Positions 1-56,298 of a stretch of DNA of 56,298 nt are shown one piece after another. Where the stretch lies: contig QNCD01000002.1 in assembly GCA_003644385.1 (NCBI GenBank), positions 1-56,298 of the forward strand. The letters run 5' to 3'. Position 1 is the first letter of the stretch, and each line of letters starts with the position of its first letter. Both the position numbers and the translations under genes were made by a program. This DNA comes from Candidatus Omnitrophota bacterium (GTDB taxonomy: Bacteria > Omnitrophota > Gorgyraeia > Gygaellales > Profunditerraquicolaceae). The notes under the pieces were generated by a model that was not told the DNA's origin, ran no database searches, and saw only the letters and a list, made by a program, of their open reading frames with translations.

Positions 1-37
1 ATAATATATATTATTATTATTAAGAAAAAAGAAATAA

Positions 38-796
38 TCAAAGAAAATCATCCTTCACAGCCTTCAAATGAACATCTATATACTGTTTGAATGGTTCTCC
101 CCAAATTTTCATGTGAACTTTCACAAAGTTACATTTCAAGTCTGGATTGTTATAATACTTGTTTACATAGTCATTTGAATAGTATTTCCAGCTATCTTCA
201 CAGAAAAACCTTTTGTGGGTGGGGTCATTCACAGCTGACATAGTAGGGAAACGTGGCACTGTAATCTTCATTAAACAATTTGGTTTCAAAACTCTCCAGC
301 ATTCGTTCATCAAATGATAAATATTTTCAATATGCTCTAATAAATGCTCTGCCAGAATTTCATCTATAGAATTGTCTGGAAAAGGCAAGTCTTCATATTC
401 TAAGTTCAAGACCAAGTCTACACCTTCAATAACTTGTTTGTCTATATTAATGTAATCCTTTAAAATCTTTCTACCACAGCCTAAATTCAATTTCTGTTTA
501 AAACTTAAAAGCTGAATTGCCTTGTGTTTAATTGATAATTGCTTTTCATTTCTTCGTTCTGCTAAAATTCTCATCATCTGCGCATAATTTGACAAATCAT
601 CAAGATTATCAAATAGATCTTCACTTATTATATCTGCATTAATTATATTCTTTATTCTAACGAACTTTCTATTCAAATCTTGAAAAGCTTCTTTCAAAGT
701 CATATTAAAAAAGAAATCTCCATATTGTTTATTCTTCTTAGCAAATATATCTAAACAATGTTCAAACCTTTTCCTCATCTCTTCCTTCATATTCAC
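38..796 (-). CDS. DUF1599-like domain fused to class I SAM-dependent methyltransferase
   Basis: N-terminal half has KNKQYGD ... RKFVRIKN ... DDLSNYA, a pattern typical of DUF1599. C-terminal half has motif I LNLGCG, PFPDNSID, EHLLEH and WRVLKP of Methyltransf_11-type enzymes. Confidence 0.7.
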   Translation of the reverse strand: MNMKEEMRKRFEHCLDIFAKKNKQYGDFFFNMTLKEAFQDLNRKFVRIKNIINADIISEDLFDNLDDLSNYAQMMRILAERRNEKQLSIKHKAIQLLSFKQKLNLGCGRKILKDYINIDKQVIEGVDLVLNLEYEDLPFPDNSIDEILAEHLLEHIENIYHLMNECWRVLKPNCLMKITVPRFPTMSAVNDPTHKRFFCEDSWKYYSNDYVNKYYNNPDLKCNFVKVHMKIWGEPFKQYIDVHLKAVKDDFL

Positions 797-1629
797 AATA
801 ACTTCTCCTTTAATTTAATAGCTTCTCTCCAGACATCATGAACCATCATTCTTGGCTGCCAGCAAGCGTATCTGCCAAGACAATAAATATTGCTCTGCTC
901 TAAACTTTTTATGATATTAGCTGAATTCATAGAAGGAAGGATTTTCCCTGGATATAAAATCTTATCAAACTCAAATTTGTCAAAAGAAACACTGGCCTCT
1001 GAAAATTCTTGAACCATATAGTCTTGATAAAAAGTTACTCGATAGTATGGAATATCAGGATCAGGGAAATAAAAAGTCTGGATCAAATTTTCAAATATTG
1101 AATATACTGGTGTAAATTTCAGTCCAATTTTGTAATATTCAAAATCTGGCTGATAGTCTATTTCATGAGGAGAGCTATAAACAAGCTTACATATGTTGAT
1201 TAAATCTATAGTGAATATCACTATTTCATGAATATAAGAGTCCTTTATGCCAATTAAACATTTGCGGTCAGAATAATTAACAAAATCAATAATTCGATCT
1301 TTAACATCAGGATTAGGTAATCTGTTCCAATTTAAAATCCATCCTTCATTTGTATAATTGCCAATAGAACTATCTAAGCCACAGGCAACTCTGCTTCTTG
1401 TTTTAATTAAATAATTGTGTTTCTGATTTTTTTTGTCTATAGCTATTACTCTTGAACTCACTAATATTTCTCTGTCTGTTAGTTTTGAGTCAAGAAATCT
1501 GTGGATATAGAAAAATGGCATTTTATTCGATTTGCTAATCTCTCCATACAATGTAGCTTTATCACCAAATATATATTTAGCAATTCTTCCAGAAAGACCT
1601 GCACCAATTATGGCAACCTTATTCTTCAT
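793..1629 (-). CDS. FAD/NAD(P)-binding Rossmann-fold oxidoreductase-like protein (UDP-galactopyranose mutase / amine oxidase-like, short)
   Basis: N-terminal GxGxxG dinucleotide-binding motif VAIIGAGLSG. C-terminal CLGRYACW resembles the conserved GR-aromatic tail of GLF/amine-oxidase flavoenzymes. 4-nt overlaps with both neighbours. Confidence 0.5.
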   Translation of the reverse strand: MKNKVAIIGAGLSGRIAKYIFGDKATLYGEISKSNKMPFFYIHRFLDSKLTDREILVSSRVIAIDKKNQKHNYLIKTRSRVACGLDSSIGNYTNEGWILNWNRLPNPDVKDRIIDFVNYSDRKCLIGIKDSYIHEIVIFTIDLINICKLVYSSPHEIDYQPDFEYYKIGLKFTPVYSIFENLIQTFYFPDPDIPYYRVTFYQDYMVQEFSEASVSFDKFEFDKILYPGKILPSMNSANIIKSLEQSNIYCLGRYACWQPRMMVHDVWREAIKLKEKLL

Positions 1630-2549
1630 TTTAGCCTCCCAATTATGTCATCAAAATTTTTAACTCTTATAACTTTATTATTAGTTTTGCCTTTATTGTA
1701 AGACTTATCAAGTAAAAACACTTTAATTCCCAGCATAGCAATCTTATTCGCATTATCAAGATTGTCTTCAACAGCAAATGCCAAATTTGGGAAAGAGCGA
1801 TATACTGCTTCCTCTTTTTTTTCAGACCAAACAATACCATCAAACATCATATCATTCTCTCTCAACCATTCCAAAGTATCACCATAAATCCTTTTGTATT
1901 TTTTATATTCACGAGCCGTCATCAATGTTATTCCAAACCCCATCTGTTTCAAGCTTTTCAGAAATTCTCTCGATCCATCAATGGGCAAGCCTTTCTTTAA
2001 ATAGCCAGATTGTCGATATTCGTCTTTCAATCTTGATAAAACTGGGATTGAAAATTCTTTAGATAGCTCCACATATAAATCATAATTCTTTATTTCTCTT
2101 TCTATTTTGATACCTGTTTTGTCTTGTATAAATTTGAAAAATTCCTTAGGATAATCATACAAAACTCCATCAATATCAACAGCAACTATCTTATCAAACC
2201 TATTAAGCATTTGCTCTTGAGTCCATCTCTGTTCAACGACAGCAGACTTCCTCCAATATTCTTCCCATAATTGCTTAGCATCAAATTGCCAAATTAATCC
2301 GATGCTGAGCCAATATTTGAATATATCAATCCATTCTTCCAGGAGATTGCTTGGAATAATTCTAATATCTTCTTTTCTGTGTACTTTCCAAGCAATCTCC
2401 CTCAATAGCTCATTACACTCGCTAATCAAACACAATATCAGCTCTTTAGTCCAATACTGTTTTTCAGATTGTGATAAGTCTTTAAGTCTTTTACCAATTA
2501 CTTTTTCATTGAATTCTTTTTGATTTTTCCACAGCTCATTTATTTGCAT
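1626..2549 (-). CDS. all-alpha NTP pyrophosphohydrolase (dimeric dUTPase/MazG-like) fused to HAD 5'(3')-deoxyribonucleotidase-like domain
   Basis: N-terminal ISECNELLREIAWKVHRK and EEWIDIFKYW resemble dUTPase_2/MazG-type metal-binding helices. C-terminal VAVDIDGVLYDY carries the HAD DxDxV phosphatase motif I, followed by LMTAR and VEDN motifs. Confidence 0.6.
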   Translation of the reverse strand: MQINELWKNQKEFNEKVIGKRLKDLSQSEKQYWTKELILCLISECNELLREIAWKVHRKEDIRIIPSNLLEEWIDIFKYWLSIGLIWQFDAKQLWEEYWRKSAVVEQRWTQEQMLNRFDKIVAVDIDGVLYDYPKEFFKFIQDKTGIKIEREIKNYDLYVELSKEFSIPVLSRLKDEYRQSGYLKKGLPIDGSREFLKSLKQMGFGITLMTAREYKKYKRIYGDTLEWLRENDMMFDGIVWSEKKEEAVYRSFPNLAFAVEDNLDNANKIAMLGIKVFLLDKSYNKGKTNNKVIRVKNFDDIIGRLK

Positions 2550-3285
2550 ATTTACTCACCAATCGAATGATGAGTTCCTTATCTTTTTTATATTTTTCAA
2601 TTCTAAAATTCATCAGCTTTTTGTCTTTACCTGCCATCATTATCAATCTGTCCAATCTTGCTTTTGGGGAAGAGAGGACATTATGCTCTTGAAACTTTTC
2701 CATGACTCTCTCTAACAGATCCTCATAAGTCCCACCCAATAATAATTCTTCAAATACATAATATGCACCAGAGCCTTCCTCATATGGATTTTTGATATTG
2801 GCTGGTCTCTGTTTCAATACTGTTTCTATTTTTGCTTCTTTTTCTTTGATCTTCTCTCTGACTTCTTTCTGTTTCTTTTTACTTTTTTCAATCTCCTTTT
2901 CTACCAATTTATCTTTTACTTTACTTGCCTTTTCTAAAACTTTCTCAGCCTGCTCTTCTTTCTGTTTTTCTCTCATTCTCTGCTCTGTTAGCCTTTTGCA
3001 TTCTTTTGCATCTACACACTGGCGACATTCTTCAGCTTCATCTGAATAATACTTACCAAAACAATCCTCCTCCTCTTCCTCATAATCCTCATTTTTAACT
3101 TCGTTTTCTGCCATATAATCCCTCCTTCTTAATCTCAAAAATTTTTTCAATTCTTCTGATATATTATCCTCACCGATTAATTCAGCAATATCTAAAATTT
3201 TTAATTCCAATGAGTCAAGATTCTTCTCTGCTCTAATACCCAGTTCATCAGCAAATTTCATCAATAAACTTTTTTCAGTGTCCAT
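2536..3285 (-). CDS. hypothetical protein, highly charged coiled-coil with small Cys cluster
   Basis: Co-directional 249-aa ORF with an E/K-rich central region and CFGKYY..ECRQCVDAKEC. No enzyme motif recognised. Confidence 0.5.
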   Translation of the reverse strand: MDTEKSLLMKFADELGIRAEKNLDSLELKILDIAELIGEDNISEELKKFLRLRRRDYMAENEVKNEDYEEEEEDCFGKYYSDEAEECRQCVDAKECKRLTEQRMREKQKEEQAEKVLEKASKVKDKLVEKEIEKSKKKQKEVREKIKEKEAKIETVLKQRPANIKNPYEEGSGAYYVFEELLLGGTYEDLLERVMEKFQEHNVLSSPKARLDRLIMMAGKDKKLMNFRIEKYKKDKELIIRLVSKYANK

Positions 3286-3363
3286 AATTCACCAAGCAAG
3301 ATACAATCAAATACATACAAAACAGCACCAGCCAAGTTAAGGTGATAGTGCTTAATTTCATCT

Positions 3364-3392
3364 CTTATAATAATAAACGCCAACTCTGCCAA
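3364..3392 (-). promoter_or_regulatory. candidate sigma70-type promoter upstream of 2536..3285
   Basis: The minus strand reads TTGGCA - 17 nt - TATAAG in a 108-nt intergenic gap. The spacer contains the 12-mer TTGGCGTTTATT, which recurs at 12139..12150. Confidence 0.3.
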
Positions 3393-3393
3393 A

Positions 3394-3978
3394 TCATGTC
3401 AGCTGAAATTCCTGGCGACAGATAGCCCGAATTTCTTTCATAGCCATCTGTAAAGCTCTGGTATCAATACCCAAATATGCCATAACCGCATTATAAAATA
3501 CACCAGCAGGTCTCTTAACTATTCTACGACTTCTATATTGCTTCAAAACATTCTCAATAATTTGGTCATTCGGATCCAAAATCAAATCAAACACTTTTTC
3601 AGCTAACTCCGATAGCATTTCCTTAATACGCTTAATGTGCTCTTGATAGTATAATTGATTGTATATGCCTGATGTGTAATCAGCAATTTCATCTGGCAGC
3701 TCAATAACTTCTGCCAAATATCTTTTAGCTCTCAGATATCTCCTGACAAAACTAATATATCGTCTCCTCAACCCTACTGCAAATACTTTATCAAAATCCT
3801 TATTGATTTTTCCCATTTTTTTAGCCAGCTGTATCAGATATAAATACCCTTCAGCTTCCAATTCATCTCTCTGCATCAGAATCTCATTTGGTAGTTTCTG
3901 GCTGTAGATTTGGCTGTAATACTTAATTAAATTTTTTTTGTCTTCTATCAATTGATTTAAATTCTGATTTAATTTCAT
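3394..3978 (-). CDS. putative phage sigma factor (sigma-70 family-like)
   Basis: Region-2-like segment DELEAEGYLYLIQLAKK...FAVGLRRRYISFVRRY and a C-terminal HTH-like segment NAVMAYLGIDTRALQMAMKEIR. GAGGAG lies 7 nt upstream of the ATG. Weak similarity only. Confidence 0.4.
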   Translation of the reverse strand: MKLNQNLNQLIEDKKNLIKYYSQIYSQKLPNEILMQRDELEAEGYLYLIQLAKKMGKINKDFDKVFAVGLRRRYISFVRRYLRAKRYLAEVIELPDEIADYTSGIYNQLYYQEHIKRIKEMLSELAEKVFDLILDPNDQIIENVLKQYRSRRIVKRPAGVFYNAVMAYLGIDTRALQMAMKEIRAICRQEFQLT

Positions 3979-4162
3979 TGATTTTCTCCTCAGAGCTAAA
4001 TAACCCTTTTATATAAGATTCCACAATCTTATATTTCCACTTAGGCTTTACCATCTTTAAAGCAGTAACAAAGCCAATAATAAACCCAAAAGCCTCATCA
4101 TCAGCTTTATCTACCAAACAGCCCAGTTTCTCCACTCTTTTCAGAATATCTTCTTTCTTCAT
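3923..4162 (-). CDS. hypothetical protein
   Basis: Co-directional 79-aa ORF. Its 3' end overlaps the next gene by 56 nt. Confidence 0.4.
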   Translation of the reverse strand: MKKEDILKRVEKLGCLVDKADDEAFGFIIGFVTALKMVKPKWKYKIVESYIKGLFSSEEKINEIKSEFKSIDRRQKKFN

Positions 4163-4377
4163 TATGCTAAAATAAAAGCAATTCTCATCAGCACTGGACT
4201 ATTCGCAATCAGCTTTTTAGCTACAGAACGATTAGCATTTACTTCAGCAGCTAACCAATCAATAAATGCGTCTAAAGTTGGTTCGGACAACTTTAAAGAA
4301 CTTGCCACCACCTGTTTAGGTTTGTCACTTACTAAACTTATCGCTACTAATTTATTCAAGTTTTTTTGATTAAACAT
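4162..4377 (-). CDS. hypothetical protein
   Basis: Co-directional 71-aa ORF whose start and stop are coupled to its neighbours. Confidence 0.4.
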   Translation of the reverse strand: MFNQKNLNKLVAISLVSDKPKQVVASSLKLSEPTLDAFIDWLAAEVNANRSVAKKLIANSPVLMRIAFILA

Positions 4378-4574
4378 TTCTTACTCCCTTTTAGTTTGCT
4401 CATATATTCCGTGACTTTTTCATTTATATCATCAGATGAGCATACTTCCATATTGACACCATTAAACCTAAACTTTACAATACAGCTATAAATTCTTGCA
4501 GCTGTTCGTGCTACTTGAATTGCTTCTTCAATAGCTGTGCCTGCAATGAACCTAAACTTTATCTCTTCTAACAT
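4356..4574 (-). CDS. hypothetical protein
   Basis: Co-directional 72-aa ORF overlapping the next gene by 22 nt. Confidence 0.4.
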   Translation of the reverse strand: MLEEIKFRFIAGTAIEEAIQVARTAARIYSCIVKFRFNGVNMEVCSSDDINEKVTEYMSKLKGSKKCLIKKT

Positions 4575-4630
4575 TTTAATATCTCCTTTTCAAAATACCA
4601 AAAAGGGAGAGCAAATAATGCTCTCCCTTT

Positions 4631-5578
4631 TTAAATTATCAATTTCCCTGCGACTTTCTCCAGATATTGCTGTTTATAAAAATCTTCTTCTTCTTGAGCT
4701 GCCCTTGTTAACGCTTGAATAACACCGAACTTATTCCTTTCAGGTTCTTCACCAAAACACTTCAATATTCTTACTTTCTGTTCTTCAGTTAATCGATATT
4801 CCTTACCAATTCTATTGATTTCAGCTTCAACATCTACCTCAATATCTCTAAGTCCTTCAACTTTCTTGACAATTGACTCACAGCTATTTACAGCTCTATC
4901 AAATACTGTTTCAATCTCCTGCCAGAGCGATTCATTATCAGCTTTGCCATAATGAACCCTTCTGTAAAGACCTTGAATCTCTTCTCCTGAATAAATAAGA
5001 CCATTATTACAGACCAATCTCAGCATTCTGGGATGAATTTTAAGTGCACCATGTCCAGTTTCTGAATTCATTATTTGAACTCCTGGCACCCAATCATTAT
5101 CAATCATGTCATCCATAAATAGCAAGTTAATAGTCAAGTATCTGTCATCCAGATGAGCAAAACATTCAGCTTTAGCAAATTTTTCCATTGTTCGCTTGCC
5201 AATCAATTTCACAAGATCCAAATGATTCACGATTCTATACCCTTCAGTTAAAACTGCCCTAACTTCGTCCATTTCATATCTTATCAAGAATCGTTTATTA
5301 GCAAACTTTTTCAGCCATTTATTAACATTCTCAATTGCCAGATCTGGTAATTCAGTTTTCATTTTCTCAAAATATCTAATCGGTATCCCCAGCCTATATG
5401 CAAGACCTTTCTCTGCATCTTCTCTCAATACATGAACCTTTATTCTACCATTAGATACTTCCAGAGTTCCAATATCAGGATAGCGGAGCTGAGCTGCTGA
5501 TTTAACTTCGTCTTTCTGGAGAGCTTTCAAACTTTCTAAGGTGTCCCACAGATCTCCAATTTTATTAAATCTTGCCAT
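4631..5578 (-). CDS. DUF932-like phage/plasmid protein
   Basis: The core MNSETGHGALKIHPRMLRLVCNNGLI matches the DUF932 signature (nS.dGs.a ... rlvC.NG). Size of 315 aa is typical of the family. Confidence 0.65.
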   Translation of the reverse strand: MARFNKIGDLWDTLESLKALQKDEVKSAAQLRYPDIGTLEVSNGRIKVHVLREDAEKGLAYRLGIPIRYFEKMKTELPDLAIENVNKWLKKFANKRFLIRYEMDEVRAVLTEGYRIVNHLDLVKLIGKRTMEKFAKAECFAHLDDRYLTINLLFMDDMIDNDWVPGVQIMNSETGHGALKIHPRMLRLVCNNGLIYSGEEIQGLYRRVHYGKADNESLWQEIETVFDRAVNSCESIVKKVEGLRDIEVDVEAEINRIGKEYRLTEEQKVRILKCFGEEPERNKFGVIQALTRAAQEEEDFYKQQYLEKVAGKLII

Positions 5579-5579
5579 T

Positions 5580-5849
5580 TTAATACCTCCTTGTATTATA
5601 ATTTTTGGTTCTGATTTTTACAAGAACTAATTTTTCATCTTTTCTAATTTCCTTTATTTTCCAGATTTTTCCATCATCTAATAGAACCCATCTTCCTTCT
5701 TTTATTTCTCCTGCTATCACTTCCCTTATCTCAACTTCTTTCTCTACTAATTCGATCTTAGAATTTTCCCCACTGCAGTAAGGACATCTGCTCTTCTCAG
5801 AAGCACTATAAGATATTTTACCGCATTTTTTGCACTTTAATTCTTTCAT
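5580..5849 (-). CDS. zinc-ribbon protein
   Basis: CKKCG-x14-CPYCSG forms two CxxC knuckles at the N terminus. Confidence 0.5.
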   Translation of the reverse strand: MKELKCKKCGKISYSASEKSRCPYCSGENSKIELVEKEVEIREVIAGEIKEGRWVLLDDGKIWKIKEIRKDEKLVLVKIRTKNYNTRRY

Positions 5850-5863
5850 CTTTTCTCCTTTTT

Positions 5864-6091
5864 TCAGCCTATATCTGAGTTCGCCTGCAAGAAGGAGTCT
5901 CCTTCCCGAATGACCTTCCCATTCCTTACATCAATCTTCACTATCCTTTGTCCAACGTCTCTCTCGTTGAGTATCCAAGAAATATAGTCAACCGCATCAA
6001 GAAAGTCTTCGCATACCTCCCAAATTCCTTCACACCCTTCTTCTCTTACTATATATTTTTTACCCTTGTTTTCTATCACAATTCCGGGCAT
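5864..6091 (-). CDS. hypothetical protein
   Basis: 75-aa ORF preceded by AAGGAGG on the minus strand. Confidence 0.45.
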   Translation of the reverse strand: MPGIVIENKGKKYIVREEGCEGIWEVCEDFLDAVDYISWILNERDVGQRIVKIDVRNGKVIREGDSFLQANSDIG

Positions 6092-6116
6092 CGCTTACAC
6101 CTCCTTTCATGTCTTT

Positions 6117-6377
6117 TCAATCAAATTCCTTTGTATCCAACCCACTCTCTATTCTTTGCAAAGCACGCCAGACAACCCTTTCCACCCAAGTATCATCGTA
6201 TCGGTGTCTCTGTGCTACCTCATCGATGACATCCCATCCAGTATCATTGCTACACAGAGCATACATTCCTTTTGTGGCACCTTTTTCCTTCACAAATGTG
6301 ATAAATTCTTCCCAATTCTTCCCAGCACACTCCACCGCTTCCCTGAGGAGTTTTATCTCTTCTCTAATGTGATTCAT
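6117..6377 (-). CDS. hypothetical protein
   Basis: 86-aa ORF preceded by AAGGAGG on the minus strand. Confidence 0.45.
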   Translation of the reverse strand: MNHIREEIKLLREAVECAGKNWEEFITFVKEKGATKGMYALCSNDTGWDVIDEVAQRHRYDDTWVERVVWRALQRIESGLDTKEFD

Positions 6378-6402
6378 TTTTTATCCTCCTTTTCATTTTT
6401 CT

Positions 6403-6594
6403 TCATTTTTTCTCCAACTTCAAACCAAAATAATATTCACCAGTTCTTGCCACAATTAACTCATAGCCAATAGTACCAACCAACCTATCAAAGGTTTCAA
6501 GTAAACCATCAGTGTCATTAACTTCAGCTAACAAATATTCCTCAAATTTGTCCTGAAAACCCTTGCTGGCAGGATTTAAGCTGACTTCTTTCAT
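6403..6594 (-). CDS. hypothetical protein
   Basis: 63-aa ORF that starts immediately after the stop of the upstream gene. Confidence 0.4.
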   Translation of the reverse strand: MKEVSLNPASKGFQDKFEEYLLAEVNDTDGLLETFDRLVGTIGYELIVARTGEYYFGLKLEKK

Positions 6595-7116
6595 TTATTT
6601 CTTCCTTATAACTTTATTATCGAAAGTTATCACTACCTTTGGCTTTCTCTTTCTCGTGCCTCTGACACAGTAATACTTTTCACAAATGTCACAGAATAGA
6701 TTTCTTCTCTTTCTTGTGTGGGCAATATAATAGAATATCCTGCCCTTTTCAAAACAATATGGACAGAAATAGTACCATCTCTCTCGTGATATGTAGCGAT
6801 TGTCTTTCAGCCCCACTCTCTTCGCAATTTCCCGAAAATGCTTGCAATGATGAATCCTGCATTGAGCATGCTGAGGTATTTTTTCTACAGCAAAGTGAAT
6901 TAATTCATGTAGGATAGTGTTTCTGATTTCGCTTCGGGAAGCTTTATTAACATAGTCCCTGCTTAACTCTATTTTCTTGTTATCCCAAAGGAATGCCCGC
7001 CCATTGTAGCTCTTCAATCGGCCATTGAGAACAATTGGAACAAATTCCAGCTGAGGAAAATGTTTATCAATTAATCGCCTTTCGATTTTCTCAAGTTCCT
7101 TCAGACTATATTGCAT
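6595..7116 (-). CDS. SprT-like zinc metallopeptidase domain protein with C-terminal zinc ribbon
   Basis: The HExxH motif sits in NTILHELIHFAV, preceded by NGRLKSYNGRAF as in SprT-like domains. C-terminal CPYC ... CDIC pairs are present. Confidence 0.65.
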   Translation of the reverse strand: MQYSLKELEKIERRLIDKHFPQLEFVPIVLNGRLKSYNGRAFLWDNKKIELSRDYVNKASRSEIRNTILHELIHFAVEKIPQHAQCRIHHCKHFREIAKRVGLKDNRYISRERWYYFCPYCFEKGRIFYYIAHTRKRRNLFCDICEKYYCVRGTRKRKPKVVITFDNKVIRKK

Positions 7117-7642
7117 TCTTTCTCTCCAATTCTTTCAACTTTTTTTCAATGCAATTCACATGTTTATAAGTGCCACAGCTGGAATAATACATATATTTTT
7201 GTCCCTTTACAATTAATTCTCCGCACAAAGTGCAAACCCTGGATAGAGTCTTAGTGGCAATTTTGGGTTTAACTTTGTGCAACCAATCTCCAAATTCATC
7301 ATCGATGTTAGGTAAGCTTTTTTCACCAATCTCTTCAACTATCTCTGCTTTCATTATCCAGCCTAAACATCTGCCTTCCTTAACTTGTTGTATAGTATAC
7401 TTCATGTCTTCCTTTAGCTCTTCGATTGTTTCATAACCTTCACATCTTCCCAGTTGTCTTGGTCCATATGTGGGTCCAGCTTCCCAAAAGTAATACCGCA
7501 GTGTAGGCTTTTCTAAATGTTGTTTCAAAAATTCTTTCCTTTCCTTTGCTGAACCTGTTTCAAGTAATTCTGTCCATTTTTCCCAATTGAATTCTTTTCC
7601 TTTTCCTTTTCCTTTTCTTTCTTCTTTTTTAACTTCTCTCAT
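7106..7642 (-). CDS. hypothetical protein with C-terminal Cys/His cluster
   Basis: 178-aa ORF preceded by AAAGGAGG. C-terminal CTLCG ... SSCGTYKHVNC. Confidence 0.5.
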   Translation of the reverse strand: MREVKKEERKGKGKGKEFNWEKWTELLETGSAKERKEFLKQHLEKPTLRYYFWEAGPTYGPRQLGRCEGYETIEELKEDMKYTIQQVKEGRCLGWIMKAEIVEEIGEKSLPNIDDEFGDWLHKVKPKIATKTLSRVCTLCGELIVKGQKYMYYSSCGTYKHVNCIEKKLKELERKNAI

Positions 7643-7673
7643 TTTTACCTCCTTTCATTTTATTCCACTATAT

Positions 7674-7701
7674 ATTATAATGGATTTTTCAAAAAAGTAA
7701 A
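7674..7701 (-). promoter_or_regulatory. weak candidate promoter in the 258-nt primase-downstream gap
   Basis: The minus strand reads TTTACT - 16 nt - TATAAT about 30 nt upstream of the RBS of 7106..7642. The -35 element is poor. Confidence 0.25.
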
Positions 7702-7900
7702 GCCCCTAAAAATCCAGTAATTAACACAATCTTCACAATCACAGATTTTTGTCAATCCATTTTGCTGTTATAATCAGCATTACAGAAGTCAGAACTTATT
7801 GTAAATGAATTTTAAACTGCTTTCAACGAGAATTTTATTTACGATTTAAAATGGGAGAGTCTTTATTAAACAGTATTTTTAGCAACAAACGTAAACAAAA

Positions 7901-8815
7901 TTAACTAATTACACTGTTCAATAATAGAGCATATTTCCTAAATGGGCGGGCTTTTTTCAATGTATTTTTAATCAACTCTGAGGAAGCTTTACCTGGATCT
8001 CCATATTCCAAAAAAGCGACAAAGAGCTTTGTCTCATCAAGGTAAGAATATAGCTTTTTAGCCAATACAATACTTTCAACTTTAGCATCACTGTCTAACA
8101 TAATAACAATTTTTTTCAGCTTCTTCTGACTGATTTTCTTAGCCTGATAATTGCTGATATCTTTGCCAAATATACAGATACCTTCATCTCCCACTTTCAT
8201 CGCATCAAATACTCCTTCAGTTATTATCGCTCTACCAATTTTAGCAGCCCTATCCAGATTAAAAACAAAATGAGACTTGCCATAAATATAACTTTTAGGT
8301 GGGTTCAAATATTTAGGTTCTTGTCCTCTAAATGTGCGAGCTTGATAATATACTAACTTCTTCCCTTCAAAAACAGGAACAATTATTCTGCCAGCATACC
8401 ATCCACTGGTGCAATAACCTAACTTGTATTTCTCAATGTACTCTTTGGTAATTCCCCTTGATCTCAAATATTCTAAAGCTTCTTTACCCGCTTTAGTAGC
8501 AGAAAAATCAAAATTTGTCCCATTTGGGTATGATATAGCTGTTTTAATTGTCCCAGTAATAGTTTTATATCTATTTGTTAATTTGAACAAATTCTCCGGC
8601 TTGACATGCTGTGACTTTTTTATATTCAGCAGTCTGTATAACTGGGATTTATTGCACTTAAATCCACACCTGTGGCAATAACCTAAACCACTCAATCTAT
8701 TCAGATAAAAATGCTGTTCTTTACCACACTTTGGACATTTTAAAATAAATTCACTATTATCGCCATTTAATCTAACTTCATCAAAATTCTCCCTTATAAC
8801 TTGTTCAAGATTCAT
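7901..8815 (-). CDS. DNA primase (zinc-finger + TOPRIM)
   Basis: Zinc finger CPKCG-x18-CHRCG. TOPRIM motifs ITEGVFDA (ExxxD region) and MLDSDA (DxD). Confidence 0.8.
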   Translation of the reverse strand: MNLEQVIRENFDEVRLNGDNSEFILKCPKCGKEQHFYLNRLSGLGYCHRCGFKCNKSQLYRLLNIKKSQHVKPENLFKLTNRYKTITGTIKTAISYPNGTNFDFSATKAGKEALEYLRSRGITKEYIEKYKLGYCTSGWYAGRIIVPVFEGKKLVYYQARTFRGQEPKYLNPPKSYIYGKSHFVFNLDRAAKIGRAIITEGVFDAMKVGDEGICIFGKDISNYQAKKISQKKLKKIVIMLDSDAKVESIVLAKKLYSYLDETKLFVAFLEYGDPGKASSELIKNTLKKARPFRKYALLLNSVIS

Positions 8816-10106
8816 TGCTTCTCTCCCTTATCATCATTTTAGACCAATCAGCACTCACATTCACAGAACCATAGGAAGGATTGTGACGCTGATGTGCCAC
8901 AAAAATACGCATCTCACCTCTTTCTCTTTCCTCTTCAGTTTGACTCAGACTCAATACAATATCAGCTGAAGCCAACTTCGGGAAACTGTATGCTACATGT
9001 TCCAAATCCACTATGGATTTATTTTTAGCACTTCGTATGATTTGGCTGGCGGTCCAGACTGGTATTTTTCTTTTTACTGCTAAACCTCTTAGTTCAGCAT
9101 ATATTTGTTTTTGCTCTTGCCAATCAGCTTCATAATATCTACTACTCTTCAACTCGTCAGCATAATCCACAATAATTAAATCTGGCACAAAGTCACTGCC
9201 ACTCAGCATCTCTAAATGAGATTCTAAAGTTGCTACTGTGGCTGACTTGGTGGGATATTGTTTGATTATTAAATCACCTTTGAATAATTGGCAAATCCAC
9301 TTTAGCCTTTCAGCAACTTCTTTAGAATATTCAGATAAATTGCCAGTTCCATAACCACTGAGTGCACTGTCAAGCCTAATAGCTATATGACTCTCACTCA
9401 TTTCTAAAGTATAATAAACAACTTTCTTACCCTGGAAAATTGCACCTCTGGTCAACCAGATTAAGAATGCAGTTTTACCTCTACCTTTGAACCCTAATAC
9501 TACTCCTAATTCACCAGGTCCCAAACCTCCTCCAATTTTATCGTCCAGTCCTTTTATCATTGTTCTGATGCGTCCTGTGACTTCTGATTCGTGATTAGTT
9601 AGTCTTTTTTCAGGATTATCAAAATACTTGATACCAATATGTTCAAGGTTCTCTCCTACTCTAATTGCATCTCTTACCAGCTGTTCAATTTGCTCATATT
9701 TATCCTGCTCTAATAGTTTAGCTGATTCTAAAATGGCAGACTTCATAGCTTGATGTTTAGCAAATTTGATTAACAATTCACAAGTATATTTACTCTCTAC
9801 ATTATAATTGATGCTATAAATCTTGTCAATCTCTTTCTCATAAACTTCAAGGTCTAATTGTAAATCCTTATTAGCAACCTCTTCTTTTAACATTTCTGGC
9901 GTTGGTAATTGTCCATAACTATCAGTTAGATTCAAGATTAGCTTGCACAAATCTGAATGAACAATTTTTTCAAAATACTCTGGCTTTAGCACTTCTCTAA
10001 ATTGATAAATAAAATCTTTATTCCTTGCCATCATCGCCAATAAGTTTTCCTGAAAGTGTATGTTAAAATCGTATTTTGCACTCATTATTTCAGCTGTTCT
10101 AACCAA
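8805..10106 (-). CDS. DnaB-like replicative DNA helicase
   Basis: The N-terminal region resembles a DnaB N-domain. Walker A is GFKGRGKTAF and Walker B is LIIVDYADE. A RecA-like C-terminal core is present. Confidence 0.8.
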   Translation of the reverse strand: MVRTAEIMSAKYDFNIHFQENLLAMMARNKDFIYQFREVLKPEYFEKIVHSDLCKLILNLTDSYGQLPTPEMLKEEVANKDLQLDLEVYEKEIDKIYSINYNVESKYTCELLIKFAKHQAMKSAILESAKLLEQDKYEQIEQLVRDAIRVGENLEHIGIKYFDNPEKRLTNHESEVTGRIRTMIKGLDDKIGGGLGPGELGVVLGFKGRGKTAFLIWLTRGAIFQGKKVVYYTLEMSESHIAIRLDSALSGYGTGNLSEYSKEVAERLKWICQLFKGDLIIKQYPTKSATVATLESHLEMLSGSDFVPDLIIVDYADELKSSRYYEADWQEQKQIYAELRGLAVKRKIPVWTASQIIRSAKNKSIVDLEHVAYSFPKLASADIVLSLSQTEEERERGEMRIFVAHQRHNPSYGSVNVSADWSKMMIRERSNES

Positions 10107-10696
10107 GCAATCACAGCTTCTTTATTATTGTTTTTTAACATTTCTTTAACTAAATATGCAAATTCTTTTTCAGCCTTTTTGATTTTTTCAGCTTCTAATA
10201 ATGGTCTTTCTTCCAATAGCTTCTTTCTATTCTTTTTCACTTTCCATCTATCGTACCTGTCAATAGCAGCAACTTGTGTTAAACTCCTGGGAGTTGGAAT
10301 CGGAAATTTCTCCCAATTCTCCATTTCTTCAAACTGTGCAATAATGAATTCACGCATGTCATAGTGATTGTCTTTAATAATCTGGTAGGCTTTTTTAAAC
10401 CATTTCCAATTGACATTTTCTTTAGGTGATAATACCTTTCTCTTTTTATTCTTACCTCTACCAATAGTCACTGTCCTGGGATAAAATGTTTCATAAAACT
10501 TAATGCCTGTTTTCTCCCTACGCACTTGTTGATAAAACAGACCTAAATCAATTATTTTCAAATCCTCTTCTGAAAATCTATTAAATTTTACCCCTGGCAA
10601 TAAGGATTGTCTGTATTGAAGAGCGTAATTCTGAAGTGAGTTCTTCCTTAGCCTTGGCTTTCTACGAGGTCTTCTTTTAATCATTACCCACTCCAA
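10085..10696 (-). CDS. hypothetical protein with basic N terminus
   Basis: 203-aa co-directional ORF starting KRRPRRKPRLRKN. No motif recognised. Confidence 0.5.
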   Translation of the reverse strand: MEWVMIKRRPRRKPRLRKNSLQNYALQYRQSLLPGVKFNRFSEEDLKIIDLGLFYQQVRREKTGIKFYETFYPRTVTIGRGKNKKRKVLSPKENVNWKWFKKAYQIIKDNHYDMREFIIAQFEEMENWEKFPIPTPRSLTQVAAIDRYDRWKVKKNRKKLLEERPLLEAEKIKKAEKEFAYLVKEMLKNNNKEAVIAWLEQLK

Positions 10697-10730
10697 TTAT
10701 TTTAAATTTGTTTATTGGCAATGATATCAA

Positions 10731-12116
10731 TTATTCTAAATGTCCCTTAATCATTACATCAAAACCCTCATTTTTATAATCCTTTATTCTTTTATTACTG
10801 TGTCTCCTTAAGTACACATTTGTATCATCATAAAAATCAGTAACATATAATATATTCTCACTATTTTGTTTTTTTCTTAAACCACGGCCAACTCTCTGAA
10901 CATTTTTAACATAACTTTTACCCCCTGCTGCTATTACTAAGTGCTGAATGTTTGGTACATCTATACCTTCATCTAAGATAACTGTACTAATCAGACATTT
11001 AATTTTACCTTTCTTAAATTCCTCAATTACTTTATTTCTAAAATCACTATTCTCTTGGCCACTAATAAATTCACAGTTAAAGCCAGAATTGAGAAACAGA
11101 TTTTCCAAAATTCTACCATGTTCCAGCAATTTCACAATAATTAAGGAGGGTTTATCAACTTCTTTACATCGTTCTAATATCAAATCATTTCTATATTTAT
11201 TTTCACAGATACCAATCCTATAAGCATCTTCATAGTTGAGATTCTCGATATCTACAGGCTCTCTAACTGGAATAATTATTATTTTTGGTTCAGCTGAATA
11301 ACCTTTTTCAATTAAATCCTGATTAGTTACACTATGGACAATTTCTCCAGTCATAGCTAATAACCGCCAATCTTTTACATCATTTTTTTGGAGAGGTGTA
11401 GCACTTAACCCAAATCTATAACTCGCTTTACATTTCATTGCTACTCTGTAAAATGTCTTGACCGAACTACCTAAATGATGACACTCGTCAATTATCAGTA
11501 CTTTAAAAGGTAACAAAAAATTCTTTAGATCTTTCCTATTATATAGACTCTGAACCATCGCTACAGTTATTCTTTTAATATCCTCAATTCCATCACCTAC
11601 TTTACCAACTTTAATGCCAAGTCTATCCTCAATTCTTTCAGCTGTCTGATACATCAGCTCCTTTCTGTGAGTTAACCAAATGGTAGGTAAACCTAAAACT
11701 TGAATAATGCCACAGCCCACTTCTGTCTTGCCTGCATTTGTGGCTTGAGCTATGATACCATTTCCTTTATTTAAAGCTGTCCAAATTGCTTCTTTTTGAT
11801 AATCTCTTAACTGGATATCCTTAAGATTCAGATAATGCCAATCCTCCTGAGGTAATCTGTAACGGAAGTCTTGAATCTGATAAGCTAACTTCTGAATCTC
11901 AAAAAACTTAGTAGCTCTTTCCAACAACCCTGTCGGAAAGCTATGCCAGCTCCTATTATAAAAATGAATTCTACCATCCCATTGTCCACTACGAAAAGCA
12001 TTTGAAAACCAATAACCATCTATCTTTTTGGCGAAGAAATTGTCAAGCAATTCGTCCACAACAAAGGAGCTACCCACTAAATAACTATATACATTCCTCA
12101 CTTTTATTGTTAGCAA
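10731..12116 (-). CDS. superfamily 2 DEAD/DEAH-box DNA helicase (ResIII/UvsW-like)
   Basis: LRDYQKEAI (Q motif-like), ATNAGKT (motif I), DECHH (motif II), SATP (motif III) and VGRGLR (motif VI). Apparent TTG start preceded by AAGGAGG. Confidence 0.8.
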   Translation of the reverse strand: MLTIKVRNVYSYLVGSSFVVDELLDNFFAKKIDGYWFSNAFRSGQWDGRIHFYNRSWHSFPTGLLERATKFFEIQKLAYQIQDFRYRLPQEDWHYLNLKDIQLRDYQKEAIWTALNKGNGIIAQATNAGKTEVGCGIIQVLGLPTIWLTHRKELMYQTAERIEDRLGIKVGKVGDGIEDIKRITVAMVQSLYNRKDLKNFLLPFKVLIIDECHHLGSSVKTFYRVAMKCKASYRFGLSATPLQKNDVKDWRLLAMTGEIVHSVTNQDLIEKGYSAEPKIIIIPVREPVDIENLNYEDAYRIGICENKYRNDLILERCKEVDKPSLIIVKLLEHGRILENLFLNSGFNCEFISGQENSDFRNKVIEEFKKGKIKCLISTVILDEGIDVPNIQHLVIAAGGKSYVKNVQRVGRGLRKKQNSENILYVTDFYDDTNVYLRRHSNKRIKDYKNEGFDVMIKGHLE

Positions 12117-12224
12117 AAATTATCTACCTCCTTAAGTAAATAAACGCCAAATCTATTAAATCTTGCATAATTATTGAAAATTGTGTATGATTAAAGAGTC
12201 TGGAAAGGCACTATATGAATAAAT

Positions 12225-12614
12225 TCAACCGTTGTACTCAAAATGATAGGGATCTACCAATTCAAAATCTCCTCCCCATCTATTGTAAGGATCTAATTTT
12301 TTCCAGTATTCTCCAAGTTTTTCATAATGTATTTTTTCTTTCAGCCAGTTACCTTCCTTGTCTAATATAAAAATATCTATTGCTAACTTGTCCTGATGTT
12401 TGGAGTGTCTGGCTTTACTATAGCCCATATATCTATAAACATCCTGCAAATCAAAAATAAATTCTCTATTACAATGAGGACACTTGAATCTTAAATGTGC
12501 TGGTCTATAAACTTCTCCTATAGAAAAGTTGATATCATTCTTTATAGACCAGCACAATAACTTGGTGAGTAAATTTCTAAAGTGAATCTGTTTGCGACTA
12601 AGTCTCATCTCCAC
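12225..12614 (-). CDS. peptidase M15 (VanY/L-Ala-D-Glu peptidase-like) endolysin
   Basis: SKHQDKLAIDI (H and D zinc ligands) and WGGDF...DPYHFEY (third His) match the M15 signature. The gene sits last in a holin-like/secreted-protein cassette. Confidence 0.65.
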   Translation of the reverse strand: MEMRLSRKQIHFRNLLTKLLCWSIKNDINFSIGEVYRPAHLRFKCPHCNREFIFDLQDVYRYMGYSKARHSKHQDKLAIDIFILDKEGNWLKEKIHYEKLGEYWKKLDPYNRWGGDFELVDPYHFEYNG

Positions 12615-13090
12615 TCATAAGTGATAGCCAACCCAAATCTACCGCTGGTGTAATAATATAGAAGTTGGAATCTCGTATTTCTAAACTCTTCCAAAGTAAT
12701 CTTCTTCTGAAATTCAAAAGGTTTAGCATTCATAATTCCAATCGCATTGCCAGCTGGATTAGTAGACCAGATCCAGTTGATATTCTCACCTTCGACAATA
12801 TGAATGTAACCACCTAACTTGTATCCTTCAGTAATGGCAACATTGAAATTCCCGCTTTTCATTGCTTTTTCCAGCATAGGAGTAATTAAGTCTACTACCA
12901 CTCCCCACCAATCAGGAACAGAAATAGGATTCTGTTCAATTGATTCTGCAACTTGGTTGCTGGCTACCTCTAAAGAAATTACCTCTTCATCATCAACTTG
13001 CACAGCTACTACAGCAGTAGATAATCCCAAAACTAACACACAAGCCATCAGCAAAGCCAATAACTTCAGCAAGATTAATAACTTTTTCAT
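12605..13090 (-). CDS. signal-anchored/secreted beta-rich protein in lysis cassette
   Basis: N-terminal MKKLLILLKLLALLMACVLVLGLS, a hydrophobic signal with a possible LMAC lipobox. The C terminus ends in an aromatic-rich beta-like segment, GLAITYEWR. Confidence 0.45.
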   Translation of the reverse strand: MKKLLILLKLLALLMACVLVLGLSTAVVAVQVDDEEVISLEVASNQVAESIEQNPISVPDWWGVVVDLITPMLEKAMKSGNFNVAITEGYKLGGYIHIVEGENINWIWSTNPAGNAIGIMNAKPFEFQKKITLEEFRNTRFQLLYYYTSGRFGLAITYEWR

Positions 13091-13104
13091 CTGGCTAACC
13101 TCCT

Positions 13105-13386
13105 TTATTTTTTCTTCTTCTTACTTAAAGCACACTTAGCTACTTCATTGGTCAGCTCTTTAGCAACCTTACTCTCAGGGTTCAAACCTTCAGCCTGTAA
13201 TCCCTTAATAATCAGATCAATCACAGCATCAACATTGTCAGGAGTTACTTCCTTAACATCAGTTAGAATTTTTACAATCACATTCCTGTACTTCTTCTTC
13301 GGGTCAATTTTGTAAGCTGACAGCAATAAAGTGATTAAAACTACAATAGGGTAAGTTAACTTTAAAATTAAATCAAGATAATCCAT
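13105..13386 (-). CDS. putative holin-like small membrane protein
   Basis: 93 aa with one N-terminal TM segment (TYPIVVLITLLLSAY) and a lysine-rich C terminus, located upstream of the endolysin. Call is by position only. Confidence 0.3.
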   Translation of the reverse strand: MDYLDLILKLTYPIVVLITLLLSAYKIDPKKKYRNVIVKILTDVKEVTPDNVDAVIDLIIKGLQAEGLNPESKVAKELTNEVAKCALSKKKKK

Positions 13387-13400
13387 TGTATCTCACCTCC

Positions 13401-14075
13401 TTAAACATATCTTACAAATCTTGTTTTGTATACTTCTGTAATTTCATCCTCAATCCCTTCTGCTTTCATTTCCTCAAATAACTGATAGAAATATTCATCA
13501 ACGGACTTACCTATTGTTTTCAGTGATGCTTTTCTTACCGCACTTTTTACCTTAGCCTGAATCAACGGCAGAGGAAATTTCTTCTCCTTTTTATGGCAGG
13601 TTGGTAGCCTTTTCGTAAATTCTTGAAATTTTTCTGGAGTAAATACTTTGTCATTCTGAGGCTCAATAAGTAAAACATTAAGTCCCTCAGCTAAGATGAT
13701 ACTGTTGTAGCTATGAACCCTTGAATCTGTAATTATAAAATGCCACTTGTTTTTAATGATTGATTTGGCAGTTAAGACCAAAGAGAAATCATCACAATCA
13801 AACCAATCTTTTCTATATTTGAATTTATCAGTTTCATCTTCTTTTAGAAATTGAATTACTTGACTCCTAACAGGTAGCCAATAGTTCTCATCTGCTAAGT
13901 AGAGAAAAGTAGTATTTCCAAAAACTCTTTTCAGTACTTTTTCAATAGTTTGCCAATTTTGAACACTGGCTCCAGGTTTTTTAACCAAAAGTGCACCAAA
14001 GAATAAAAAAACAAACCACCAGATGAAATTTTTAATCTTGCTCATCCTTATCAACCTCCTCTTCAGATGCACCAT
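13401..14075 (-). CDS. membrane-anchored protein with Cys/His pair (possible papain/transglutaminase-like fold)
   Basis: TM segment FIWWFVFLFFGALLV. FDCDDFSLVLTAK and RVHSYN are faintly reminiscent of cysteine peptidase cores. The likelier start is the internal ATG at 14045, preceded by GGAGG. Confidence 0.45.
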   Translation of the reverse strand: MVHLKRRLIRMSKIKNFIWWFVFLFFGALLVKKPGASVQNWQTIEKVLKRVFGNTTFLYLADENYWLPVRSQVIQFLKEDETDKFKYRKDWFDCDDFSLVLTAKSIIKNKWHFIITDSRVHSYNSIILAEGLNVLLIEPQNDKVFTPEKFQEFTKRLPTCHKKEKKFPLPLIQAKVKSAVRKASLKTIGKSVDEYFYQLFEEMKAEGIEDEITEVYKTRFVRYV

Positions 14076-14598
14076 GAGCTGTGCATCCTTCTTTTAAATT
14101 TGTCGCTCCTTTTTCTTGTAAACTCTGCAAATAAGACTTAGAAAGTTCAAATGCAGGAGGATAAAAGTGTTTGAAATTTTTAAATTCTCTCAATAATTTC
14201 TTCATCACTATAATAGCATCCATCATTGTCCAGTGAGTATCAATTAGTCTACGGAGTGTCAATGAAAGGACTTTAACTTCATGTGACTTAATAGTCATCT
14301 GATTCCAATTGAATGCTAACAGACTAAATTCTATCGACAAATCTTTCAGAATTGGAACTATAGGATGTGTAATAACTATATTAATTAATAAATTTAATAT
14401 TCTCCTAACCAAAGTCTCTTTATCCTCAGCATTAATGCTTTTACCATCCAAAACATCATCAATATCATTCTTCATAGTACAAACTGAAGATTTAATTTGT
14501 TGTAAATTATTCTGTCCAAATAGTTTTAACAAATCCTGCTTGTAAGTTAATATTTTCTCGAGTTTACCAACATTTTTCCTATAAAGTTCTACTGACAT
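14032..14598 (-). CDS. hypothetical helical protein downstream of the radical SAM pair
   Basis: 188-aa co-directional ORF abutting the stop of 14599..15924, with an acidic C-terminal tail. Confidence 0.5.
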   Translation of the reverse strand: MSVELYRKNVGKLEKILTYKQDLLKLFGQNNLQQIKSSVCTMKNDIDDVLDGKSINAEDKETLVRRILNLLINIVITHPIVPILKDLSIEFSLLAFNWNQMTIKSHEVKVLSLTLRRLIDTHWTMMDAIIVMKKLLREFKNFKHFYPPAFELSKSYLQSLQEKGATNLKEGCTAHGASEEEVDKDEQD

Positions 14599-15924
14599 CT
14601 ATTCCTCCATTATTTTTTCTATAAATCGAAATGACATAGCTTTTCGCTCATCAATGTAATTAAGTATGGTTTTATACATATTGACTTTTTTGAAACCTTT
14701 AATCATTGCCATTACTTTAGCGTGAAACAATTTACAGACCGTAGGAATCGGAGAAAACATATCTCCAGTCACTTCCAACATTGAGCCCAAACATTGTGCT
14801 TGGCATAAATATTTAATAGCACACACCTCACACTGAGGCTGAGAATAATAATGAAAAGTTTTAGTGCCAATTAATAGTTCAGGATTTACTGCTTCAATTC
14901 CAACGATTCTATTATTGTCCACTATGAATTTAGCTAATGTATTCTGTGGGTAGCTGATACGATGACAAGGAACAATTGCTAAATCTCCCATTCTGATATA
15001 AAGACAGGACTGGAGTGAACAGCCTATTCCTCTTCCAGTATTAGTCAATGGAGCTGATAGAATATTATAGCCTTTAAGGGTGAACAAAAATTTCATAAAT
15101 TTCTTCGGATCACTTTTGCAAGGGTGTTTGAAAGTCCATTCAATTAAGAACTCAATAAATTTCATATATTCTTTAATCTGCCAGTCTGTCCATTCTACAT
15201 TTCTAACTTCTAACAAATAAATATTAAAAAAAGGCAAATCATATTTCCTGAAATATGATTGAAACCATAAAAAGTTATCTATCCAATTTTCAATCAGCTC
15301 AGAATATATCATCGGGTGGAAACCAAATTTATGTTTTACAGCAAATTTGAAGCACTTATCATAGTATTCGTCGTCTCTATTATCAATGCCAATTTTTAAC
15401 GGTCGATTTCTTTCACAATATTTTCCATCAAAGCTTGCACTTAAAGCTAATCTAATTCCAATCTTTTTACTTTTTTCAATCAGCCTTTCTACTTTTTCAG
15501 TTAGTTTATCATTTAGAATAAAAGTAAAATTCGTTGGAACGCAAATCATCATTGGCTTCTTCTCAGCACTTGCGAACTTATCAAGAATTAAATCTAAAGC
15601 ATCAAAACCAAGCTTCTGCACAAAAGGTTCTCCGCTGAAAAAATCTATCTTTGGAGCCATCCCATTCTCGATCCACCAATTGCACAGCAATTCTAAATTC
15701 TGCATAATTCTATCATAGTTGATAATCTTTGAAGGATATAGTTGCTCACCAAAGTGAGTATGATAACAATATTTGCACTTTAAGTTGCACTTTGAAGATA
15801 AATAAATTTCAGCCCTTGAAAAATTCTGTAAGTTTATATTTGTAGGTTCTTTCCATGCCTTGAAATATGTGCTTTCAAGAAATGAACTTACCAATTGATT
15901 ATTTTCTTGCTGAAATGTTAACAT
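14599..15924 (-). CDS. radical SAM / SPASM domain enzyme
   Basis: CNLKCKYC (CxxxCxxC, nt 15766-15789), FFSGEP SAM-binding-like motif, and the exact SPASM motif CX2CX5CX3C = CEVCAIKYLCQAQC (nt 14791-14832). Confidence 0.85.
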   Translation of the reverse strand: MLTFQQENNQLVSSFLESTYFKAWKEPTNINLQNFSRAEIYLSSKCNLKCKYCYHTHFGEQLYPSKIINYDRIMQNLELLCNWWIENGMAPKIDFFSGEPFVQKLGFDALDLILDKFASAEKKPMMICVPTNFTFILNDKLTEKVERLIEKSKKIGIRLALSASFDGKYCERNRPLKIGIDNRDDEYYDKCFKFAVKHKFGFHPMIYSELIENWIDNFLWFQSYFRKYDLPFFNIYLLEVRNVEWTDWQIKEYMKFIEFLIEWTFKHPCKSDPKKFMKFLFTLKGYNILSAPLTNTGRGIGCSLQSCLYIRMGDLAIVPCHRISYPQNTLAKFIVDNNRIVGIEAVNPELLIGTKTFHYYSQPQCEVCAIKYLCQAQCLGSMLEVTGDMFSPIPTVCKLFHAKVMAMIKGFKKVNMYKTILNYIDERKAMSFRFIEKIMEE

Positions 15925-17230
15925 CTTTCAGAATCTCCTGAAATGCACCATTTGCAAATAACCTAATCATGCTGACTGGAGTAAAATGGATGCAGCCCGT
16001 ATTTAACAAATTCTCAGTTGGACAAGAACATGCAGTATTGATGAACAAAGAAAATAGGATGCACAAATCATTATTAGTTAAGTATACCTTATCAGCCTGA
16101 CCACAGAGTGCGAGTTCTTTCAGCATTGCAACCACATAACTATTCTTCAATTTAGTGAAATCATGATAATTTCTCAATATATACTTCCATCGTAAAGTAT
16201 TATGTGGATCATCGACATTCACAATATATCTATTTCGGATAAAATCAATTTTCTTACCTTCAAACAGAGAGACGTCCCAATTGTCAATATCTTTTTGTGT
16301 GAGAATACTGTTCAGATATTCATCACAATTTAGATAAAATGTTCTGTGACAAATATGCAGGTCATCATCTATTCCCACACCAGAATTACTATCACCACCT
16401 GAACAGGTAAACATGGCAGGATTTACATTTAGCCTGTCCCAGTGGTCAAATACCTTTTTAAATCTGAAACAGTAAGTATTTGGATATTTCATTTCACGCA
16501 GATTTTTGAAGAATGTAGCCAATTGCTTCCCGTCTTCACTTGTGTATTTTCCTGGAACAACTAAAGTTGGTGAACAAGTGTTTCTGAAACTGACTTGTCT
16601 TTGCTTGTTAATTGCTTTGAATCGAGCCTGCATATCTTTAAAGTATTCAAAATACTGCTTGATTTTGTTTTTATCCTTATTCAATAATCTAATATTTTCT
16701 TTCGAGAAAGTTGATTTCACTTTAAACTCAACAGTTAGTTCATTCAAACTAACTGCATTCAACTCTTTTAATAGAGAGCAAAAGTTAGAAAGTATTTTCT
16801 CACTTGCGCCTTTCATACGGTTTTTATCAGTAATAAAGCTTGGACCATCTACAGAAATTTGGATCTTAAGTTTCAGTTTTTTATTGGTATTGGATAGCTG
16901 CTTAACAAAGTCGACTAATATGTTTGTATTGGTAAGCAAGTTTGTCGAAAAACTAATTTCTTTCAAGTTGGGAAAACTCTGAAGACATCCAATTATGAAA
17001 TCCGTAGATTGCAGCAATGATAGAGTTGGCTCAGTACCCCAAAGTCCAAGGTATTCCAAATTACTTCTATAAATTGTAGCAAGGTTTCCAAAGTAATAAT
17101 CTTTTCTCAGTTTTGTGACAATCTTGTTGTGGAGCTTAACCATTTCTTTACTTTTTGGTATATAACAATATTTGCAGTTCAAATTGCAGTAACCTGAAGT
17201 CAAAACTTCTACAGCTTTCATTCTGTCCAT
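15899..17230 (-). CDS. radical SAM enzyme with Cys-rich C-terminal (twitch/SPASM-like) region
   Basis: CNLNCKYC (nt 17165-17188), LWGTEPTL glycine-rich SAM motif, and C-terminal cysteines in FTCSGGD...HICH and ACSCPTENLLNTGC. Confidence 0.8.
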   Translation of the reverse strand: MDRMKAVEVLTSGYCNLNCKYCYIPKSKEMVKLHNKIVTKLRKDYYFGNLATIYRSNLEYLGLWGTEPTLSLLQSTDFIIGCLQSFPNLKEISFSTNLLTNTNILVDFVKQLSNTNKKLKLKIQISVDGPSFITDKNRMKGASEKILSNFCSLLKELNAVSLNELTVEFKVKSTFSKENIRLLNKDKNKIKQYFEYFKDMQARFKAINKQRQVSFRNTCSPTLVVPGKYTSEDGKQLATFFKNLREMKYPNTYCFRFKKVFDHWDRLNVNPAMFTCSGGDSNSGVGIDDDLHICHRTFYLNCDEYLNSILTQKDIDNWDVSLFEGKKIDFIRNRYIVNVDDPHNTLRWKYILRNYHDFTKLKNSYVVAMLKELALCGQADKVYLTNNDLCILFSLFINTACSCPTENLLNTGCIHFTPVSMIRLFANGAFQEILKDVNISARK

Positions 17231-17238
17231 CTTAGCCC

Positions 17239-17634
17239 CTATAAAGAACTATCGTGTATTCCATCATATCCACTATCGTAAACGCCATCATACCCAATAT
17301 CATGACCGCTATCAACATCACCATCTTCTCCTAAATTATAACCACTTTCGTGAGTAGCATAGTAAGACCCCTTGTCATCAACATCCACCGTAACATCATC
17401 ACCGATGTCATAAGTACCTTCGTCAGCAGTGTCATATGTACCATGTTCATTGTTATAAATTGTACTATCAAATGCAGAATCTATTCCATTATCGTAATCA
17501 GCGTTGTAGGTACCCTTGTCAGTTACACACGCTTCGTTGTCTTTGATATAGTCAATATTCGTGCGTATCTCATCTATCGCTGATTTTATATGGACCGAAC
17601 CAACCCCAATATCTTCTGTCCAAGAAAAAGCCAT
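17239..17634 (-). CDS. hyper-acidic Tyr/Asp/Gly/Ser-repeat protein (candidate radical SAM substrate / tail-fibre accessory)
   Basis: 131 aa. N-terminal MAFSWTEDIG..IKSAIDEIRTNIDYIKDNEAC, then a Y-D-x rich tract (GTYDTADEGTYDIGDD, GYDGVYDSGYDG). Paralogous to 17645..18139. Confidence 0.6.
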   Translation of the reverse strand: MAFSWTEDIGVGSVHIKSAIDEIRTNIDYIKDNEACVTDKGTYNADYDNGIDSAFDSTIYNNEHGTYDTADEGTYDIGDDVTVDVDDKGSYYATHESGYNLGEDGDVDSGHDIGYDGVYDSGYDGIHDSSL

Positions 17635-17644
17635 TTAATCTCCT

Positions 17645-18139
17645 TTAATAAACATTAGCTTCAAACCCACTATTATAATCACCATTATCTCCTGAATTCG
17701 CTCCAATGTCGTCTGAGGCATCATATCCAGCATCATCAGTTGAGTAATCCGATCCATAGTCAAGAGAATCATAGCCTGATACTGCAGTTGCATCTTCACT
17801 GCTATCAAAAGAACTATCATAACTTAAATCATAACTTGAGTCATAACCTATATTATCTCCATTATCAACCCCAGTATTGATATCATTATCAATTGTCGAA
17901 TCATATGTAGCATCATGCTGTCGGCAGTAATTCATATCGTCTGCATAATCAACTTTATTACGTATCTCTACAAACTGAGCACTCTTTATAAAGTCGCCAG
18001 CATTAACAGGCAGATTAGTCCAAGAAGGTGCACCTAATAACAAATCAGAATATACTATTTCAATATTCGTTTGTATCTCGTCAATAATGTCATCAAGTTC
18101 AATATCACCCACTAAAATTGAAGTCCAAGAAAATCCCAT
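17645..18139 (-). CDS. hyper-acidic Tyr/Asp/Ser-repeat protein, paralogue of 17239..17634
   Basis: 164 aa with two copies of the SWT...I..EI(Q/R).N motif, then MNYC followed by GYDSSYDLSYDSSFDSS...GYDSLDYGSDYSTDDAGYDASDD. Confidence 0.6.
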   Translation of the reverse strand: MGFSWTSILVGDIELDDIIDEIQTNIEIVYSDLLLGAPSWTNLPVNAGDFIKSAQFVEIRNKVDYADDMNYCRQHDATYDSTIDNDINTGVDNGDNIGYDSSYDLSYDSSFDSSEDATAVSGYDSLDYGSDYSTDDAGYDASDDIGANSGDNGDYNSGFEANVY

Positions 18140-19201
18140 TTATCTCACCATCACCAATGCCCAAATTCTTTTTTTCTGTTTAGGCAATAAATCCTCAAGT
18201 GCTTTAGCTACAACCGCTCCAATAGGATTCCCTCTCATGGCATAGCCTTTTATATTACTTGTAGTTAACAAATCACCAACTGTCACAGGACCAATTGTCT
18301 TAACTTTAACCCTACCAGAGATAGCCACTGGCACATAGCCTTTCTCAATAGCTTTCTCAATTGATTTTTCATTTTCTCCTCCAAGACAGTACCCAAAAGT
18401 ATCAGAATAAACACCAACCACCCTTTTGTCCCCAATAATATCAGTTCTTCCTACTCTACCATTTTCCCAGATTAATACATCACCAGGTTTTAAAGACTCA
18501 CTTGCTGGCATTAATTCTGCAAGATCATTATAAACAGCTCTCCATACTTTAGCAGAATCATCAATAATGGTATAAGAAGTGCCGCCAGAATCATTTTTAA
18601 TCAGCAATTTACCAGAAGCAAGTTCTATTTGAGCGGTAATCATTGGTGCTCCTGAATGGCCTTCGGCAAGTGCTGTAAAGTTGTCTTGATTCTGAGTCAT
18701 TTTTGTTGAAGTTAATAGTGAGCCAGAAGGATAAGTCAAATCTGTCCAAGTACCTCTAATAAATCTTGGTCCAAGTTTATAGCTGAGTTCAAGATAGCAA
18801 TCAGGACAGACAATAGGCATCCTATTCGTACCCAACTCTGACAAAGAAGGCAAATATATCCAGCCAGGATAGCCAATACCATAGATCTTCTCCTTGTGCT
18901 TCTTTCCACATCTTGAACACCTGACTATTCGAGGCTCTCTAACTGTTATCTTATTGCTTATTTTCTTTAGACAATCTGGACAAACTTCAGGAGCTTTGCC
19001 TTCAATATCTAAACTGATCGGGAGAATTGCCCATCCAAAGAAGCCTTCATTCGGATATGACTCTTTGACGTGCTTTTTACAGAAATGACAATCTGCTGTG
19101 CGGAGATATTCATTATTCCATCTTAATGGTCTTACTTTATGTTTAACTTTCCACTTTTGCCATTTTTCTTTAATTAAACTTTCAATTGTTTGTTTGTTCA
19201 T
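18140..19201 (-). CDS. tail fibre-like protein: duplicated zinc-ribbon N-terminal region and peptidase G2/IMC-like C-terminal region
   Basis: Two tandem modules: CHFCKKH...GW..LP...CPDC and CSRCGKKH...GW..LP...CPDC. The TWTDL...LTSTKMTQNQDNF motif resembles tail-fibre motifs. C-terminal NDLAELM..GDVLIWENG..RVVGVYSD resembles the DYAEMF..G.fV..ilGvvS pattern. Confidence 0.45.
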   Translation of the reverse strand: MNKQTIESLIKEKWQKWKVKHKVRPLRWNNEYLRTADCHFCKKHVKESYPNEGFFGWAILPISLDIEGKAPEVCPDCLKKISNKITVREPRIVRCSRCGKKHKEKIYGIGYPGWIYLPSLSELGTNRMPIVCPDCYLELSYKLGPRFIRGTWTDLTYPSGSLLTSTKMTQNQDNFTALAEGHSGAPMITAQIELASGKLLIKNDSGGTSYTIIDDSAKVWRAVYNDLAELMPASESLKPGDVLIWENGRVGRTDIIGDKRVVGVYSDTFGYCLGGENEKSIEKAIEKGYVPVAISGRVKVKTIGPVTVGDLLTTSNIKGYAMRGNPIGAVVAKALEDLLPKQKKRIWALVMVR

Positions 19202-19246
19202 TATTAAATACTCCTTCTAATTTAAAATGTTTATTCCTGTTAATAT

Positions 19247-20959
19247 TTATAAACTCAATAGCTTCCGCAATGGAAACTCATATCCTGTTGCTTGTGAATC
19301 CGCTTCATAAAACCAGAGTGCACCCCAAGAAAAATCTTTTGAATAAGCACGAGCTCTATCCATTGATACCAACAAGTATCTTGTTTCACCCTGTCGATAA
19401 TAAGGGATAATCATTGGATGAGGATGTCGATGACCTGTTTTAACATTTATGGTTATATTAGAAACAGAAGTAAGATTAGGATAATCCCAATAACCAAAAT
19501 TATCACTATTATTGGAAACAACATAATATGTGCCATTGACTTTCACAATTTTTGTTCCTTCCGCCTCTGTTGCCAAGGAGCTACTTGCAACAGCAGACCA
19601 GCTTGTAAAATCTCCTGTACTTTCTGCAACAGCTACTGTTCCTATTCCTTTAATATATGCAATACGCCATTTTTCCACACTATCATCATAAATAACAAAT
19701 GGGTCATAGACATGTACAGTACCTGTTCCTGGTAGTGAACAAGAAGAGCTCAGAAGATAATGAATTCCGGTTAATAAATTTTCTCTGGCTTCACTATATT
19801 CAACAGTACAATATGTGTTATCGCCTAACCGTTGCGCTCCCCAAGTAGACCAAAACACATACCACTTTTCTGCATCTTGGTCAAAAAATATATGAGAAGC
19901 ATGGTCTGGACGAGTCTTGCCATTACTATTCTCTCTAAATAACAAAGACTCAAGACAGATATCATAAGAGCGCGGATTAAAGCTGATAATCCCTTGGCAA
20001 GAAGTTCTTATACTCCATCCTGCCAGAGTAACTCCTAAAAAAATTCTTCCATTTTGTATAAGGGGAGCTCCGTCTTTCCATGTAATCACAGTAGGATCAC
20101 GCATGCCCAATGGAGTAAACTGATAGATAGTAAAGTTATTGAATGTACACGAATTAGTATCAGCCAAACGGTAACCGAAACCAATATCCCAATCATCTCT
20201 TACTGCCGGATCTAACAAGTCAATCTCAGTCCAGCTATGTGTGCCAACAAAGTGCCAATCTTTATTGTTCTCTCGTGTAAAGATTGCAATGTCATTCCCA
20301 GCCATCAAAACTCCCAGCTCATAAGGTGGAGTTGGTATTGCTGCTTCAATCGTAGTAGCAGCTCCAGTTCCACCAAACATTTCATATACTTCTACTCTAC
20401 TTTGAACCTTATTCACAACTATAACTATGTAATTATTCACATCTTTGTCAATACAAATCATCACATTACGAGAACCCGATGTACCAGAAATGGATTCCAC
20501 ATCCAATTTTATAAATTGGAATGGATGCTGTCCTGTCCCTCTAACTAAAAAATGTTCTTCACTATCTGCCCCTGTTGAATTCGTGATTGTTAATTGTCCA
20601 TCATTAATAGATTTAGTAGAAGCAGATCCTGTAGTTACAATCGATTTGAAATAATTTGTATTAGTTGAATCAAATAAATTAGCTCTAAAATTCGACCTGT
20701 GCTGAATTCTATCATCAATAAGACGGAGTATTTCACGACTAACATTCATAGTATTGAAAGTAAGAGAGCCAATATCAGTACCTCCACTAAGAGACTGGGT
20801 GACTTCTGAATACAAATAATATTTTCCTTTAAATAATGACACATTGTCAGCAGAGTGAAAGTTAAAGTCCAAGTCAGCACGAAGTTTACCACCATCTCTC
20901 AGATCCTTATGGTGTGCATTTGAATCTTTTATGTGAGCTTGTAAGTCTATTAATGCCAT
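19247..20959 (-). CDS. tail spike/fibre with C-terminal beta-propeller glycoside-hydrolase-like domain
   Basis: C-terminal half has repeated blade-like motifs: YDPFVIYDDSVEKWRIAY, EGTKIVKVNGTYYVVSN and EKWYVFWSTWG, as in GH43/GH32-type five-bladed propellers. Located in the tail-tip region. Confidence 0.45.
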   Translation of the reverse strand: MALIDLQAHIKDSNAHHKDLRDGGKLRADLDFNFHSADNVSLFKGKYYLYSEVTQSLSGGTDIGSLTFNTMNVSREILRLIDDRIQHRSNFRANLFDSTNTNYFKSIVTTGSASTKSINDGQLTITNSTGADSEEHFLVRGTGQHPFQFIKLDVESISGTSGSRNVMICIDKDVNNYIVIVVNKVQSRVEVYEMFGGTGAATTIEAAIPTPPYELGVLMAGNDIAIFTRENNKDWHFVGTHSWTEIDLLDPAVRDDWDIGFGYRLADTNSCTFNNFTIYQFTPLGMRDPTVITWKDGAPLIQNGRIFLGVTLAGWSIRTSCQGIISFNPRSYDICLESLLFRENSNGKTRPDHASHIFFDQDAEKWYVFWSTWGAQRLGDNTYCTVEYSEARENLLTGIHYLLSSSCSLPGTGTVHVYDPFVIYDDSVEKWRIAYIKGIGTVAVAESTGDFTSWSAVASSSLATEAEGTKIVKVNGTYYVVSNNSDNFGYWDYPNLTSVSNITINVKTGHRHPHPMIIPYYRQGETRYLLVSMDRARAYSKDFSWGALWFYEADSQATGYEFPLRKLLSL

Positions 20960-20968
20960 TTCTACCTC

Positions 20969-22603
20969 TCAATATAATGGATTATAGTCTTGGTCCAAAA
21001 GTCCATAATATGCATCATCCAGCCAAAAAGCAACTAAAGCCTCATCACTAATTTCTCTTGCTTTAAATTTAACCAAACCTGTTCTCAAATCTATCGATTC
21101 AATTTCTTCAACTCTTGCTGGATTTGTGTTCAAACCTTTTAAATCTTCAGTTACAGTAATATCATCACCCAACTGGAGTAAATAACCTACCATTGTTGCT
21201 GTGATGCTTAAGACTTCTAAAGGCTGTTTGTTCTTATCAACTACCCTATCAGCGTAACTTTTAGCACTTCCTGAGGTGCTGTGCCAAACTACTTTATTTT
21301 CAATTATCTTTTCTTTTATTCCATAGTTTGATTGGCTTGTAGCATCTTCTGCGGTATAGCTACCAGTAAAATCATCTGAATCTGGATCGTAGCCATAATA
21401 ACACACAGCCTTGTTTATCAAGTTACCTTTGTCCAAAGAAGCATCAATTTGAATACAGTTGCTTCTATTAAAATCAATTAATTCTCCTGGTGCATATGGA
21501 GGTATTGGTCGCTTAAAATGAAACTTACCGTCTCCATCTACCCAGATATAACTATTAGTTAACTCTGCAATCATAGACAAAGCAGTTTTAATTGTGTGTC
21601 CGGTAAATCTGGCTTTCAATCTGAAACTCAAAGTGTCACAATCTTCCTTCCACTGAGACCAGCTACTATAGTCAATATCTTCATTGTAAATACTGGTCGT
21701 TGGATCTAATTTCCCCTGATTTACTAAAATATCCCAAACCAAATCAGCAGGATTCCAATCACTACTATAATAATCCATAGGACTTTGGCCACTTCCAAGT
21801 TCTTTTTCCAACATAGGGAGCATTCTATCTTTTATGTGCAAAGATATTTTAGCTCCACTGTGATAAACACTTTCAACAGTGCCAGTAAATACATCCATAT
21901 ATTCGTCACTACCCACAAACTGAAGTCGCAATTTGCCCAGCTTACCCAAGTTCGTTTTATCTTCTAAGAAAATATTCCAATCTTTATTTATGTTACTCAA
22001 TTCTATCGATGCGAATCCAGAAGTAATTTCAGTGCTTCGTGAAATCTGTGAAATACCAATTAGCAAATCTTCTCCAGCCCTCTTTAAAGAGATATCATCA
22101 AAATAAACTTGTCCAGAGGTTTCATTCGCCAATTCAAAATAAACCCAGTTATCCTCAACGGTTGGCTCACCTGAAGCTTCTGAATATTCCCAATCTGTAT
22201 TTGCTTCAATGATTTTAGCTTCTGCCCAATAATCATCTACCGGATTGTAAACTCTTGCATAAGCTGCTCCTGTAGTCCTTTCAGGAAAATATATCCAAGC
22301 ACTGACTAAATGTGGCTTATTGGTTTCCAGAGTTACTTTCTGATAACCTCCAAACCCTCTTCTGTCGTTAATCTGAGTTGCCAATTTAGCTGCATAATAA
22401 TCACTATGATAAACATAATCTTCTTTATACAAATCCCTAACTGTATCCAAAATATTCCATTCATTCCACTGGTCCAATAAATTACCTGTCCATTCTTCCA
22501 AACCCCCATCCACAACTAACTCATCCCCAAAAAGAAACCTGATAAAAGGTTTATTTACTTTAGCTTCTAAGTTGTTTCTAAAACTGTCAGATACTGATTG
22601 CAC
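20969..22603 (-). CDS. tail tip/baseplate protein with N-terminal carbohydrate-binding-module-like domain
   Basis: The N-terminal ~170 aa (DGGLEEWTG...VSAWIYF...VYFDDISL) resembles a CBM4/9-type jelly roll. The remainder is a large ORF directly after the tape measure and a 122-aa protein. Confidence 0.45.
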   Translation of the reverse strand: MQSVSDSFRNNLEAKVNKPFIRFLFGDELVVDGGLEEWTGNLLDQWNEWNILDTVRDLYKEDYVYHSDYYAAKLATQINDRRGFGGYQKVTLETNKPHLVSAWIYFPERTTGAAYARVYNPVDDYWAEAKIIEANTDWEYSEASGEPTVEDNWVYFELANETSGQVYFDDISLKRAGEDLLIGISQISRSTEITSGFASIELSNINKDWNIFLEDKTNLGKLGKLRLQFVGSDEYMDVFTGTVESVYHSGAKISLHIKDRMLPMLEKELGSGQSPMDYYSSDWNPADLVWDILVNQGKLDPTTSIYNEDIDYSSWSQWKEDCDTLSFRLKARFTGHTIKTALSMIAELTNSYIWVDGDGKFHFKRPIPPYAPGELIDFNRSNCIQIDASLDKGNLINKAVCYYGYDPDSDDFTGSYTAEDATSQSNYGIKEKIIENKVVWHSTSGSAKSYADRVVDKNKQPLEVLSITATMVGYLLQLGDDITVTEDLKGLNTNPARVEEIESIDLRTGLVKFKAREISDEALVAFWLDDAYYGLLDQDYNPLY

Positions 22604-22971
22604 TAAGAAACCTCCCTTAGTATCAGTTCACCTTCGAAGTAAGTTTCCCAACCAGGGTCAAACATTGCTTGCAACGGTCTTTCTTCATTGATAATCCTAA
22701 CACTGATGCTATCTGTAGGATCATATTTTAAATCTGGATAAAAAGTTAACTTCGTTAAATTCTGCCACCAGCCCACAAATATGTCTCTATCGTCTCTACT
22801 TATCTTTGTTACAGGTACAACATACTTCCTTTTATTGCCCCATTCGTAGATATAAAGTTCACCATCTAAAGTTTTGTGAGCAGTTCTCGGTCTATCTTCA
22901 GGTACTTCAAAGCCTTTAGCAGGAGAAAATTCTATTGAAGTAACTCCATCAGTTAATTTCATTACTCTCAT
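22603..22971 (-). CDS. minor tail protein
   Basis: 122-aa ORF overlapping the tape-measure stop by 4 nt and coupled to the tip protein. Call is by position only. Confidence 0.4.
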   Translation of the reverse strand: MRVMKLTDGVTSIEFSPAKGFEVPEDRPRTAHKTLDGELYIYEWGNKRKYVVPVTKISRDDRDIFVGWWQNLTKLTFYPDLKYDPTDSISVRIINEERPLQAMFDPGWETYFEGELILREVS

Positions 22972-25900
22972 CTTGCCACCAGCTCTCCAACTAAGTCTGA
23001 GGATAAAATACCAGATCTTGCAGCATCTTTAATAGCAGGGATAAATTTTAGCCTAAATATGCGATTTATCTTGCTCTGGTCCAAATTCTCTAAATCAACA
23101 TTTGGCAATTCTATAGTTACATTAATATCACCAAATCTTATAATGTTACCAGCTCTCCCTCCAATCAATTTGACTGGCACTGCTCCTCCTTCTAAAGGAA
23201 TAATTGCTTCTGGTCTTCCTCCTTCTCCAACCAATCCTAAAGTTGGTTTAGTTACTATTGCTCCTCCTTGTGCTTCTAAAGGTTCAAATCCTCCTTTTGC
23301 CATTCCTCCTTTTTCAAAGCCAATAATCCCTGCTACGAGCCTGCCAATTCCTGCAACTACTGCTCCAGCTGCTGCCAGACCTAAAATCGGACCTACAAAA
23401 GGAATTCCTGCAAAAGCTGCATATGCTGCAGCTGCTGCTTTAGCTGTAAACAAAGCTATTTCTTTCATAACAGTGAAGACAGTTTTAGCCAACATAACTC
23501 CCATACCCCACAGATACTTAGCAACTATTGCTAAAATAGACTTCTCTTCCACTTTCTGTCTGGTTTTTGCACCTGCAATTGTAGCAAGAGTCATCATTAC
23601 TTGTTTAGCTATCCATTCACTTGCCATTTCAGCAACACTGCGGTAAAAAGATGTTTTAATTTCTTCCCAAATCCTATTTGTAAAATCTTCCCAAGTACTC
23701 AATCCTCTCATCCATTCTTCAACTACAGGCACAAATCTACCTTTCATATCCTCATAGAATCCTGCAAACATCTCTCTCCAGGTAATAGTACTTTCGAGAA
23801 TTTCGTCCGTAACTTCCCCAAGAGCAGTCTTTACTGGTGCAACTATTTTCTCCCACTCATAGAATTTTTTGTAAAACTTACTTACACTGCCTCTGGCTCT
23901 GTCCATTGCTTCAATTAAAGAATCTGTTGCTACAATCGTTGTACTAATTCCATATGCAGGTGCCTCTGGAAATTTACGAGACATTAAATCGTACATCTCA
24001 CCCCAAGATTGTCTCGCTCCTTCCATCCAGTAAATAAATTCAGAGCCTTTTGTGCTAATATCGGACAAGCCATAAGCTGGTGCTTCAGGAAACTTCCTGA
24101 AGAAAAGATTATAAAACTCCTGCCATGCTAACCGTGATTTTTCAATATAAGTAGCAAAATCTTTAGCCAATTCAATGAGCGTTGAAATTCCATACGCAGG
24201 AGCTTCTGGGAATTTGCGGGATAAAACATCGTAAAATTCTTTCCAAGCCATTCTTGCCTTCTCAATATGTACAGCGAAATCCTTAGACTTCTCTGTAATA
24301 TCTGGAATACCGTATGCAGGAGGCTCAGGAAACTTTCTGGACATAAGATTATACATCTCCTGATATTCTTGCCTTGCTCCTTCGATATATACAGCAAAGT
24401 CTTTGGATAATTCTATGATATTTGAAATACCATATGCTGGAGGTTCAGGAAACTTACGAGATAGGATATTATAGAACTCTTGCCAACCTAATCTCGCACT
24501 TTCTACCCAAATAGCAAAATCTTTAAGTTTCTCTGTAACATCTGAGATACCATAAGCTGGAGATTCGGGAAACTTTCTGGACATAAGGTCGTACATTTCT
24601 TGATATTTTCCTCTTGCTTCTTCAATATACATAGCAAAGTCCTTAGCCAAAGCCATAGTTGTGCTAAAACCATAAGCTGGAGCATCAGGGAATTTACGAG
24701 ACATTAGGTCATACATTTCTTGATATGCCAGCCTTGCTTTTTCAATATAACCAGCGAAGTCTTTAGACAGAAGTATAAGTCCAGCAAGCCCATAAGCTGG
24801 AGTTTCTGGAAATTTACGAAGTAATAGTTCATAAAACATCTGCCATTCTACTCTCGATTCTTCCACCCATTCAGCAAGTTCTAATCCTATTATTGATTCT
24901 ATATTCTCGTCTAATTTCACAAGTTCTTTATTCAAATTGCTCAATTCTCTCTTAAATTTTCCAGATTCTTCTGCTCCTTGACCAAATTCATCAGCAAGCT
25001 GACTTGTGCTACTGGCAGCATCTAAAGCTGACCTTGAAGTTTCATTTATATTTTTTTCAACTTCTTCTAAGCGATTTTCAAGAATTGTAAAAGCTCTATC
25101 AACACTTACTCCCACCATTTTAGGTAACTTTTCAGTTACTGGCTTGAAGCCTTCTAATAAAGGAGTCCAATCGGGAGGTTCAATCTTCTTAAACCAGTTT
25201 TTAGGATTTAATTTCTTTATTACCCAGCCGACCCAAGATGTAATATTTTTGCCTAAATTAGTAAAAACAGTTAGCACTGCCTTACCAGCATCAATAAATA
25301 TATTTGGGAAATTACTTATAAACCAATCAATAAAATTCCCAATATTGATACCAACTGATTTAAAACTTTCAATTATTATTCTACCAAACCATTCAATATA
25401 TGCACCCGCTTTCTGAACAGACTTTCTAAAAGTTTCACTTCTTTGATATAACAAATACAAACCAGCAGCTGCTACAGTAAGTCCCAGTATAATCCACCCA
25501 CCAGGCCCCATTCCAGCAAAAGCTGCCATCAATGCTGGACCTAACTTTGATAAAACTGAAATAAAGAAACCTATTGCTCCCACAGTTTTCATTATTGTAG
25601 GAGCCATCATTAATAAAGGTCCTCCAACTGCTAATAACCCTCCCAATACCATAGCAAATTTAACAAGTGCTGAAGTAATTTTAGGATGAGCTTTCGTCCA
25701 TTCTCCAATACTTCTAACTATATCCTTTATGTTTTTAATCATAGGAGTTAAAGTGGGCAATAGCACATCACCAAGGACTAATTGTACTTCTTCAACTGCT
25801 GATTTCAATAACTTTAAAGTGCCTTGCCATGTGTTAATTTGTCTTTCTGACATCTCAGCAGCTTTATTCGTCCCTGTAATTCTATTTTCAAGTTCTTTAA

Positions 25901-26834
25901 GAGCTTCAGAGCCAGTAGCTAACATCCTTACCATTGCAGGACCAGCTCTCAATCCAAACAATTTCATTGTTTGTTCAGTAGTAATACCAGCTTTGTTTAA
26001 TGTTTCAATTATTTCAGTAAATTTGTGTGTAGTTGGTGACACATCTTCGATAGTAAGATTTAATTCAGCTAAAGTATCTCTCATTTCTTTGGTAGGATCC
26101 ATTAATCTACTTAAAGCTCCTCTGAGAGCTGTACCTGCCATACTGGCATCTATACCAGCATTATATAATACACCTAATGCAGCCGCTGTTTCTTCTAAAG
26201 TATAACCTAAACCAGCTGCTACAGGGCCGACATATTGCATAGAAATTCCTAATCTGTCCATTGTGGCTTGTGAAGAACCTATTATTGCTGCAAAAGTATT
26301 AGCTACTTTAGTAGCATCTTCAGCTTGCATTTCAAATTGATTTAAAGTAGAAACTACTATTCTTGTTGTTTCAGCTAAATCATATTGTGTAGCAGCAGCG
26401 AGATCCAAAGTTCCTGGTAAAGCCTTCATCATTTTATTAACATCATATCCAGCACTGGCCAAGTAATACATTGCATCAGCTGCTTGAGAAGCCGAGAATA
26501 CGGTATCAGCTCCCATTTTCCTGGCAAATTCACTCAATTCTTTCATCTGTTCAGAAGTGGCTCCAGCGACAGCTCCAACATTTGCCATAGAATATTCAAA
26601 TTTCCCAGCAGTATGTAAAGCAAATCCTAAACCAGCAACAATTGCCCCACCAGCTACAGTAGCAGCAAGTCCCATACTTCTGAAGTGCTGCTCGTTCTTT
26701 TTAACGAAATCCCTTAGTCCTTTAGATTTTATTTCAGCTTGTTCAACTTTACTGCTATAATCTCTTAAAGGCTTGCTGTAAGCATCAATAATTGCTAACT
26801 TGAGACCAAAACCTTCTCCAATATTAACAGGCAA
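22968..26834 (-). CDS. tail tape measure protein
   Basis: 1288 aa. N-terminal TP901-type core (GADTVFSASQAADAMYYLASAGYD), hydrophobic Gly/Ala-rich segments, internal tandem repeats, and a C-terminal LVGEGGRPEAIIPLEGG motif. Follows the chaperone pair. Confidence 0.9.
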   Translation of the reverse strand: MPVNIGEGFGLKLAIIDAYSKPLRDYSSKVEQAEIKSKGLRDFVKKNEQHFRSMGLAATVAGGAIVAGLGFALHTAGKFEYSMANVGAVAGATSEQMKELSEFARKMGADTVFSASQAADAMYYLASAGYDVNKMMKALPGTLDLAAATQYDLAETTRIVVSTLNQFEMQAEDATKVANTFAAIIGSSQATMDRLGISMQYVGPVAAGLGYTLEETAAALGVLYNAGIDASMAGTALRGALSRLMDPTKEMRDTLAELNLTIEDVSPTTHKFTEIIETLNKAGITTEQTMKLFGLRAGPAMVRMLATGSEALKELENRITGTNKAAEMSERQINTWQGTLKLLKSAVEEVQLVLGDVLLPTLTPMIKNIKDIVRSIGEWTKAHPKITSALVKFAMVLGGLLAVGGPLLMMAPTIMKTVGAIGFFISVLSKLGPALMAAFAGMGPGGWIILGLTVAAAGLYLLYQRSETFRKSVQKAGAYIEWFGRIIIESFKSVGINIGNFIDWFISNFPNIFIDAGKAVLTVFTNLGKNITSWVGWVIKKLNPKNWFKKIEPPDWTPLLEGFKPVTEKLPKMVGVSVDRAFTILENRLEEVEKNINETSRSALDAASSTSQLADEFGQGAEESGKFKRELSNLNKELVKLDENIESIIGLELAEWVEESRVEWQMFYELLLRKFPETPAYGLAGLILLSKDFAGYIEKARLAYQEMYDLMSRKFPDAPAYGFSTTMALAKDFAMYIEEARGKYQEMYDLMSRKFPESPAYGISDVTEKLKDFAIWVESARLGWQEFYNILSRKFPEPPAYGISNIIELSKDFAVYIEGARQEYQEMYNLMSRKFPEPPAYGIPDITEKSKDFAVHIEKARMAWKEFYDVLSRKFPEAPAYGISTLIELAKDFATYIEKSRLAWQEFYNLFFRKFPEAPAYGLSDISTKGSEFIYWMEGARQSWGEMYDLMSRKFPEAPAYGISTTIVATDSLIEAMDRARGSVSKFYKKFYEWEKIVAPVKTALGEVTDEILESTITWREMFAGFYEDMKGRFVPVVEEWMRGLSTWEDFTNRIWEEIKTSFYRSVAEMASEWIAKQVMMTLATIAGAKTRQKVEEKSILAIVAKYLWGMGVMLAKTVFTVMKEIALFTAKAAAAAYAAFAGIPFVGPILGLAAAGAVVAGIGRLVAGIIGFEKGGMAKGGFEPLEAQGGAIVTKPTLGLVGEGGRPEAIIPLEGGAVPVKLIGGRAGNIIRFGDINVTIELPNVDLENLDQSKINRIFRLKFIPAIKDAARSGILSSDLVGELVAR
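23930..24890 (-). repeat. eight in-frame 120-bp (40-aa) tandem repeats inside the tape measure gene
   Basis: The RKFPE(A/P/S/T)PAYG core recurs with an exact 120-nt period. On the plus strand the TCxGGRAAYTT cores lie near 23963, 24083, 24203, 24323, 24443, 24563, 24683 and 24803. Confidence 0.9.
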
Positions 26835-27086
26835 CTAAAACCTCCTCCTTCTATATAACCCTTTACTCCTTTCCTCAGCTTCTCTTAATTTTTGTTCTAA
26901 CCTCATTTCTTTTTCTCTTTTTTTTCTTTCTTCTTCTAATTTTTCATTTCTCCATTTATCATAATATTTCCATTCTACAAACTCCTTAGCACTCATTCGC
27001 ATCCCCAATTCAGCTCGGGTCATGCCTAATCTTTCAGCTAATACAAAAGAGTAAATAAAATCTTCATCTGTCTCAAAACCTGCTCC
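26835..27086 (-). CDS. tail assembly chaperone T-like extension, probably expressed only as a +1 frameshift fusion with 27073..27453
   Basis: This frame is open from 27086 with no start codon before 27023. It overlaps the last four codons of the upstream gene and lies directly before the tape measure, as the G/GT pair does in siphophages. Confidence 0.45.
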   Translation of the reverse strand, partial: GAGFETDEDFIYSFVLAERLGMTRAELGMRMSAKEFVEWKYYDKWRNEKLEEERKKREKEMRLEQKLREAEERSKGLYRRRRF

Positions 27087-27453
27087 TTAAAGCTTCCTCC
27101 ATTTCAGCCCCAAAACCAGAGAGCTCAGTTATTTTTCTTGTGATTCTATCTAATACTGAAGCATTCTTTTCTCTCAATTTTTTAATGTCAGCCTTAGTAA
27201 ATACTTGATTACCGTCCTTGTCTCGAATGCCAACTATCAATACAGCCATTTGAAAATTTTCTCCTCTTTTTAGCTCATCTTCATCTCCAGTTCTGGCTGC
27301 TTCTAATGCTTCGCTTCTCTCTTGCTGAGTGAGTGATTTAATCCAAATAGTCACTCCCCATTCCTCAATTTTCATTGGCTCAAATTTAATATCTTTTGCT
27401 GTGAAAATTTTCTCTCTAAGCTCCTCAGCTGTTAAATCTTTTTTTGCTGTCAT
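27073..27453 (-). CDS. tail assembly chaperone (G-like)
   Basis: 126-aa acidic protein between the tube-like genes and the tape measure. It ends in AAGGAG-CAGG-TTT-TGA. Confidence 0.55.
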   Translation of the reverse strand: MTAKKDLTAEELREKIFTAKDIKFEPMKIEEWGVTIWIKSLTQQERSEALEAARTGDEDELKRGENFQMAVLIVGIRDKDGNQVFTKADIKKLREKNASVLDRITRKITELSGFGAEMEEALRSRF

Positions 27454-27464
27454 TATTCTCTCCT

Positions 27465-27773
27465 TTAATAATTTATAAATCGTGGAGGCTCAGTAGCAAC
27501 AAAAATCAATCTCGATTTTAATGTTTTACCGACTTGTGGCTGTCCTCTGGGTTTACATTTAATTAATATCTTGCTGGATCCAGCCAATAAAGATAATTCA
27601 TATTCACAGTCAGGCTCATACCAATATTCATTAAAATAGTATGAGTCTACCTGAACTTCTATAGGATTTCCAGTCATTGAAAACTCCCACTCACCAACAC
27701 TACCTACTACCAAGCCTCCACGTAATATATGACCAATTTTTCCTTTAATTACAGACTCACCAAACACATTCAC
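27465..27773 (-). CDS. hypothetical tail protein (possibly tube-like paralogue)
   Basis: 102 aa. VGEWEFSMTGNPIEVQ loosely parallels HGWSLSFSRDIVDT of the adjacent tube-like protein. Confidence 0.35.
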   Translation of the reverse strand: MNVFGESVIKGKIGHILRGGLVVGSVGEWEFSMTGNPIEVQVDSYYFNEYWYEPDCEYELSLLAGSSKILIKCKPRGQPQVGKTLKSRLIFVATEPPRFINY

Positions 27774-27780
27774 CTCCTAA

Positions 27781-28179
27781 CTAAAAACCAGATTCATGCA
27801 ACTGTCCAACTCCAGTCAAAGTCCCTGAAATATCAATAGCACCATCCACAGGCACATCAAGATCAAAATCACACCAAGCATCACCATAAAAATATTTGGT
27901 CAAATCACTTTTTTCTGGATACAGATACACATCCTTTTCAGTAGTAGAATTCACCACATCATAAAACTTACCCACATTGGCTCTATCATAATAAGCAGAG
28001 AAACTACCAGACCAGCTACCCTGACCTCTTACTGAATCTTTATATTCTTCTCCCTGCTGTGGTGTATCAACTATATCTCTGGAAAAACTTAGGCTCCAAC
28101 CATGTAGCTGATCTACCACTCCTATCCCTTCAATAATCAAATACCCACCTTTTCCGTGAACCTTAGAAATTTTAACCAC
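27781..28179 (-). CDS. major tail (tube) protein
   Basis: 132 aa. GWSLSFSRDIVDTPQQGEEYKDSVRGQGSWSGSFSAYYD resembles TP901-1-type tail tube motifs. Located upstream of the chaperones. Confidence 0.5.
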   Translation of the reverse strand: MVKISKVHGKGGYLIIEGIGVVDQLHGWSLSFSRDIVDTPQQGEEYKDSVRGQGSWSGSFSAYYDRANVGKFYDVVNSTTEKDVYLYPEKSDLTKYFYGDAWCDFDLDVPVDGAIDISGTLTGVGQLHESGF

Positions 28180-28210
28180 CCCCTTTTAATTTTTGAAACA
28201 CTTTATTCTT

Positions 28211-29314
28211 TTATAATTTAACAAGTTGTAAAAGCTTTTCAGCTCTATTTAAATATGTGTGTTTCTTAATTTTTCTGTTACCACTTTGAGCAATTTTTTT
28301 TCTCTCTTCTTCATGTTCCAAATAATAAAATATCTTTTCAGCTGCATCTTTAGCATCTTTATAAATCACAAGATCCTCACCAGGAACAAACAAGTCATCA
28401 ATTTCTTTTCTATAATCAGTCATTAAGAAACCACCAGCAGCTAATATTTCATACACTCTGGGATTTAAGCTGTAAGGCTCTATTTCTTCAACTCGGCTTT
28501 CTCCAGTTTTAATATTCCTTACTATTTTTTTGGACTCATTAACTCTAAAATGATTCAATACTATTTTTGAATTAGCATAGTACCGAATAACTTCATACTT
28601 GCTCAATGTAATTGGAATATAAAAAGGTTCCAGCTGTGGACACAATCCCTTATCTATAGAAGGAAATACTCCAAAAATTTTAAAAGCCACCTTTCCTTTA
28701 ATATAAGAGACCAAATCTGTCAAGAATTCAATTCTTCCAGGCACCTCAGATCCTACAAAAAACAAATCTGGGGTATATACAATTTGTTCCCATCTTTTCA
28801 GTTCAGTTTTCCATTCATAGTGGGAGTTATAACCTACTGGCAAATAATAACTATTCGGATTAAATCTACGATATATTTTCTCACAAGCTTTATCACAAGT
28901 AAACACATAATCATATAATGGTGCTCTTTGAATTTCATGAGCAATATTATAAGGTGACTCCGTAAACCAGATAACCTGTTTCATATGAGGAAATCTCTCC
29001 TTAATCAAAGCTGGCACCCAAGCTGGTATATATTGACCTGTGATATAAATTATCAATTGTGGCCAAAGATGGACAACTGTAGTAATCAGCCCTTGGCAAG
29101 CTGCTGAATAAACATCTTTCCAAGCAACTCTATCATTAGTACCTTTTAAAAAAAATTGCACTGCCTGACGATAAAACTTCAGTCTATCCTTTAACTCAAA
29201 AGGATATACTTCTTGTCCCATCATTTTAAGAGCATCTCCCAATCCATAATAAACATCTATAGTGCTAATGCCGTGACCAGGTGAAACTAACAAAATTCTT
29301 GGCTTTTCTGCCAT
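28211..29314 (-). CDS. GT-B type glycosyltransferase (CgeB/Glyco_trans_1_2-like)
   Basis: C-terminal DAKDAAEKIFYYLEHEEERKKIAQSGNRKIKKHTYLNRAEKLL is typical of the group 1/CgeB-like glycosyltransferase C terminus. Confidence 0.55.
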   Translation of the reverse strand: MAEKPRILLVSPGHGISTIDVYYGLGDALKMMGQEVYPFELKDRLKFYRQAVQFFLKGTNDRVAWKDVYSAACQGLITTVVHLWPQLIIYITGQYIPAWVPALIKERFPHMKQVIWFTESPYNIAHEIQRAPLYDYVFTCDKACEKIYRRFNPNSYYLPVGYNSHYEWKTELKRWEQIVYTPDLFFVGSEVPGRIEFLTDLVSYIKGKVAFKIFGVFPSIDKGLCPQLEPFYIPITLSKYEVIRYYANSKIVLNHFRVNESKKIVRNIKTGESRVEEIEPYSLNPRVYEILAAGGFLMTDYRKEIDDLFVPGEDLVIYKDAKDAAEKIFYYLEHEEERKKIAQSGNRKIKKHTYLNRAEKLLQLVKL

Positions 29315-29325
29315 TTTATCCTCCT

Positions 29326-29964
29326 TTAATATCCATCAACTCTCCGCCCCAACCAGGCAAAAGCTGGTTGCCCGATCTTGTTCCTCCACTTCCTCCAACC
29401 ATATCTTACAAGTCTGGATACAATACATTCAAAATGATTATCAACTATATTTCTAAACCAGCTGTATGTTAAACTGTGTTTGTGTGCTGGATGTGGGTTA
29501 ATTATACTATTATTTATACAACAATGAACAGCTAAAAAACCTCCTGGTCTCAATATTCTCCACATTTCTTTGATAGCTTTAGTTGGATTTTCAAAATGGT
29601 CCAAAGCATTCATACACAGAACCAAATGAGCAAAGTTATCATCCAGTGGCAAATTCTCTGCTACTCCCTGAATCCAAACTATAGATGTATCTCTGGGAAT
29701 CAATTTAACATATTCGTCAATTAGAGGGTCAACAGCAACTTTCATAATAGCTTCTGGTATATATACTAAAGCTGAAATTGGTCCACTACCTACATCAACA
29801 ATTATTTTATTGTCCAATCTCAGCAGGTTAACCCCCATTTCTTCCAGCATCTTTGGATACCTAACTTTTTCTCTCTCAAGTTTTTCCCATCTTTTTTCTT
29901 CATCTGATAATAGCCAAGTTGATAATTCAGCTTTCAATATTTCATTCATTTGGCACACTCCCAA
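29326..29964 (-). CDS. class I SAM-dependent methyltransferase
   Basis: Motif I VDVGSGP, an acidic loop VAVDP, and post-II WRILRPGGFLAV. Confidence 0.8.
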   Translation of the reverse strand: MGVCQMNEILKAELSTWLLSDEEKRWEKLEREKVRYPKMLEEMGVNLLRLDNKIIVDVGSGPISALVYIPEAIMKVAVDPLIDEYVKLIPRDTSIVWIQGVAENLPLDDNFAHLVLCMNALDHFENPTKAIKEMWRILRPGGFLAVHCCINNSIINPHPAHKHSLTYSWFRNIVDNHFECIVSRLVRYGWRKWRNKIGQPAFAWLGRRVDGY

Positions 29965-30709
29965 AAATTAAAGGTTTTTTGCTAACCCCTACTTCTTTAC
30001 CTTTCCATCTCATGCTTGTAAAAGGTTCACCAAACCCAAAATTGGTCACTAAGTCTATTTTTGGCAAAGCTATCCAATACCCTTCTTTTTTTAAGTGCAT
30101 TTTGTATTCATAGTCTTCTCCAAATGCCCACGAGCCTTCAATAAAATCTCCATATTTTTCATATATCTCTCTCCTAAAAGCCATTGCTGAGCCAACCTGA
30201 TCCTCGTGAATTTCAATAGTCAAACCATCTCTGGTAACTTCTTTAACCAACATTTTTCTCCAATCACAAGGGTCATACCAATATTTGAACAATCCCAAAA
30301 CCCCAATCTCTGGAAATGTTTCAAGAATTGCCACAGCTTTTTCAAGCCACAAAGGCTTAAATTCCAAATCAGAGTCCAACTTGAACAAATATTTTCCGTG
30401 AGCACAATGGAAACCTTTATTAATTGATGCTCCTACTCCTTGATTCTTGCCTGCATTTAGAATTAAACAGCTTAATTCTTTAGCTTTATATAACCTTAAA
30501 AGAAATTCCACATTCTCCTCTTCCATCGAACCATCATCTACTATTATGAGTTCGTACGGATATTTGGTATTCTTCTTCAATGAAGCGATTGTAGTATGAA
30601 GAAACTGTGGCCTGTTAAAAGAAAGAACTACCAAACTTGCTAATGGTTTATTTCCTACTGTAATGTATGGTATTCTATTTTCTTTATCATCTAAAAATTT
30701 CTTTTGCAT
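29942..30709 (-). CDS. family 2 glycosyltransferase
   Basis: VVLSFNRPQFL ... IIVDDGS ... KLDSD, the GT-A DxD-type signature. Confidence 0.8.
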   Translation of the reverse strand: MQKKFLDDKENRIPYITVGNKPLASLVVLSFNRPQFLHTTIASLKKNTKYPYELIIVDDGSMEEENVEFLLRLYKAKELSCLILNAGKNQGVGASINKGFHCAHGKYLFKLDSDLEFKPLWLEKAVAILETFPEIGVLGLFKYWYDPCDWRKMLVKEVTRDGLTIEIHEDQVGSAMAFRREIYEKYGDFIEGSWAFGEDYEYKMHLKKEGYWIALPKIDLVTNFGFGEPFTSMRWKGKEVGVSKKPLIFGSVPNE

Positions 30710-31230
30710 TATTTAACTGCCATCAAAGTTGTAAATAAACCTTCGCCTTGAACAAAATTTTTCAATACTTCAAATCTGGCTTTAACTCCGTAAGCTTCTC
30801 TGTCTCTATTATCAGCTGAAGGCAGCCACCATGACCATAAATCTGGGTGAATTAATCTTTTGTGGTCAGGATGTGCATATGCATATTTAGATGTCCACAG
30901 AGGATTAATCATTTCTAATATGCCTTTTCTTTTCAGTACTCTCCAAATCTCCTCCATAACAAAAATCAAGTTGTTCACATGCTCCATAAAATGTGAAGCA
31001 AAAATAAAATCTATAGTACAATCTCCAAAAGGCAAACCATGTTTATCCACATCCCTAACAATATCAACTCCAGGATATTTATAATTATCAATTCCTATAA
31101 AACCAGGAGGAATTTGCCTTTTTCTATCTCCACAGCCAAGATCAACTTTCACACAATTTGGATTTGTTAATGGTAAAGCTATTGAATCACTACTTGTTAA
31201 TCTCAACTTAACTTGAATACTTTCAATCAT
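30709..31230 (-). CDS. class I SAM-dependent methyltransferase (paralogue of the MTase domains at 41..490 and 53631..54059)
   Basis: VDLGCGD, MEHV, WRVLKRKG and HPDHKR motifs are shared with the other two copies. Confidence 0.75.
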   Translation of the reverse strand: MIESIQVKLRLTSSDSIALPLTNPNCVKVDLGCGDRKRQIPPGFIGIDNYKYPGVDIVRDVDKHGLPFGDCTIDFIFASHFMEHVNNLIFVMEEIWRVLKRKGILEMINPLWTSKYAYAHPDHKRLIHPDLWSWWLPSADNRDREAYGVKARFEVLKNFVQGEGLFTTLMAVK

Positions 31231-32258
31231 AGTATGCTACAAACCCTTTTTCTATTTTTGTGTGCCCAATCCCAAATTATGTCTATTACTTGTTTTGGAT
31301 TGAGTTTTGGCTGCCAATACTTCGAGACTTTCCTGATATCACTTACATATACCAAGTGGTCAGCTGGCCTCCAATTTTGATACACCACTCTATATGGCCG
31401 TTGGTCTAAATTAGATAGATATTCCAATACTTCAATCAGTGATACAGTATTATTAGGTCCACCACCAACATTATACACTTGGCCTTTGTGTATATCTATA
31501 TCTTCAATCTCTTTCAAAAACAAATCAGCCAAATCTCCAACATATAACACATCTCTAACTTGCTTACCATCACCATAAATATTTATCACAGCATCAACCA
31601 TTTTAGCATAAACAAACCAAGATACCCACCCTTGTTCTTCTTTACCAAGCTGCCTTTCCCCAGCTATACAGCTCATCCTATTCACAACAGTAGGAACACC
31701 ATAAGTATGATAATATTCTTGGCAATATCTATCTCCTATATATTTAGAACAACCATATGGGCTATAAGCGGCTCTACCTCCAGAGTCAACTGGAAAACCT
31801 TCAGGGATACCTAAAATAAATTTTTTGTCTATCCATTTTCTCTTATTGTCAAAGATCTTAGATTGAATTTCATTTACTTCACAAGAATAAACTTTATTAG
31901 TGCTACAATAAATTACTGGTATTTTACCATTATTCTTGGCCAACTCAAGCACATTTAAAGTACCTAAAGCATTTACTTCAAAGTCATAAATGGGATCTTC
32001 AATTGAAGCTGGAACTCCTGGCTGTGCTGCTGTGTGAATAATGGCATCAACATTTTTAATTCTGGACAGCTGGTCATAATTCCTTACATCTCCCTTTATA
32101 AAAACAAAATTATGATTTTTGCTCAATTCCTCTAAGTTGCTTTCTGAGCCTTTTCTGCACAAATTGTCAAAAGCAACCACACTGTACCCTCTACTTAAAG
32201 CTTTCAATGCCACATTTGTACCAATAAAACCACAGCCACCAGTAATTAATATTAGCAT
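31227..32258 (-). CDS. NAD-dependent sugar-nucleotide epimerase (CDP-paratose 2-epimerase-like extended SDR)
   Basis: ILITGGCGFIGTNVALKALSRGYSVVAFDNLCRKGSESNLEEL closely follows the RfbE/tyvelose-epimerase N terminus. Catalytic YGCSK (YxxxK) is present. Confidence 0.7.
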   Translation of the reverse strand: MLILITGGCGFIGTNVALKALSRGYSVVAFDNLCRKGSESNLEELSKNHNFVFIKGDVRNYDQLSRIKNVDAIIHTAAQPGVPASIEDPIYDFEVNALGTLNVLELAKNNGKIPVIYCSTNKVYSCEVNEIQSKIFDNKRKWIDKKFILGIPEGFPVDSGGRAAYSPYGCSKYIGDRYCQEYYHTYGVPTVVNRMSCIAGERQLGKEEQGWVSWFVYAKMVDAVINIYGDGKQVRDVLYVGDLADLFLKEIEDIDIHKGQVYNVGGGPNNTVSLIEVLEYLSNLDQRPYRVVYQNWRPADHLVYVSDIRKVSKYWQPKLNPKQVIDIIWDWAHKNRKRVCSIL

Positions 32259-33083
32259 CTATGCTCTCCTTTCATTCTTAACATATTCTCCAATACATTC
32301 TGGAATCACTTCCTCAATATTTCTTACTTTAAAGCCCGATTGTTCAAGTTTTTGAGTGGACAAAATCAGATTAGTCCTATTAAGTCCCAATTCCTCAAAG
32401 TCAATAACTTTATATTCAAACTCTGGGTGTGCTTTTTTGTAATATTCCATTAATTGTGGGTATCTTAGCCCACCTTTATTAACAACATTATATATTCCTC
32501 TTGCATCAATTGAAATCAAATGTTCTACAGCTTTTATAAAGTCAGGGATATATGTAATAGAATTTGGAATATCTATAACTTTTTTATATTTAATTAGCTT
32601 AGTCAGAAGATTATGTGAATGAACCTTTATATCCAGAGGAATTCTAATCCTGACGATTAAAATTGGGTAACTTTTAGCTAAAACTGATAATGCCCTTTCT
32701 GCATAGATTTTGGATCTTGAATAAAAAAGCTTGAAATAATCTGGCGGTAAATTCTCTGTGATCTCAGACCCATGATAATGATAAATACAACCACTGCTAA
32801 TATGAACCATTTTAATTCCTTTCCTAATAGCAATTTCAGCTAAAATAATAGGAATTGCCACATTAGCAAATATTGTTTTATCTTTATCCAGTTCACAGTC
32901 ATCAACATTATTAACTCCTGTATAACCTATACAATTGATTATAATTGATGGTGAATACTTTTGGATCTCATTCTCAGCATCCTCAAAAGTATAAATCTTA
33001 CGATCTGATATTTCACATTGTAACCCCTCCAAAAGCCTACCGCCTATAAATCCCTTACCGATTATTAGAATTTTTTGTTTCAT
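32259..33083 (-). CDS. RmlD-like NAD(P)-dependent sugar-nucleotide 4-reductase/epimerase
   Basis: ILIIGKGFIGGRL Rossmann motif, YSRSK catalytic YxxxK, and a size of 274 aa typical of the RmlD substrate-binding family. Confidence 0.55.
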   Translation of the reverse strand: MKQKILIIGKGFIGGRLLEGLQCEISDRKIYTFEDAENEIQKYSPSIIINCIGYTGVNNVDDCELDKDKTIFANVAIPIILAEIAIRKGIKMVHISSGCIYHYHGSEITENLPPDYFKLFYSRSKIYAERALSVLAKSYPILIVRIRIPLDIKVHSHNLLTKLIKYKKVIDIPNSITYIPDFIKAVEHLISIDARGIYNVVNKGGLRYPQLMEYYKKAHPEFEYKVIDFEELGLNRTNLILSTQKLEQSGFKVRNIEEVIPECIGEYVKNERRA

Positions 33084-33570
33084 TTTCTATAACCTTTGAT
33101 GCCTCCAATAAATTTGCAGCAATTGTTGGACTTAAAGGACTCTTAACCAAAATGCTCCTGCAGCCCAAAGTATCAGCAGCTACTAAATCAGACAGACTAT
33201 CTCCTATTACATATGATTCCTTAATATCTATATTCCAATCTCTAATAGCTTTCACAAACATACCCAATTTCGGCTTTCTGTCACTACTATAATCTGGACA
33301 GACATAAATCGCATCTATAGCTATTCCAAACTTTTCAAACCCTTTTTTCAAATGCTCATGAATAGCTTTTACTTCTTGATCCGTCACTTTTCCAAGACAT
33401 ATACCAGCTTGATTTGTAACAATAATTATCAGATAACCCAATTTCTTAAGTCTTTTCAGAGCACCAATAACTCCAGGGAGGACCTTAAAATCTTCAGCCT
33501 TATTAACATATTTTCCTGGCTCAACACGATTAATCACCCCATCTCTATCTAAAAATACTGCTTTATTCAT
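33055..33570 (-). CDS. gmhB: D-glycero-D-manno-heptose 1,7-bisphosphate phosphatase (HAD, GmhB-like)
   Basis: FLDRDGVIN (HAD motif I), IVTNQAG (motif II), RKPKLGM and GDSLSDL (motifs III/IV). Confidence 0.75.
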   Translation of the reverse strand: MNKAVFLDRDGVINRVEPGKYVNKAEDFKVLPGVIGALKRLKKLGYLIIIVTNQAGICLGKVTDQEVKAIHEHLKKGFEKFGIAIDAIYVCPDYSSDRKPKLGMFVKAIRDWNIDIKESYVIGDSLSDLVAADTLGCRSILVKSPLSPTIAANLLEASKVIENETKNSNNR

Positions 33571-33571
33571 T

Positions 33572-34108
33572 TTATTCTCTGTCCTTCAAATAATTTGAAA
33601 TTGCATGCGCTATGGCAAGATGTATATCTTCTACCATTTCATAGCTCTTTAAACCAATCCCTAAATACTTATCGCAATATTCAGCTACCTGTCCACTACC
33701 CGAAAAACCCAACAAAGCAAATACAGTCATTCCAATCTTTTTAGCAACTTTTGCTGCTTCAACCAAATTCTTCGAATTACCAGAAACTGAAATTATAACC
33801 AATATATCTTGGTCAGTACCAAACAATTTCAGCTGCTCTGAATAACTTTTTGAAAAATCTATATCATTTGACAAAGCTGTTACCAAGCCTGAATTGTCAA
33901 CCAGCGAGATAGCTCTAATACCACAGTTCTTCGCCAAGTCAGTAGCGAAATGGCTCGCAGTTTCAGCAGATCCACCATTCCCAACAATATATATTTTACC
34001 TTCACATATTTTCATATACTCAGCCATATAGCCAATATCATCTATATAATCAGCAATTGACTCCAAGAAATAAGCTGTCAAATGAGCAAAATAATCATCA
34101 ATTTTCAT
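33572..34108 (-). CDS. gmhA: phosphoheptose (sedoheptulose-7-phosphate) isomerase, SIS domain
   Basis: GNGGSAETASHFATDL, SNDIDF, ISVSGNSKN and EDIHLAIAH align with conserved GmhA blocks. Confidence 0.85.
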   Translation of the reverse strand: MKIDDYFAHLTAYFLESIADYIDDIGYMAEYMKICEGKIYIVGNGGSAETASHFATDLAKNCGIRAISLVDNSGLVTALSNDIDFSKSYSEQLKLFGTDQDILVIISVSGNSKNLVEAAKVAKKIGMTVFALLGFSGSGQVAEYCDKYLGIGLKSYEMVEDIHLAIAHAISNYLKDRE

Positions 34109-35034
34109 GTTATTCCCAAAACCTCCCTCTTAATCCATTCAGCTGTCAGTCTAATTGCCTCCTCTGGTGGTACTTTTGGATTATAACCCAGCACTCTTCT
34201 TGCTTTTTCATTGGAAAATAGCTCCCTCTGTCCAAACTCACCAGGTCTATAAGGCTTTTCAATAATTGGCACTCTTTTCCCGCAAGCTTTCATGCACAAC
34301 TCAGCTATATCTCTCACTTTCAGCTCTTGACCATAGCTAACCTGAAATTTTTCTCCGACCACTTTTTCCTTTGGTGCTTGAATAGCTAACTCCCAAGCGT
34401 CCAAAACATCATCAACATAAGTAGTATCTCTTGTTTGGTCGCCTCCTTCCAGAATTATTGGTTTATTTCTCAAAATATTATAAATCCATTTGAATACAAA
34501 AATTTCCCTTCTCATGCCAGGACCACAAATATATCCATTACTCATCACCACAATTGGAACCTTATAACTCCTATACCACGCCCAACAAGCCAACTCCTGT
34601 GCACATTTACTCCAGGAATAAGGATTGTGTGGCATTAAGGGATGATCTTCATCTATAGGTAAATACAATGGTCTACCCCATTCATTTCCACTGCCAGCAT
34701 ATATTAATTTCTCAATTTTGACTTTTCTGGCTGCTTCCAACAATGCCACTGTACCCATAGCATTTTCCCAAGCAGTCCAGACTGGAGAAGGAAAGCCCAT
34801 TGGCACATCCGCTTGTGCACAGAAGTGAACAACAATATCATGGCCTTCAATATCTTCAGGTTGAATATCATGAACAGCTTTCCACAAATAATTTAGTTTT
34901 GGATTATCAATATCTAAACCTGAATGCAAAGGAGCCACAATATCCAGAGCTGTTACTTCATAACCTTTTTTCAGCAGCCTCTTAGTTAACCCAGATCCAC
35001 CAAAACCAGCTGCTCCAGTAATTAGTACTTTCAA
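34105..35034 (-). CDS. NAD-dependent sugar-nucleotide epimerase/dehydratase (extended SDR)
   Basis: VLITGAAGFGGSGL Rossmann motif and YSWSK catalytic YxxxK. Embedded within the heptose pathway genes. Confidence 0.75.
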   Translation of the reverse strand: MKVLITGAAGFGGSGLTKRLLKKGYEVTALDIVAPLHSGLDIDNPKLNYLWKAVHDIQPEDIEGHDIVVHFCAQADVPMGFPSPVWTAWENAMGTVALLEAARKVKIEKLIYAGSGNEWGRPLYLPIDEDHPLMPHNPYSWSKCAQELACWAWYRSYKVPIVVMSNGYICGPGMRREIFVFKWIYNILRNKPIILEGGDQTRDTTYVDDVLDAWELAIQAPKEKVVGEKFQVSYGQELKVRDIAELCMKACGKRVPIIEKPYRPGEFGQRELFSNEKARRVLGYNPKVPPEEAIRLTAEWIKREVLGIT

Positions 35035-35045
35035 GGTATACCTCC

Positions 35046-36020
35046 TTAATTAACATAAATTATCCTTGAACCCTCGAAATCAAATCTGAAAGGCACTTCT
35101 ATTAACGGCCAAAGCGATTCTCTAACTTTTTGGCGATTATATTTTTCAACAAATAAAAGAAGAAAACCTCTGCCCCCAGCTCCGCACAGCTTACCACCTA
35201 ATGCTCCTGCCTTTTTCGCTGTTTCATAAATTGTATCAATATCTTCATTCGTGATTAATTTAGATAATTTCTTCTTCAGCTTCCATTCTTCATCTAACAG
35301 TAAACCAAAATCTGTAAGTTCTTTACCTTCTTCCAAACAATCTTTCATTTCATATGCCAATTCTCTCATCTCTTTCAAGACCAAATAGTTCTCTTTAAAA
35401 TTATAAGTAGAAATTACATCAGAAGCTTTTTTCCGCTTACTTATACCAGTATAAATTAACATCAGACTCTGATTTAATTCATCTTTAATCTCAAGTTCAC
35501 AAAGTATAGGCTTGATGTTTACCGCATCATTAGATTCAAATTCTATAAGGTTCAAGCCTCCATATGCTGCAGCATATTGGTCTTGTTTTCCTATATGCTC
35601 CTTAAGAATATCTATCTCTATTGCACAGGCTAACTCTGCCAATTCTGTTCTTGACAAATATTTACTTTTCAGTGCACACAAAGCATTCAGCAAGCCAACA
35701 GTAAAACTTGAAGAAGATCCTAAACCTGTCGCCTGAGGAATATCTGCAATCGAAGCTATATCAATACCACTCACATTGATTAGTTTTAAACATTCCCGAA
35801 TAATAGGGTGTTTAATTTGATTAACTTTTTCAACTTCTTCCACTTCAGAATAGGATGCTCTTATCCCACCATCAAATCTTCTATTTAGAAAAATATACAT
35901 ATAGCGATTGATAGTCGTAGAAATTACTGCTCCTGTCTCCAAACCATAAAAGTCCTTGATATCAGTACCGCCACCAGCAAAACTAATTCTAAATGGTGTT
36001 CTTGAGATTATCATTGGCAA
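35046..36020 (-). CDS. hddA: D-glycero-alpha-D-manno-heptose 7-phosphate kinase (GHMP kinase)
   Basis: SRTPFRISFAGGGTD, IKHPIIRE, PQATGLGSSSSFTVGLLNAL (GHMP motif II) and GKQDQYAAAYGGLN match HddA-type kinases. Confidence 0.85.
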   Translation of the reverse strand: MPMIISRTPFRISFAGGGTDIKDFYGLETGAVISTTINRYMYIFLNRRFDGGIRASYSEVEEVEKVNQIKHPIIRECLKLINVSGIDIASIADIPQATGLGSSSSFTVGLLNALCALKSKYLSRTELAELACAIEIDILKEHIGKQDQYAAAYGGLNLIEFESNDAVNIKPILCELEIKDELNQSLMLIYTGISKRKKASDVISTYNFKENYLVLKEMRELAYEMKDCLEEGKELTDFGLLLDEEWKLKKKLSKLITNEDIDTIYETAKKAGALGGKLCGAGGRGFLLLFVEKYNRQKVRESLWPLIEVPFRFDFEGSRIIYVN

Positions 36021-36047
36021 ATCTCCTAAATTTTTAATAACACATTT

Positions 36048-36725
36048 TTAAACCCCAACCATTTCTTTTTTAAATTTCTGCAGCCCAGAAAAAGTTCCAA
36101 TATCATAAAACCTATTCTTACTTACATATGTTTTTACTTGTCTTTCAGAGATTAACTTCGGTAATACTTCCTTTTCAAATGAAATAAAATATTTATCAGG
36201 AAATAAATTGAATATACCTTTATTCATTACCGAAACTCCTGCATCAATATAAACTGAGTCGAAACCTAATTTGCTATACTCAATTAAATCACCACGCTGA
36301 CCAATTTTACAATTTGCTTTTTCAGCTTCGCACACAACCATCATCATTAACCTATTGGATCTTTTAAATAACTTATATAACTCCAAATAATCAATATCTA
36401 AATAAGTGTCTCCATTAACTATAAAAAAATCCTCTCCCAATAGATTTTTAGCTAATTTCAGTGAACCACCAGTGCCTGCTGGAATAACTTCATGGCTATA
36501 TTCAATATTAACACCAAAAGCAGCTCCATCTCCAAAATATTTTTTTATCTGCCCACCTAAATAGCCAGTGCAAATAACTAAATTAGCGATCTTATTCTTT
36601 TTCAGCAGCCTAATCACATATTCCAAAAATGGGTATACACCTATCCTAATCATGGGCTTTGGCTCCAAATATGTCAAAGGTCTTAACCTTGTACCTTGCC
36701 CACCTGCCAAAATAACTGCTTGCAT
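36048..36725 (-). CDS. hddC: D-glycero-alpha-D-manno-heptose 1-phosphate guanylyltransferase-like nucleotidyltransferase
   Basis: MQAVILAGGQGTRLRPLT nucleotidyltransferase signature. At 225 aa it is a short single-domain form, adjacent to hddA. Confidence 0.75.
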   Translation of the reverse strand: MQAVILAGGQGTRLRPLTYLEPKPMIRIGVYPFLEYVIRLLKKNKIANLVICTGYLGGQIKKYFGDGAAFGVNIEYSHEVIPAGTGGSLKLAKNLLGEDFFIVNGDTYLDIDYLELYKLFKRSNRLMMMVVCEAEKANCKIGQRGDLIEYSKLGFDSVYIDAGVSVMNKGIFNLFPDKYFISFEKEVLPKLISERQVKTYVSKNRFYDIGTFSGLQKFKKEMVGV

Positions 36726-37571
36726 TCATCGCTCCTTTAACACTCCCCAGCTTCTCCCAACGTTAACTTTCCATTCATTAGGTTTCCTTGATTGCATCTT
36801 TAAATAATTTTTCTTAACTAACTCTGGCTGCCGAGCATATGAAGGTGGAGGTTCATGATATAGATGTATAGCAATTATCTCGTTCGTTCTAACTTCCTCA
36901 ATTCCATAATATCTCAGTCGAGTTAATAAATCAATATCATCATAGCCTCCAGCTCCTCCATCTAAAAATTCTTCATCATAACCACCAATCGCCAATAAGT
37001 GTCTCTTAAATATTATTGCTATGTGATGAGTACCTCCATTTGGGAAATAAGTAATTGTGTCCGGTGGTGAACAATAGCCTACATAATAATCATACACATT
37101 TGGCAATTTAGTTATTAAAATAGGATTTAACAATTGCTCTTCAGTCAACCGCCTTAAAGCTATTTCGTACACAGCATATAAAGGATTAGCAATTAATATC
37201 TTATTTTCATTCCCAGGTTTAGAAAAAAATTCTTTAGCAATCTTAACATCTGGTGTTGGATGAAGGATTTCTGGCTCTGTTAGCATAATTAAATCTCCAG
37301 TAGCTTTCTTAATACCACAATTCATCCCATGAACACAAATAGTCCAACCTGGATTGTTATTATAATAATATTTCAAATTTACTTCAGGATGTTCTTTCAT
37401 AAAATTCTCAATAATTCTACCAGTACCATCTACAGAGCCATCATCGATGAAAATAATCTCATCAGGTGGCACTTGTTGGTTAACCAAACTCAATAAACTC
37501 CACCTAATAAGCCCACCTCTGTTATAAGAAGACATTACAGCCGATAATTTCACGTCCTTATTACTCCCCAT
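36726..37571 (-). CDS. family 2 glycosyltransferase
   Basis: SAVMSSYNRGGL ... IIFIDDGSVDGT ... TEPE. Paralogue of 37550..38347. Confidence 0.8.
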   Translation of the reverse strand: MGSNKDVKLSAVMSSYNRGGLIRWSLLSLVNQQVPPDEIIFIDDGSVDGTGRIIENFMKEHPEVNLKYYYNNNPGWTICVHGMNCGIKKATGDLIMLTEPEILHPTPDVKIAKEFFSKPGNENKILIANPLYAVYEIALRRLTEEQLLNPILITKLPNVYDYYVGYCSPPDTITYFPNGGTHHIAIIFKRHLLAIGGYDEEFLDGGAGGYDDIDLLTRLRYYGIEEVRTNEIIAIHLYHEPPPSYARQPELVKKNYLKMQSRKPNEWKVNVGRSWGVLKER

Positions 37572-38347
37572 TCTTTACCTTTATTTGCTATTATTGGCTT
37601 GTTAGGATCTTCGTGTAAGGTCTTATTGTAATTCCATTTTTCAAGACATCCTGTATAACCATGAGCTAAATGAACCACTTTTATACTTTCATCAGGAATA
37701 CACCTGACGCCAAATCTGCTTAATCTTGATTGCAAATCAATATCATCCCACCCCCAATGAGGCAAAAATCTCTCATCAAAACCACCAATTGCCATCAGCC
37801 ACTCTTTTCTCACTGATGCACAATAGCAAGCTGAAACTCTTCTTGATACAGCAATATCTTCATACTGAGGGATATAACCTTCTCTCCATTCAACCACTTC
37901 TTTTATTTTTGTAATTAATTCGGGATTTCTAAAATGTTCAAGACTTAAAATCCTAATAATCCCAGCAAACACAAAATAAACCGTCCCTGCTGACACAAAT
38001 AATTTAAGCTCTTTTTCGTGCCAATCCACATGCTGTTTAATAGTATTGCCTATATGTAACACTTCTGGCTCTGTAAAAATAATCAGCTCTCCTTTAGCTT
38101 GTTTAATCCCGATGTTTTTTGCCAAACAGCAATTTGTATATCCTGGATTATTGTTATAAATATATCTAATATTATGATTAGGATATTCACTCTGAAATGT
38201 TTTTACTAAGTCAGCCGTATAATCCTGACTACCATCATCAACTATAATTACCTCATCAGGTTTATAATCTTGATTCAACAATGTATATAAACCCCTATTT
38301 AGATGTCCTGCTCTATTATAAGTTGTTATTATTACTGATACTTTCAC
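37550..38347 (-). CDS. family 2 glycosyltransferase
   Basis: VSVIITTYNRAGHL ... VIIVDDGSQD ... TEPE. Paralogue of 36726..37571. Confidence 0.8.
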   Translation of the reverse strand: MKVSVIITTYNRAGHLNRGLYTLLNQDYKPDEVIIVDDGSQDYTADLVKTFQSEYPNHNIRYIYNNNPGYTNCCLAKNIGIKQAKGELIIFTEPEVLHIGNTIKQHVDWHEKELKLFVSAGTVYFVFAGIIRILSLEHFRNPELITKIKEVVEWREGYIPQYEDIAVSRRVSACYCASVRKEWLMAIGGFDERFLPHWGWDDIDLQSRLSRFGVRCIPDESIKVVHLAHGYTGCLEKWNYNKTLHEDPNKPIIANKGKEWGVIRT

Positions 38348-38637
38348 CTTTTCTTTTTCTGATGTTTCTGAAATTTAACAAATTCTTCTGCAAGAGTTGC
38401 CAGTTTATCTAATTTTTCACTAATAGTGGCAAGTTTAGAATTTATATTCAACGATCTATCTTCCTTTGGTTTTGGCCAAACAAATAATACGGATTCCAAA
38501 ACATAATCCTCTTTTTTTTCTACAATCTTCTTTAACTCTTCTACTGCTGTATCAAAGTCCTTGATATAATATTCTTCTGATTTATTCCATCCTTTAATAA
38601 CTACCTTTATCATCTTTGCTGGGTCAATTAATGCCAT
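38344..38637 (-). CDS. hypothetical protein inside the glycosyltransferase block
   Basis: 97-aa co-directional ORF with a 4-nt overlap with the downstream gene. No motif recognised. Confidence 0.45.
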   Translation of the reverse strand: MALIDPAKMIKVVIKGWNKSEEYYIKDFDTAVEELKKIVEKKEDYVLESVLFVWPKPKEDRSLNINSKLATISEKLDKLATLAEEFVKFQKHQKKKR

Positions 38638-39465
38638 TTAATGCCTCCTTTTATGTTTGTTATCTATATATTTTATATTTTTCTTCAAACTTTCTATGTT
38701 TGCTTCTTGATTTCTTTCATGCCAAATATGCCAACCCATCACCTCATCTGTAAAAATGAACTCATATCCAAGTTCGTCAATCGTTTGACCTAAATCATTG
38801 TCCTCTCCCCCATGCCCAACGATATTTTCATCAAAACCTCCTGCTTGCAAGAACGCATCTTTAGGTATTAAAACATTACCACCAAATAAAGCACCACCAG
38901 ATCCTGAAACTGGTCTCCTTGATGGATTGTCTCTATACCTTTTATCTCTTTCAAATAACGACTGTCTTATATCAGCACCAATTAATTCACCCTTAGGAAT
39001 ATATTGAACATTTACCCTATTGCTTACCACCAAATCAAACCTAAATAATATATCCTCCAAAGTAAGTTTCATTGGTAATAAAAAATCATATCTACCACAA
39101 ATAACACAATTCGGAAATTGTGTGTGTAGCTTATGGTAAGTAGCCAACCAATTATCTCTAACGATAATATCAGAATCCATAAATATTATTGCATCAGAAT
39201 TTTCGTCCATCAATTCAACACCTCTATTACGAGCTTGACCTGCTCTAAACCCTTTATCTGGTTGCCAAAAATATTTAATATTAAAATCAAGATTAGCAAA
39301 TTTCTGCACAATAGAAAGAATGTTATCCTGAGAGCCATCATCACATACAATCACCTCAAACTTATCATGCCTAAACTTCTGCTTAAATATACAAGTCAAA
39401 CAGCACTCCAATCCGAACATTCTATTATATACTGGTATCACAATGGAGTATTCAATCAACACCAA
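38638..39465 (-). CDS. family 2 glycosyltransferase with galactosyltransferase-like C-terminal region
   Basis: SIVIPVYNR ... VIVCDDGSQD ... MDSD ... GHGGEDNDLG. Paralogue of 39452..40369. Confidence 0.8.
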   Translation of the reverse strand: MVLIEYSIVIPVYNRMFGLECCLTCIFKQKFRHDKFEVIVCDDGSQDNILSIVQKFANLDFNIKYFWQPDKGFRAGQARNRGVELMDENSDAIIFMDSDIIVRDNWLATYHKLHTQFPNCVICGRYDFLLPMKLTLEDILFRFDLVVSNRVNVQYIPKGELIGADIRQSLFERDKRYRDNPSRRPVSGSGGALFGGNVLIPKDAFLQAGGFDENIVGHGGEDNDLGQTIDELGYEFIFTDEVMGWHIWHERNQEANIESLKKNIKYIDNKHKRRH

Positions 39466-40369
39466 GCTCCTTTCTTTTTTCAGAAGAAATAAATGTCCCT
39501 TTGTCGCAGTAAATCATGTTTTTCTCTGGCTCCGCAATAATTCCATATTTAATGTGCAAATCTCGATACTTATTTTCTATGTACTTAATGTTCTTTTTAA
39601 CATCCTGCTCATTCTGAGCTTGATTCCTCGGATGCCAGATATGCCAGCCGATCACGTCTTCTGAAAACAATGCTTTTGCTCCTCTTCTGAACAACTCCCA
39701 TCCTAAACAGCAATCTTCTCCTCCGTGTCCTTTTATATTCGCATCAAAACCTCCTGCTTCCAAAAAAAGCTTTTTAGGGATTAGCAAATTACCCCCAAAC
39801 ATCCCCAAAGCAAAAGGTTTACCTGTAACTGGCGATAAACTACTCGGCTCTTTCCAAAATTTTGTCTTTTCATCTTGCCACCTTGGGTCAATTCCTGGTA
39901 GTGGACCAGCAGAGATAGGAGCTACTTGTGGAAACTGATTACTTACTACTTTATCAAATTGATTTGCAACTAATTCTTCAGTTATATTCATAGGCATCAA
40001 CCAATCATATCTGCCACAAATTATTGTCTCAGGATATAAACTGTGTAACTTATCATAGGCTTTCAAAGCATTAGGATTAAGAATCACATCTGAATCCACG
40101 AATATCAGAGCTTCTCCAATAGCAATTTTGCTTGCCAGATTTTTTGCTGGACCTGGATTACCTGTTTTGCCTATTCTCCATAGATACTTTATATTCATTA
40201 TAGTTGAATACTTCTGAGCTATCTTCACAGCAGGGTCTGTACCTTCATCGCTAATAATGACTTCCCAAAATTCTGTAGGGAAGGTTTGTTTTGCTAAAGC
40301 CATTAAACAACATGATAAATTCTGATGTCTATTATAGGTAGGAATTATAATAGAAAATTTAATTGACAT
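39452..40369 (-). CDS. family 2 glycosyltransferase with galactosyltransferase-like C-terminal region
   Basis: SIIIPTYNR ... VDSD ... GHGGEDCCLG ... KKNIKYIENKY. Paralogue of 38638..39465. Confidence 0.8.
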   Translation of the reverse strand: MSIKFSIIIPTYNRHQNLSCCLMALAKQTFPTEFWEVIISDEGTDPAVKIAQKYSTIMNIKYLWRIGKTGNPGPAKNLASKIAIGEALIFVDSDVILNPNALKAYDKLHSLYPETIICGRYDWLMPMNITEELVANQFDKVVSNQFPQVAPISAGPLPGIDPRWQDEKTKFWKEPSSLSPVTGKPFALGMFGGNLLIPKKLFLEAGGFDANIKGHGGEDCCLGWELFRRGAKALFSEDVIGWHIWHPRNQAQNEQDVKKNIKYIENKYRDLHIKYGIIAEPEKNMIYCDKGTFISSEKRKELGVD

Positions 40370-40384
40370 ATTTTACTCCTTATA

Positions 40385-42049
40385 TCAATCTGCGATATAA
40401 CTGACGCCATAAGGGCCGTCAAGAAAACAACTTGGTTTAAAACATTTATCACTCAAAGCCTCATAACCTACCAAACACCACTCTTTAGTCCTACCCCAAA
40501 CTCTTGGTATATCTTTTAAGTGAGCCAATGGCTCTCTTTCGTGACAAATTGAAACCATTAAATCAGTATTAACCACAAGCGATTTCCTATAAGCTTCGCA
40601 AGGTTTATGAACACCTTCCCTCAAAAAATGAGGCAGAGCAAAAACAAATTTGTCAAATGATTTCATGTAGTCAGGAGCACTGTTCATTATCTTTTCAAAT
40701 TTATCAATCTTCTCGCTCGTCCACTTACCCAATACTTTACCGCCAAAATAACTTCCACTTACCCCTGCTCTTATACAGAAAGTAATTCCTAATTTCTGGA
40801 CCAAATCAATTAAATATGGCAACTCATCAACTGTATCTGGATATACAGTAATACTAATTCCACATTTCCTTGGCCAAATAGTATTCACAATTCTGACAGT
40901 CTCAACCGCTTGCTGAAAAGTTCCCTTAACTCCTCTCAGCTCATCATGAACCTCTTCACTACCATCTATAGAAACCCTTACAACAAAATTGCCTCTTAAA
41001 TTATTAGCAATTGTTTCCCAAATTTTTCTCTGATTTTCAGGTAGAGTTCCATTCGTAATTATACCAATTTCAGCACCTTTCCATCTATCTGCACAGATAG
41101 CAATTAAATCTACAATTTTATGGAATAAGGTTGGCTCTCCCCCAAAAATTGCAATATTATTTATATTATTAAAAAATTCATGTGAGATCCACTTCTGAAA
41201 TTCATGTATATTAATTTCTTCTTCCGATTGTTTTTTCCATATATCACAATGCTTACACATTAAATTACACCTCCAAGTAGCAGCGACAGCCATCCAAAAT
41301 GGAGTAATAACATCCAATCTTCTATGATGAATCCATTTATCCTTAAACAAAGTCTTATTCTCAGCTTCATGTAGAAATCTACCTTCAGAAGCAAAACGAT
41401 GATGCAGTATTACAGCTTCTGCACAATAATAAATTCTAAAGCCTGCTTCCCTTGCCCTTAAACAAAAATCTACATCTTCCCAACCATTAATAAATTCTTC
41501 ACAGAAACCACCAAGCCTTTCAAATACATCTTTTTTCACCAGCATACAAGCCGCAGTCACAGCCTCAGCTTCTCTGCTTTTATTACAACTATAATCATCT
41601 GCCGGTCTTCCCTGACCATACTCATAAGGATATCCAGAAGCTGCCATGAACTTAATTCCTGCATGCTGTATATATTTACCATCAATTGTCAGCAATTTGG
41701 CACCAACTATTGGAGATCTGAAATAATTATCCTCAGCTATTTTCAGCATATATTCCAAAAATCCCTTTTGTGGCTCTGTATCATTATTAAGAAATAGTAC
41801 ATATTCAGCTTCTAAACTCTTAGCACCTCTATTACAGCTTTTAGCAAAACCAACATTTGCTTCATTCCTAACATAATTAATTCCTGAATGTCTTTCTGCC
41901 CATTTATCAGTGCCATCTATAGAGCCATCATCTACCAAAGTTAATTTCCAATTTATCTTATTCGATATATTCTCTTTTAAACATCTCCATAAAGGATCTA
42001 AAAACTTCTTGCCATTATAAGTTGGCACAACAATATTTACTTTATACAT
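40385..42049 (-). CDS. family 2 glycosyltransferase fused to a radical SAM domain
   Basis: N-terminal VNIVVPTYNG ... LVDDGSIDGT ... NNDT ... GWEDVDFC (GT-A). C-terminal half has CNLMCKHC (CxxxCxxC, nt 41246-41269), IFGGEPTL and ITNGTL radical SAM motifs, plus C-terminal cysteines. Confidence 0.8.
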   Translation of the reverse strand: MYKVNIVVPTYNGKKFLDPLWRCLKENISNKINWKLTLVDDGSIDGTDKWAERHSGINYVRNEANVGFAKSCNRGAKSLEAEYVLFLNNDTEPQKGFLEYMLKIAEDNYFRSPIVGAKLLTIDGKYIQHAGIKFMAASGYPYEYGQGRPADDYSCNKSREAEAVTAACMLVKKDVFERLGGFCEEFINGWEDVDFCLRAREAGFRIYYCAEAVILHHRFASEGRFLHEAENKTLFKDKWIHHRRLDVITPFWMAVAATWRCNLMCKHCDIWKKQSEEEINIHEFQKWISHEFFNNINNIAIFGGEPTLFHKIVDLIAICADRWKGAEIGIITNGTLPENQRKIWETIANNLRGNFVVRVSIDGSEEVHDELRGVKGTFQQAVETVRIVNTIWPRKCGISITVYPDTVDELPYLIDLVQKLGITFCIRAGVSGSYFGGKVLGKWTSEKIDKFEKIMNSAPDYMKSFDKFVFALPHFLREGVHKPCEAYRKSLVVNTDLMVSICHEREPLAHLKDIPRVWGRTKEWCLVGYEALSDKCFKPSCFLDGPYGVSYIAD

Positions 42050-42666
42050 ATAACAGCCTCCAACTGTGCTCTTCTCTTATTTCCAGAAGCAAAAGCATTA
42101 TCCTGCAATTTAAATTCAATAATTTCTTTATCAGCAAATACTTCTCTAAATATCTTCCTCCACCAATTGATATTATAACAACTCACATGTGTAGGATCTT
42201 GTGGTTCATTAGGAAAATGTTTAGCTATACTTCCATAATTCTTATCAAATACTGTAATACCATGATATATATATTTATCACTCACTCTCCTACACTCAAT
42301 CAGACACCTTAATATCTCTTCAGATTTTAAGTGTTCCAAAAAATCCCAAGAAAATACTAAATCAAAATAACAATCCTCAAATATCCCCAGCTCAGTTGCA
42401 TCTCCTTGCATAATATATTTTTTCATTTCAGGATGACAATTAGCTACAGCATATTCAGATATATCAACCCCATATGCCTCAACTCCAATCATTCTCATCG
42501 CTTGAACCAAAAAACCTTTTGCACATCCTAATTCTAAAAATTTGAATATCTTAAATCTTCTTATTAATTGTTTAGCTATCTCAATATAACCATCATGCCA
42601 ATAATACAAACCATAGCCCTTCCTATTATCATATTTAGGATCTTTATAAGCTCTGGGATCTCGCAT
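42037..42666 (-). CDS. class I SAM-dependent methyltransferase
   Basis: Motif I LELGCAKGFLV, acidic loop GVDIS, and FSWDFLEHL. The true N terminus is uncertain (see the finding at 42681..42755). Confidence 0.75.
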   Translation of the reverse strand: MRDPRAYKDPKYDNRKGYGLYYWHDGYIEIAKQLIRRFKIFKFLELGCAKGFLVQAMRMIGVEAYGVDISEYAVANCHPEMKKYIMQGDATELGIFEDCYFDLVFSWDFLEHLKSEEILRCLIECRRVSDKYIYHGITVFDKNYGSIAKHFPNEPQDPTHVSCYNINWWRKIFREVFADKEIIEFKLQDNAFASGNKRRAQLEAVICIK

Positions 42667-42777
42667 TCCATCAAAATAGTTTATATCAATCCAATTAGAT
42701 AAATCCTCAGGTCTCTCTCTGCTCTTTCTGGATTACCTGGAATGAATACTGGCATAAACTACTCCTTTTTATGAATT

Positions 42778-43317
42778 TTATGAATTACTATTTATAAATT
42801 TTTTAGTTTTATCTTTTAAAACTTCCCAATATCCATCAATCATGCTTCTAAATTTCCTTACTATATCCTCTTCTGTTTCTCCACCCAGAGGTGTAATATT
42901 ACCTAATTCAATATCAGCAACAACTAATTCAGAACCCGCATCAGGATTGCCACTATTATCAAAACCTTTATAGATCTGAATTCCATGTTTATTACCAACC
43001 TTAGAAGACAGAATCACTCTCCTCACAAGCTCTGGTAGCTCTCTTTGCTGAGAATAAGTCTGACAATAAACTCCAATAGTAAAATTAAATCTCGCTAATC
43101 TTGATTCTGTGCCTTCATAATCAGGCTGAACATTCACATCATGTTCTTCTAAGTAAGAATGAATAAGAATGAAAGGTAATGCTAAATCTGAAAGATTTAA
43201 ATCAGGATGACTGATATAAATTCTATCATCAAAATCACTTTCCAAATCTGCTGAGCTTCTTAAGAAGTATACCAAACTATTATAAAAAGCTTCTCCAAGG
43301 TTATTGACTAAAGACAT
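42778..43317 (-). CDS. hypothetical structural protein (possible tail terminator/neck protein) stranded between sugar genes
   Basis: 179 aa with no enzyme motif. The ALPFILIHSY... layout is faintly reminiscent of DUF3168-type tail-completion proteins. Expected position between the gp10-like protein and the tube. Confidence 0.3.
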   Translation of the reverse strand: MSLVNNLGEAFYNSLVYFLRSSADLESDFDDRIYISHPDLNLSDLALPFILIHSYLEEHDVNVQPDYEGTESRLARFNFTIGVYCQTYSQQRELPELVRRVILSSKVGNKHGIQIYKGFDNSGNPDAGSELVVADIELGNITPLGGETEEDIVRKFRSMIDGYWEVLKDKTKKFINSNS

Positions 43318-44056
43318 CTTTAATTCCCTGTTTTTTACTATTGTTTAATCTTATTTTTCTTTCATAAAAATGCTGACTACTCTTAAAAAGGGAAATAAAA
43401 GTCCCCGCATCGCTCCAGAATCCATCAAGTATTCTATATGTTAAACGGTGATGAACAAGGTAGTACCGATTAGTATCAGTAATTTCTAACTCTCCTCTAT
43501 CTGAATATTCTTGGCTTCTAATTACATCAAAAACTTCACAATCATATAGATAGAAACCTGTTACCGCTAAGTCACTGATAAACTTCTTAGGTTTTTCAAT
43601 AATCCTCATTACTTTGCTATCTCTAATTTCAGCTACTCCAAATCTCTGGGGATCGCTAACTTTCTTCAGAAAAATCTTAGCCCCTCCAGTAAAATCAAGA
43701 ACATCAGACTTGAAATCCTCTTCAAAAATATTATCTCCCAAAATTACTGCAACATTATCATTCTGAACAAAACCTTCAGCTAACAATAGTGCCTCAGCAA
43801 TTCCTCCCGCTTGGTCTTGGACTTTATAAGTAAACTCTACTCCAAAGTCTTTTCCGCTTCCCAAAGTCTGGATAACTGCTCCCATATGTTCCCTGCCAGT
43901 AACAATCAGAATTTCTCTAATCCCTGAATTAATTAAAGTTTCCAGAGGATAGAATATCATTGGTTTATTGAACACTGGTAGAAGATGTTTATTCGTTACC
44001 TTAGTGCAAGGATAAAGCCTCGTTCCTTTACCACCTGCAAGCAATACTCCTTTCAT
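43301..44056 (-). CDS. rmlA: glucose-1-phosphate thymidylyltransferase-like sugar nucleotidyltransferase
   Basis: MKGVLLAGGKGTRLYPCT, ILGDNIF, EKPK and GFWSDAGT blocks of RmlA-type enzymes (short form). Confidence 0.8.
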   Translation of the reverse strand: MKGVLLAGGKGTRLYPCTKVTNKHLLPVFNKPMIFYPLETLINSGIREILIVTGREHMGAVIQTLGSGKDFGVEFTYKVQDQAGGIAEALLLAEGFVQNDNVAVILGDNIFEEDFKSDVLDFTGGAKIFLKKVSDPQRFGVAEIRDSKVMRIIEKPKKFISDLAVTGFYLYDCEVFDVIRSQEYSDRGELEITDTNRYYLVHHRLTYRILDGFWSDAGTFISLFKSSQHFYERKIRLNNSKKQGIKDVFSQ

Positions 44057-45051
44057 TTATCATCCTCTCTAAGTTTTAATTTCTTCCACCACCACTCATT
44101 ATTAATATACCAATTAATGGTTTTATTCAAATTTGTTTCTAAATTATCTTTTATTTCAAAACCTAATTCAGTAATTTTTTTACAATCAACTGCATATCTC
44201 CTATCATGCCCAGGTCTATCAGGAACAAATTCTATAAAGTACTCATAGTCAAGCGCCATATTCTCAATTATAAACTTGATTAATTCATAGTTAGTCACAT
44301 CATCATATAAAGAGCCTATATTATATATTTCTCCAAATTTCCCTTCGTGAAGAAGAAGGTCTATAGCTTTACAATTATCTTCTACAAATATCCAGTTTCG
44401 TATTTGGTCTCCTTTCCCATAGATAGGCACTTTTTTATTTTCGAGTAAATTTGTTATTGCGAGAGGAATTAGCTTCTCAGGATACTGATAAGGTCCAAAG
44501 TTATTAGTACTCCTGCTGATAATATATTTAAGTCCATAAGTTCTTCCGTAAGCTTGTACTAACAAATCCGCTCCTGCTTTACTTGCTGAATAAGGAGAAG
44601 AAGGCTTTAAAAGGGAATTTTCGTCCGCAAACCCATCAAGCACTTCTCCATATACTTCATCTGTACTAATCTGAAAAAACTTACAATCATGCTGAACTGC
44701 ATAGTCAAGAAGTTTCTGCACTCCTAAATAATTGCTTTTTATAAAAGGGGAAGAATCTCTTATACTTCTGTCAACATGACTTTCAGCAGCAAAGTTGACT
44801 ATCCAATCAGGAGGATCCAAAGGGAAATCCTGGATATCACATATGTCCATTTTAATAAAAATATAATTAGGATTATTTTCAATATCCTTCAAATTATCAG
44901 GATTGCCTGAGTAGGTGAGTTTATCTAAATTGTAAACTTTATAGGTAGGATAGCTTTTAAGAATATGACGGATAAAATTAGACCCAATAAACCCACATCC
45001 CCCAGTAATTAATAATTTTACACTCAAATCTACCTCCTTTTCAATTACCAC
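44053..45051 (-). CDS. rmlB: dTDP-glucose 4,6-dehydratase
   Basis: LLITGGCGFIGSNFIRHIL, NLDKLTYSGN, STDEVYG, YSASKAGADLLV and GHDRRYA match conserved RmlB blocks. Confidence 0.85.
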   Translation of the reverse strand: MVIEKEVDLSVKLLITGGCGFIGSNFIRHILKSYPTYKVYNLDKLTYSGNPDNLKDIENNPNYIFIKMDICDIQDFPLDPPDWIVNFAAESHVDRSIRDSSPFIKSNYLGVQKLLDYAVQHDCKFFQISTDEVYGEVLDGFADENSLLKPSSPYSASKAGADLLVQAYGRTYGLKYIISRSTNNFGPYQYPEKLIPLAITNLLENKKVPIYGKGDQIRNWIFVEDNCKAIDLLLHEGKFGEIYNIGSLYDDVTNYELIKFIIENMALDYEYFIEFVPDRPGHDRRYAVDCKKITELGFEIKDNLETNLNKTINWYINNEWWWKKLKLREDDK

Positions 45052-45308
45052 TTAATCATTACTAAAGCTGAAACTAAAGCGCCAATCACAGTAATTAATA
45101 AAGAGAAAAATATCCTCCTTGAAAACTTTTTGTATTCATCAATACAACTTGCCAGCCTATCAATCTTGTCATTAGCCACTTTCAGCTGTTCATATATATG
45201 TTTAGTCTCATTACTTATCAGTTTTTCAACCATTTCCTTAAAACTCAATAAAATAGCTCTTGTTTCCCTACCATAAGAACAGCCATTTTTTGTATTCTGT
45301 TGAGTCAA
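45045..45308 (-). CDS. tail-anchored small membrane protein
   Basis: 87 aa with a single C-terminal TM segment, IFFSLLITVIGALVSALVMI. Confidence 0.45.
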   Translation of the reverse strand: MTQQNTKNGCSYGRETRAILLSFKEMVEKLISNETKHIYEQLKVANDKIDRLASCIDEYKKFSRRIFFSLLITVIGALVSALVMIKW

Positions 45309-45309
45309 G

Positions 45310-45714
45310 TTACATCACCCCTTTTTTCCAAAAATCTCCCAATATTTTGGTCAATAAATTGGCTGCTTCTTTTTTCATTGGCTCTTTCACACTCTTAACA
45401 CCTTTGTGAATAAAATGGCTCTTAGTTTTGTGTTCAAATTCTTGTTTAGCAGCATATGGCAAAGCCGAACCAACTAAATATGTTAACTTATCTACTTTCT
45501 GACCTGTCACAGCAGGATAAACCCTATTTCTATAATCTACAGAAGCAGCCAAACTTTTTTGCAGAGTACCATACCTGACTGGGCACAAAGGCTTAGCATT
45601 TTCCGCAGCTTCAACTGCATATCTCTTGACAACTCTATCTAAAGCTTCTGTTATAGCATCATCACTTTTACCAACATTTTCAGCCTTGTCCCAATTAAAC
45701 ATTTCTGCTGGCAT
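45310..45714 (-). CDS. HK97 gp10-like head-tail joining / tail completion protein
   Basis: AENAKPLCPVRYGTLQKSL resembles the gp10-family A..aP..tG.Lr.S motif. Located in the connector block. Confidence 0.5.
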   Translation of the reverse strand: MPAEMFNWDKAENVGKSDDAITEALDRVVKRYAVEAAENAKPLCPVRYGTLQKSLAASVDYRNRVYPAVTGQKVDKLTYLVGSALPYAAKQEFEHKTKSHFIHKGVKSVKEPMKKEAANLLTKILGDFWKKGVM

Positions 45715-45716
45715 TT

Positions 45717-46142
45717 CTATCCGCCTGCCTTTTTACTCAAATAAATTATCTGCCTCGTTATTTCAGAGCCTAAACCAGTCTTGTGCACTTGTTTGATAAC
45801 ATAAGTTTCATCTTTGTAAACAGCCTCGTAGTATTGAGTATCTCCTACAACAGTTGGTTCAGATGTATCTATTTCTTCTTTTCTCCAATCAATCGTAGCA
45901 ATTATATCTCCCCGTTCAAGAAAGCCTGGTGCAGCTACGATTTCTCTCTCTTCACCTTTCAATATCTGAATTACTGGCTCACAATATTCGTCTGTATATG
46001 TCCAACTTTTTTCATTCGTAAATGGATCAATGCTATCCAAAGTTCTTTTCTTAAAATAAAATTCTCCCGGGCTACATCTCCTTCCTCTATAAATACCGAG
46101 CTCATTCAGCTTTGTCCATTTTATGTCTTCTTTAGTTAACAT
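45717..46142 (-). CDS. putative head closure / head-tail adaptor protein
   Basis: 141-aa ORF in the connector block between the adaptor-like and gp10-like genes. Call is by position only. Confidence 0.35.
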   Translation of the reverse strand: MLTKEDIKWTKLNELGIYRGRRCSPGEFYFKKRTLDSIDPFTNEKSWTYTDEYCEPVIQILKGEEREIVAAPGFLERGDIIATIDWRKEEIDTSEPTVVGDTQYYEAVYKDETYVIKQVHKTGLGSEITRQIIYLSKKAGG

Positions 46143-46144
46143 TT

Positions 46145-46705
46145 CTAATCCTGATAAATCCCTGTATAATCATCTTCATTCTCTGAATATATCTCAGTTC
46201 TCAATACACCTACAGCTAAGCTTGCTGCTTGTTCTTCTTTAGCTTTCTGTTCAAATGCTTCTGCCATTCTCAAGAAATTCTGGCATTCTTTAGTTTTGTC
46301 TACTTTCTCGTCGCCTGACCAGTAAACGAAGAATTTAGCAGCATTTGTTGCTAAAGCTCTGCAGCAGTGAGCAGCAGCCATATTTATATCGTTGCCATAA
46401 TCCGATAGAATCTGGTCAAGCTCATCATCACTGAAAGCATTGTATTCATACTTCTGAGCTTTCAATATAGCTCCATTACTTGGAGCTGAAGTCATTGTGA
46501 TCAAACCAGTATCATTGTCAATTGTGTAGTCAATATCTCTTGTTTGTGAACTATTATTTAAAACGATAACTTCAGTAGTTGCCCTAACTGGATACATACT
46601 CAATTGAAAGTACTTATTACTCCCATCACCAACACCAAATTGGTCATTAACCATTATTTTATTCTTATCTCCAATTAAAAGCCTTAATTTTTCCCTATTA
46701 GTCAA
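46145..46705 (-). CDS. putative head-tail connector (gp6-like) protein
   Basis: 186 aa. The N-terminal REKLRLLIGD and DDELDQIL pattern resembles connector/adaptor proteins. Call is mostly by position. Confidence 0.35.
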   Translation of the reverse strand: MTNREKLRLLIGDKNKIMVNDQFGVGDGSNKYFQLSMYPVRATTEVIVLNNSSQTRDIDYTIDNDTGLITMTSAPSNGAILKAQKYEYNAFSDDELDQILSDYGNDINMAAAHCCRALATNAAKFFVYWSGDEKVDKTKECQNFLRMAEAFEQKAKEEQAASLAVGVLRTEIYSENEDDYTGIYQD

Positions 46706-47014
46706 TTACATCACTCCTATTTGTAAATGGAAATGGTCTCTAACTTTAAAATGACTAATATCAATATTTTCAATCTTGTTAATTCTTCCTTCTTGAATAA
46801 GTTTATTCACAACATCTATTCCTTTCTGGAGCATATATTCAATAGTTTCAGCTCTGTAACTTTCGTACGGTTTGTGATAAGGCTTCCCATTAAAGACAAC
46901 TAAAATTCTCAATTTGAAGTTCTTACTATCTAAATCTTCACAGACCACCAAATCTTTTTCTTTCAAAAACCACTCGGTCTTTTTCTCTATTGAGCAAAAA
47001 GGACAATCTTTCAT
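46706..47014 (-). CDS. small HIT-superfamily-like protein with HxHxQ motif
   Basis: N-terminal CPFC and C-terminal DHFHLQIG (nt 46721-46735) mimic the HIT layout of the GalT/phosphorylase branch. Unusually short at 102 aa. Confidence 0.35.
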   Translation of the reverse strand: MKDCPFCSIEKKTEWFLKEKDLVVCEDLDSKNFKLRILVVFNGKPYHKPYESYRAETIEYMLQKGIDVVNKLIQEGRINKIENIDISHFKVRDHFHLQIGVM

Positions 47015-47056
47015 TTAAACCCATTGAAATAATAATTTATCAAAAATCATTTCTTC

Positions 47057-47602
47057 TCAAGGAGATGCTACACCGTTTCTGTCAACCTGGAAGTATAGCC
47101 CAAGATGAACAAGGGCAGCATCAGAGCCGTAATCGTCTGCCCCATTATCAGCATCTCTGTAAATCCTCATCGAGATAGTATCCTTAGCCTGAATTCCTGT
47201 CCCTGATATTGTTATGAAATCTGTTAATAAAAGTTCATTTGCAAGACCTTCTGCTGAATCAGTTACAGTTGCGGTAGTAGTTGCAGCTGTTAGAACTTCA
47301 TCGTTATCTGGAGTTACAATCGTATATTCCGTTGCCCAAACGACATCGCCCGTTGATGCATCAGTTGGCGCCCAAGCAAATCTTAACTTTATATCAGAGC
47401 CTGGATCATAATTATCAGGCACTGCCCACTCATAATATATCTCTTCATCAACAGTAGCATCAAAGAGAAGAACTGGAGTAACGCCGATTTCACTTTCAGC
47501 AGGATAATTAGTTCCAGGTTTATAAAACTGTGCAATATGAGCCCTTTGCTCCTGGTATACCGGCGTCCACTGAAGCTCTCCTGATGCATTTTCAAAGCCC
47601 AC
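47057..47602 (-). CDS. hypothetical virion-module protein (beta-rich, Thr-rich segment)
   Basis: 181-aa ORF in the head module. Contains LTAATTTATVTDS. No motif recognised. Confidence 0.45.
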   Translation of the reverse strand: MGFENASGELQWTPVYQEQRAHIAQFYKPGTNYPAESEIGVTPVLLFDATVDEEIYYEWAVPDNYDPGSDIKLRFAWAPTDASTGDVVWATEYTIVTPDNDEVLTAATTTATVTDSAEGLANELLLTDFITISGTGIQAKDTISMRIYRDADNGADDYGSDAALVHLGLYFQVDRNGVASP

Positions 47603-47608
47603 TTTATA

Positions 47609-48100
47609 CTACGTTCCTCCCTTATCCCAAATGAGCCACCAACGATTATCGTCTGTGTCTTCCCAGAGGGCTACTGTATCACTACCTATATCTGGTTCAG
47701 CAGTTTGTGAATATGTATCTATTCTGGTTACAAATACAGTCATTAATTTTTTAGTGTCAGTTAACCGAAGTTTATCTAACCATGTTATTGCGTCACTCCC
47801 ACTTGATACAGCTTGAATTATCAGGTCGCTGTCAACAACTAATCGTACTCTCCATGCCCCTTTTGATTCATCAATCCTGTACCAGTTACCGCTTGCCTCA
47901 TCGTAGTAGGCATTGGCTACAAGGTTAAGCTCATCTTTCCCTCTTATCCGCTCAACATTGAATAATTCGTGGTCATTAGCGTCTACATCTCTCATCCAAT
48001 AATAGATATCCGGAGAATAACCCATATAACGAGCATTACAAATTGATGCTATATTCAATAATAAAACTGTTATTAGCCCAATAAATTCAAGTTTTTTCAT
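47609..48100 (-). CDS. hypothetical protein with N-terminal signal/anchor sequence in the head module
   Basis: MKKLEFIGLITVLLLNIASICNA forms a hydrophobic N terminus. 163 aa. Confidence 0.45.
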   Translation of the reverse strand: MKKLEFIGLITVLLLNIASICNARYMGYSPDIYYWMRDVDANDHELFNVERIRGKDELNLVANAYYDEASGNWYRIDESKGAWRVRLVVDSDLIIQAVSSGSDAITWLDKLRLTDTKKLMTVFVTRIDTYSQTAEPDIGSDTVALWEDTDDNRWWLIWDKGGT

Positions 48101-48102
48101 CT

Positions 48103-48408
48103 TTAACTCCCTTCAAGTATTCTCACATCTTCAGTCCCTGAAGCCACTACCCCATACAAAACTACCCCTACATCCAATTTAAAACTATATGAACCTCCCG
48201 GGGGCATCGGCAAGCCATTTCCCACAGTAACATTCGCATCTCCGAGGTAAACAGTATTTGAGCCGTTGTTATATACGATTATGCTTCTTCGGTGATTTAG
48301 TGCTGTGGTGGGTAACGGAGTAGGAGTAGTTCCTACATTAACCTGGTTTGGTTTAATAGCTCCTGTTAACCAGTCTCCTACTGGTAGTCTATTCTTAGTT
48401 AATGCCAT
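48103..48408 (-). CDS. hypothetical small beta-rich protein with Thr/Pro tract
   Basis: 101 aa with VGTTPTPLPTTAL followed by IIVYNNGSNTVYLGD. Confidence 0.45.
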   Translation of the reverse strand: MALTKNRLPVGDWLTGAIKPNQVNVGTTPTPLPTTALNHRRSIIVYNNGSNTVYLGDANVTVGNGLPMPPGGSYSFKLDVGVVLYGVVASGTEDVRILEGS

Positions 48409-48414
48409 TAGTTA

Positions 48415-48603
48415 TCACCTGCTTTTTGGTCTTCTTCTAATCTTTTCTTTTTTCAGCTTCTCCTGTCTCAATTTTGCTTCTTGTTTTTTCTTCCTCTTAA
48501 TTTCGTCCAACTCTTGCCATTGTTTCAATATCTCCTTATTGGCTGGTCTCTTAATAGGTTTAATCACCACAGGTATACCACTATACCCTGAAGAAATACT
48601 CAT
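48415..48603 (-). CDS. small highly basic protein
   Basis: 62 aa with a K/R-rich C-terminal half. AAAGGAGG RBS lies directly after the capsid-gene terminator. Confidence 0.4.
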   Translation of the reverse strand: MSISSGYSGIPVVIKPIKRPANKEILKQWQELDEIKRKKKQEAKLRQEKLKKEKIRRRPKSR

Positions 48604-48619
48604 TTAATTAACCTCCTTT

Positions 48620-48655
48620 AAAAAATGGGTAGGAGCCAACACAAGCTACCTACCC
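48620..48655 (-). terminator. candidate intrinsic terminator/attenuator after the major capsid gene
   Basis: The minus strand reads GGGTAGG-N15-CCTACCC-A-TTTTTT, 49 nt downstream of the capsid stop. A second hairpin, AGGAGC-N12-GCTCCT at 48666..48689, lacks a T-run. Confidence 0.45.
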
Positions 48656-48703
48656 ATATTTGAAGAGGAGCGACAACATACCAGCTCCTTTATCTCAATA
48701 TTT

Positions 48704-49657
48704 TTAATATTCTGTCCTGACCCATTTATCTGGTTCCAAAATATCAGCATCAAATCTTGCCTTAGCTCTGGCATTTTCTGTGTCTCGTAATAAATCTTGC
48801 CATTGCTTAATCTGTAGCATTAATCTCCTTAAAAATACACAGCCTCCTCCGGTCTTCGCTTTCCCGATGTAATAATAATCAGAATCCACATACGGAGAGC
48901 ATATAATATTCAGCACATTCTGAAATACATTAGTTCCACCAGCTGCTACAGTCCCACCAATATTAGCAGTTACAGTTAGAGAAGTATTAATTAATTCCCT
49001 GGCCTGATACAAATGAGTAGGATCAACAATTATCACATCAGGAGCAATAGGATCTCTCTCAGTTCTTCCTCCTGCTGTTACAGTTCTGTTCATCAAGGTT
49101 GCAATAGCCGATTCGAGAGCCGCTGCATTCAATCCAGTATTAGTATTCTGATTCATCGAAGCTCCCCGAGTAGTAAAAGCCCCAAAAGCTATTTCATCTT
49201 CTTTCTGTTTAAACCTGTGACCAACTACCCTTAAACACCACCCCATAACATCAACTTCTGCATCTTCCAGCATCTCCTCAGTGAAACCCAGCAAACACTC
49301 AAATTTCCTTGGCTTCATAGTTGCTTCACCAGACACAGGTCCAGTAAAGTGTTTCTCCTGTCCGCTAATCGCCTCATAAACATGAATGCCTTTCAGTCCT
49401 GGAAAATCAATCTCCTTACCTTTAGTCATTGTGACCAAATCAAAAACCTGAGGCCACAATGCCACATGCTCCATATAACCATCCAGCAATTTCGTATTAA
49501 AAGCTGTCCTTAATAACTCTGGCATCTCTGAAGTTGTACGAGCTTCCTTCAGCAGTTTTCTAATCACTCTTTGCTGAGCTTCTGTCCAACCTGAAGTTTG
49601 AACCGCTGTTTCTCTTAAGTCTTGCACACTAATCAACTCTGTATCGTTATTTTTCAT
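48704..49657 (-). CDS. major capsid protein (HK97-fold expected)
   Basis: 317-aa ORF directly after the protease/scaffold and DUF2190-like genes and followed by a hairpin terminator. Called on composition and position; no signature verified. Confidence 0.65.
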   Translation of the reverse strand: MKNNDTELISVQDLRETAVQTSGWTEAQQRVIRKLLKEARTTSEMPELLRTAFNTKLLDGYMEHVALWPQVFDLVTMTKGKEIDFPGLKGIHVYEAISGQEKHFTGPVSGEATMKPRKFECLLGFTEEMLEDAEVDVMGWCLRVVGHRFKQKEDEIAFGAFTTRGASMNQNTNTGLNAAALESAIATLMNRTVTAGGRTERDPIAPDVIIVDPTHLYQARELINTSLTVTANIGGTVAAGGTNVFQNVLNIICSPYVDSDYYYIGKAKTGGGCVFLRRLMLQIKQWQDLLRDTENARAKARFDADILEPDKWVRTEY

Positions 49658-49692
49658 TTTATTAAATCACCTCCATCGCTTTCAAGCTTAAA

Positions 49693-50160
49693 TTATAAGT
49701 ACGGATTAGCCTGGTTATAACAATATGGTGAACGCTTCTGAACTGGAGTAATAAATACCTCCACAATTTCACCACTCGCAGATCCTGGTGTTGAAGATTC
49801 TGCTACTCCTACTGAAATTTCTTGGTCTCTACCACCACCCAAATCAACTGTATTGCTCCCAGTAGCATACACATAATTTCCAGGTTTTATTGCCTGAGCA
49901 ACAGAAGTTGTAAATTCAAATACACCAGTCTGCCAAAGCAAAACTTCTTCTCCTTCAGCAGCTTTAGTCTCAGCCACACCTGCTATCCCTCCTCTACCAA
50001 ACAGTAACATAGGGTCAGCTGCAGGTCTTGCTTTACCTGCTCCGTCTAAATAGCACATATCTCCAGCTTCAATATCTGCCCCAGCTGTAAACTTACTCAA
50101 TATTCCTGCTCTCACATAGTTCTCTAATGAAGAATTATATGTCATTATTTTCCTGCTCAT
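49693..50160 (-). CDS. DUF2190-like head decoration/cement protein
   Basis: FTAGADIEAGDMCYLDGAGKARPA ... GIAGVAETKAAEGEEVLLWQTGVFEF matches the DUF2190 pattern. Located between scaffold and capsid. Confidence 0.55.
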   Translation of the reverse strand: MSRKIMTYNSSLENYVRAGILSKFTAGADIEAGDMCYLDGAGKARPAADPMLLFGRGGIAGVAETKAAEGEEVLLWQTGVFEFTTSVAQAIKPGNYVYATGSNTVDLGGGRDQEISVGVAESSTPGSASGEIVEVFITPVQKRSPYCYNQANPYL

Positions 50161-50194
50161 TTAATTAAATCACCTCCTAATAACTCTCTGTAAC

Positions 50195-51814
50195 TTAATC
50201 CTCGTCTTCTTCATCATAAATTTTCTGTATATTCTCAGCCAAATTCCACAGTTTCTCATTACCTTCTTTTAAAATATCTGCTTCAGTTTTAGCTGTTGTC
50301 CTTGTCTTTCCTGCTGGAGGTTTACCATACACTAAAGTCTTCTTCTCTCTGGTAAGTGGAACCAACTCCTTAATATAGTCAAGCTCCGCTTTAAGTGACT
50401 CTTCTACTTCCTTTTCATTACTACCAACCACTCTCTTCCTCAATAACTCCTTAACCTTATCATCAACATCCAATTCCTCAATTTTCTTATTAATAAACTC
50501 TTCTAACTTTTTCTGCTCTATTTCTGCTTTTAATTTATCTCGTTCTTGCTCAGCAGCCACTAATTTAGTCTCCAGCTCTTTAATCTTCTCTTGTAATTTA
50601 TCAAATTCCTCTTGTAGCTTTTCTTTTTCAGTACTCAATTCCTCAACCTGTGCAGCTAAAGTCTCCTTAGCATCCTCAATCAGATCCTGAACTTCGCTCA
50701 TCTGGAGTAATTCCTCCTTTGTCATATTTTCAACACCTCCCTTGTTTTCATACACTTCTTTAACTTTTGCTCCTGGTATTGCTCCCTCTAACACGAGATC
50801 AATACCTTTTAAATGCATTTCTAATACTTTTTCTCTTTTATGACCATTGACTTTTTCAGTCATCAAACTACCTTCTGCCCTTATGGACAGCTCCTGTGAA
50901 CCAGGAGGTCTAAATTTCAGTAATTCTTGCGCATCCTTACCCAAAGATGTATTATTTAACTCAGCAACAAAAGTAACTTCCCCATTGTCATTTAAATCTA
51001 TCTCGACAGGTCTGCCAACAATCCTACTGGGATCATCACCTGTCGGATGACCCATCATAATTGTTAACTTTTCAATATTCTCTTTAGCCTCTTTAACCGC
51101 CGATTCTACTACTTCTCTCGGATAAAATCTGCCATTGGCACTTTCTGCATTTGCTTTTAAAGCTACCCCACTGAATCTGAATGGTTTTTCTTTATCTTCT
51201 TCTATCCAGTCTAAACTAATAACATTCTCTGTAATTTCTTGATTCTTGCGAATTGCGCCTTCTGATAACTTTGGAGTTCTTTTTGGAGGTTTACTTTCTT
51301 TAATCAATTCAGCTATTTTATTCAGCTCACTAATATTCATACTTTTCAGTTTAGCTATTGCTTCAGTAGTATTCTGGATGGCCAATTCCTTAGAAGCATA
51401 ATAACCATATTTGGGTGCTAATAGATTCCTAATCTGGGTTAACTTGGTTTGTGTCGCTTTGTCTTTTATTGTCTTAATTAACTTATCTAACAGACTGAGA
51501 GCTTTCTTAAACTGTTTGTTATATTTGCCATAATAACCATAGCCATAATAACCATAGCCATACTTGCCATAATCACCATATTTCCCATAATTACCATACT
51601 TCTTAGTTACTTTTTTAGCTTCATCAGAGCCTCTCATCATATTGCCACATTTTGGGCATTTTATTTGGACACAAGGAATCGACTTGCCCAACCCAATCTT
51701 TTTGTGAACAACCTTATAACCACATACTGGACAAACACAATATTTAGCTCCTCCATCTGCTTGAGGGTAACCTCCTACACCTTTACCATAGCCTCTTGCT
51801 TCTACAATGCCCAA
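50195..51814 (-). CDS. prohead protease / scaffold fusion with N-terminal zinc ribbon and Gly-Tyr-Lys low-complexity tract
   Basis: CVCPVCG...CPKCG (nt 51647-51739); KKYGNYGKYGDYGKYGYGYYGYGYYGKY (nt 51518-51601); a protease-like block FRFSGVALKANAESANGRFYPREVV...TIMMGHP; and an E/K-rich coiled-coil C-terminal third. Confidence 0.5.
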   Translation of the reverse strand: MGIVEARGYGKGVGGYPQADGGAKYCVCPVCGYKVVHKKIGLGKSIPCVQIKCPKCGNMMRGSDEAKKVTKKYGNYGKYGDYGKYGYGYYGYGYYGKYNKQFKKALSLLDKLIKTIKDKATQTKLTQIRNLLAPKYGYYASKELAIQNTTEAIAKLKSMNISELNKIAELIKESKPPKRTPKLSEGAIRKNQEITENVISLDWIEEDKEKPFRFSGVALKANAESANGRFYPREVVESAVKEAKENIEKLTIMMGHPTGDDPSRIVGRPVEIDLNDNGEVTFVAELNNTSLGKDAQELLKFRPPGSQELSIRAEGSLMTEKVNGHKREKVLEMHLKGIDLVLEGAIPGAKVKEVYENKGGVENMTKEELLQMSEVQDLIEDAKETLAAQVEELSTEKEKLQEEFDKLQEKIKELETKLVAAEQERDKLKAEIEQKKLEEFINKKIEELDVDDKVKELLRKRVVGSNEKEVEESLKAELDYIKELVPLTREKKTLVYGKPPAGKTRTTAKTEADILKEGNEKLWNLAENIQKIYDEEDED

Positions 51815-51854
51815 AATTTTTCACCTCCTCTTATAATAATCAAAATATGATTTT

Positions 51855-54665
51855 TCATTCATCCTTGAAAAAAGTTTGATCCTTAGGTCTTTTGGCTATC
51901 CAAATTCGCTTGCCGTCAGCAATTGGAGCATACATGAATAACCATCTACCTGACAAATTTTTGTTCCTTGTGAAATTGAACTCAAATTCTTTAATATGCT
52001 CTTCTTGTTTGTGAGCTTTCCAATCTATGAAATCTATTATTATCATTACTGCATATGACTTACTGAATGCGCCCACTTCTCCTGGTTCAAATATAGCTGG
52101 ACTTTTCTTACCAAAATCCAGCCATGACAAAGGTCCTCTAATTACTTCAGCCTCACCTTCACCTTTCCTGGGCTGTTTCCACATAAACCGTAAGCTGTCT
52201 CCAGGTTTATAATCTGCCAACTTATCAAGTCCTTTAATATTGCCGATTAGTATTTCTCCACCTTCCCAATAATTCATACCTGAAGGATGTAATCTTAAGT
52301 CTATGTGACAACCCGCTGAAATTAACGATTGCATTATATCTCTAAAAGGTTTAAGACCTTTTCTAACGGCTGCCATGATTCTTAACGAATTCCTCATAAT
52401 TTTTTTCACCCCATCCTCAGTTAAACCCATTATGTGTAGTTGAAGAACTCCATCACCTTTCATTCCTTTAGTAATAGTAATATTCCCTCTCTCTCCTGCT
52501 TCACCTTCCTTTTTTGCTTCAATGATAGCAAAACTTTCACTTGATGATATCAATTTACTTTTCTTCAGCTCATCCCTCACATCAGGACTAATCTGCAATA
52601 TACCTGCAGCATAAGCTCTCTTAATTATTTCTTCAGCTGTTTCTGGATTCTTTCTGGCTAATTCTATATCTCGAACTGCTGGCACAACTGCACCAATGAG
52701 CCAACGACCATCTTTGAATTTTGGTATAATTTCTTGTGCGGTTATGGTCAGTATATCGCCAGGATTTGCTTTCACAGTTGTGTTAAAAGTTTTACCCAAA
52801 GTCTCCAGCTTACCTTTAGACAAATACCCAACAGTATAATTGAACACATTAGTAGTACCTTTAACAGGATTCCTTTTTATTACTTGAACCTTGAATTCAA
52901 CTATTGTTTTAATTTTAGCCCAAGCAGGAGTCTGTCCAGTTAAGGGATATGTAGAATCAGTTACTTTACACACAGCCCCTTCTGAACCCTCAACTTTACT
53001 AACTTTTTGGATATCTTTTATCAAGTCTGCTTTATTATCAGAAATATTTTTAGGAGACAGCTTGAAAATCTTAAAGTCATATTTAGCAAAAATATTCTCC
53101 AATTGTTCTCTGCGAGTAGTCCAAGGTTCATTGTGCAAATCTTTATCATCATAATACAGACAGTCAAACACATGACACACTAAAGTTCCTTTCACTCCTG
53201 CTGGTGTTTCAAACTTGCGATAAACTTTATCCTTAGTAGTGCCCCAGTAAGCTAAGTCTTTCCTGGCTATAACTTTACCACCTGGACCAATAGCTCCTAA
53301 TTCAGCGTCCAATATAACTGGCTTGTCTATAACTTTCAAGTCTGCCACCAAGTCTGGAAATTGATTGCTTCTGTCTCTTTTAGAATCCTCAAAGTAAATT
53401 AAAGTGTTACCATTGTCCTTCTGCAAAACAGTTCTCCAACCGTTGTATTTAATCTCTGTGTCTATTTTCTTACCTCTCTTCAAGTAAGCATCAGCCCACT
53501 TATCAACAAAAGTTTTAATATCATAATATTCCTGCATAGTATATCCACTCGAGGTCTTAAGTGGAGTAAAAATCTGGAGAGGCTTGAGATTTTTACTTTC
53601 AAGCACTTCATCTATCCCAGAGTTCTTAACACATCTTAACTTACCAACCAAATACACAACATCCCACTCAGGATCGTCATATTCTTCCAACTTTTCTATT
53701 TCAAACTTGGGATATATGAAATGGCTCTTGCGCAAATTGTCTTCACAAAAAAATTGTATAGTAACCGCATTCCACAGGCTTTTGTGGGTAGGATTGCCGA
53801 ATGCTCCTTGTCCTTTAGTACTGGGAAATTCAAATTCAAAGATGCCTCCAGGTTTCAATACTCTCCAAATTTCCGACATAATGAAAAAATGGTTGCTCAA
53901 ATGTTCAAGTGAGTGTTTAGCCAGCACATAATCCACAGAATCATTGGGAAATGGTATGCCATGTTCCAAATCCCAATATAAGTCAGGATGTCCAGTAATA
54001 TCAATATTAACAAAACCAGGTAGCTTATTATCACCACAGCCTAAATTCAGCTTGATAACTTTTTTCTCCTCATTTCCATTCCTGTTTTCATTAACCTTAA
54101 CAATACCTTTGTCCTTAGCCCTTAACACCAAATCAAACAAAGGCACATAGTCATCATGAGGACCTTCTGGATTATATACCCAATGATAATCTTTATTCTG
54201 CCTGCCGAGAGTCTTAGCTATCAATACTTCTAAGCTTGGATCTCTGGGTGGTCTTCTGAACAATATGTCTATGTCTTCATAATTGTCTTTCTTGACACTG
54301 CTACCTATCTGGCACACAAAGTCAGGAATATATACTACATCTTTTTCGTTCTTTAACTTCAAGCTTTCTGTCACATCTGACAACTTCTTGCCAATTCTAT
54401 TCAATATTTTTTTTAATAGCTCTAAACTACTTTTCTTCATCTTGTCTGGGTGGAAAACTATTATCTTTCTCTTCAGCATTTCTCTCATTACTTTTTCAGC
54501 AAATTCAATCAAATCCTCAATTTTAGCAAATTCAGTCTTCCCACCTTTCTTCATCACGCTATACTTAGCACACAACAACCTCCAATCATCCCTCAATTGG
54601 TCATCTCTTACTTTACTCGCATCATAGCCTTTAACCTTGAATTCATTTATTTTTATTTTTATCAC
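51855..54665 (-). CDS. 936-aa multidomain protein: Pol-beta-type nucleotidyltransferase-like + class I SAM methyltransferase + ATP-dependent DNA/RNA ligase + LigD 3'-phosphoesterase-like domain
   Basis: GSSVKKDNYEDIDILF (nt 54258-54305); LNLGCGD...WRVLKPGG (MTase, ~53631-54059). Ligase motifs EIKYNGWR (I, Lys codon 53448-53450), ILDAELG (III), HVFDCLYYDDKDL...RREQL (IV), EGAVCK (V), WAKIK (VI region), plus an OB-like segment. HIDLRLH (nt 52287-52307) and FEPGEVGAF in the C-terminal ~200 aa. Apparent GTG start. Confidence 0.7.
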   Translation of the reverse strand: MIKIKINEFKVKGYDASKVRDDQLRDDWRLLCAKYSVMKKGGKTEFAKIEDLIEFAEKVMREMLKRKIIVFHPDKMKKSSLELLKKILNRIGKKLSDVTESLKLKNEKDVVYIPDFVCQIGSSVKKDNYEDIDILFRRPPRDPSLEVLIAKTLGRQNKDYHWVYNPEGPHDDYVPLFDLVLRAKDKGIVKVNENRNGNEEKKVIKLNLGCGDNKLPGFVNIDITGHPDLYWDLEHGIPFPNDSVDYVLAKHSLEHLSNHFFIMSEIWRVLKPGGIFEFEFPSTKGQGAFGNPTHKSLWNAVTIQFFCEDNLRKSHFIYPKFEIEKLEEYDDPEWDVVYLVGKLRCVKNSGIDEVLESKNLKPLQIFTPLKTSSGYTMQEYYDIKTFVDKWADAYLKRGKKIDTEIKYNGWRTVLQKDNGNTLIYFEDSKRDRSNQFPDLVADLKVIDKPVILDAELGAIGPGGKVIARKDLAYWGTTKDKVYRKFETPAGVKGTLVCHVFDCLYYDDKDLHNEPWTTRREQLENIFAKYDFKIFKLSPKNISDNKADLIKDIQKVSKVEGSEGAVCKVTDSTYPLTGQTPAWAKIKTIVEFKVQVIKRNPVKGTTNVFNYTVGYLSKGKLETLGKTFNTTVKANPGDILTITAQEIIPKFKDGRWLIGAVVPAVRDIELARKNPETAEEIIKRAYAAGILQISPDVRDELKKSKLISSSESFAIIEAKKEGEAGERGNITITKGMKGDGVLQLHIMGLTEDGVKKIMRNSLRIMAAVRKGLKPFRDIMQSLISAGCHIDLRLHPSGMNYWEGGEILIGNIKGLDKLADYKPGDSLRFMWKQPRKGEGEAEVIRGPLSWLDFGKKSPAIFEPGEVGAFSKSYAVMIIIDFIDWKAHKQEEHIKEFEFNFTRNKNLSGRWLFMYAPIADGKRIWIAKRPKDQTFFKDE

Positions 54666-54804
54666 CCCTCACAATAAACAATTTTAATTCCTCCAATTCT
54701 AAACAGAGCTTCTCCACTAAGTCACTAAAAGCCACACTCTCCTTTTTTAACCATTCTTTTAATTCATCAATTTTGTATTCAATTTCTTCTCTCAATCTGA
54801 CCAT
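54643..54804 (-). CDS. small coiled-coil ORF (53 aa), not in the supplied track
   Basis: Hand translation: MVRLREEIEYKIDELKEWLKKESVAFSDLVEKLCLELEELKLFIVRGDKNKNK. Its ATG overlaps the stop of 54792..55001 (ATGGTCAGATTGA) and its stop overlaps the first codons of the 936-aa gene. Confidence 0.3.
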   Translation of the reverse strand: MVRLREEIEYKIDELKEWLKKESVAFSDLVEKLCLELEELKLFIVRGDKNKNK

Positions 54805-55001
54805 CTCACTGGTGTACTTTTCTTTGGTTTCAAATCATATTCTCTCTCCAATTTATCAATTACTATATCAGCCACAGCTTCACCAACTTCATCAATGTTC
54901 AAATAGTTGACAGCTCTCACTCTATCTTTCATCAAGCCCCTATAGTCCATCATTGTCTTGACTATTAACTGTTTTACCTCATTTTTTTCTTCCTGTGTCA
55001 T
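54792..55001 (-). CDS. hypothetical protein
   Basis: 69-aa ORF preceded by AAAGGAGG on the minus strand. Confidence 0.45.
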   Translation of the reverse strand: MTQEEKNEVKQLIVKTMMDYRGLMKDRVRAVNYLNIDEVGEAVADIVIDKLEREYDLKPKKSTPVRWSD

Positions 55002-55055
55002 TTTAATTCCTCCTTTTGAAAATATTTTTTACCACTAAAAAATTGTAGCGGGAAA

Positions 55056-55107
55056 TCAATTTTTGGTCAATTTTCAATCGTATTTCAAATGGTCAAATTT
55101 GTCAAAT
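55056..55107. repeat. iteron-like array of six TCAAT/TCAAAT cores
   Basis: Cores at 55056, 55067, 55074, 55085, 55093 and 55102, spaced 7-11 nt, including a 9-mer TCAAATGGT repeated at 55085 and 55102. Lies in an intergenic region. Confidence 0.4.
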
Positions 55108-55115
55108 GGTGTCAG

Positions 55116-55195
55116 GGATGGCAGGTTGGGGCTTTAGTGAAATACTGAAAAATAAAAATTTGAGTGTAACTCCCTAACCTCCCAACCAGCCATCC
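55116..55195. repeat. GC-rich 15-bp inverted repeat (one mismatch) with 50-nt spacer
   Basis: GGATGGCAGGTTGGG (55116-55130) pairs with CCCAACCAGCCATCC (55181-55195). It stands out against the AT-rich background and sits between two minus-strand genes. Confidence 0.5.
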
Positions 55196-55279
55196 AGCGA
55201 ATCAATTAGGGTTTCAAAAATCCAACCATCATGAAAAATTATTCACCAGCTACTGGACAGCCAGCAAATAAATATGATA

Positions 55280-55387
55280 CTAATCGTCCTTTGCAATTTT
55301 CTTTCCTATTTTCCAACAAGCTCCCAATATTCCAATCACAAAAACAATTATAGCAAATACAGCTGCGAAGACTATTACACTCTCCAT
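55280..55387 (-). CDS. 35-aa single-pass membrane peptide (not in track)
   Basis: Hand translation: MESVIVFAAVFAIIVFVIGILGACWKIGKKIAKDD. AGGAGA lies 8 nt upstream of the ATG. It starts 1 nt after the stop of the upstream peptide gene. Confidence 0.4.
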   Translation of the reverse strand: MESVIVFAAVFAIIVFVIGILGACWKIGKKIAKDD

Positions 55388-55388
55388 T

Positions 55389-55529
55389 TTATTTTCTCCT
55401 TTTTTTGTATTTATTAACTATCTTATTTATCTCTCTTTTTCTTATTCCTTCTATAACACTCCATTTAACAACTACAATAACCAGATTTACAATAACGCAA
55501 ATCCCAATAATTGCAAACAACTCTTTCAT
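55389..55529 (-). CDS. 46-aa single-pass membrane peptide (not in track)
   Basis: Hand translation: MKELFAIIGICVIVNLVIVVVKWSVIEGIRKREINKIVNKYKKRRK. AGGAGA lies 7 nt upstream of the ATG. Confidence 0.4.
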   Translation of the reverse strand: MKELFAIIGICVIVNLVIVVVKWSVIEGIRKREINKIVNKYKKRRK

Positions 55530-55714
55530 CTTTTAATCTCCTTTTTATTGTCACAAATAAATACTGCATTTGAACATTTTCACAGAATTTACTCTCGGAG
55601 ATCCTCAAAAATTGGGATACCACATCCAGATTGTGTCAAATAGCGAATTTGAAAAAATTGATGTTTTTTCTGCCCATGAAAACAATGAATTTTTGTTCAA
55701 AGTCAATAGCCAAG

Positions 55715-56095
55715 CTATTCATCCACATTTCTCAAGTCCTTTAAGTCTATAATGATATCATTCTTCTTAATTATAACTGGCGCTCTCATTCTCTTCAATC
55801 CATCATTCCAATATTCCCTAAGCTCTCTCCAAGGAATAGCAAACCTACAATTTTGTGTCACCCTGCGAGAATGCAGAGAAGTGGGAGATTTAGCAAATTG
55901 AAATAATAACTTAGATCCTTCTCTATATACATTTACATATTTATATTGTGTAAAGTTATATATCTTTTCTCTAACATAAACTGGCAAGTAAACCTCAAGT
56001 CTACGACTATGACCAACCCTACAAAAAGTGATTAATTCTTCTTCTATATTCACTTTCTTTTTTACTAACTGCCAAGTCATTTTTATTTCTCTCAC
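55715..56095 (-). CDS. hypothetical protein (first gene of the leftward transcription unit in this window)
   Basis: 126-aa basic ORF preceded by AAAAGGAG. No motif recognised. Confidence 0.5.
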   Translation of the reverse strand: MREIKMTWQLVKKKVNIEEELITFCRVGHSRRLEVYLPVYVREKIYNFTQYKYVNVYREGSKLLFQFAKSPTSLHSRRVTQNCRFAIPWRELREYWNDGLKRMRAPVIIKKNDIIIDLKDLRNVDE

Positions 56096-56126
56096 AATCT
56101 CCTTTTTTATTTATCAGCATTCCCAA

Positions 56127-56210
56127 GACATCCAGCGATTGCCAAGATGCTCACAGGGACACAAATTGAGCGAGCGATGGGCGATATTCCACCCCTGACA
56201 CCCAGCGAAT
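56127..56210. promoter_or_regulatory. two copies of a 14-mer (G[AC]CA[TC]CCAGCGA[AT]T), also present at 55189..55202
   Basis: GACATCCAGCGATT at 56127-56140 and GACACCCAGCGAAT at 56197-56210. The third copy, GCCATCCAGCGAAT, is at 55189-55202. All three are intergenic, GC-rich and upstream of minus-strand genes. Confidence 0.35.
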
Positions 56211-56298
56211 CATACCCAAATTTCATATTGCCTAAAAAGTGATACAGTAAAACTGAAGTAAAATTGAAATTGATAAAAATTGGATATTTTATTGTATA

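What the first reader, a model, noticed from the sequence alone, without database searches (positions are those of the whole stretch)
13401..18139. Two radical SAM (one SPASM) enzymes encoded directly after two hyper-acidic Tyr-Asp-x repeat proteins in the phage late operon: a RiPP-like maturation system attached to the tail-fibre module
Seen: two back-to-back ~440-aa ORFs (26-nt overlap) each carry CxxxCxxC near the N terminus: CNLNCKYC at nt 17165-17188 and CNLKCKYC at nt 15766-15789. The downstream one also has an exact SPASM CX2CX5CX3C motif (CEVCAIKYLCQAQC, nt 14791-14832). Immediately upstream are two paralogous ORFs of 131 and 164 aa. Each has a conserved ~35-aa N-terminal module (M-[AG]-FSWT...I[DE]EI[RQ]TNI) and a single Cys. 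An extremely acidic, Lys/Arg-poor tract follows, built of aromatic-Asp-x units (GYDSSYDLSYDSSFDSS, GTYDTADEGTYDIGDD, GYDGVYDSGYDG), with roughly a dozen Tyr per protein. Directly downstream are a 188-aa helical protein and a 224-aa membrane-anchored protein with a Cys/His pair (FDCDDFS, RVHSYN). Established: rSAM/SPASM enzymes mature many RiPP classes and are normally encoded next to their substrates. Examples are three-residue cyclophane formation on aromatic-X-X motifs, sacti/ranthipeptide thioethers, and Ser/Cys oxidation by anaerobic sulfatase-maturase relatives. Inference: the leader-like N terminus plus repeated aromatic-X-X core is what a multiply cross-linked rSAM substrate looks like. 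Here the whole set lies between tail-fibre genes and the lysis cassette of a phage. This suggests either a post-translationally cross-linked virion (fibre-associated) component or a peptide product released at lysis. An alternative reading is that the acidic proteins are DNA mimics or Ca-binding modules unrelated to the rSAMs. I am not aware of a described phage system with this architecture, but I cannot check that without a search.
Basis: partly seen in the sequence, partly recalled or inferred. Interest (0 to 1): 0.85.

Follow-up and report, generated by a model that had tools for sequence, protein, structure and literature searches.

The report
Radical-SAM maturation cassette for tail-fibre-linked repeat proteins
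This phage carries a conserved, undescribed five-gene cassette, also present in candidate-phyla-radiation (CPR) bacteria, in which two radical-SAM enzymes and a helper protein most likely chemically modify two hypervariable repeat proteins encoded right after the tail-fibre genes; the closest known system is the bacterial His-Xaa-Ser (HXS) anti-phage system.

Summary
In detail: every ORF, motif and coordinate checks out. The module is not a one-off. Its conserved core is five genes: two paralogous repeat proteins (AC), two paralogous radical SAM enzymes (R1 with one auxiliary-cluster site, R2 a full SPASM enzyme) and a helical protein (HEL). Of 38 non-redundant loci with enough flank, 37 have R1+R2, 37 have HEL and 33 have two or more AC genes. 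Four of the other five carry His-Xaa-Ser-type repeat proteins instead, three of them next to a bona fide HxsB. AC proteins have a conserved N-terminal part and a hypervariable core with a 4/8-residue period, [ST]-[VYH]-[DN]-x. Acidity and Tyr are local features of this window, not family features. The 224-aa Cys/His protein is an occasional accessory. In phages the cassette directly follows tail-fibre genes, and one AC module is fused to a 960-aa carbohydrate-binding protein. It also sits among housekeeping genes in CPR chromosomes. R1, R2 and HEL match no curated family above cut-off. R1/R2 are not HxsB or HxsC, and HEL is not HxsD. My reading is a new HXS-like or RiPP-like protein-maturation system, probably producing a fibre-associated hypervariable protein. 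The chemistry is unknown.

The parts
18140..19201 (-). p353: protein with two N-terminal CxxC...CPxC zinc-ribbon-like units and a C-terminal domain of about 140 aa. It abuts acA (stop TAA directly followed by the acA ATG).
   Evidence: This family is upstream of the cassette in 17 loci. The shared part is the C-terminal ~140 aa, which also ends larger upstream proteins of 634-1229 aa. It also ends a collagen-like GYSGYSG fibre in L065. A second upstream family (nb2) is a ~60-aa zinc-ribbon domain that ends 1428- and 1655-aa tail-fibre proteins. No Pfam family matches.
17645..18139 (-). acA: type-A repeat protein. Residues 1-72 form a conserved two-helix N-terminal part ending in EIRNKVDYADDMNYC. 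Residues 73-164 form a hypervariable tetrad-repeat core (RQHD ATYD STID ... SGYD).
   Evidence: Six close homologues and 291 profile hits. The AF2 model has low confidence (pLDDT 42): helices 15-32 and 47-76, core disordered. No signal or TM segment.
17239..17634 (-). acB: type-B repeat protein. Residues 1-36 form a short conserved N-terminal part ending in EIRTNIDYIKDNEAC. Residues 37-131 form the tetrad-repeat core (GTYN ADYD NGID SAFD ... SGYD GIHD).
   Evidence: It belongs to the same HMM family as acA, and the two types nearly always occur as an adjacent pair.
15899..17230 (-). R1: radical SAM enzyme with SAM cluster C15/C19/C22 and GxE motif W64-G65-x-E67-P68. Only three conserved C-terminal Cys (C276, C294, C403), which suggests one auxiliary cluster (twitch-like or partial SPASM).
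   Evidence: Pfam Radical_SAM 27.7 bits (cut-off 29.5). The best NCBIfam hits are GrrM/OscB, PapB, YhhB and anSME at 38-42 bits against cut-offs of 310-445. 334 homologues. Alignment A3. Best PDB profile hit is ChlB 9gm3, E 1e-5. Paralogue of R2: hhalign probability 94.5%.
14599..15924 (-). R2: radical SAM/SPASM enzyme with SAM cluster C46/C50/C53 and the full seven-Cys SPASM set C302, C320, C365, C368, C374, C378, C397, plus C170. It has a conserved 40-aa N-terminal extension (E7, N8, L11).
   Evidence: The best NCBIfam hit is PapB, 57 bits over the full length (cut-off 340). The SPASM model TIGR04085 scores 19.5 bits (cut-off 27). Best PDB profile hit is 5wgg, E 6e-10.
14032..14598 (-). HEL: all-alpha partner protein with conserved NWN and PPAFxLSxHYL motifs. 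It is a core cassette member.
   Evidence: Present in 57 of 64 sources, always after an rSAM. In the order R1-HEL-AC-AC-R2-HEL each rSAM has its own copy. No Pfam, NCBIfam, PDB or Foldseek match. The AF2 single-sequence model has pLDDT 60 and is all helices. Not HxsD.
13401..14075 (-). p224: membrane-anchored accessory protein with conserved YDCDDF Cys, GxHAxN His and EPQ. It is a putative papain-like peptidase or transglutaminase-like enzyme and is not a conserved cassette member.
   Evidence: Only 5 homologues among 64 sources, 3 of them directly after HEL. Weak Pfam hit to Agglutinin_C, E 3.6e-4, below cut-off.

Best explanation
The region is one copy of a conserved, mobile protein-maturation cassette. 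Two paralogous proteins (acA, acB) each carry a conserved N-terminal recognition part that ends in E[IL]R-x-N-x-D-x3-DN-x1-2-C. This is followed by a hypervariable core of tetrad/octad repeats, [STG]-[TSG]-[VYH]-[DN]-[SAG]-[STG]-[DHYNE]-[DN]. Two paralogous radical SAM enzymes use the 5'-deoxyadenosyl radical to abstract hydrogen from repeat residues and install covalent modifications. R1 has the SAM cluster plus one auxiliary-cluster site with three Cys ligands; R2 has the SAM cluster plus a full two-cluster SPASM domain. HEL acts as a dedicated partner that presents the substrate or stabilises the enzyme, as PqqD-like RRE proteins or HxsD do elsewhere, although it is homologous to neither. 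The first repeat after the conserved Cys is usually [TSA]-H-[ND]-[SAT], an HxS-like unit, and the same enzyme trio elsewhere serves genuine His-Xaa-Ser repeat proteins. The target is therefore most likely the [H/Y/V]-x-[S/T]-type unit, modified repeatedly. The product probably stays a protein: no conserved protease, no export signal, and one natural fusion to a large protein. In phages it probably works as a hypervariable, chemically tailored component docked on the C-terminal domain of the preceding tail-fibre protein, i.e. a fibre-tip adhesin or decoration. Shown: gene content, conservation, linkage, motifs, and leader/core rate contrast. Inferred: the enzyme-substrate relation, the role of HEL, the residue targeted, and virion association. 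Unknown: the chemistry.
For: Linkage: of 38 non-redundant loci with at least 2 kb of flank on both sides, 37 have R1+R2, 37 have HEL and 33 have two or more AC genes within 2.5 kb. Adjacency is kept through three gene orders: AC-AC-R1-R2-HEL, R1-R2-HEL-AC-AC and R1-HEL-AC-AC-R2-HEL. It is also kept in CPR chromosomes that have no phage genes nearby. Catalytic competence: CxxxCxxC, the GxE motif and the SPASM cysteines are invariant. Substrate-like layout: leader identity is 56% against core identity 26% (medians), with the core lower in 111 of 111 pairs. The cores have a strict 4/8 period. HXS link: in L052, L059 and L063 the trio lies beside HxsB (476-514 bits, cut-off 370) and HxsA3/A4-type proteins. 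L041 has an HxS-rich protein. L063 joins an HxsA3-type leader to an acidic Y/D/S core. The junction motif C-x-[TSA]-H-[ND]-[SAT] has His in 37 of 68 proteins. HXS itself is a system of two rSAMs, a partner protein and a repeat effector in which an SHRSS unit is modified (PMC13128918). Fibre association: tail-fibre proteins, or proteins ending in the p353-type or zinc-ribbon-type C-terminal domain, directly precede or overlap the AC genes. In L065 the type-A AC module is fused to the C-terminus of a 960-aa protein with five discoidin-like repeats, followed by ACb-R1-R2-HEL. L011 has an AC leader fused to a LamG domain. AC proteins lack a signal or TM segment in 83 of 84 cases and a Tat motif in 83 of 84. 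In the window the set forms one tight operon running from the tail genes to the lysis genes.
Against: There are no experimental data and no modified residue is known. R1, R2 and HEL reach no curated family cut-off, so the chemistry cannot be transferred from a characterised enzyme. No RRE is detectable, and the role of HEL rests on synteny only. The AC and HEL models have low confidence. The cassette also sits in CPR chromosomes between housekeeping genes, so a virion role cannot be its only function. The link to HXS, an anti-phage system, allows a defence or exclusion role instead. The window phage also carries a 16-kb glycan island, and 13 other loci have a glycosyltransferase in or next to the cassette. 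Glycosylation of the Ser/Thr-rich cores may therefore be part or all of the tailoring seen by the cell.
Confidence: 0.6

Rival explanations
1. The cassette is an HXS-like defence or superinfection-exclusion module carried as a moron between the tail and lysis genes. The matured repeat proteins would act in the infected or lysogenic cell to block entry of competing phages, as mature HxsA blocks DNA entry.
For: The architecture parallels HxsD-HxsB-HxsC-HxsA. The trio lies next to true HxsB/HxsA in three loci. The cassette occurs in cellular chromosomes without phage genes. From my own knowledge, the position at the end of the late operon is a common site for phage-borne accessory genes.
Against: AC proteins have no signal peptide, TM segment or peptidoglycan-binding domain (Pfam), whereas HxsA is processed and exported. 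The window cores are strongly acidic (pI 4.05), the opposite of the basic DNA-binding HxS array proposed for HxsA. The AC genes are translationally abutted to fibre genes, and one is fused to a structural-type protein. PADLOC gives no defence-family hit beyond generic rSAM similarity. R1/R2 are not HxsB or HxsC, and HEL is not HxsD.
Confidence: 0.15
2. The cassette makes a classical RiPP. The N-terminal part is a true leader that a protease removes (p224 in this window), and the modified acidic core is released at lysis as a free peptide such as a metal chelator, signal or antimicrobial.
For: The layout is a conserved leader plus a hypervariable core. The enzymes are rSAM/SPASM types typical of RiPPs. 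p224 has a conserved Cys/His/EPQ set compatible with a papain-like peptidase and follows HEL in 3 loci. The cores are rich in H, D, Y and N, which suits metal binding.
Against: p224 is present in only 5 of 64 sources, and no other protease or transporter is conserved. Cores reach several hundred residues, with AC proteins up to 505 aa. The AC module occurs fused at the C-terminus of a 960-aa protein and, in L011, N-terminal to a LamG domain. No RRE was detected.
Confidence: 0.12
3. The repeat proteins are not rSAM substrates. They would be structural, Ca-binding, DNA-mimic or glycosylated fibre proteins, and R1/R2 would act on something else such as a sugar nucleotide or glycan.
For: The window carries a large glycan island that includes a GT2-rSAM fusion. 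A glycosyltransferase is inside or next to the cassette in 13 loci. The cores are rich in Ser/Thr and in [DN]-x-[ST]. The AF2 model shows no folded core.
Against: AC, R1, R2 and HEL stay together in loci that lack any glycan genes or glycosyltransferase, and through gene-order permutations. When AC genes are absent they are replaced by another class of known rSAM substrate, HxsA-type proteins. The nearest models for R1/R2 are all peptide- or protein-modifying SPASM maturases, not sugar-modifying rSAMs.
Confidence: 0.06

Closest known systems
His-Xaa-Ser (HXS) system, HxsD-HxsB-HxsC-HxsA (NCBIfam TIGR03976-TIGR03979; Li et al. 2026, PMC13128918)
   Same: Both have two adjacent radical SAM enzymes, a small non-enzymatic partner, and a protein substrate with short tandem repeats centred on His/x/Ser. 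The product stays a protein. The R1-R2-HEL trio lies beside true HxsB and HxsA3/A4 in L052, L059 and L063. AC proteins usually begin their core with [TSA]-H-[ND]-[SAT].
   Different: R1/R2 are not HxsB or HxsC (hhalign probabilities 1-25%; no NCBIfam hit). HEL is not HxsD. AC proteins have another leader, no export signal and no peptidoglycan-binding domain. Their repeat period is 4/8, not 3, and their cores are acidic or neutral, not basic. There are two precursor paralogues. The context is the phage tail-fibre module and CPR chromosomes, whereas HXS is 99.7% Pseudomonadota.
Triceptides / three-residue cyclophane-forming rSAM-SPASM enzymes (GrrM/OscB, YhhB, XyeB, FxsB, ChlB)
   Same: These are the best-scoring NCBIfam models for R1 (GrrM/OscB, YhhB), and ChlB (9gm3) is the best PDB profile hit. 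Their substrates carry repeated aromatic-x-x units. The window cores have 9 and 12 [YFH]-[DN]-x units.
   Different: Scores are 26-42 bits against cut-offs of 310-450 and cover only the rSAM core. Family-wide, the aromatic position is Val in 29% and Tyr in 26% of octads, so cyclophane formation cannot be the general reaction. The substrates are proteins of 75-505 aa, not short peptides.
TvgA/TvgB poly-cyclopropylglycine system (Kostenko et al. 2022, PMC9062424)
   Same: An rSAM/SPASM enzyme acts repeatedly on a period-4 repeat (TVGG) and modifies Val. The commonest AC unit is [ST]-V-[DN]-[SA], also period 4 with Thr/Ser before Val.
   Different: No sequence relationship was detected. There is one enzyme, not two. 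The tvg cluster has an oxidase and transporters, which are absent here. The repeat is invariant there and hypervariable here.
Ranthipeptide/SCIFF thioether maturases (PapB, CteB = PDB 5wgg by my recollection, QhpD)
   Same: These are the best full-length model match for R2 (PapB 57 bits over residues 40-390) and the best PDB hit (5wgg). PapB links Cys to Asp in CX3D motifs (my knowledge; PMC12373016 title and abstract). AC proteins have C-x3-[DN] at the junction in 31 of 68 cases.
   Different: The score is far below the cut-off (340). AC proteins have one Cys (median one in the core), and about a fifth of them lack the junction Cys. Thioether formation could therefore account for at most one link per protein.
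Phage fibre-tip partner proteins such as T4-type gp38 adhesins (my own knowledge, not tested here)
   Same: A small gene lies directly after the fibre gene. It has a conserved N-terminal attachment part and a hypervariable, Gly/Ser/Tyr-rich C-terminal part.
   Different: No homology was tested or expected. No known fibre-tip protein is matured by radical SAM enzymes.

Membership tests
Radical SAM superfamily (PF04055) | CxxxCxxC triad for the SAM-binding [4Fe-4S] cluster, plus the GGE-type SAM-binding motif | tested here: met
   R1 has C15/C19/C22 and W64-G65-x-E67-P68. R2 has C46/C50/C53 and G98-E99. All are invariant in alignments A3 and A1.
Radical SAM superfamily (PF04055) | Pfam gathering score of 29.5 bits | tested here: not met
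   R1 scores 27.7 bits and R2 24.5 bits, so both are divergent. Many homologues carry a precomputed PF04055 hit.
SPASM domain (TIGR04085) | Seven-Cys pattern CX9-15GX4C ... CX2CX5CX3C ... C for two auxiliary clusters (definition from my knowledge) | tested here: met
   In R2, C302, C320, C365, C368, C374, C378 and C397 are invariant, although the model scores 19.5 bits against a cut-off of 27. R1 does not meet this: only C276, C294 and C403 are conserved.
His-Xaa-Ser system | HxsB-type maturase (TIGR03978, cut-off 370 bits) | tested here: not met
   The window R1 and R2 show no HxsB hit. Their L059 orthologues score 22.5 and 20.7 bits. R2 against Aeromonas HxsB gives hhalign probability 24.8%. 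True HxsB is present as an extra gene in L052, L059 and L063, but not in the window.
His-Xaa-Ser system | HxsC-type maturase and HxsD partner | tested here: not met
   R1 against HxsC gives probability 15.8%, R2 against HxsC 1.4%, and HEL against HxsD 0.15%.
His-Xaa-Ser system | Substrate with tandem His-Xaa-Ser repeats | tested here: inconclusive
   The window proteins get no HxsA model hit. Their first core unit is HxS-like: QHDA in acA, while acB has D at the His position. Family-wide this position is His in 37 of 68 proteins. The octad positions [VYH]-[DN]-[SAG] resemble H-x-S at period 4.
Triceptide 3-CyFE maturases | Membership of the GrrM/OscB, YhhB, XyeB or FxsB models | tested here: not met
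   The best score is 42.2 bits against a cut-off of 310.
Triceptide 3-CyFE maturases | Aromatic-X-X cyclophane cross-link in the product | not testable with these tools
   This needs MS/MS and NMR of the product. The motif is present in the window, but the aromatic residue is not conserved family-wide.
RiPP biosynthetic cluster (general) | Precursor with a conserved leader and a variable core, encoded next to the maturase | tested here: met
   Leader identity is 56% against core identity 26%, with the core lower in 111 of 111 pairs. Adjacency holds in 33 of 38 loci.
RiPP biosynthetic cluster (general) | RRE (PqqD-like) domain, leader peptidase and/or exporter | tested here: not met
   No PqqD/RRE hit appears in any cassette protein. 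HEL is predicted all-alpha. p224 is present in 5 of 64 sources, and no transporter is conserved.
Anaerobic sulfatase-maturating enzyme (anSME) | anSME model score, and a substrate C/S-x-P/A-x-R motif | tested here: not met
   R1 scores 38.6 bits and R2 26.7 bits against a cut-off of 349. Pro and Arg are depleted 3-4-fold in the cores, and the window cores contain no S/C-x-[PA]-x-R (sequence).
DGR (diversity-generating retroelement) target | A template repeat and an adenine-specific mutation signature | tested here: not met
   No direct repeat in the window involves 17.2-18.1 kb. Thr, Gly, Val and Ala codons show background third-position usage.

The most novel reading that the evidence does not exclude
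The AC proteins are tail-fibre-tip adhesins whose hypervariable repeat cores are stitched or tailored by two radical SAM enzymes before virion assembly. This would be the first virion structural protein matured by radical-SAM chemistry. The system would be shared between CPR (Patescibacteria) cells and their phages, as a chemically hardened, fast-evolving binding surface for attachment.
Probability: 0.3. Interest if true: 0.9.

Novelty: new variant of a known kind. Interest (0 to 1): 0.72.

Why it matters
Radical-SAM maturation is well known for small peptide natural products. It has only just been shown for one protein effector, HxsA. This cassette would extend it to a large, previously unnamed set of families: at least 655 R2, 334 R1 and 291 AC clusters, all metagenomic. 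These occur in uncultivated phages and in CPR bacteria, wired to the host-recognition end of the phage tail. If the products are virion components, phage receptor binding can depend on oxygen-sensitive radical chemistry. That would affect host-range prediction, phage engineering and the biology of CPR episymbionts. The paired enzymes, their partner protein and their simple repeat substrates also form a compact system for finding new rSAM chemistry on [H/Y/V]-x-[S/T] units. Working out that chemistry could also clarify the unresolved +8 Da chemistry of HXS.

Tried and rejected
(1) Isolate phages: blastn of the region, and tblastn of R1 and acA, against INPHARED found nothing. R2 matched only Campylobacter CP220-like rSAMs at about 25% identity. 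(2) The first viral-contig scan, with the single R2 sequence, found nothing. The scan with the alignment worked. (3) DGR hypermutation as the source of the N/D/H/Y/S/T-rich cores was rejected. (4) Homology of R1/R2 to HxsB or HxsC, and of HEL to HxsD, was rejected. (5) HEL as an RRE or any known family: no Pfam, NCBIfam or PDB profile hit. The single-sequence model has pLDDT 60, and Foldseek gave no match below E = 1. (6) The acA structure has pLDDT 42 and is not usable for fold search. (7) PADLOC gave only generic viperin-like rSAM similarity. (8) p224 as the conserved leader peptidase was rejected as a core part (5 of 64 sources), although it is kept as an accessory. (9) Hyper-acidity or DNA mimicry as the defining property was rejected, because core D+E ranges from 0 to 33%. 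(10) Six literature searches found no description of this cassette. (11) Promoter and terminator scans showed no excess over shuffles.

Full report
**1.

All six ORFs lie on the minus strand as described. The three Cys motifs sit at the stated nucleotides, which follows from the ORF coordinates. R1 and R2 overlap by 26 nt (15899-15924).
- acA has 13 Tyr and acB has 12. Each has one Cys and pI 4.05. Each core has only 1-2 Lys+Arg.
- Both cores read as an almost indel-free tetrad register x-x-Φ-[D/N]. Examples are ATYD STID NDIN TGVD ... in acA and GTYN ADYD NGID SAFD ... in acB.
- The genes are tightly packed. The p353 stop is followed directly by the acA ATG. AAGGAG precedes acB. R2 and HEL abut. 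HEL and p224 overlap by 44 nt.
- Promoter-like and terminator-like sites show no excess over shuffles. The block therefore reads as the end of the late operon.
- The window is a tailed phage. It has a tape-measure protein at 22968-26834, head protease/capsid-like genes at 48.7-51.8 kb, and an endolysin-like M15 peptidase at 12225-12614.

**2. What the enzymes are**

Both are divergent radical SAM proteins.
- Pfam Radical_SAM scores are just under the gathering cut-off, 27.7 and 24.5 bits against 29.5.
- The CxxxCxxC triads and the GxE motif are invariant in alignments of 20-22 homologues at 45-66% identity.
- R2 has all seven SPASM cysteines invariant.
- R1 keeps only three C-terminal cysteines (C276, C294, C403), which implies one auxiliary cluster.
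- R1 and R2 are paralogues (hhalign probability 94.5%).
- Their nearest curated models are all peptide or protein maturases: GrrM/OscB, PapB, YhhB, anSME, QhpD, SCIFF. Scores are 27-57 bits against cut-offs of 310-453.
- The nearest solved structures are ChlB (9gm3, E 1e-5) for R1 and 5wgg (E 6e-10) for R2.
- They therefore belong to the SPASM/twitch maturase world but to no named family.

**3. The module is a conserved cassette**

- The large protein database holds 655 R2 and 334 R1 homologues, nearly all metagenomic. Many members of the two sets come from contigs of identical length, and every fetched locus with R2 and enough flank also has R1.
- I fetched 43 IMG/VR loci and 18 loci from species-representative genomes using the R2 alignment. 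I built HMMs for each window protein and mapped them.
- Of 38 non-redundant loci with at least 2 kb on both sides, 37 have R1+R2, 37 have HEL and 33 have two or more AC genes within 2.5 kb.
- Three gene orders occur: AC-AC-R1-R2-HEL, R1-R2-HEL-AC-AC and R1-HEL-AC-AC-R2-HEL. In the last order each rSAM is followed by its own HEL copy, which argues that HEL is an enzyme partner.
- p224 occurs in only 5 sources. Its Cys (YDCDDF), His (GxHAxN) and EPQ are conserved. It is a plausible papain-like accessory, not a core part.
- HEL has conserved NWN and PPAFxLSxHYL motifs. It matches nothing in Pfam, NCBIfam, PDB sequences or Foldseek.

**4. The repeat proteins**

- acA and acB belong to one family with two leader types. 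Type B is MxFxW..G..I....EIR.N.D...DN..C. Type A has an extra N-terminal helix module before the same ending.
- A profile search of 1.84 billion representative proteins gave 291 hits at E ≤ 1e-3. These almost always start at residue 1.
- Across 84 proteins the cores (9387 residues) are enriched in H (2.8x), D and Y (2.2x), and S, N and T (1.8-2.0x). They are depleted 3-10-fold in K, R, L, I, F and M.
- Autocorrelation peaks at 4, 8, 12 and 16 residues.
- The octad profile is [STG]-[TSG]-[VYH]-[DN]-[SAG]-[STG]-[DHYNE]-[DN], at 5.2 bits against 0.86 bits for shuffled cores.
- The Tyr position is Val as often as Tyr, and Asn replaces Asp freely. Core D+E ranges from 0 to 33% and Tyr from 1 to 21%. 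The hyper-acidic, Tyr-rich look is therefore specific to this window and its close relatives.
- The cores evolve much faster than the leaders: median identity 26% against 56%, with the core lower in 111 of 111 pairs.
- The leader-end Cys matched my leader-end Cys motif in 70 of 89 unique family members; some of the 19 non-matching proteins still carry a junction Cys in a variant context, and others clearly lack it.
- The unit after the Cys is C-x-[TSA]-H-[ND]-[SAT], with His in 37 of 68 proteins.
- AC proteins have no hydrophobic segment in 83 of 84 cases and no Tat motif in 83 of 84.
- AF2 gives two leader helices and a disordered core at low confidence.

**5. The link to the His-Xaa-Ser system**

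- Five complete loci lack AC genes. In L052, L059 and L063 the R1-R2-HEL trio is preceded by a protein with another leader (MKKKxLPxIKKxIxSFLxSEEGKISKK...). Its core is SHGSHGSHSSH... in L059 and L052. In L063 the core is acidic and Y/D/S-rich.
- NCBIfam identifies these proteins as HxsA3/HxsA4. L059 scores 101 bits against a cut-off of 55. L052 scores just below cut-off (55.6 bits against 65 for HxsA3, and 51.1 bits against 55 for HxsA4), and in L063 only the leader matches HxsA3 (27 bits).
- The extra rSAM beside them is HxsB, at 476-514 bits against a cut-off of 370.
- L041 has an HxS-rich protein 2 kb upstream.
- The HXS system was recently characterised as an anti-phage system. HxsB and HxsC (two rSAMs) and HxsD (which binds HxsC) mature the HxS-repeat effector HxsA, with a +8 Da change on an SHRSS unit (PMC13128918).
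- The architecture is parallel, but the proteins are not orthologous. R1/R2 against HxsC give probabilities of 15.8% and 1.4%. R2 against HxsB gives 24.8%. HEL against HxsD gives 0.15%.
- I therefore treat HXS as what this cassette works like, not as a family it belongs to.

**6. Where the cassette lives**

Phage loci:
- The gene directly upstream usually ends in one of two small domains. One is the p353 C-terminal ~140 aa, found in 17 loci and at the end of proteins of up to 1229 aa.
- The other is a ~60-aa CxxCGKK... zinc-ribbon domain. It ends tail-fibre proteins of 1428 and 1655 aa that overlap the AC start.
- In L065 a collagen-like fibre with the p353 domain comes first. Next is a 960-aa protein of five discoidin-like repeats whose last 130 residues are a type-A AC module. 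Then follow ACb, R1, R2 and HEL.
- This fusion, and an AC-leader::LamG fusion in L011, argue that the N-terminal part is a domain of a structural or surface protein and not a discarded leader.

Cellular loci:
- The cassette is not only viral. In L050, a 238-kb Parcubacteria contig, it lies between a cysteine desulfurase, GT2, cupredoxin and TatC on one side and POR, RecG and the CCA-adding enzyme on the other.
- L063 carries DnaE. L046, L051 and L059 share the L050 synteny.
- In those cellular loci where an AC pair is present (L046, L050, L051), a stand-alone zinc-ribbon protein takes the place of the fibre gene; L059 has HxsB plus an HxsA4-type protein instead, with no zinc-ribbon protein or AC pair detected.
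- Many other copies are on contigs binned as CPR or DPANN. Some of these bin labels may be binning artefacts.

**7. Mechanism (inferred)**

- The two AC proteins are made in the cytoplasm late in infection.
- Their conserved N-terminal part recruits R1/R2, with HEL as partner.
- The enzymes act repeatedly on the [H/Y/V]-[D/N]-[S/T]-type units.
- The junction Cys might anchor the substrate on the open iron site of R1's three-Cys auxiliary cluster. This is an analogy from my own knowledge of SCIFF/CteB and is speculative.
- The modified protein then docks on the C-terminal domain of the preceding fibre protein.
- I cannot say which bond is made. Cyclophane formation fits Tyr/His units only. Val cyclopropanation (TvgB), epimerisation or Ser/Thr oxidation remain open.
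- A glycosyltransferase sits inside or next to the cassette in 13 loci, and the window has a 16-kb glycan island. Glycosylation of the Ser/Thr-rich cores is therefore a likely additional step.

**8. Rivals**

- A defence or exclusion role like HXS is possible, given the cellular copies and the Hxs coupling. It fits poorly with acidic cores, the missing export signals and the fibre fusions.
- A released small RiPP fits poorly with the lack of a conserved protease or exporter, and with cores of up to hundreds of residues.
- An unrelated-neighbours reading is contradicted by linkage through gene-order permutations and changes of host genome.
- A DGR origin of the core composition was tested and rejected.

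**9. Novelty**

- Six full-text searches found no description of this cassette.
- No Pfam, NCBIfam, PHROG-function or PADLOC model names AC, HEL, R1 or R2. PHROG 1802 is only 'radical SAM domain-containing protein'.
- The principle, rSAM/SPASM enzymes maturing repeat substrates, is known, and the HXS precedent exists. I therefore rate it as a new variant of a known kind.
- Interest is high because of its phage tail-fibre context, its CPR distribution and its unknown chemistry.

**Limits**

- Every functional statement rests on sequence and synteny.
- ORFs were called mechanically.
- Viral or cellular labels come from IMG/VR and from MAG bins.
- The structure models have low confidence.

Noticed in passing
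window 29300-45100 (minus strand): A glycan island of about 16 kb lies between the head and tail modules. It holds four NDP-sugar epimerase/dehydratase genes (31227-32258, 32259-33083, 34105-35034, 44053-45051), a GHMP kinase (35046-36020) and four GT2 glycosyltransferases (36726-37571, 37550-38347, 38638-39465, 39452-40369). It may glycosylate virion or AC proteins, or alter host glycans.
   Followed up: partly
window 40385-42049 (minus strand): A third radical SAM protein in the window: a 554-aa fusion of an N-terminal GT2 glycosyltransferase (76 bits) and a C-terminal Radical_SAM domain (65 bits). It hits the same PHROG 1802 as R1/R2.
   Followed up: partly
window 23935-24885: Seven tandem 120-nt (40-aa) repeats lie inside the tape-measure gene (22968-26834).
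   Followed up: no
window 12225-13386 (minus strand): A likely lysis cassette lies directly downstream of the module: a 93-aa and a 161-aa protein with strongly hydrophobic segments, and a 129-aa M15-type endolysin-like protein (PHROG 465, E 1e-5).
   Followed up: partly
L059 11879-19737; L052 16870-21134; L041 7475-14500: In some CPR-labelled loci the cassette is part of a much larger radical-SAM island. L059 has four more rSAM genes of 309-404 aa interleaved with a recurring ~300-aa family. L052 has a 648-aa rSAM. L041 has rSAMs of 342, 423 and 421 aa.
   Followed up: no
L046 6101-6883; L050 5239-6021; L051 5048-5794: A TatC homologue (Pfam TatC, E 6e-44) lies 0.5-1 kb upstream of the AC genes in CPR chromosomal copies, although AC proteins carry no twin-arginine motif. 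It also hits a PHROG of unknown function.
   Followed up: partly
P0386 (464 aa): This AC-type protein ends in a Hint/intein-like domain (CFTGRSLTITEMGRYVRVDSVKAGDYL...), which suggests autoprocessing or ligation of the modified core in some family members.
   Followed up: no
L026 7789-9189 and 12 other loci (for example L008 11275-12213, between R2 and HEL): A GT1/GT4-type glycosyltransferase family is directly downstream of HEL, or inside the cassette, in 13 loci.
   Followed up: partly
L050 6752-7024: A third, short (90-aa) AC-like protein with a divergent Pro/Glu-rich leader lies just upstream of the AC pair in a Parcubacteria chromosome.
   Followed up: no
window 19247-20959 (minus strand): A 570-aa protein upstream of p353 has no family match in Pfam, NCBIfam or PHROGs. 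Its sequence has repeated W/D-rich motifs that suggest a beta-propeller glycosidase-like receptor-binding protein. This is my impression from the sequence only.
   Followed up: no

What the first reader, a model, noticed from the sequence alone, without database searches (positions are those of the whole stretch)
28211..45051. A ~16.8-kb nucleotide-sugar biosynthesis and glycosyltransferase island embedded inside the virion structural operon
Seen: about 20 co-directional, tightly packed genes (roughly 30% of the window) lie between the head-tail joining genes (45310..46705) and the tail tube gene (27781..28179). They include seven glycosyltransferases: one GT-B/CgeB-like, five GT2, and one GT2-radical SAM fusion. 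There are three class I methyltransferases, a full GDP-heptose pathway, rmlA/rmlB and three further SDR epimerase/reductase/dehydratase-type enzymes. No flippase, polymerase (Wzy/Wzx), chain-length or ABC-export gene was recognised. Established: temperate phages commonly carry one to three O-antigen-modifying genes near their attachment sites. Separately, some mycobacteriophages have been reported to glycosylate capsid and tail-tube proteins using glycosyltransferase genes located in the structural module. Inference: four things favour a cytoplasmic, phage-directed glycosylation of virion proteins with a complex methylated, heptose/6-deoxyhexose-containing glycan: the scale, the self-sufficient precursor supply, the lack of export machinery, and the late-operon position between head and tail genes. 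Candidate acceptors include the Thr/Pro tract GTTPTPLPTT at 48103..48408, AATTTATVT at 47057..47602, and the Ser-rich acidic fibre proteins. Alternatives are remodelling of host surface glycan for superinfection exclusion, or sugar decoration of DNA. An island of this size in this position would be exceptional for a phage.
Basis: partly seen in the sequence, partly recalled or inferred. Interest (0 to 1): 0.85.

Follow-up and report, generated by a model that had tools for sequence, protein, structure and literature searches.

The report
Glycan factory inside phage structural operon
A lineage of uncultured tailed phages, several of them from marine sediment, carries a 17-kb block of 21 genes between its neck and tail-tube genes that makes rhamnose and heptose sugar donors and encodes seven sugar-transferring enzymes but no export machinery, most likely to coat its own particles with a complex sugar, on a scale not described for tailed phages.

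Summary
Window 28211..45051 (- strand) holds 21 tightly packed genes:
- seven glycosyltransferases: one CgeB-like GT-B, five GT2 and one GT2-radical-SAM fusion
- three methyltransferases
- RmlA and RmlB, plus a plant/giant-virus-type 3,5-epimerase/4-reductase that completes L-rhamnose synthesis
- a GmhA/HddA/GmhB/HddC-like heptose set
- two further SDR enzymes

None of the 21 has a convincing membrane-spanning segment or an export-type domain.

The block is not an assembly chimera. Its composition matches the rest of the phage. Both junctions recur in at least 12 independent assemblies, whose capsid or tail-tube proteins are 55-100% identical to the window's. In those relatives rmlB always lies within about 1.1 kb downstream of the neck genes (directly in the closest ones). 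The CgeB-like transferase always sits directly before the tail-tube gene.

In relatives, homing endonucleases and one intein interrupt the block. Full-length homologues of the GT2-radical-SAM fusion were found only in this lineage.

The most likely role is cytoplasmic glycosylation of virion proteins with a methylated rhamnose/heptose glycan (confidence about 0.5). Modification of host envelope precursors or of DNA remains possible.

Novelty: a new variant of a known kind.

The parts
45310..45714 (-). Neck1 / tail-completion protein (HK97 gp10-like). It marks the upstream structural boundary.
   Evidence: PF04883 E=1.5e-4; phrog_5 E=7e-13. Orthologues precede the sugar genes in L007-L010.
45045..45308 (-). 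87-aa protein with a C-terminal membrane segment (XhlA/hemolysin-like). It lies between the neck gene and rmlB and is the only protein in the region with a clear membrane segment.
   Evidence: phrog_937 E=9e-5. Hydrophobic segment at residues 62-87. Homologues in L007 and L009 lie between neck and rmlB; L004's homologue precedes its rmlB-like gene.
44053..45051 (-). RmlB, dTDP-glucose 4,6-dehydratase
   Evidence: TIGR01181 413 bits against a cut-off of 365; PF16363 E=8e-64.
43301..44056 (-). RmlA-like glucose-1-phosphate thymidylyltransferase (short form)
   Evidence: PF00483 E=2e-53. TIGR01207 230 bits, the best hit but below the cut-off.
42778..43317 (-). 179-aa ORF restricted to this lineage and always placed between rmlA and the GT2-rSAM gene. 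Function unknown. It may be the missing fourth neck protein (tail terminator); this was not tested.
   Evidence: No Pfam, NCBIfam, PHROG or PDB hit. Only 11 relatives among 1.84 billion representative proteins. AF2 pLDDT 41, unusable.
42037..42666 (-). Class I SAM methyltransferase (209 aa). Absent from the sister contig.
   Evidence: PF08241 E=1e-13. Homologues in L007 and L009, none in L002/L003.
40385..42049 (-). GT2 (GT-A) fused to a radical-SAM domain that carries extra C-terminal cysteines
   Evidence: PF00535 E=3e-21 and PF04055 E=1e-17. C261/C265/C268 and C484/C502/C525/C536/C541 are invariant in 14 homologues. AF2 pLDDT 79.6. Foldseek: ppGalNAc-T2/K4CP for the GT half; SkfB, SuiB and BlsE for the rSAM half.
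39452..40369 (-). GT2 glycosyltransferase with a Glyco_transf_7C-type C-terminal motif
   Evidence: PF00535 E=3e-16.
38638..39465 (-). GT2 glycosyltransferase similar to the N-terminal domain of chondroitin polymerase K4CP
   Evidence: PF00535 E=4e-22; PDB 2z87 E=5e-32.
38344..38637 (-). 97-aa ORF of unknown function
   Evidence: No Pfam hit; only weak PHROG hits.
37550..38347 (-). GT2 glycosyltransferase
   Evidence: PF00535 E=1e-21.
36726..37571 (-). GT2 glycosyltransferase
   Evidence: PF00535 E=5e-15.
36048..36725 (-). Sugar-1-phosphate nucleotidyltransferase (HddC-like or MurU-like)
   Evidence: PF00483 E=4e-26. NCBIfam: MurU 129 bits, HddC 117 bits, both below cut-off.
35046..36020 (-). 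GHMP kinase, HddA-like (heptose-7-phosphate kinase)
   Evidence: PF00288 and PF08544. NF049969 E=2e-44, the best hit but below the cut-off.
34105..35034 (-). Extended SDR epimerase/dehydratase (309 aa); substrate unresolved
   Evidence: PF01370 E=2e-40. Best PDB hits are various NDP-sugar epimerases and dehydratases at about 1e-29.
33572..34108 (-). SIS-domain isomerase, GmhA-like (sedoheptulose-7-phosphate isomerase)
   Evidence: PF13580 E=2e-16. TIGR00441 and NF010546 E about 1e-25, below cut-off.
33055..33570 (-). HAD-IIIA phosphatase, GmhB-like
   Evidence: NF006506 E=1e-41 (142 bits against 178). TIGR01656 and TIGR01662 pass their cut-offs.
32259..33083 (-). Bifunctional NDP-4-keto-6-deoxyglucose 3,5-epimerase/4-reductase (plant NRS/ER and Mimivirus L780 type). 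It completes L-rhamnose synthesis.
   Evidence: PDB 4qqr E=3e-29, 7jid E=2e-16. The GCI(Y/F), YSxxK and (I/L)TK motifs align.
31227..32258 (-). CDP-tyvelose 2-epimerase-like SDR (an NDP-sugar C2 epimerase)
   Evidence: PDB 9rl0 E=1e-71 and 1orr E=2e-64, both full length.
30709..31230 (-). Class I SAM methyltransferase (173 aa)
   Evidence: PF08241 E=4e-8.
29942..30709 (-). GT2 glycosyltransferase
   Evidence: PF00535 E=5e-27. 63-75% identical orthologues in L014 and L019.
29326..29964 (-). Class I SAM methyltransferase (212 aa)
   Evidence: PF08241 E=8e-14.
28211..29314 (-). CgeB-like GT-B glycosyltransferase. It lies immediately upstream of the tail-tube gene in every relative examined.
   Evidence: PF13524 E=2e-27 and PF12996. 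The adjacency is seen in L012, L013, L014/15, L017, L018, L019, L021 and L022.
27781..28179 (-). Major tail (tube) protein. It marks the downstream structural boundary.
   Evidence: phrog_1407 E=7e-12. It is followed by a chaperone (phrog_344) and the tape-measure gene.

Best explanation
The block is a phage-owned, self-contained cytoplasmic glycosylation system, probably expressed with the structural genes.

Shown by sequence:
- RmlA and RmlB make dTDP-4-keto-6-deoxyglucose. A single plant/giant-virus-type 3,5-epimerase/4-reductase would convert this to NDP-L-rhamnose.
- A GmhA/HddA/GmhB/HddC-like set would make an NDP-(probably GDP-)glycero-manno-heptose from sedoheptulose-7-phosphate.
- A tyvelose-epimerase-like C2 epimerase and a further SDR enzyme would tailor a sugar donor.

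Inferred:
- Seven soluble glycosyltransferases build an oligosaccharide step by step, directly on an acceptor inside the cell.
- Three SAM methyltransferases O-methylate it.
- The radical-SAM domain fused to one GT2 performs an unknown radical step, either on the sugar (as BlsE does) or on the acceptor protein (as SkfB and SuiB do).
- The acceptor is most likely one or more virion proteins, so progeny particles leave the cell coated with a methylated rhamnose/heptose glycan. That coat could give shielding, stability or adhesion.
For: 1. Domain content and pathway completeness.
2. No convincing membrane segment or export domain in any island protein.
3. Tight co-directional packing between the neck and tail-tube genes, with overlapping stop and start codons and no excess of promoter-like or terminator-like sites.
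4. Composition indistinguishable from the rest of the phage: tetranucleotide r 0.92-0.95, codon-usage r 0.94.
5. Fixed position across the lineage. The rmlB-rmlA-179aa module lies within about 1.1 kb downstream of Neck1 in L007-L010 and in the sister contig; the GT2-rSAM gene follows it in all of these except L007. The methyltransferase-CgeB-GT pair lies directly before the tail-tube gene in 8 of 8 loci that have upstream sequence. These include Loki's Castle sediment assemblies.
6. Homing endonucleases lie between island genes in relatives, and one GT2-rSAM homologue carries an intein. This fits conserved, core-like genes.
7. The GT-A half of the fusion superposes on polypeptide GalNAc-transferases. 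The last GT belongs to the Glyco_trans_1_2/DUF3880 (CgeB) family, whose namesake acts in spore-surface glycosylation (the CgeB role is from my own knowledge).
8. Precedents exist. Mycobacteriophages glycosylate the C-termini of capsid and tail-tube subunits with tandem phage glycosyltransferases placed after an O-methyltransferase gene (PMC11600133, PMC12619734, PMC12363180). Giant viruses carry clustered sugar-donor and transferase genes for virion glycans, including the L780-type rhamnose synthase (PMC9614988).
Against: - No acceptor was identified. The capsid, decoration and tail-tube proteins have no hydroxyl-rich extension. The conserved 101-aa protein keeps only two invariant Thr in its tract.
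- Late co-transcription is inferred from gene order only.
- The GT2 folds resemble sugar-to-sugar and teichoic-acid transferases (K4CP, TarS, RmlT) as well as they resemble protein transferases.
- The genome is incomplete: the sister contig extends at least 9.8 kb beyond the window. DNA-modification genes could lie outside the window.
- The host is unknown.
Confidence: 0.5

Rival explanations
1. The enzymes remodel host envelope glycopolymers on the cytoplasmic face, for example lipid-linked O-antigen or capsule units, or teichoic-acid-type chains. Host machinery then exports the products. The effect would be to block superinfection or to stop progeny from re-adsorbing to debris.
For: - The GT2 folds match TarS and RmlT (wall-teichoic-acid glycosyltransferases) and K4CP.
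- Rhamnose and heptose are typical envelope sugars.
- Other authors have read single glycosyltransferases in phage structural modules this way (PMC8008677, PMC11946311).
- Lack of the phage's own exporters does not exclude use of the host's exporters.
- An 87-aa membrane-anchored protein adjoins the block.
Against: - No priming polyprenyl-phosphate transferase, flippase, polymerase, ligase or GtrABC-type gene is present.
- No integrase or lysogeny gene was recognised among the ORFs scanned in the window. No prophage copy was found in 185,579 species-representative genomes.
- The fixed position between neck and tail-tube genes, and the density of homing endonucleases, point to a core virion-associated function rather than a moron.
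- Seven transferases plus two donor pathways is far more than known phage serotype-conversion modules carry.
Confidence: 0.2
2. The block hypermodifies phage DNA with sugars to evade restriction or CRISPR.
For: - Phage DNA glycosylation is well established, and diverse glycans on DNA have been reported (cited in PMC12619734 and PMC9614988).
- The window encodes a dUTPase_2-NT5C fusion that could reshape nucleotide pools.
- The genome is incomplete, so a hydroxymethylase could lie outside the window.
Against: - No pyrimidine hydroxymethylase or thymidylate-synthase-like gene appears among the window ORFs scanned.
- The block sits in the structural array, not the replication or nucleotide module.
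- A methylated multi-sugar glycan built by seven enzymes, with heptose, would be unprecedented on DNA.
Confidence: 0.07
3. The products are attached to a small peptide, lipid or metabolite, or released as a free glycan. An example would be a mycofactocin-like or glycocin-like glycosylated, radical-SAM-modified peptide acting on the host or on competitors.
For: - The best NCBIfam hit of the GT half is the mycofactocin glycosyltransferase MftF. The rSAM half groups with SPASM/twitch peptide maturases.
- A methyltransferase lies adjacent to the fusion gene.
- The window holds two further radical-SAM genes next to repeat-rich small proteins.
Against: - All of these scores are far below family cut-offs.
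- No precursor-peptide gene is evident inside the island.
- No relative of one of the extra radical-SAM genes was found in the viral collection, although the island-bearing sister contig is in that collection.
- The capsid C-terminal Tyr, a possible MftA-like site, is followed by an extra residue in 5 of 14 relatives.
Confidence: 0.08
4. The block is host DNA joined to phage DNA by mis-assembly.
For: None beyond the bacterial appearance of the genes.
Against: - Composition is identical to the rest of the phage.
- Both junctions are reproduced in many independent assemblies from different studies.
- Structural and sugar genes overlap or abut by 1-31 nt.
Confidence: 0.01

Closest known systems
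Mycobacteriophage virion O-glycosylation (Che8, Corndog, Myrna; Freeman et al. 2023, as summarised in PMC11600133, PMC12619734 and PMC12363180)
   Same: Both are tailed phages that encode their own glycosyltransferases together with an O-methyltransferase. In the mycobacteriophages these enzymes modify capsid and tail-tube proteins in the cytoplasm without export machinery.
   Different: - The mycobacteriophage systems have about 2-4 genes and, as far as the summaries state, no sugar-donor pathways.
- This block has 21 genes, with complete rhamnose and heptose donor routes, seven transferases, three methyltransferases and a radical-SAM fusion.
- Two signature transferases (CgeB-like GT, GT2-rSAM) gave no mycobacteriophage hits in tblastn.
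- The capsid and tube C-termini here are not obviously acceptor-like.
- Glycosylation is not demonstrated here.
Giant-virus autonomous glycosylation clusters (Mimivirus 9-12-gene fibril cluster; chlorovirus capsid glycans; PMC9614988)
   Same: Both have clustered viral genes for nucleotide-sugar synthesis plus several soluble transferases. Both use rhamnose made by a bifunctional 3,5-epimerase/4-reductase of the L780 type. Both include methylated sugars, and in both the glycogenes are compositionally like the core genes.
   Different: - Those viruses are eukaryote-infecting nucleocytoplasmic large DNA viruses whose genes have individual promoters.
- This is a tailed phage with an HK97-type capsid, and the genes form an operon-like array inside the neck-to-tail gene order.
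- The heptose pathway and the GT2-rSAM fusion were not seen in the parts of that review I read.
Bacterial O-antigen, capsule and S-layer-glycan loci (for example heptose- and rhamnose-containing S-layer glycans, PMC2943079)
   Same: The enzyme families are the same: RmlA/B, GmhA/HddA/GmhB/HddC, GT2, GT-B and O-methyltransferases.
   Different: This block has no priming transferase, no Wzx/Wzy or ABC exporter, and no ligase or oligosaccharyltransferase. It is located in a phage structural operon. Rhamnose synthesis uses a fused epimerase/reductase instead of RmlC plus RmlD.
Bacillus spore-surface glycosylation (CgeB, SpsA-L; from my own knowledge)
   Same: In both, a CgeB-family GT-B acts with GT2 enzymes and rhamnose donor genes on a protein shell assembled inside a cell.
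   Different: The resemblance rests only on Pfam family membership (PF13524/PF12996). No spore context is present and orthology was not tested.

Membership tests
Phage virion glycosylation system (mycobacteriophage type) | Phage-encoded glycosyltransferase(s) with an O-methyltransferase, encoded with or next to the virion structure genes | tested here: met
   Seven GTs and three MTases lie between the Neck1 and major tail genes.
Phage virion glycosylation system (mycobacteriophage type) | Glycans covalently attached to capsid and tail-tube subunits (at their C-termini) | not testable with these tools
   This needs mass spectrometry of virions. By sequence, the MCP and tube C-termini are conserved and not Ser/Thr-rich.
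Phage virion glycosylation system (mycobacteriophage type) | Sequence homology of the transferases to the mycobacteriophage enzymes | tested here: not met
   tblastn of the CgeB-like GT and the GT2-rSAM fusion against 50,697 phage records gave no mycobacteriophage hits at E<=1e-3.
Giant-virus type autonomous glycosylation cluster | Virus-encoded nucleotide-sugar pathways clustered with several soluble GTs | tested here: met
Giant-virus type autonomous glycosylation cluster | Bifunctional UGER-type rhamnose synthase | tested here: met
   The 274-aa SDR matches 4qqr at 3e-29 and Mimivirus L780 (7jid) at 2e-16, with aligned catalytic motifs. Activity was not tested.
Giant-virus type autonomous glycosylation cluster | The virus is a nucleocytoplasmic large DNA virus of eukaryotes | tested here: not met
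   HK97-type capsid (PF25209 in relatives), tape-measure protein, tail chaperone and M15 endolysin.
Bacterial surface-polysaccharide locus (Wzx/Wzy or ABC type) | Priming polyprenyl-phosphate glycosyltransferase | tested here: not met
   No such Pfam domain and no multi-pass membrane protein in the block.
Bacterial surface-polysaccharide locus (Wzx/Wzy or ABC type) | Flippase/polymerase or ABC exporter, and a chain-length regulator | tested here: not met
   None was found by Pfam or by the hydropathy scan.
Phage serotype-conversion module (GtrABC and relatives) | GtrA flippase, a membrane-bound GtrB and GtrC, carried by a temperate phage near att/int | tested here: not met
   No convincing membrane GTs. 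No integrase among the window ORFs scanned. No prophage copy in species-representative genomes.
Phage DNA glycosylation | A base-hydroxymethylating enzyme supplying the sugar acceptor | tested here: inconclusive
   None among the window ORFs scanned. The genome extends beyond the window.
dTDP-L-rhamnose pathway (RmlABCD) | RmlA, RmlB, RmlC and RmlD all present | tested here: not met
   RmlB passes its equivalog cut-off. For RmlA the family is the best hit but below cut-off. No RmlC cupin is present. RmlC and RmlD are functionally replaced by one NRS/ER-type enzyme.
GDP-D-glycero-alpha-D-manno-heptose pathway | GmhA, HddA, GmhB and HddC | tested here: inconclusive
   All four enzyme types are adjacent, and these families are the best or near-best NCBIfam hits. 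Each scores below the equivalog cut-off, and the transferase scores slightly higher for MurU. The GDP nucleotide is inferred.
SPASM/twitch radical-SAM enzymes | A CxxxCxxC cluster plus C-terminal auxiliary-cluster cysteines | tested here: met
   C261/265/268 and five C-terminal Cys are invariant in 14 homologues. The fold matches SkfB, SuiB and BlsE. No specific subfamily cut-off is reached.

The most novel reading that the evidence does not exclude
A lineage of uncultured tailed phages, several from sediment, builds a complex O-methylated rhamnose/heptose glycan on its own virion proteins using a fully phage-encoded pathway. This would be the first self-sufficient virion glycosylation system in a tailed phage. 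It would include a lineage-specific enzyme in which a radical-SAM domain is fused to the transferase and creates a sugar or a protein-glycan linkage of a kind not yet described.
Probability: 0.3. Interest if true: 0.88.

Novelty: new variant of a known kind. Interest (0 to 1): 0.74.

Why it matters
Until now, virion glycosylation by phage-encoded enzymes has been documented only in a few mycobacteriophages with two to four genes. Autonomous glycosylation with the virus's own sugar-donor pathways has been regarded as a hallmark of giant eukaryotic viruses.

A phage of at least about 66 kb (the two overlapping contigs joined; it could be larger) that devotes about 17 kb of its structural gene array to such a system would do three things, given that the block is kept at the same place across a diverse lineage that includes marine-sediment phages:
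- It would extend that capability to tailed phages.
- It would suggest that glycan coats are under strong selection in these phages' environments.
- It would supply a compact set of soluble enzymes (an NRS/ER-type rhamnose synthase, a heptose pathway, and a GT2-radical-SAM fusion) for glycoengineering and for enzymology of a new radical-SAM/glycosyltransferase pairing.

It also makes a concrete question testable: what do the sugar genes in phage structural modules modify?

Tried and rejected
1. Assembly chimera or recent host DNA was rejected (and the junction replication).
2. I first read the low identity of the GT2-rSAM gene in the sister contig as diversifying selection on glycan structure. 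That gene is 76.5% identical in nucleotides, against 92-96% in the flanks. The extra sister ORFs proved to be NUMOD3/HNH homing endonucleases, not transferases. Endonuclease-linked gene conversion therefore explains the mosaic, and I dropped that argument.
3. The 179-aa ORF as an RmlC-like enzyme or a tail terminator could not be tested. There was no family, PDB or PHROG hit. AF2 gave pLDDT 41, too low for a fold search.
4. A mycofactocin-like modification of the capsid's C-terminal Tyr was weakened, because 5 of 14 relatives have a residue after the Tyr.
5. The 181-aa protein is not conserved across the lineage. The Thr/Pro tract is only partly conserved. No relative of the radical-SAM gene next to the acidic proteins was found in the viral collection.
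6. Host identification failed. There were no tRNAs, no match in deposited phages and no prophage in GTDB representative genomes. Only the sediment origin of some relatives was established.
7. Freeman 2023 and Pyle 2024 could not be read. Facts about them come from papers that cite them.
8. Promoter and terminator scans were uninformative, with counts at the level expected by chance.

Full report
**Observation.** All long ORFs of the window are on the - strand. GC content (0.31-0.40) and GC skew vary smoothly, with no break at the proposed island.

- a Glyco_trans_1_2/DUF3880 (CgeB-family) GT-B at 28211-29314
- GT2 enzymes at 29942-30709, 36726-37571, 37550-38347, 38638-39465 and 39452-40369
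- a GT2 + Radical_SAM fusion at 40385-42049
- class I methyltransferases at 29326-29964, 30709-31230 and 42037-42666
- a SIS isomerase, a GHMP kinase, a HAD phosphatase and a nucleotidyltransferase
- RmlA-like and RmlB enzymes
- three SDR enzymes

Two ORFs (179 aa at 42778-43317 and 97 aa at 38344-38637) have no recognisable domain.

The flanks are as described. A Neck1/HK97-gp10-like gene lies at 45310-45714. The major tail protein lies at 27781-28179, followed by a chaperone and a 1288-aa tape-measure protein. The capsid gene is at 48704-49657.

The span is 16,841 bp, 29.9% of the window. Neighbouring genes overlap or are separated by at most 31 nt, with one 111-nt gap.

A hydropathy scan finds no convincing membrane segment in any island protein: it flags only one short borderline stretch in the GT2 at 37550-38347. 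The one clear segment in the region is in the 87-aa tail-anchored ORF at 45045-45308, between Neck1 and rmlB. Together with Pfam, this confirms the absence of a flippase, polymerase, ABC exporter or priming transferase.

**Refinement of the pathways.** NCBIfam places RmlB above its equivalog cut-off. RmlA, HddA, GmhA, GmhB and HddC/MurU are the best hits for their ORFs but score below cut-off.

Searches against PDB sequences sharpen the picture for the three SDR enzymes:
- The 274-aa 'RmlD-like' protein is closest to the Arabidopsis 3,5-epimerase/4-reductase (4qqr, 3e-29) and to Mimivirus L780 UDP-L-rhamnose synthase (7jid, 2e-16). The GCI(Y/F), YSxxK and (I/L)TK motifs align. According to PMC9614988, this single-protein epimerase/reductase is the plant and giant-virus solution, whereas bacteria use RmlC plus RmlD. 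L780 accepts both dTDP- and UDP-linked substrates. The L-rhamnose route is therefore complete without an RmlC.
- The 343-aa SDR is a full-length relative of CDP-tyvelose 2-epimerase (1e-71).
- The 309-aa SDR is a generic extended epimerase/dehydratase.

The predicted building blocks are therefore L-rhamnose, a glycero-manno-heptose (with GDP inferred as the nucleotide), possibly epimerised or deoxygenated derivatives, and O-methyl groups.

**Not a chimera, and not a recent acquisition.** Tetranucleotide frequencies of the island correlate with the tail, head and replication regions (r 0.92-0.95) as well as those regions correlate with each other. Codon usage agrees equally well.

Both junctions recur in independent assemblies.
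- A sister contig (IMGVR_UViG_3300033156_001123) is about 95% identical in nucleotides across the region.
- Capsid relatives at 65-71% identity come from four other samples (JGI 3300033149 and 3300022538; SRR14872662 and SRR22388187). Downstream of their neck genes, within about 1.1 kb, all carry rmlB, rmlA and the 179-aa ORF. In three of the four these are followed by GT2-rSAM and GT2 genes; L007 instead carries a methyltransferase and Csf1/Csf3/ParB-like genes within the retrieved stretch.
- A more divergent relative (ENA, 86-kb contig) also has sugar-related genes there.
- Anchoring on the tail-tube protein gave eight loci with upstream sequence, at 55-99% identity. They include IMG/VR contigs and Loki's Castle deep-sea sediment assemblies SDBU and SDBV.
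- In all eight, the CgeB-like GT lies directly before the tube gene. A methyltransferase lies upstream of the GT in seven of the eight. In the longer loci that is preceded by GT2, methyltransferase, tyvelose-epimerase-like and heptose genes.

The block is therefore an old, vertically inherited part of this lineage's structural gene array.

**Variation within the block.** Most of the extra ORFs in relatives are NUMOD3, HNH or LAGLIDADG homing endonucleases, and a few are further methyltransferases. One GT2-rSAM homologue carries an intein.

In the sister contig the GT2-rSAM gene is only 76.5% identical in nucleotides, against 92-96% in the flanks. It lies next to a NUMOD3 endonuclease, and the 209-aa methyltransferase is missing. 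I attribute this mosaic to endonuclease-associated gene conversion, not to selection on glycan structure. The density of selfish endonucleases fits genes that are conserved among co-infecting relatives.

**The GT2-radical-SAM fusion.** Among 5.8 billion clustered proteins, only 14 full-length homologues were found (58-95% identity). Those traceable to long contigs lie on contigs of this phage lineage. All other hits cover only the GT2 half.

The CxxxCxxC motif and five C-terminal cysteines are invariant. The AlphaFold model is usable, with pLDDT 79.6.
- The GT half superposes on polypeptide GalNAc-transferases, chondroitin polymerase K4CP, TarS and RmlT.
- The radical-SAM half superposes on the peptide maturases SkfB and SuiB, and on the sugar-nucleoside enzyme BlsE (TM 0.71).
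- No viral predicted structure matches both halves.
- No deposited phage record has a full-length match.

The chemistry of this enzyme is therefore open. It could act on a sugar or on a protein.

**Target.** The evidence favouring virion proteins is circumstantial. It consists of the fixed position between neck and tube genes, the soluble enzymes, the lack of any export or lipid-priming step, and the core-like conservation. There are also precedents in mycobacteriophages (PMC11600133, PMC12619734, PMC12363180) and in giant viruses (PMC9614988).

I could not identify an acceptor.
- The capsid and tube C-termini are conserved and not hydroxyl-rich.
- The decoration protein has a conserved Ser/Thr/Tyr-containing C-terminal stretch, but nothing distinctive.
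- In the conserved 101-aa protein only two Thr of the tract are invariant.
- The 181-aa protein has homologues only in the sister contig.
- No relative of the radical-SAM gene next to the acidic repeat proteins was found in the viral collection that holds the sister contig. The equivalent region of that contig was not retrieved.

Rival targets are not excluded.
- Host envelope precursors modified on the cytoplasmic face are compatible with the TarS-, RmlT- and K4CP-like folds.
- DNA modification cannot be ruled out because the genome is incomplete. The sister contig extends at least 9.8 kb beyond the window's right end, with no match to the window's left end.
- No hydroxymethylase was recognised among the window ORFs scanned. 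No integrase was recognised either.
- No prophage copy exists in GTDB representative genomes.
- An M15 peptidase at 12225-12614 suggests a bacterial host with peptidoglycan.

**Comparison and verdict.** Functionally, the block looks like a tailed-phage counterpart of the giant-virus glycosylation clusters, and a greatly expanded version of the mycobacteriophage system. It is not a member of either by homology or by virus type, and it fails the defining features of bacterial export-type polysaccharide loci and of Gtr-type conversion modules.

Single glycosyltransferases in phage structural modules have been noted before and interpreted in different ways (PMC8008677, PMC11946311). In the literature and databases available here I found no description of a block of this size and self-sufficiency.

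I rate it a new variant of a known kind. Virion glycosylation is the best-supported mechanism, at a confidence of about 0.5.

Noticed in passing
window 14599-18139 (- strand): Two small acidic proteins (164 and 131 aa) share an M[GA]FSWT N-terminus and have C-terminal tracts of Y-D-S, G-Y-D and F-D-S triplets. Two radical-SAM genes (443 and 441 aa) follow immediately. The second has a Cys-rich SPASM-like end and a weak match to the RiPP maturase CteB (5wgg, 3e-5). The arrangement looks like a repeat protein plus two maturases, as in the His-Xaa-Ser or cyclophane systems. No relative of the 443-aa gene was found in the viral collection that holds the sister contig.
   Followed up: partly
window 51855-54665 (- strand); L007 417-5219; L009 2939-7492: A 936-aa protein just upstream of the prohead protease combines a SAM methyltransferase domain with an ATP-dependent DNA-ligase-type nucleotidyltransferase domain. 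In one relative it is fused to a metallo-beta-lactamase/Apyc1-like domain, giving a 1600-aa protein.
   Followed up: no
relatives: L008 12797-13666; L009 14995-15627; L010 13846-14553 and 16697-17602; L003 11665-12558; L012 8129-8827; L013, L014, L019; protein P0035: Relatives have a high density of NUMOD3, HNH and LAGLIDADG homing endonuclease genes between the sugar genes. One GT2-rSAM homologue contains an intein. The window's own island has none.
   Followed up: yes
window 42778-43317; protein P0161: The central part (residues about 75-147) of the 179-aa lineage-specific ORF matches nine repeated stretches in one 2627-aa metagenomic protein. This suggests a structural or binding domain rather than an enzyme. 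A fourth neck protein (tail terminator) is otherwise missing from the gene order.
   Followed up: partly
window 47057-48100 (- strand) against L003 4354-5391: The 163-aa ORF, which has a signal-peptide-like N-terminus, and the 181-aa ORF are a single 345-aa ORF in the near-identical sister contig. Neither has homologues in more distant relatives.
   Followed up: no
window right end (about 56298) against L023 1-9800: The sister contig continues for at least 9.8 kb beyond the window's right end. That stretch has ORFs of 479 and 467 aa, which may be terminase and portal, and has no similarity to the window's left end. The window is therefore a fragment of a genome of at least about 66 kb, possibly 75 kb or more. 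The sister also has a 1.4-kb insertion at window position 55015/55016.
   Followed up: partly
window 1626-2549 (- strand): A dUTPase_2 (MazG-like) domain is fused to an NT5C 5'-deoxynucleotidase. This is a possible nucleotide-pool manipulation gene.
   Followed up: no
L007 18401-20981: In one relative (JGI 3300033149), the stretch after rmlB, rmlA, the 179-aa homologue and a methyltransferase contains proteins that hit the new Pfam families Csf1 (PF27781) and Csf3 (PF27782) and a ParB_N protein, instead of the GT2-rSAM gene.
   Followed up: no
window 23946-24877 (within the tape-measure gene): Offset self-similar matches at about 120-nt steps between the window and the sister contig indicate a tandem repeat array inside the tape-measure protein.
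   Followed up: no

What the first reader, a model, noticed from the sequence alone, without database searches (positions are those of the whole stretch)
40385..42049. Single polypeptide fusing a GT2 glycosyltransferase to a radical SAM domain
Seen: residues 1-~250 are a typical GT-A enzyme (VVPTYNG, LVDDGSIDGT, FLNNDT, GWEDVDFC). Residues ~255-554 start with CNLMCKHC (nt 41246-41269), followed by IFGGEPTL and IITNGTL, with further C-terminal cysteines (CEAYRK, SICHE, CFKPSC). This is the third radical SAM domain in the window. Established: radical SAM enzymes perform C-methylation, dehydrogenation, epimerisation, deoxygenation and C-C bond formation on sugars in antibiotic and glycan pathways. 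Inference: physically coupling radical chemistry to glycosyl transfer suggests an unusual sugar (branched, C-methylated or epimerised after transfer) in the product of the island. Three oxygen-labile enzymes also argue for an anaerobic or microaerophilic host.
Basis: partly seen in the sequence, partly recalled or inferred. Interest (0 to 1): 0.65.

Follow-up and report, generated by a model that had tools for sequence, protein, structure and literature searches.

The report
Phage glycosyltransferase fused to radical SAM
A sediment phage encodes one protein that joins a sugar-transferring enzyme to a radical SAM enzyme, inside a large sugar-building gene block between its head and tail genes; the fusion is real, conserved, rare and uncharacterised, and probably makes an unusual sugar for a phage-built glycan.

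Summary
ORF 40385-42049 lies on the minus strand and encodes 554 aa: an N-terminal GT2/GT-A domain (res 1-240), a short linker, and a radical SAM domain (res 251-554). The rSAM domain has CNLMCKHC, GGE and four further invariant cysteines, consistent with one twitch-type auxiliary cluster. It is not a frameshift artefact. Fourteen homologues (58-95% identity) share the architecture, two independent assemblies show no indels, and dN/dS is about 0.1 in every segment. The window is a tailed phage. The gene sits in a 17-kb glycan island (RmlA/RmlB, heptose pathway, seven other GTs, methyltransferases) between the neck and major-tail-protein genes. More distant phages encode the same GT2 and rSAM as two overlapping genes, or fuse the rSAM to a different GT. 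This fusion/fission pattern ties the rSAM functionally to glycosyl transfer. The fusion is absent from 185,579 species' genomes and present on 2 of 2.9 million viral contigs. No curated family cut-off is met, and the held literature does not describe it. The most likely function is radical C-H chemistry (epimerisation, oxidation or decarboxylation) on the sugar handled by the GT domain. C-methylation is unlikely because there is no cobalamin domain. The glycan's target is not established: virion protein is favoured, and DNA or the host envelope are not excluded.

The parts
40385..42049 (-). GT2-radical SAM fusion gene, 554 aa, ATG start, stop codon at 40385-40387
42057..42061 (-). GGAGG ribosome-binding site, 7-nt spacer before the ATG; the start overlaps the end of the upstream methyltransferase ORF by 13 nt
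   Evidence: (sequence read directly)
41330..42049 (-). GT2 / GT-A glycosyltransferase domain (res 1-240). Invariant D41 (nt 41927-41929), N88-N89-D90 as a DXD-equivalent (41780-41788) and W190-E191-D192 (41474-41482)
41300..41329 (-). Interdomain linker (res 241-250), low model confidence. Standalone rSAM relatives begin just after it
40760..41299 (-). Radical SAM core, a partial TIM barrel (res 251-430). Contains C261-x3-C265-x2-C268 at 41246-41269 and G303-G304-E305 at 41135-41143
40388..40759 (-). C-terminal twitch-like auxiliary-cluster region (res 431-554). Four family-invariant Cys: C484 (40598-40600), C502 (40544-40546), C536 (40442-40444), C541 (40427-40429). C525 is conserved only in the fusion clade
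42037..42666 (-). Class I SAM methyltransferase directly upstream; present in 4 of 6 related contexts
42778..43317 (-). Conserved ~180-aa protein of unknown function, always between RmlA and the fusion in relatives. No Pfam, PHROG or PDB match
43301..44056 (-). Glucose-1-phosphate thymidylyltransferase-like (RmlA/RfbA-like), below the curated cut-off
44053..45051 (-). dTDP-glucose 4,6-dehydratase (RmlB), above the curated equivalog cut-off
39452..40369 (-). GT2 immediately downstream of the fusion, conserved in relatives
28211..39465 (-). Rest of the glycan island: three more GT2s (36726-39465), HddC-like, HddA-like, SDR, GmhA-like, GmhB-like, RmlD-like, SDR, methyltransferase, GT2, methyltransferase, CgeB-type GT1-like
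45310..45714 (-). Neck1/tail-completion gene: upstream boundary of the island
27781..28179 (-). Major tail protein-like gene: downstream boundary of the island. Followed by the tail assembly chaperone (27073-27453) and the tape measure protein (22968-26834)

Best explanation
The gene encodes a bifunctional, soluble glycan-assembly enzyme of a tailed phage. The N-terminal GT2 (GT-A) domain transfers a sugar from a nucleotide sugar to a growing glycan. The donor is most plausibly a dTDP-6-deoxyhexose derived from the always-adjacent RmlA/RmlB pair. The C-terminal domain is a radical SAM enzyme with one twitch-type auxiliary [4Fe-4S] cluster. It cleaves SAM reductively and uses the 5'-deoxyadenosyl radical to abstract a hydrogen from the same sugar, either on the nucleotide donor or just after transfer. 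The likely outcome is an epimerisation, oxidation or decarboxylation that ordinary sugar enzymes cannot do. The island has no lipid-carrier initiating transferase, flippase or polymerase, and it lies between neck and tail-tube genes. The glycan is therefore probably built stepwise in the cytoplasm on a phage product, most likely virion proteins. Shown: the architecture, the motifs, purifying selection, phage context, the fusion/fission linkage of GT2 and rSAM, and rarity. Inferred: carbohydrate as the rSAM substrate, the donor sugar, the type of radical reaction, and the glycan's target.
For: Both domains exceed Pfam cut-offs. The catalytic residues of both halves are invariant in 14 homologues, and four C-terminal Cys are invariant even in 25-40% identical standalone relatives. 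dN/dS against a 95%-identical relative is 0.10 (GT), 0.06 (rSAM core) and 0.12 (C-terminal region). Fusion/fission evidence: L114 has a GT2 (39% identical to the GT half) and an rSAM (39% identical to the rSAM half) as two genes overlapping in ATGA. L113 has the same pair separated by one ORF. L115/L116 have an (Anp1+GT2) gene overlapping the rSAM gene, and L006 has that pair fused into a 796-aa protein. The core synteny RmlB-RmlA-180aa-(MTase)-fusion-GT2 holds in all six contexts with enough flank. RmlB passes the equivalog cut-off. The rSAM domain model (pLDDT 90) matches twitch/SPASM enzymes, including sugar- or nucleotide-acting BlsE (TM 0.71), viperins, AbmM, MoaA and BtrN. BlsE modifies a sugar already attached by a glycosyltransferase (PMC3715490). 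The domain and its standalone relatives are only 300-330 aa and have no peptide-recognition domain. None of the island's GTs has a convincing transmembrane segment. The structural-module location is shown.
Against: No biochemical datum exists for any member. The nearest solved structures by E-value include peptide maturases (SkfB, SuiB, anSME) as well as sugar enzymes, so fold does not fix the substrate class. RmlA and the heptose enzymes fall below the curated cut-offs. No Ser/Thr-rich tails like those of glycosylated mycobacteriophage proteins are evident in the capsid or tail proteins. Only 56 kb of an estimated 85-100 kb genome is visible, so pathway genes elsewhere are unseen. GT2 genes of the same subfamily also occur in viral contigs without an rSAM within 10 kb.
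Confidence: 0.45

Rival explanations
1. The rSAM domain acts on the protein acceptor rather than on a sugar, in the manner of SkfB, anSME or SuiB. It would prepare or cross-link the residue that the GT2 domain then glycosylates, or create a non-canonical sugar-protein link.
For: The best sequence match in the PDB is the peptide maturase SkfB (E 1e-10). SkfB, SuiB, anSME and CteB rank high in the fold search. NCBIfam hits are dominated by SPASM peptide maturases, all far below cut-off. The GT half resembles polypeptide GalNAc-transferases in fold.
Against: There is no RiPP-recognition or other peptide-binding domain. The domain is 300 aa, shorter than the peptide maturases it matches. No small precursor-peptide gene is conserved next to it. 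The conserved partners are always GTs and sugar-nucleotide enzymes. The full SPASM seven-Cys motif is absent.
Confidence: 0.15
2. The island, including the fusion, glycosylates phage DNA (hypermodified bases carrying glycans) to evade restriction, not virion proteins.
For: Phage GT clusters that attach mono- to trisaccharides, including heptose, to 5hmC are documented, some in neighbourhoods with structural genes (bioRxiv 10.1101/2023.12.21.572611). rSAM enzymes take part in thymidine hypermodification (PMC8989533, listed). The window has a weak 'nucleotide modification associated domain' match at 38-796 and a dUTPase/NT5C fusion at 1626-2549.
Against: No C5-cytosine methyltransferase, TET/5mYOX or hydroxymethylase was found in the 56-kb window. 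The island sits in the late structural operon rather than with the replication genes. Eight GT domains plus two sugar-nucleotide pathways exceed any DNA glycan described.
Confidence: 0.1
3. The island remodels a host envelope glycan (LPS, capsule, S-layer or teichoic acid) during infection or lysogeny, and the fusion is one of its tailoring enzymes.
For: The GT half's nearest relatives are bacterial multi-GT2 polysaccharide enzymes. Fold neighbours include the teichoic-acid enzymes TarS and RmlT. Relatives carry sugar ABC-transporter components in the same island.
Against: The island has no initiating phosphoglycosyltransferase, flippase, polymerase or exporter, and no convincing membrane segments. 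The position between neck and tail-tube genes is conserved. No integrase or repressor is seen in the window.
Confidence: 0.15
4. The fusion is an assembly or sequencing artefact, or a decaying pseudogene in which one half is inactive.
For: None beyond prior caution about metagenomic contigs.
Against: Fourteen homologues have the same length and architecture. There are no indels in two independent assemblies. dN/dS is about 0.1 in every segment. All catalytic motifs are invariant. In one relative an intein is maintained in the GT catalytic motif.
Confidence: 0.01

Closest known systems
BlsE (cytosylglucuronic acid decarboxylase, blasticidin S pathway; PDB 7vob)
   Same: It is a radical SAM enzyme of about 330 aa that performs radical chemistry on a sugar already attached by a glycosyltransferase (PMC3715490). 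It gives the best end-to-end structural match to the rSAM half (TM 0.68-0.71). It shares the CxxxCxxC and GGEP motifs.
   Different: Sequence similarity is marginal (E 2e-5, 16% identity). BlsE is a standalone enzyme of an actinomycete antibiotic pathway. UDP-glucuronate synthesis is not a conserved partner here. Whether BlsE has the four-Cys auxiliary site was not checked.
Twitch-domain carbohydrate rSAM enzymes (BtrN dehydrogenase, PDB 4m7t; NeoN/HygY-type epimerases)
   Same: They combine a short rSAM core with a C-terminal domain holding one auxiliary [4Fe-4S] cluster on four Cys, and they act on sugars or aminocyclitols. The C-x17-C spacing of the first two auxiliary Cys matches what I recall for BtrN (own knowledge, not tested).
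   Different: BtrN ranks only 44th in the fold search (TM 0.46-0.56). There is no detectable specific sequence relationship. None of these enzymes is fused to a GT.
SkfB / SuiB / anSME (SPASM-twitch peptide-modifying rSAM enzymes)
   Same: They give the best sequence (SkfB, E 1e-10) and fold E-values, and share the same core and auxiliary-cluster region.
   Different: They carry peptide-binding N-terminal domains and/or a full SPASM domain with two auxiliary clusters, and they act on peptides. The curated family cut-offs are missed by a wide margin (e.g. SkfB model 50 bits against 300).
Mycobacteriophage virion glycosylation (Che8, Rita; Freeman et al. 2023, as cited in PMC11256854)
   Same: Phage-encoded GTs build glycans on capsid and tail proteins in the cytoplasm.
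   Different: Those phages have two to a few GTs near the right genome end, and no sugar-nucleotide pathways or rSAM. Here there are eight GT domains, RmlA/B, a heptose pathway, methyltransferases and an rSAM, all inside the structural operon. Virion glycosylation is not demonstrated here.
Chlorovirus PBCV-1 A064R (multidomain capsid-glycan enzyme: two GT domains plus a methyltransferase)
   Same: It is a virus-encoded single polypeptide that couples glycosyl transfer with tailoring of the transferred 6-deoxyhexose (own knowledge).
   Different: The tailoring domain is a class I methyltransferase, not an rSAM. It comes from a eukaryotic virus. No sequence relationship was tested.
GT2 + 2x rSAM/SPASM proteins of Candidatus Omnitrophota (about 1130-1250 aa; P0142, P0138, P0158 etc.)
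   Same: An N-terminal GT2 is fused to SPASM-clade rSAM modules. This shows that GT2-rSAM coupling recurs independently.
   Different: They are cellular, carry two rSAM modules each with a full SPASM domain, are only 26-33% identical over the rSAM core, and are uncharacterised ('radical SAM protein').

Membership tests
Radical SAM superfamily (PF04055) | CxxxCxxC motif ligating the SAM-binding [4Fe-4S] cluster | tested here: met
   C261/C265/C268 are invariant in 14 fusion homologues and in the standalone relatives that retain the N-terminus
Radical SAM superfamily (PF04055) | Profile score above the curated cut-off, and a GGE SAM-binding motif | tested here: met
   65.4 bits against a cut-off of 29.5; G303-G304-E305 invariant
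Radical SAM superfamily (PF04055) | Partial TIM-barrel fold | tested here: met
   AF2 model with pLDDT 90.1 and alternating beta/alpha elements; Foldseek probability 1.0 to many rSAM structures
Radical SAM superfamily (PF04055) | Fe-S cluster binding and reductive SAM cleavage | not testable with these tools
   Needs anaerobic biochemistry
SPASM subfamily (PF13186 / TIGR04085) | Seven-Cys motif CX9-15GX4C...CX2CX5CX3C...C binding two auxiliary clusters | tested here: not met
   No PF13186 hit. Only four family-invariant C-terminal Cys, in the pattern C-x17-C-x33-C-x4-C
Twitch-type rSAM (truncated SPASM, one auxiliary cluster) | A C-terminal domain after the barrel with a beta-hairpin and enough Cys for one auxiliary [4Fe-4S] cluster | tested here: met
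   Four invariant Cys (C484, C502, C536, C541). The model has strands at 246-249 and 254-256 of the half (fusion residues 490-493 and 498-500) between the first two Cys. This holds in silico only: the convergence of the Cys in 3D could not be checked because no coordinates were available
Class B (cobalamin-dependent) rSAM methylases | N-terminal cobalamin-binding domain | tested here: not met
   No B12-binding domain in Pfam or NCBIfam scans; the N-terminus is a GT2 domain
Glycosyltransferase family 2 (GT-A fold, PF00535) | Profile score above the cut-off and a GT-A fold | tested here: met
   76.5 bits against 23.3; Foldseek matches to ppGalNAc-Ts, K4CP, TarS and RmlT at E about 1e-13
Glycosyltransferase family 2 (GT-A fold, PF00535) | DXD-type metal/nucleotide-binding motif and a catalytic acidic residue | tested here: inconclusive
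   The motif is N88-N/Q89-D90 (only D90 is acidic and invariant). D41 and W190-E191-D192 are invariant. An intein in P0013 and in L113 sits right after the WED motif. Activity was not tested
BlsE family | Specific sequence relationship to BlsE | tested here: not met
   phmmer E 2e-5 covering the core only; 16% identity in the structural alignment
Mycofactocin system (MftF GT2 TIGR03965 / MftC rSAM TIGR03962) | Scores above the equivalog cut-offs | tested here: not met
   75.5 against 280 and 45.7 against 265
SkfB, PqqE, NirJ/Ahb and PTO1314 rSAM families | Scores above the curated cut-offs | tested here: not met
   50 against 300, 46 against 381, 65 against 515 and 72 against 306
Phage virion glycosylation systems | Phage-encoded GTs, with glycans shown on virion proteins | not testable with these tools
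   The GT genes and the structural-module position are shown. The glycan on virions needs mass spectrometry or glycostaining
Phage DNA glycan hypermodification clusters (C5-MT + 5mYOX + GT) | A GT adjacent to a cytosine C5-methyltransferase and a TET-like dioxygenase, or to a hydroxymethylase | tested here: not met
   None was found in the window. The rest of the genome is not visible

The most novel reading that the evidence does not exclude
This is the first radical-SAM-tailored glycan made by a virus. The fused twitch rSAM domain would perform a so-far undescribed radical reaction on a 6-deoxyhexose or heptose while the sugar is held by its own GT domain, for example epimerisation at an unactivated carbon, ring contraction/decarboxylation, or formation of a C-C or C-S link between sugar and protein. 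The result would be a virion-surface sugar that no known cellular pathway makes.
Probability: 0.15. Interest if true: 0.8.

Novelty: new variant of a known kind. Interest (0 to 1): 0.55.

Why it matters
Radical SAM sugar chemistry is known almost entirely from antibiotic pathways. Phage-made glycans are known from only a few systems that use plain glycosyltransferases. This family links the two. Its fusion/fission pattern identifies which transferase the radical enzyme works with, and that is usually the hardest thing to learn about an orphan rSAM. The family therefore gives a compact, testable entry point: one 554-aa protein plus RmlA/RmlB. It could reveal new carbohydrate radical chemistry, and it could show what large glycan islands inside phage structural operons are for. 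The family is rare and phage-restricted, so any chemistry found would probably be new.

Tried and rejected
1. Megablast of 10 kb around the gene against 50,697 phage records gave no match. tblastn of the fusion found only half-length hits, and tblastn of the capsid protein found none, so no cultured relative or host could be named.
2. The search for homologous proteins with the rSAM half alone returned only one fragment, because the word index missed the distant relatives. The exhaustive representative search and a profile search were needed instead.
3. The profile A2 was too divergent for the genome-contig scan; A1 was used instead.
4. Model coordinates are not exposed, so I could not test whether the four Cys converge or how the two domains pack. 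The pTM of 0.55 for the full model means the relative domain orientation is not reliable.
5. Candidate acceptor proteins were scanned for Ser/Thr-rich tails. Nothing convincing was found.
6. The conserved 180-aa neighbour has no match in Pfam, PHROGs or the PDB.
7. Four literature searches for a described GT2-rSAM fusion, or for rSAM in phage glycosylation, found nothing relevant. The SPASM/twitch review and the Freeman 2023 paper are not held.
8. C-methylation was considered and set aside because there is no cobalamin domain. Membership in the mycofactocin-like MftF/MftC pairing or the arsenosugar GT/rSAM pairing was rejected on the scores.
9. dN/dS against relatives below 75% identity is saturated and was not used.
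Full report
OBSERVATION. The ORF is real but lies on the minus strand: 40385-42049, ATG start, 554 aa. The plus-strand reading is full of stops, and the other two frames of the coding strand contain 39 and 83 stops. CNLMCKHC maps to nt 41246-41269, exactly as stated. Pfam places Glycos_transf_2 at residues 6-111 (76.5 bits, cut-off 23.3; the related Glyco_tranf_2_3 model extends to residue 217). It places Radical_SAM at residues 260-416 (65.4 bits, cut-off 29.5). A GGAGG ribosome-binding site sits 7 nt upstream of the ATG.

NOT AN ARTEFACT. A search of 5.8 billion protein clusters found 14 full-length homologues (58-95% identity, 551-557 aa), all with both domains. They come from JGI, ENA, NCBI and Logan assemblies. 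In their alignment the following residues are invariant:
- GT half: D41, N88, D90 and W190-E191-D192.
- rSAM core: C261/C265/C268 and G303-G304-E305.
- C-terminal region: C484, C502, C525, C536 and C541.
Nei-Gojobori dN/dS against the 95%-identical relative (L117) is 0.098 for the GT domain, 0.062 for the rSAM core and 0.116 for the C-terminal region. An independent assembly of the source run covers 40300-42150 with 0 differences and 0 gaps at depth 12. Contigs of a variant in a second sample cross the domain junction (41098-41502) with substitutions only.

WHAT THE WINDOW IS. All ORFs of 120 aa or more that have any annotation lie on the minus strand, and GC is a uniform 0.31-0.40. The window encodes these phage functions:
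- tape measure protein (22968-26834; phrog_1533, E 1e-102)
- tail assembly chaperone (27073-27453)
- major-tail-protein-like gene (27781-28179)
- Neck1/tail completion protein (45310-45714)
- capsid-like and decoration-like proteins (48704-50160)
- head protease-like protein (50195-51814)
- DnaB, a UvsW-like helicase, a primase and a ligase
It is a tailed phage. Its sequence comes from a sediment metagenome, with a relative in a hydrothermal-vent metagenome. No cultured relative was found.

THE ISLAND. Between the neck gene and the major tail gene lies a 17-kb block (28211-45051). In transcription order it contains:
- RmlB (TIGR01181, 413 bits against a cut-off of 365)
- an RmlA-like gene
- a 179-aa unknown
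- a class I methyltransferase
- the fusion
- four GT2s
- HddC-, HddA-, GmhA- and GmhB-like heptose genes with three SDRs
- two methyltransferases, another GT2 and a CgeB-type GT1-like protein
No initiating phosphoglycosyltransferase, flippase, polymerase or exporter is present. No GT has a convincing membrane segment.

CONSERVED CONTEXT. Six related contigs keep the order capsid, connectors, RmlB, RmlA, ~180-aa unknown, (methyltransferase), fusion, GT2. L118 (67% identity) has essentially the whole island of the window, including the heptose genes. L001 and L003 replace the distal part with other cargo: an ABC-transporter binding protein and permeases, UDP-glucose dehydrogenase, MptE-like proteins and homing endonucleases. 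The RmlA/RmlB-fusion-GT2 core is therefore the stable unit.

THE rSAM HALF IS A RARE SUBFAMILY TIED TO GT2. An exhaustive search of 1.84 billion representatives with residues 245-554 gave only 13 hits at E <= 1e-30. Among them are standalone proteins of 301-328 aa that align end to end at 31-41% identity. A profile search found about 22 strong members and then a drop to generic SPASM enzymes. The only source name is the generic 'MoaA/NifB/PqqE/SkfB family'. Across this wider family four C-terminal cysteines are invariant (C484, C502, C536, C541; pattern C-x17-C-x33-C-x4-C), and the standalone proteins start exactly where the fusion's linker ends.

The standalone members sit in these contexts:
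- L114: GT1, then GT2, then rSAM. The GT2 is 39% identical to the fusion's GT half over residues 4-240, the rSAM is 39% identical to the rSAM half, and the two genes overlap in ATGA.
- L113: dehydratase, then a GT2 that is 39.6% identical up to residue 192 and is then interrupted by an intein, then a 148-aa gene, then an rSAM (39% identical), a second rSAM, a GT2 and a methyltransferase.
- L115/L116: an (Anp1-like + GT2) gene overlapping the rSAM gene by 14 nt.
- L006: that same pair fused into a 796-aa protein placed directly after the portal and head genes of an unrelated phage.
So the same GT2-rSAM pair exists both split and fused, and the rSAM has also been joined to a different GT. This is a Rosetta-stone pattern. 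It argues that the two activities act in one pathway and probably in one complex.

HOW COMMON. The full fusion is on 2 of 2.9 million IMG/VR contigs and on none of the top matches in one genome for each of 185,579 species. There, every hit covers only residues ~3-245, although one search pattern was rSAM-specific. GT2 fused to SPASM-clade rSAM modules does occur elsewhere. Ten of the 148 nearest rSAM representatives carry a GT2-like domain, notably ~1130-1250-aa proteins of Candidatus Omnitrophota with two rSAM/SPASM modules, annotated only as 'radical SAM protein'. The general idea of a GT2-rSAM fusion is therefore not unique, but this family is distinct, phage-restricted and uncharacterised. 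Four full-text searches found no description of such a fusion.

STRUCTURE. The full-length model (pLDDT 79.6, pTM 0.55) has two well-folded domains and a disordered linker at 242-249. The GT half matches GT-A enzymes: ppGalNAc-T2, K4CP, TarS and the dTDP-rhamnose-using RmlT. By sequence it is only generically related to solved GT2s. The rSAM half, modelled with a deeper alignment, is confident (pLDDT 90.1, pTM 0.89). It matches SkfB (E 1.4e-13), BlsE (1.8e-13, TM 0.71 over nearly its whole length), SuiB and anSME, then viperins, AbmM, PqqE, MoaA, EpeE and BtrN. This is the SPASM/twitch clade, which contains both peptide-acting and sugar- or nucleotide-acting enzymes. Fold alone does not fix the substrate. 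No SPASM Pfam hit and only four conserved auxiliary Cys point to a twitch-type single auxiliary cluster. All curated NCBIfam families are missed by wide margins.

MECHANISM PROPOSED. I consider it most likely (about 0.45) that the rSAM domain acts on carbohydrate: the sugar that its own GT domain transfers, either as the nucleotide donor or just after transfer. The reasons are as follows.
- The invariant partners are GTs and RmlA/RmlB, never a precursor peptide.
- The domain is small (about 300 aa) and lacks a peptide-recognition domain, like BlsE and BtrN and unlike the peptide maturases it resembles.
- BlsE sets a precedent for radical modification of a sugar after a glycosyltransferase step (PMC3715490).
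- A fully Cys-ligated auxiliary cluster is what redox-active twitch enzymes such as BtrN use (own knowledge).
Epimerisation, oxidation to a keto sugar, or decarboxylation are the candidate reactions, and the data do not choose among them. The donor being a dTDP-6-deoxyhexose is inferred from synteny only.

The glycan's target is also inferred. Cytoplasmic stepwise assembly is suggested by the absence of lipid-carrier machinery. Virion proteins are favoured by the position in the late structural operon and by the mycobacteriophage precedent. However, no Ser/Thr-rich acceptor tails were seen. DNA glycosylation and host-envelope remodelling remain open. No C5-MT, TET or hydroxymethylase gene was found in the window, but the genome is incomplete.

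ON THE ANAEROBE INFERENCE. Counting rSAM genes is weak evidence, because rSAM enzymes are common in phages of aerobic hosts (own knowledge; see also the many phage rSAM models). The sediment and vent origin, and the Desulfobacterota, Syntrophobacterales and archaeal affinities of the nearest GT2 relatives, make an anoxic host plausible on independent grounds.

VERDICT. This is a genuine, conserved, rare, phage-restricted bifunctional enzyme. It is a new variant within two known kinds of system: twitch-type carbohydrate rSAM enzymes and phage glycan islands. Its chemistry and target are unknown. Interest 0.55.

Noticed in passing
L004 7580-10276 (P0013) and L113 4691-6580: A LAGLIDADG-type intein (Ser1 ... 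VAHN|S) interrupts the GT domain immediately after the invariant W-E-D motif in one fusion homologue. The split-form GT2 in L113 appears to be interrupted at the same position (its alignment to the GT half stops at residue 192). Inteins in glycosyltransferases are unusual, and the site marks the motif as essential.
   Followed up: partly
window 14599-15924 and 15899-17230 (minus strand): Two tandem, overlapping radical SAM ORFs (441 and 443 aa, CxxxCxxC at C46 and C15, many C-terminal Cys) lie downstream of the tail genes. They resemble SPASM peptide maturases (PapB, GrrM), far below the cut-offs. No function is assigned and no precursor peptide was looked for.
   Followed up: partly
window 51855-54665 (minus strand): A 936-aa ORF in the head module combines a class I methyltransferase domain (residues ~200-300) with an ATP-dependent DNA ligase adenylation domain (residues 398-586). 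This is an odd fusion in an odd place.
   Followed up: no
L001 13437-16379; L003 17920-20860: Relatives carry a sugar-type ABC transporter substrate-binding protein and two permeases inside the phage glycan island. This may be for importing a sugar during infection. No ATPase gene was seen next to them.
   Followed up: no
window 31227-36725 (minus strand); L118 15765-21435: A complete-looking nucleotide-heptose pathway (GmhA-, GmhB-, HddA- and HddC-like genes plus three SDR dehydratase/epimerase/reductase genes, suggesting a modified or 6-deoxy-heptose) is encoded by a phage. All genes fall below the NCBIfam equivalog cut-offs.
   Followed up: partly
window 42778-43317 (minus strand): A ~180-aa protein with no detectable homology to anything annotated is conserved between RmlA and the fusion in every related contig (179-182 aa). 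It could be a structural protein, a carrier or acceptor, or a new sugar enzyme.
   Followed up: partly
L119 (IMGVR_UViG_3300033156_001123) 10001-11662 vs window 40385-42049: Mosaic divergence: the GT half is 86% identical to the window protein, but the rSAM half is only 64% identical. In L117 the values are 91% and 97%. This suggests recombination at or near the domain boundary.
   Followed up: no
window 38-796 and 1626-2549 (minus strand): A weak 'nucleotide modification associated domain 1' (DUF1599) plus methyltransferase ORF, and a dUTPase_2 + NT5C 5'-nucleotidase fusion, lie in the replication module. These are possible hints of nucleotide-pool or DNA modification.
   Followed up: no
P0142, P0138, P0143, P0151, P0158, P0252 (not in window): Candidatus Omnitrophota MAGs encode ~1130-1250-aa proteins with an N-terminal GT2 and two rSAM/SPASM modules. 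They are annotated only as 'radical SAM protein' and form an independent, uncharacterised GT2-rSAM architecture.
   Followed up: partly
L003 4031-4804, 8211-9080, 11674-12276, 12898-13734; L117 7617-8453; L118 7248-7880: NUMOD3/HNH homing endonuclease genes are unusually dense within and around the glycan islands of relatives. This may drive the observed cargo turnover.
   Followed up: no
window 28211-29314 (minus strand): The last gene of the island is a Glyco_trans_1_2 + DUF3880 protein. From memory, this is the architecture of the Bacillus spore-surface glycosylation protein CgeB, i.e. a protein-surface glycosylation context.
   Followed up: no
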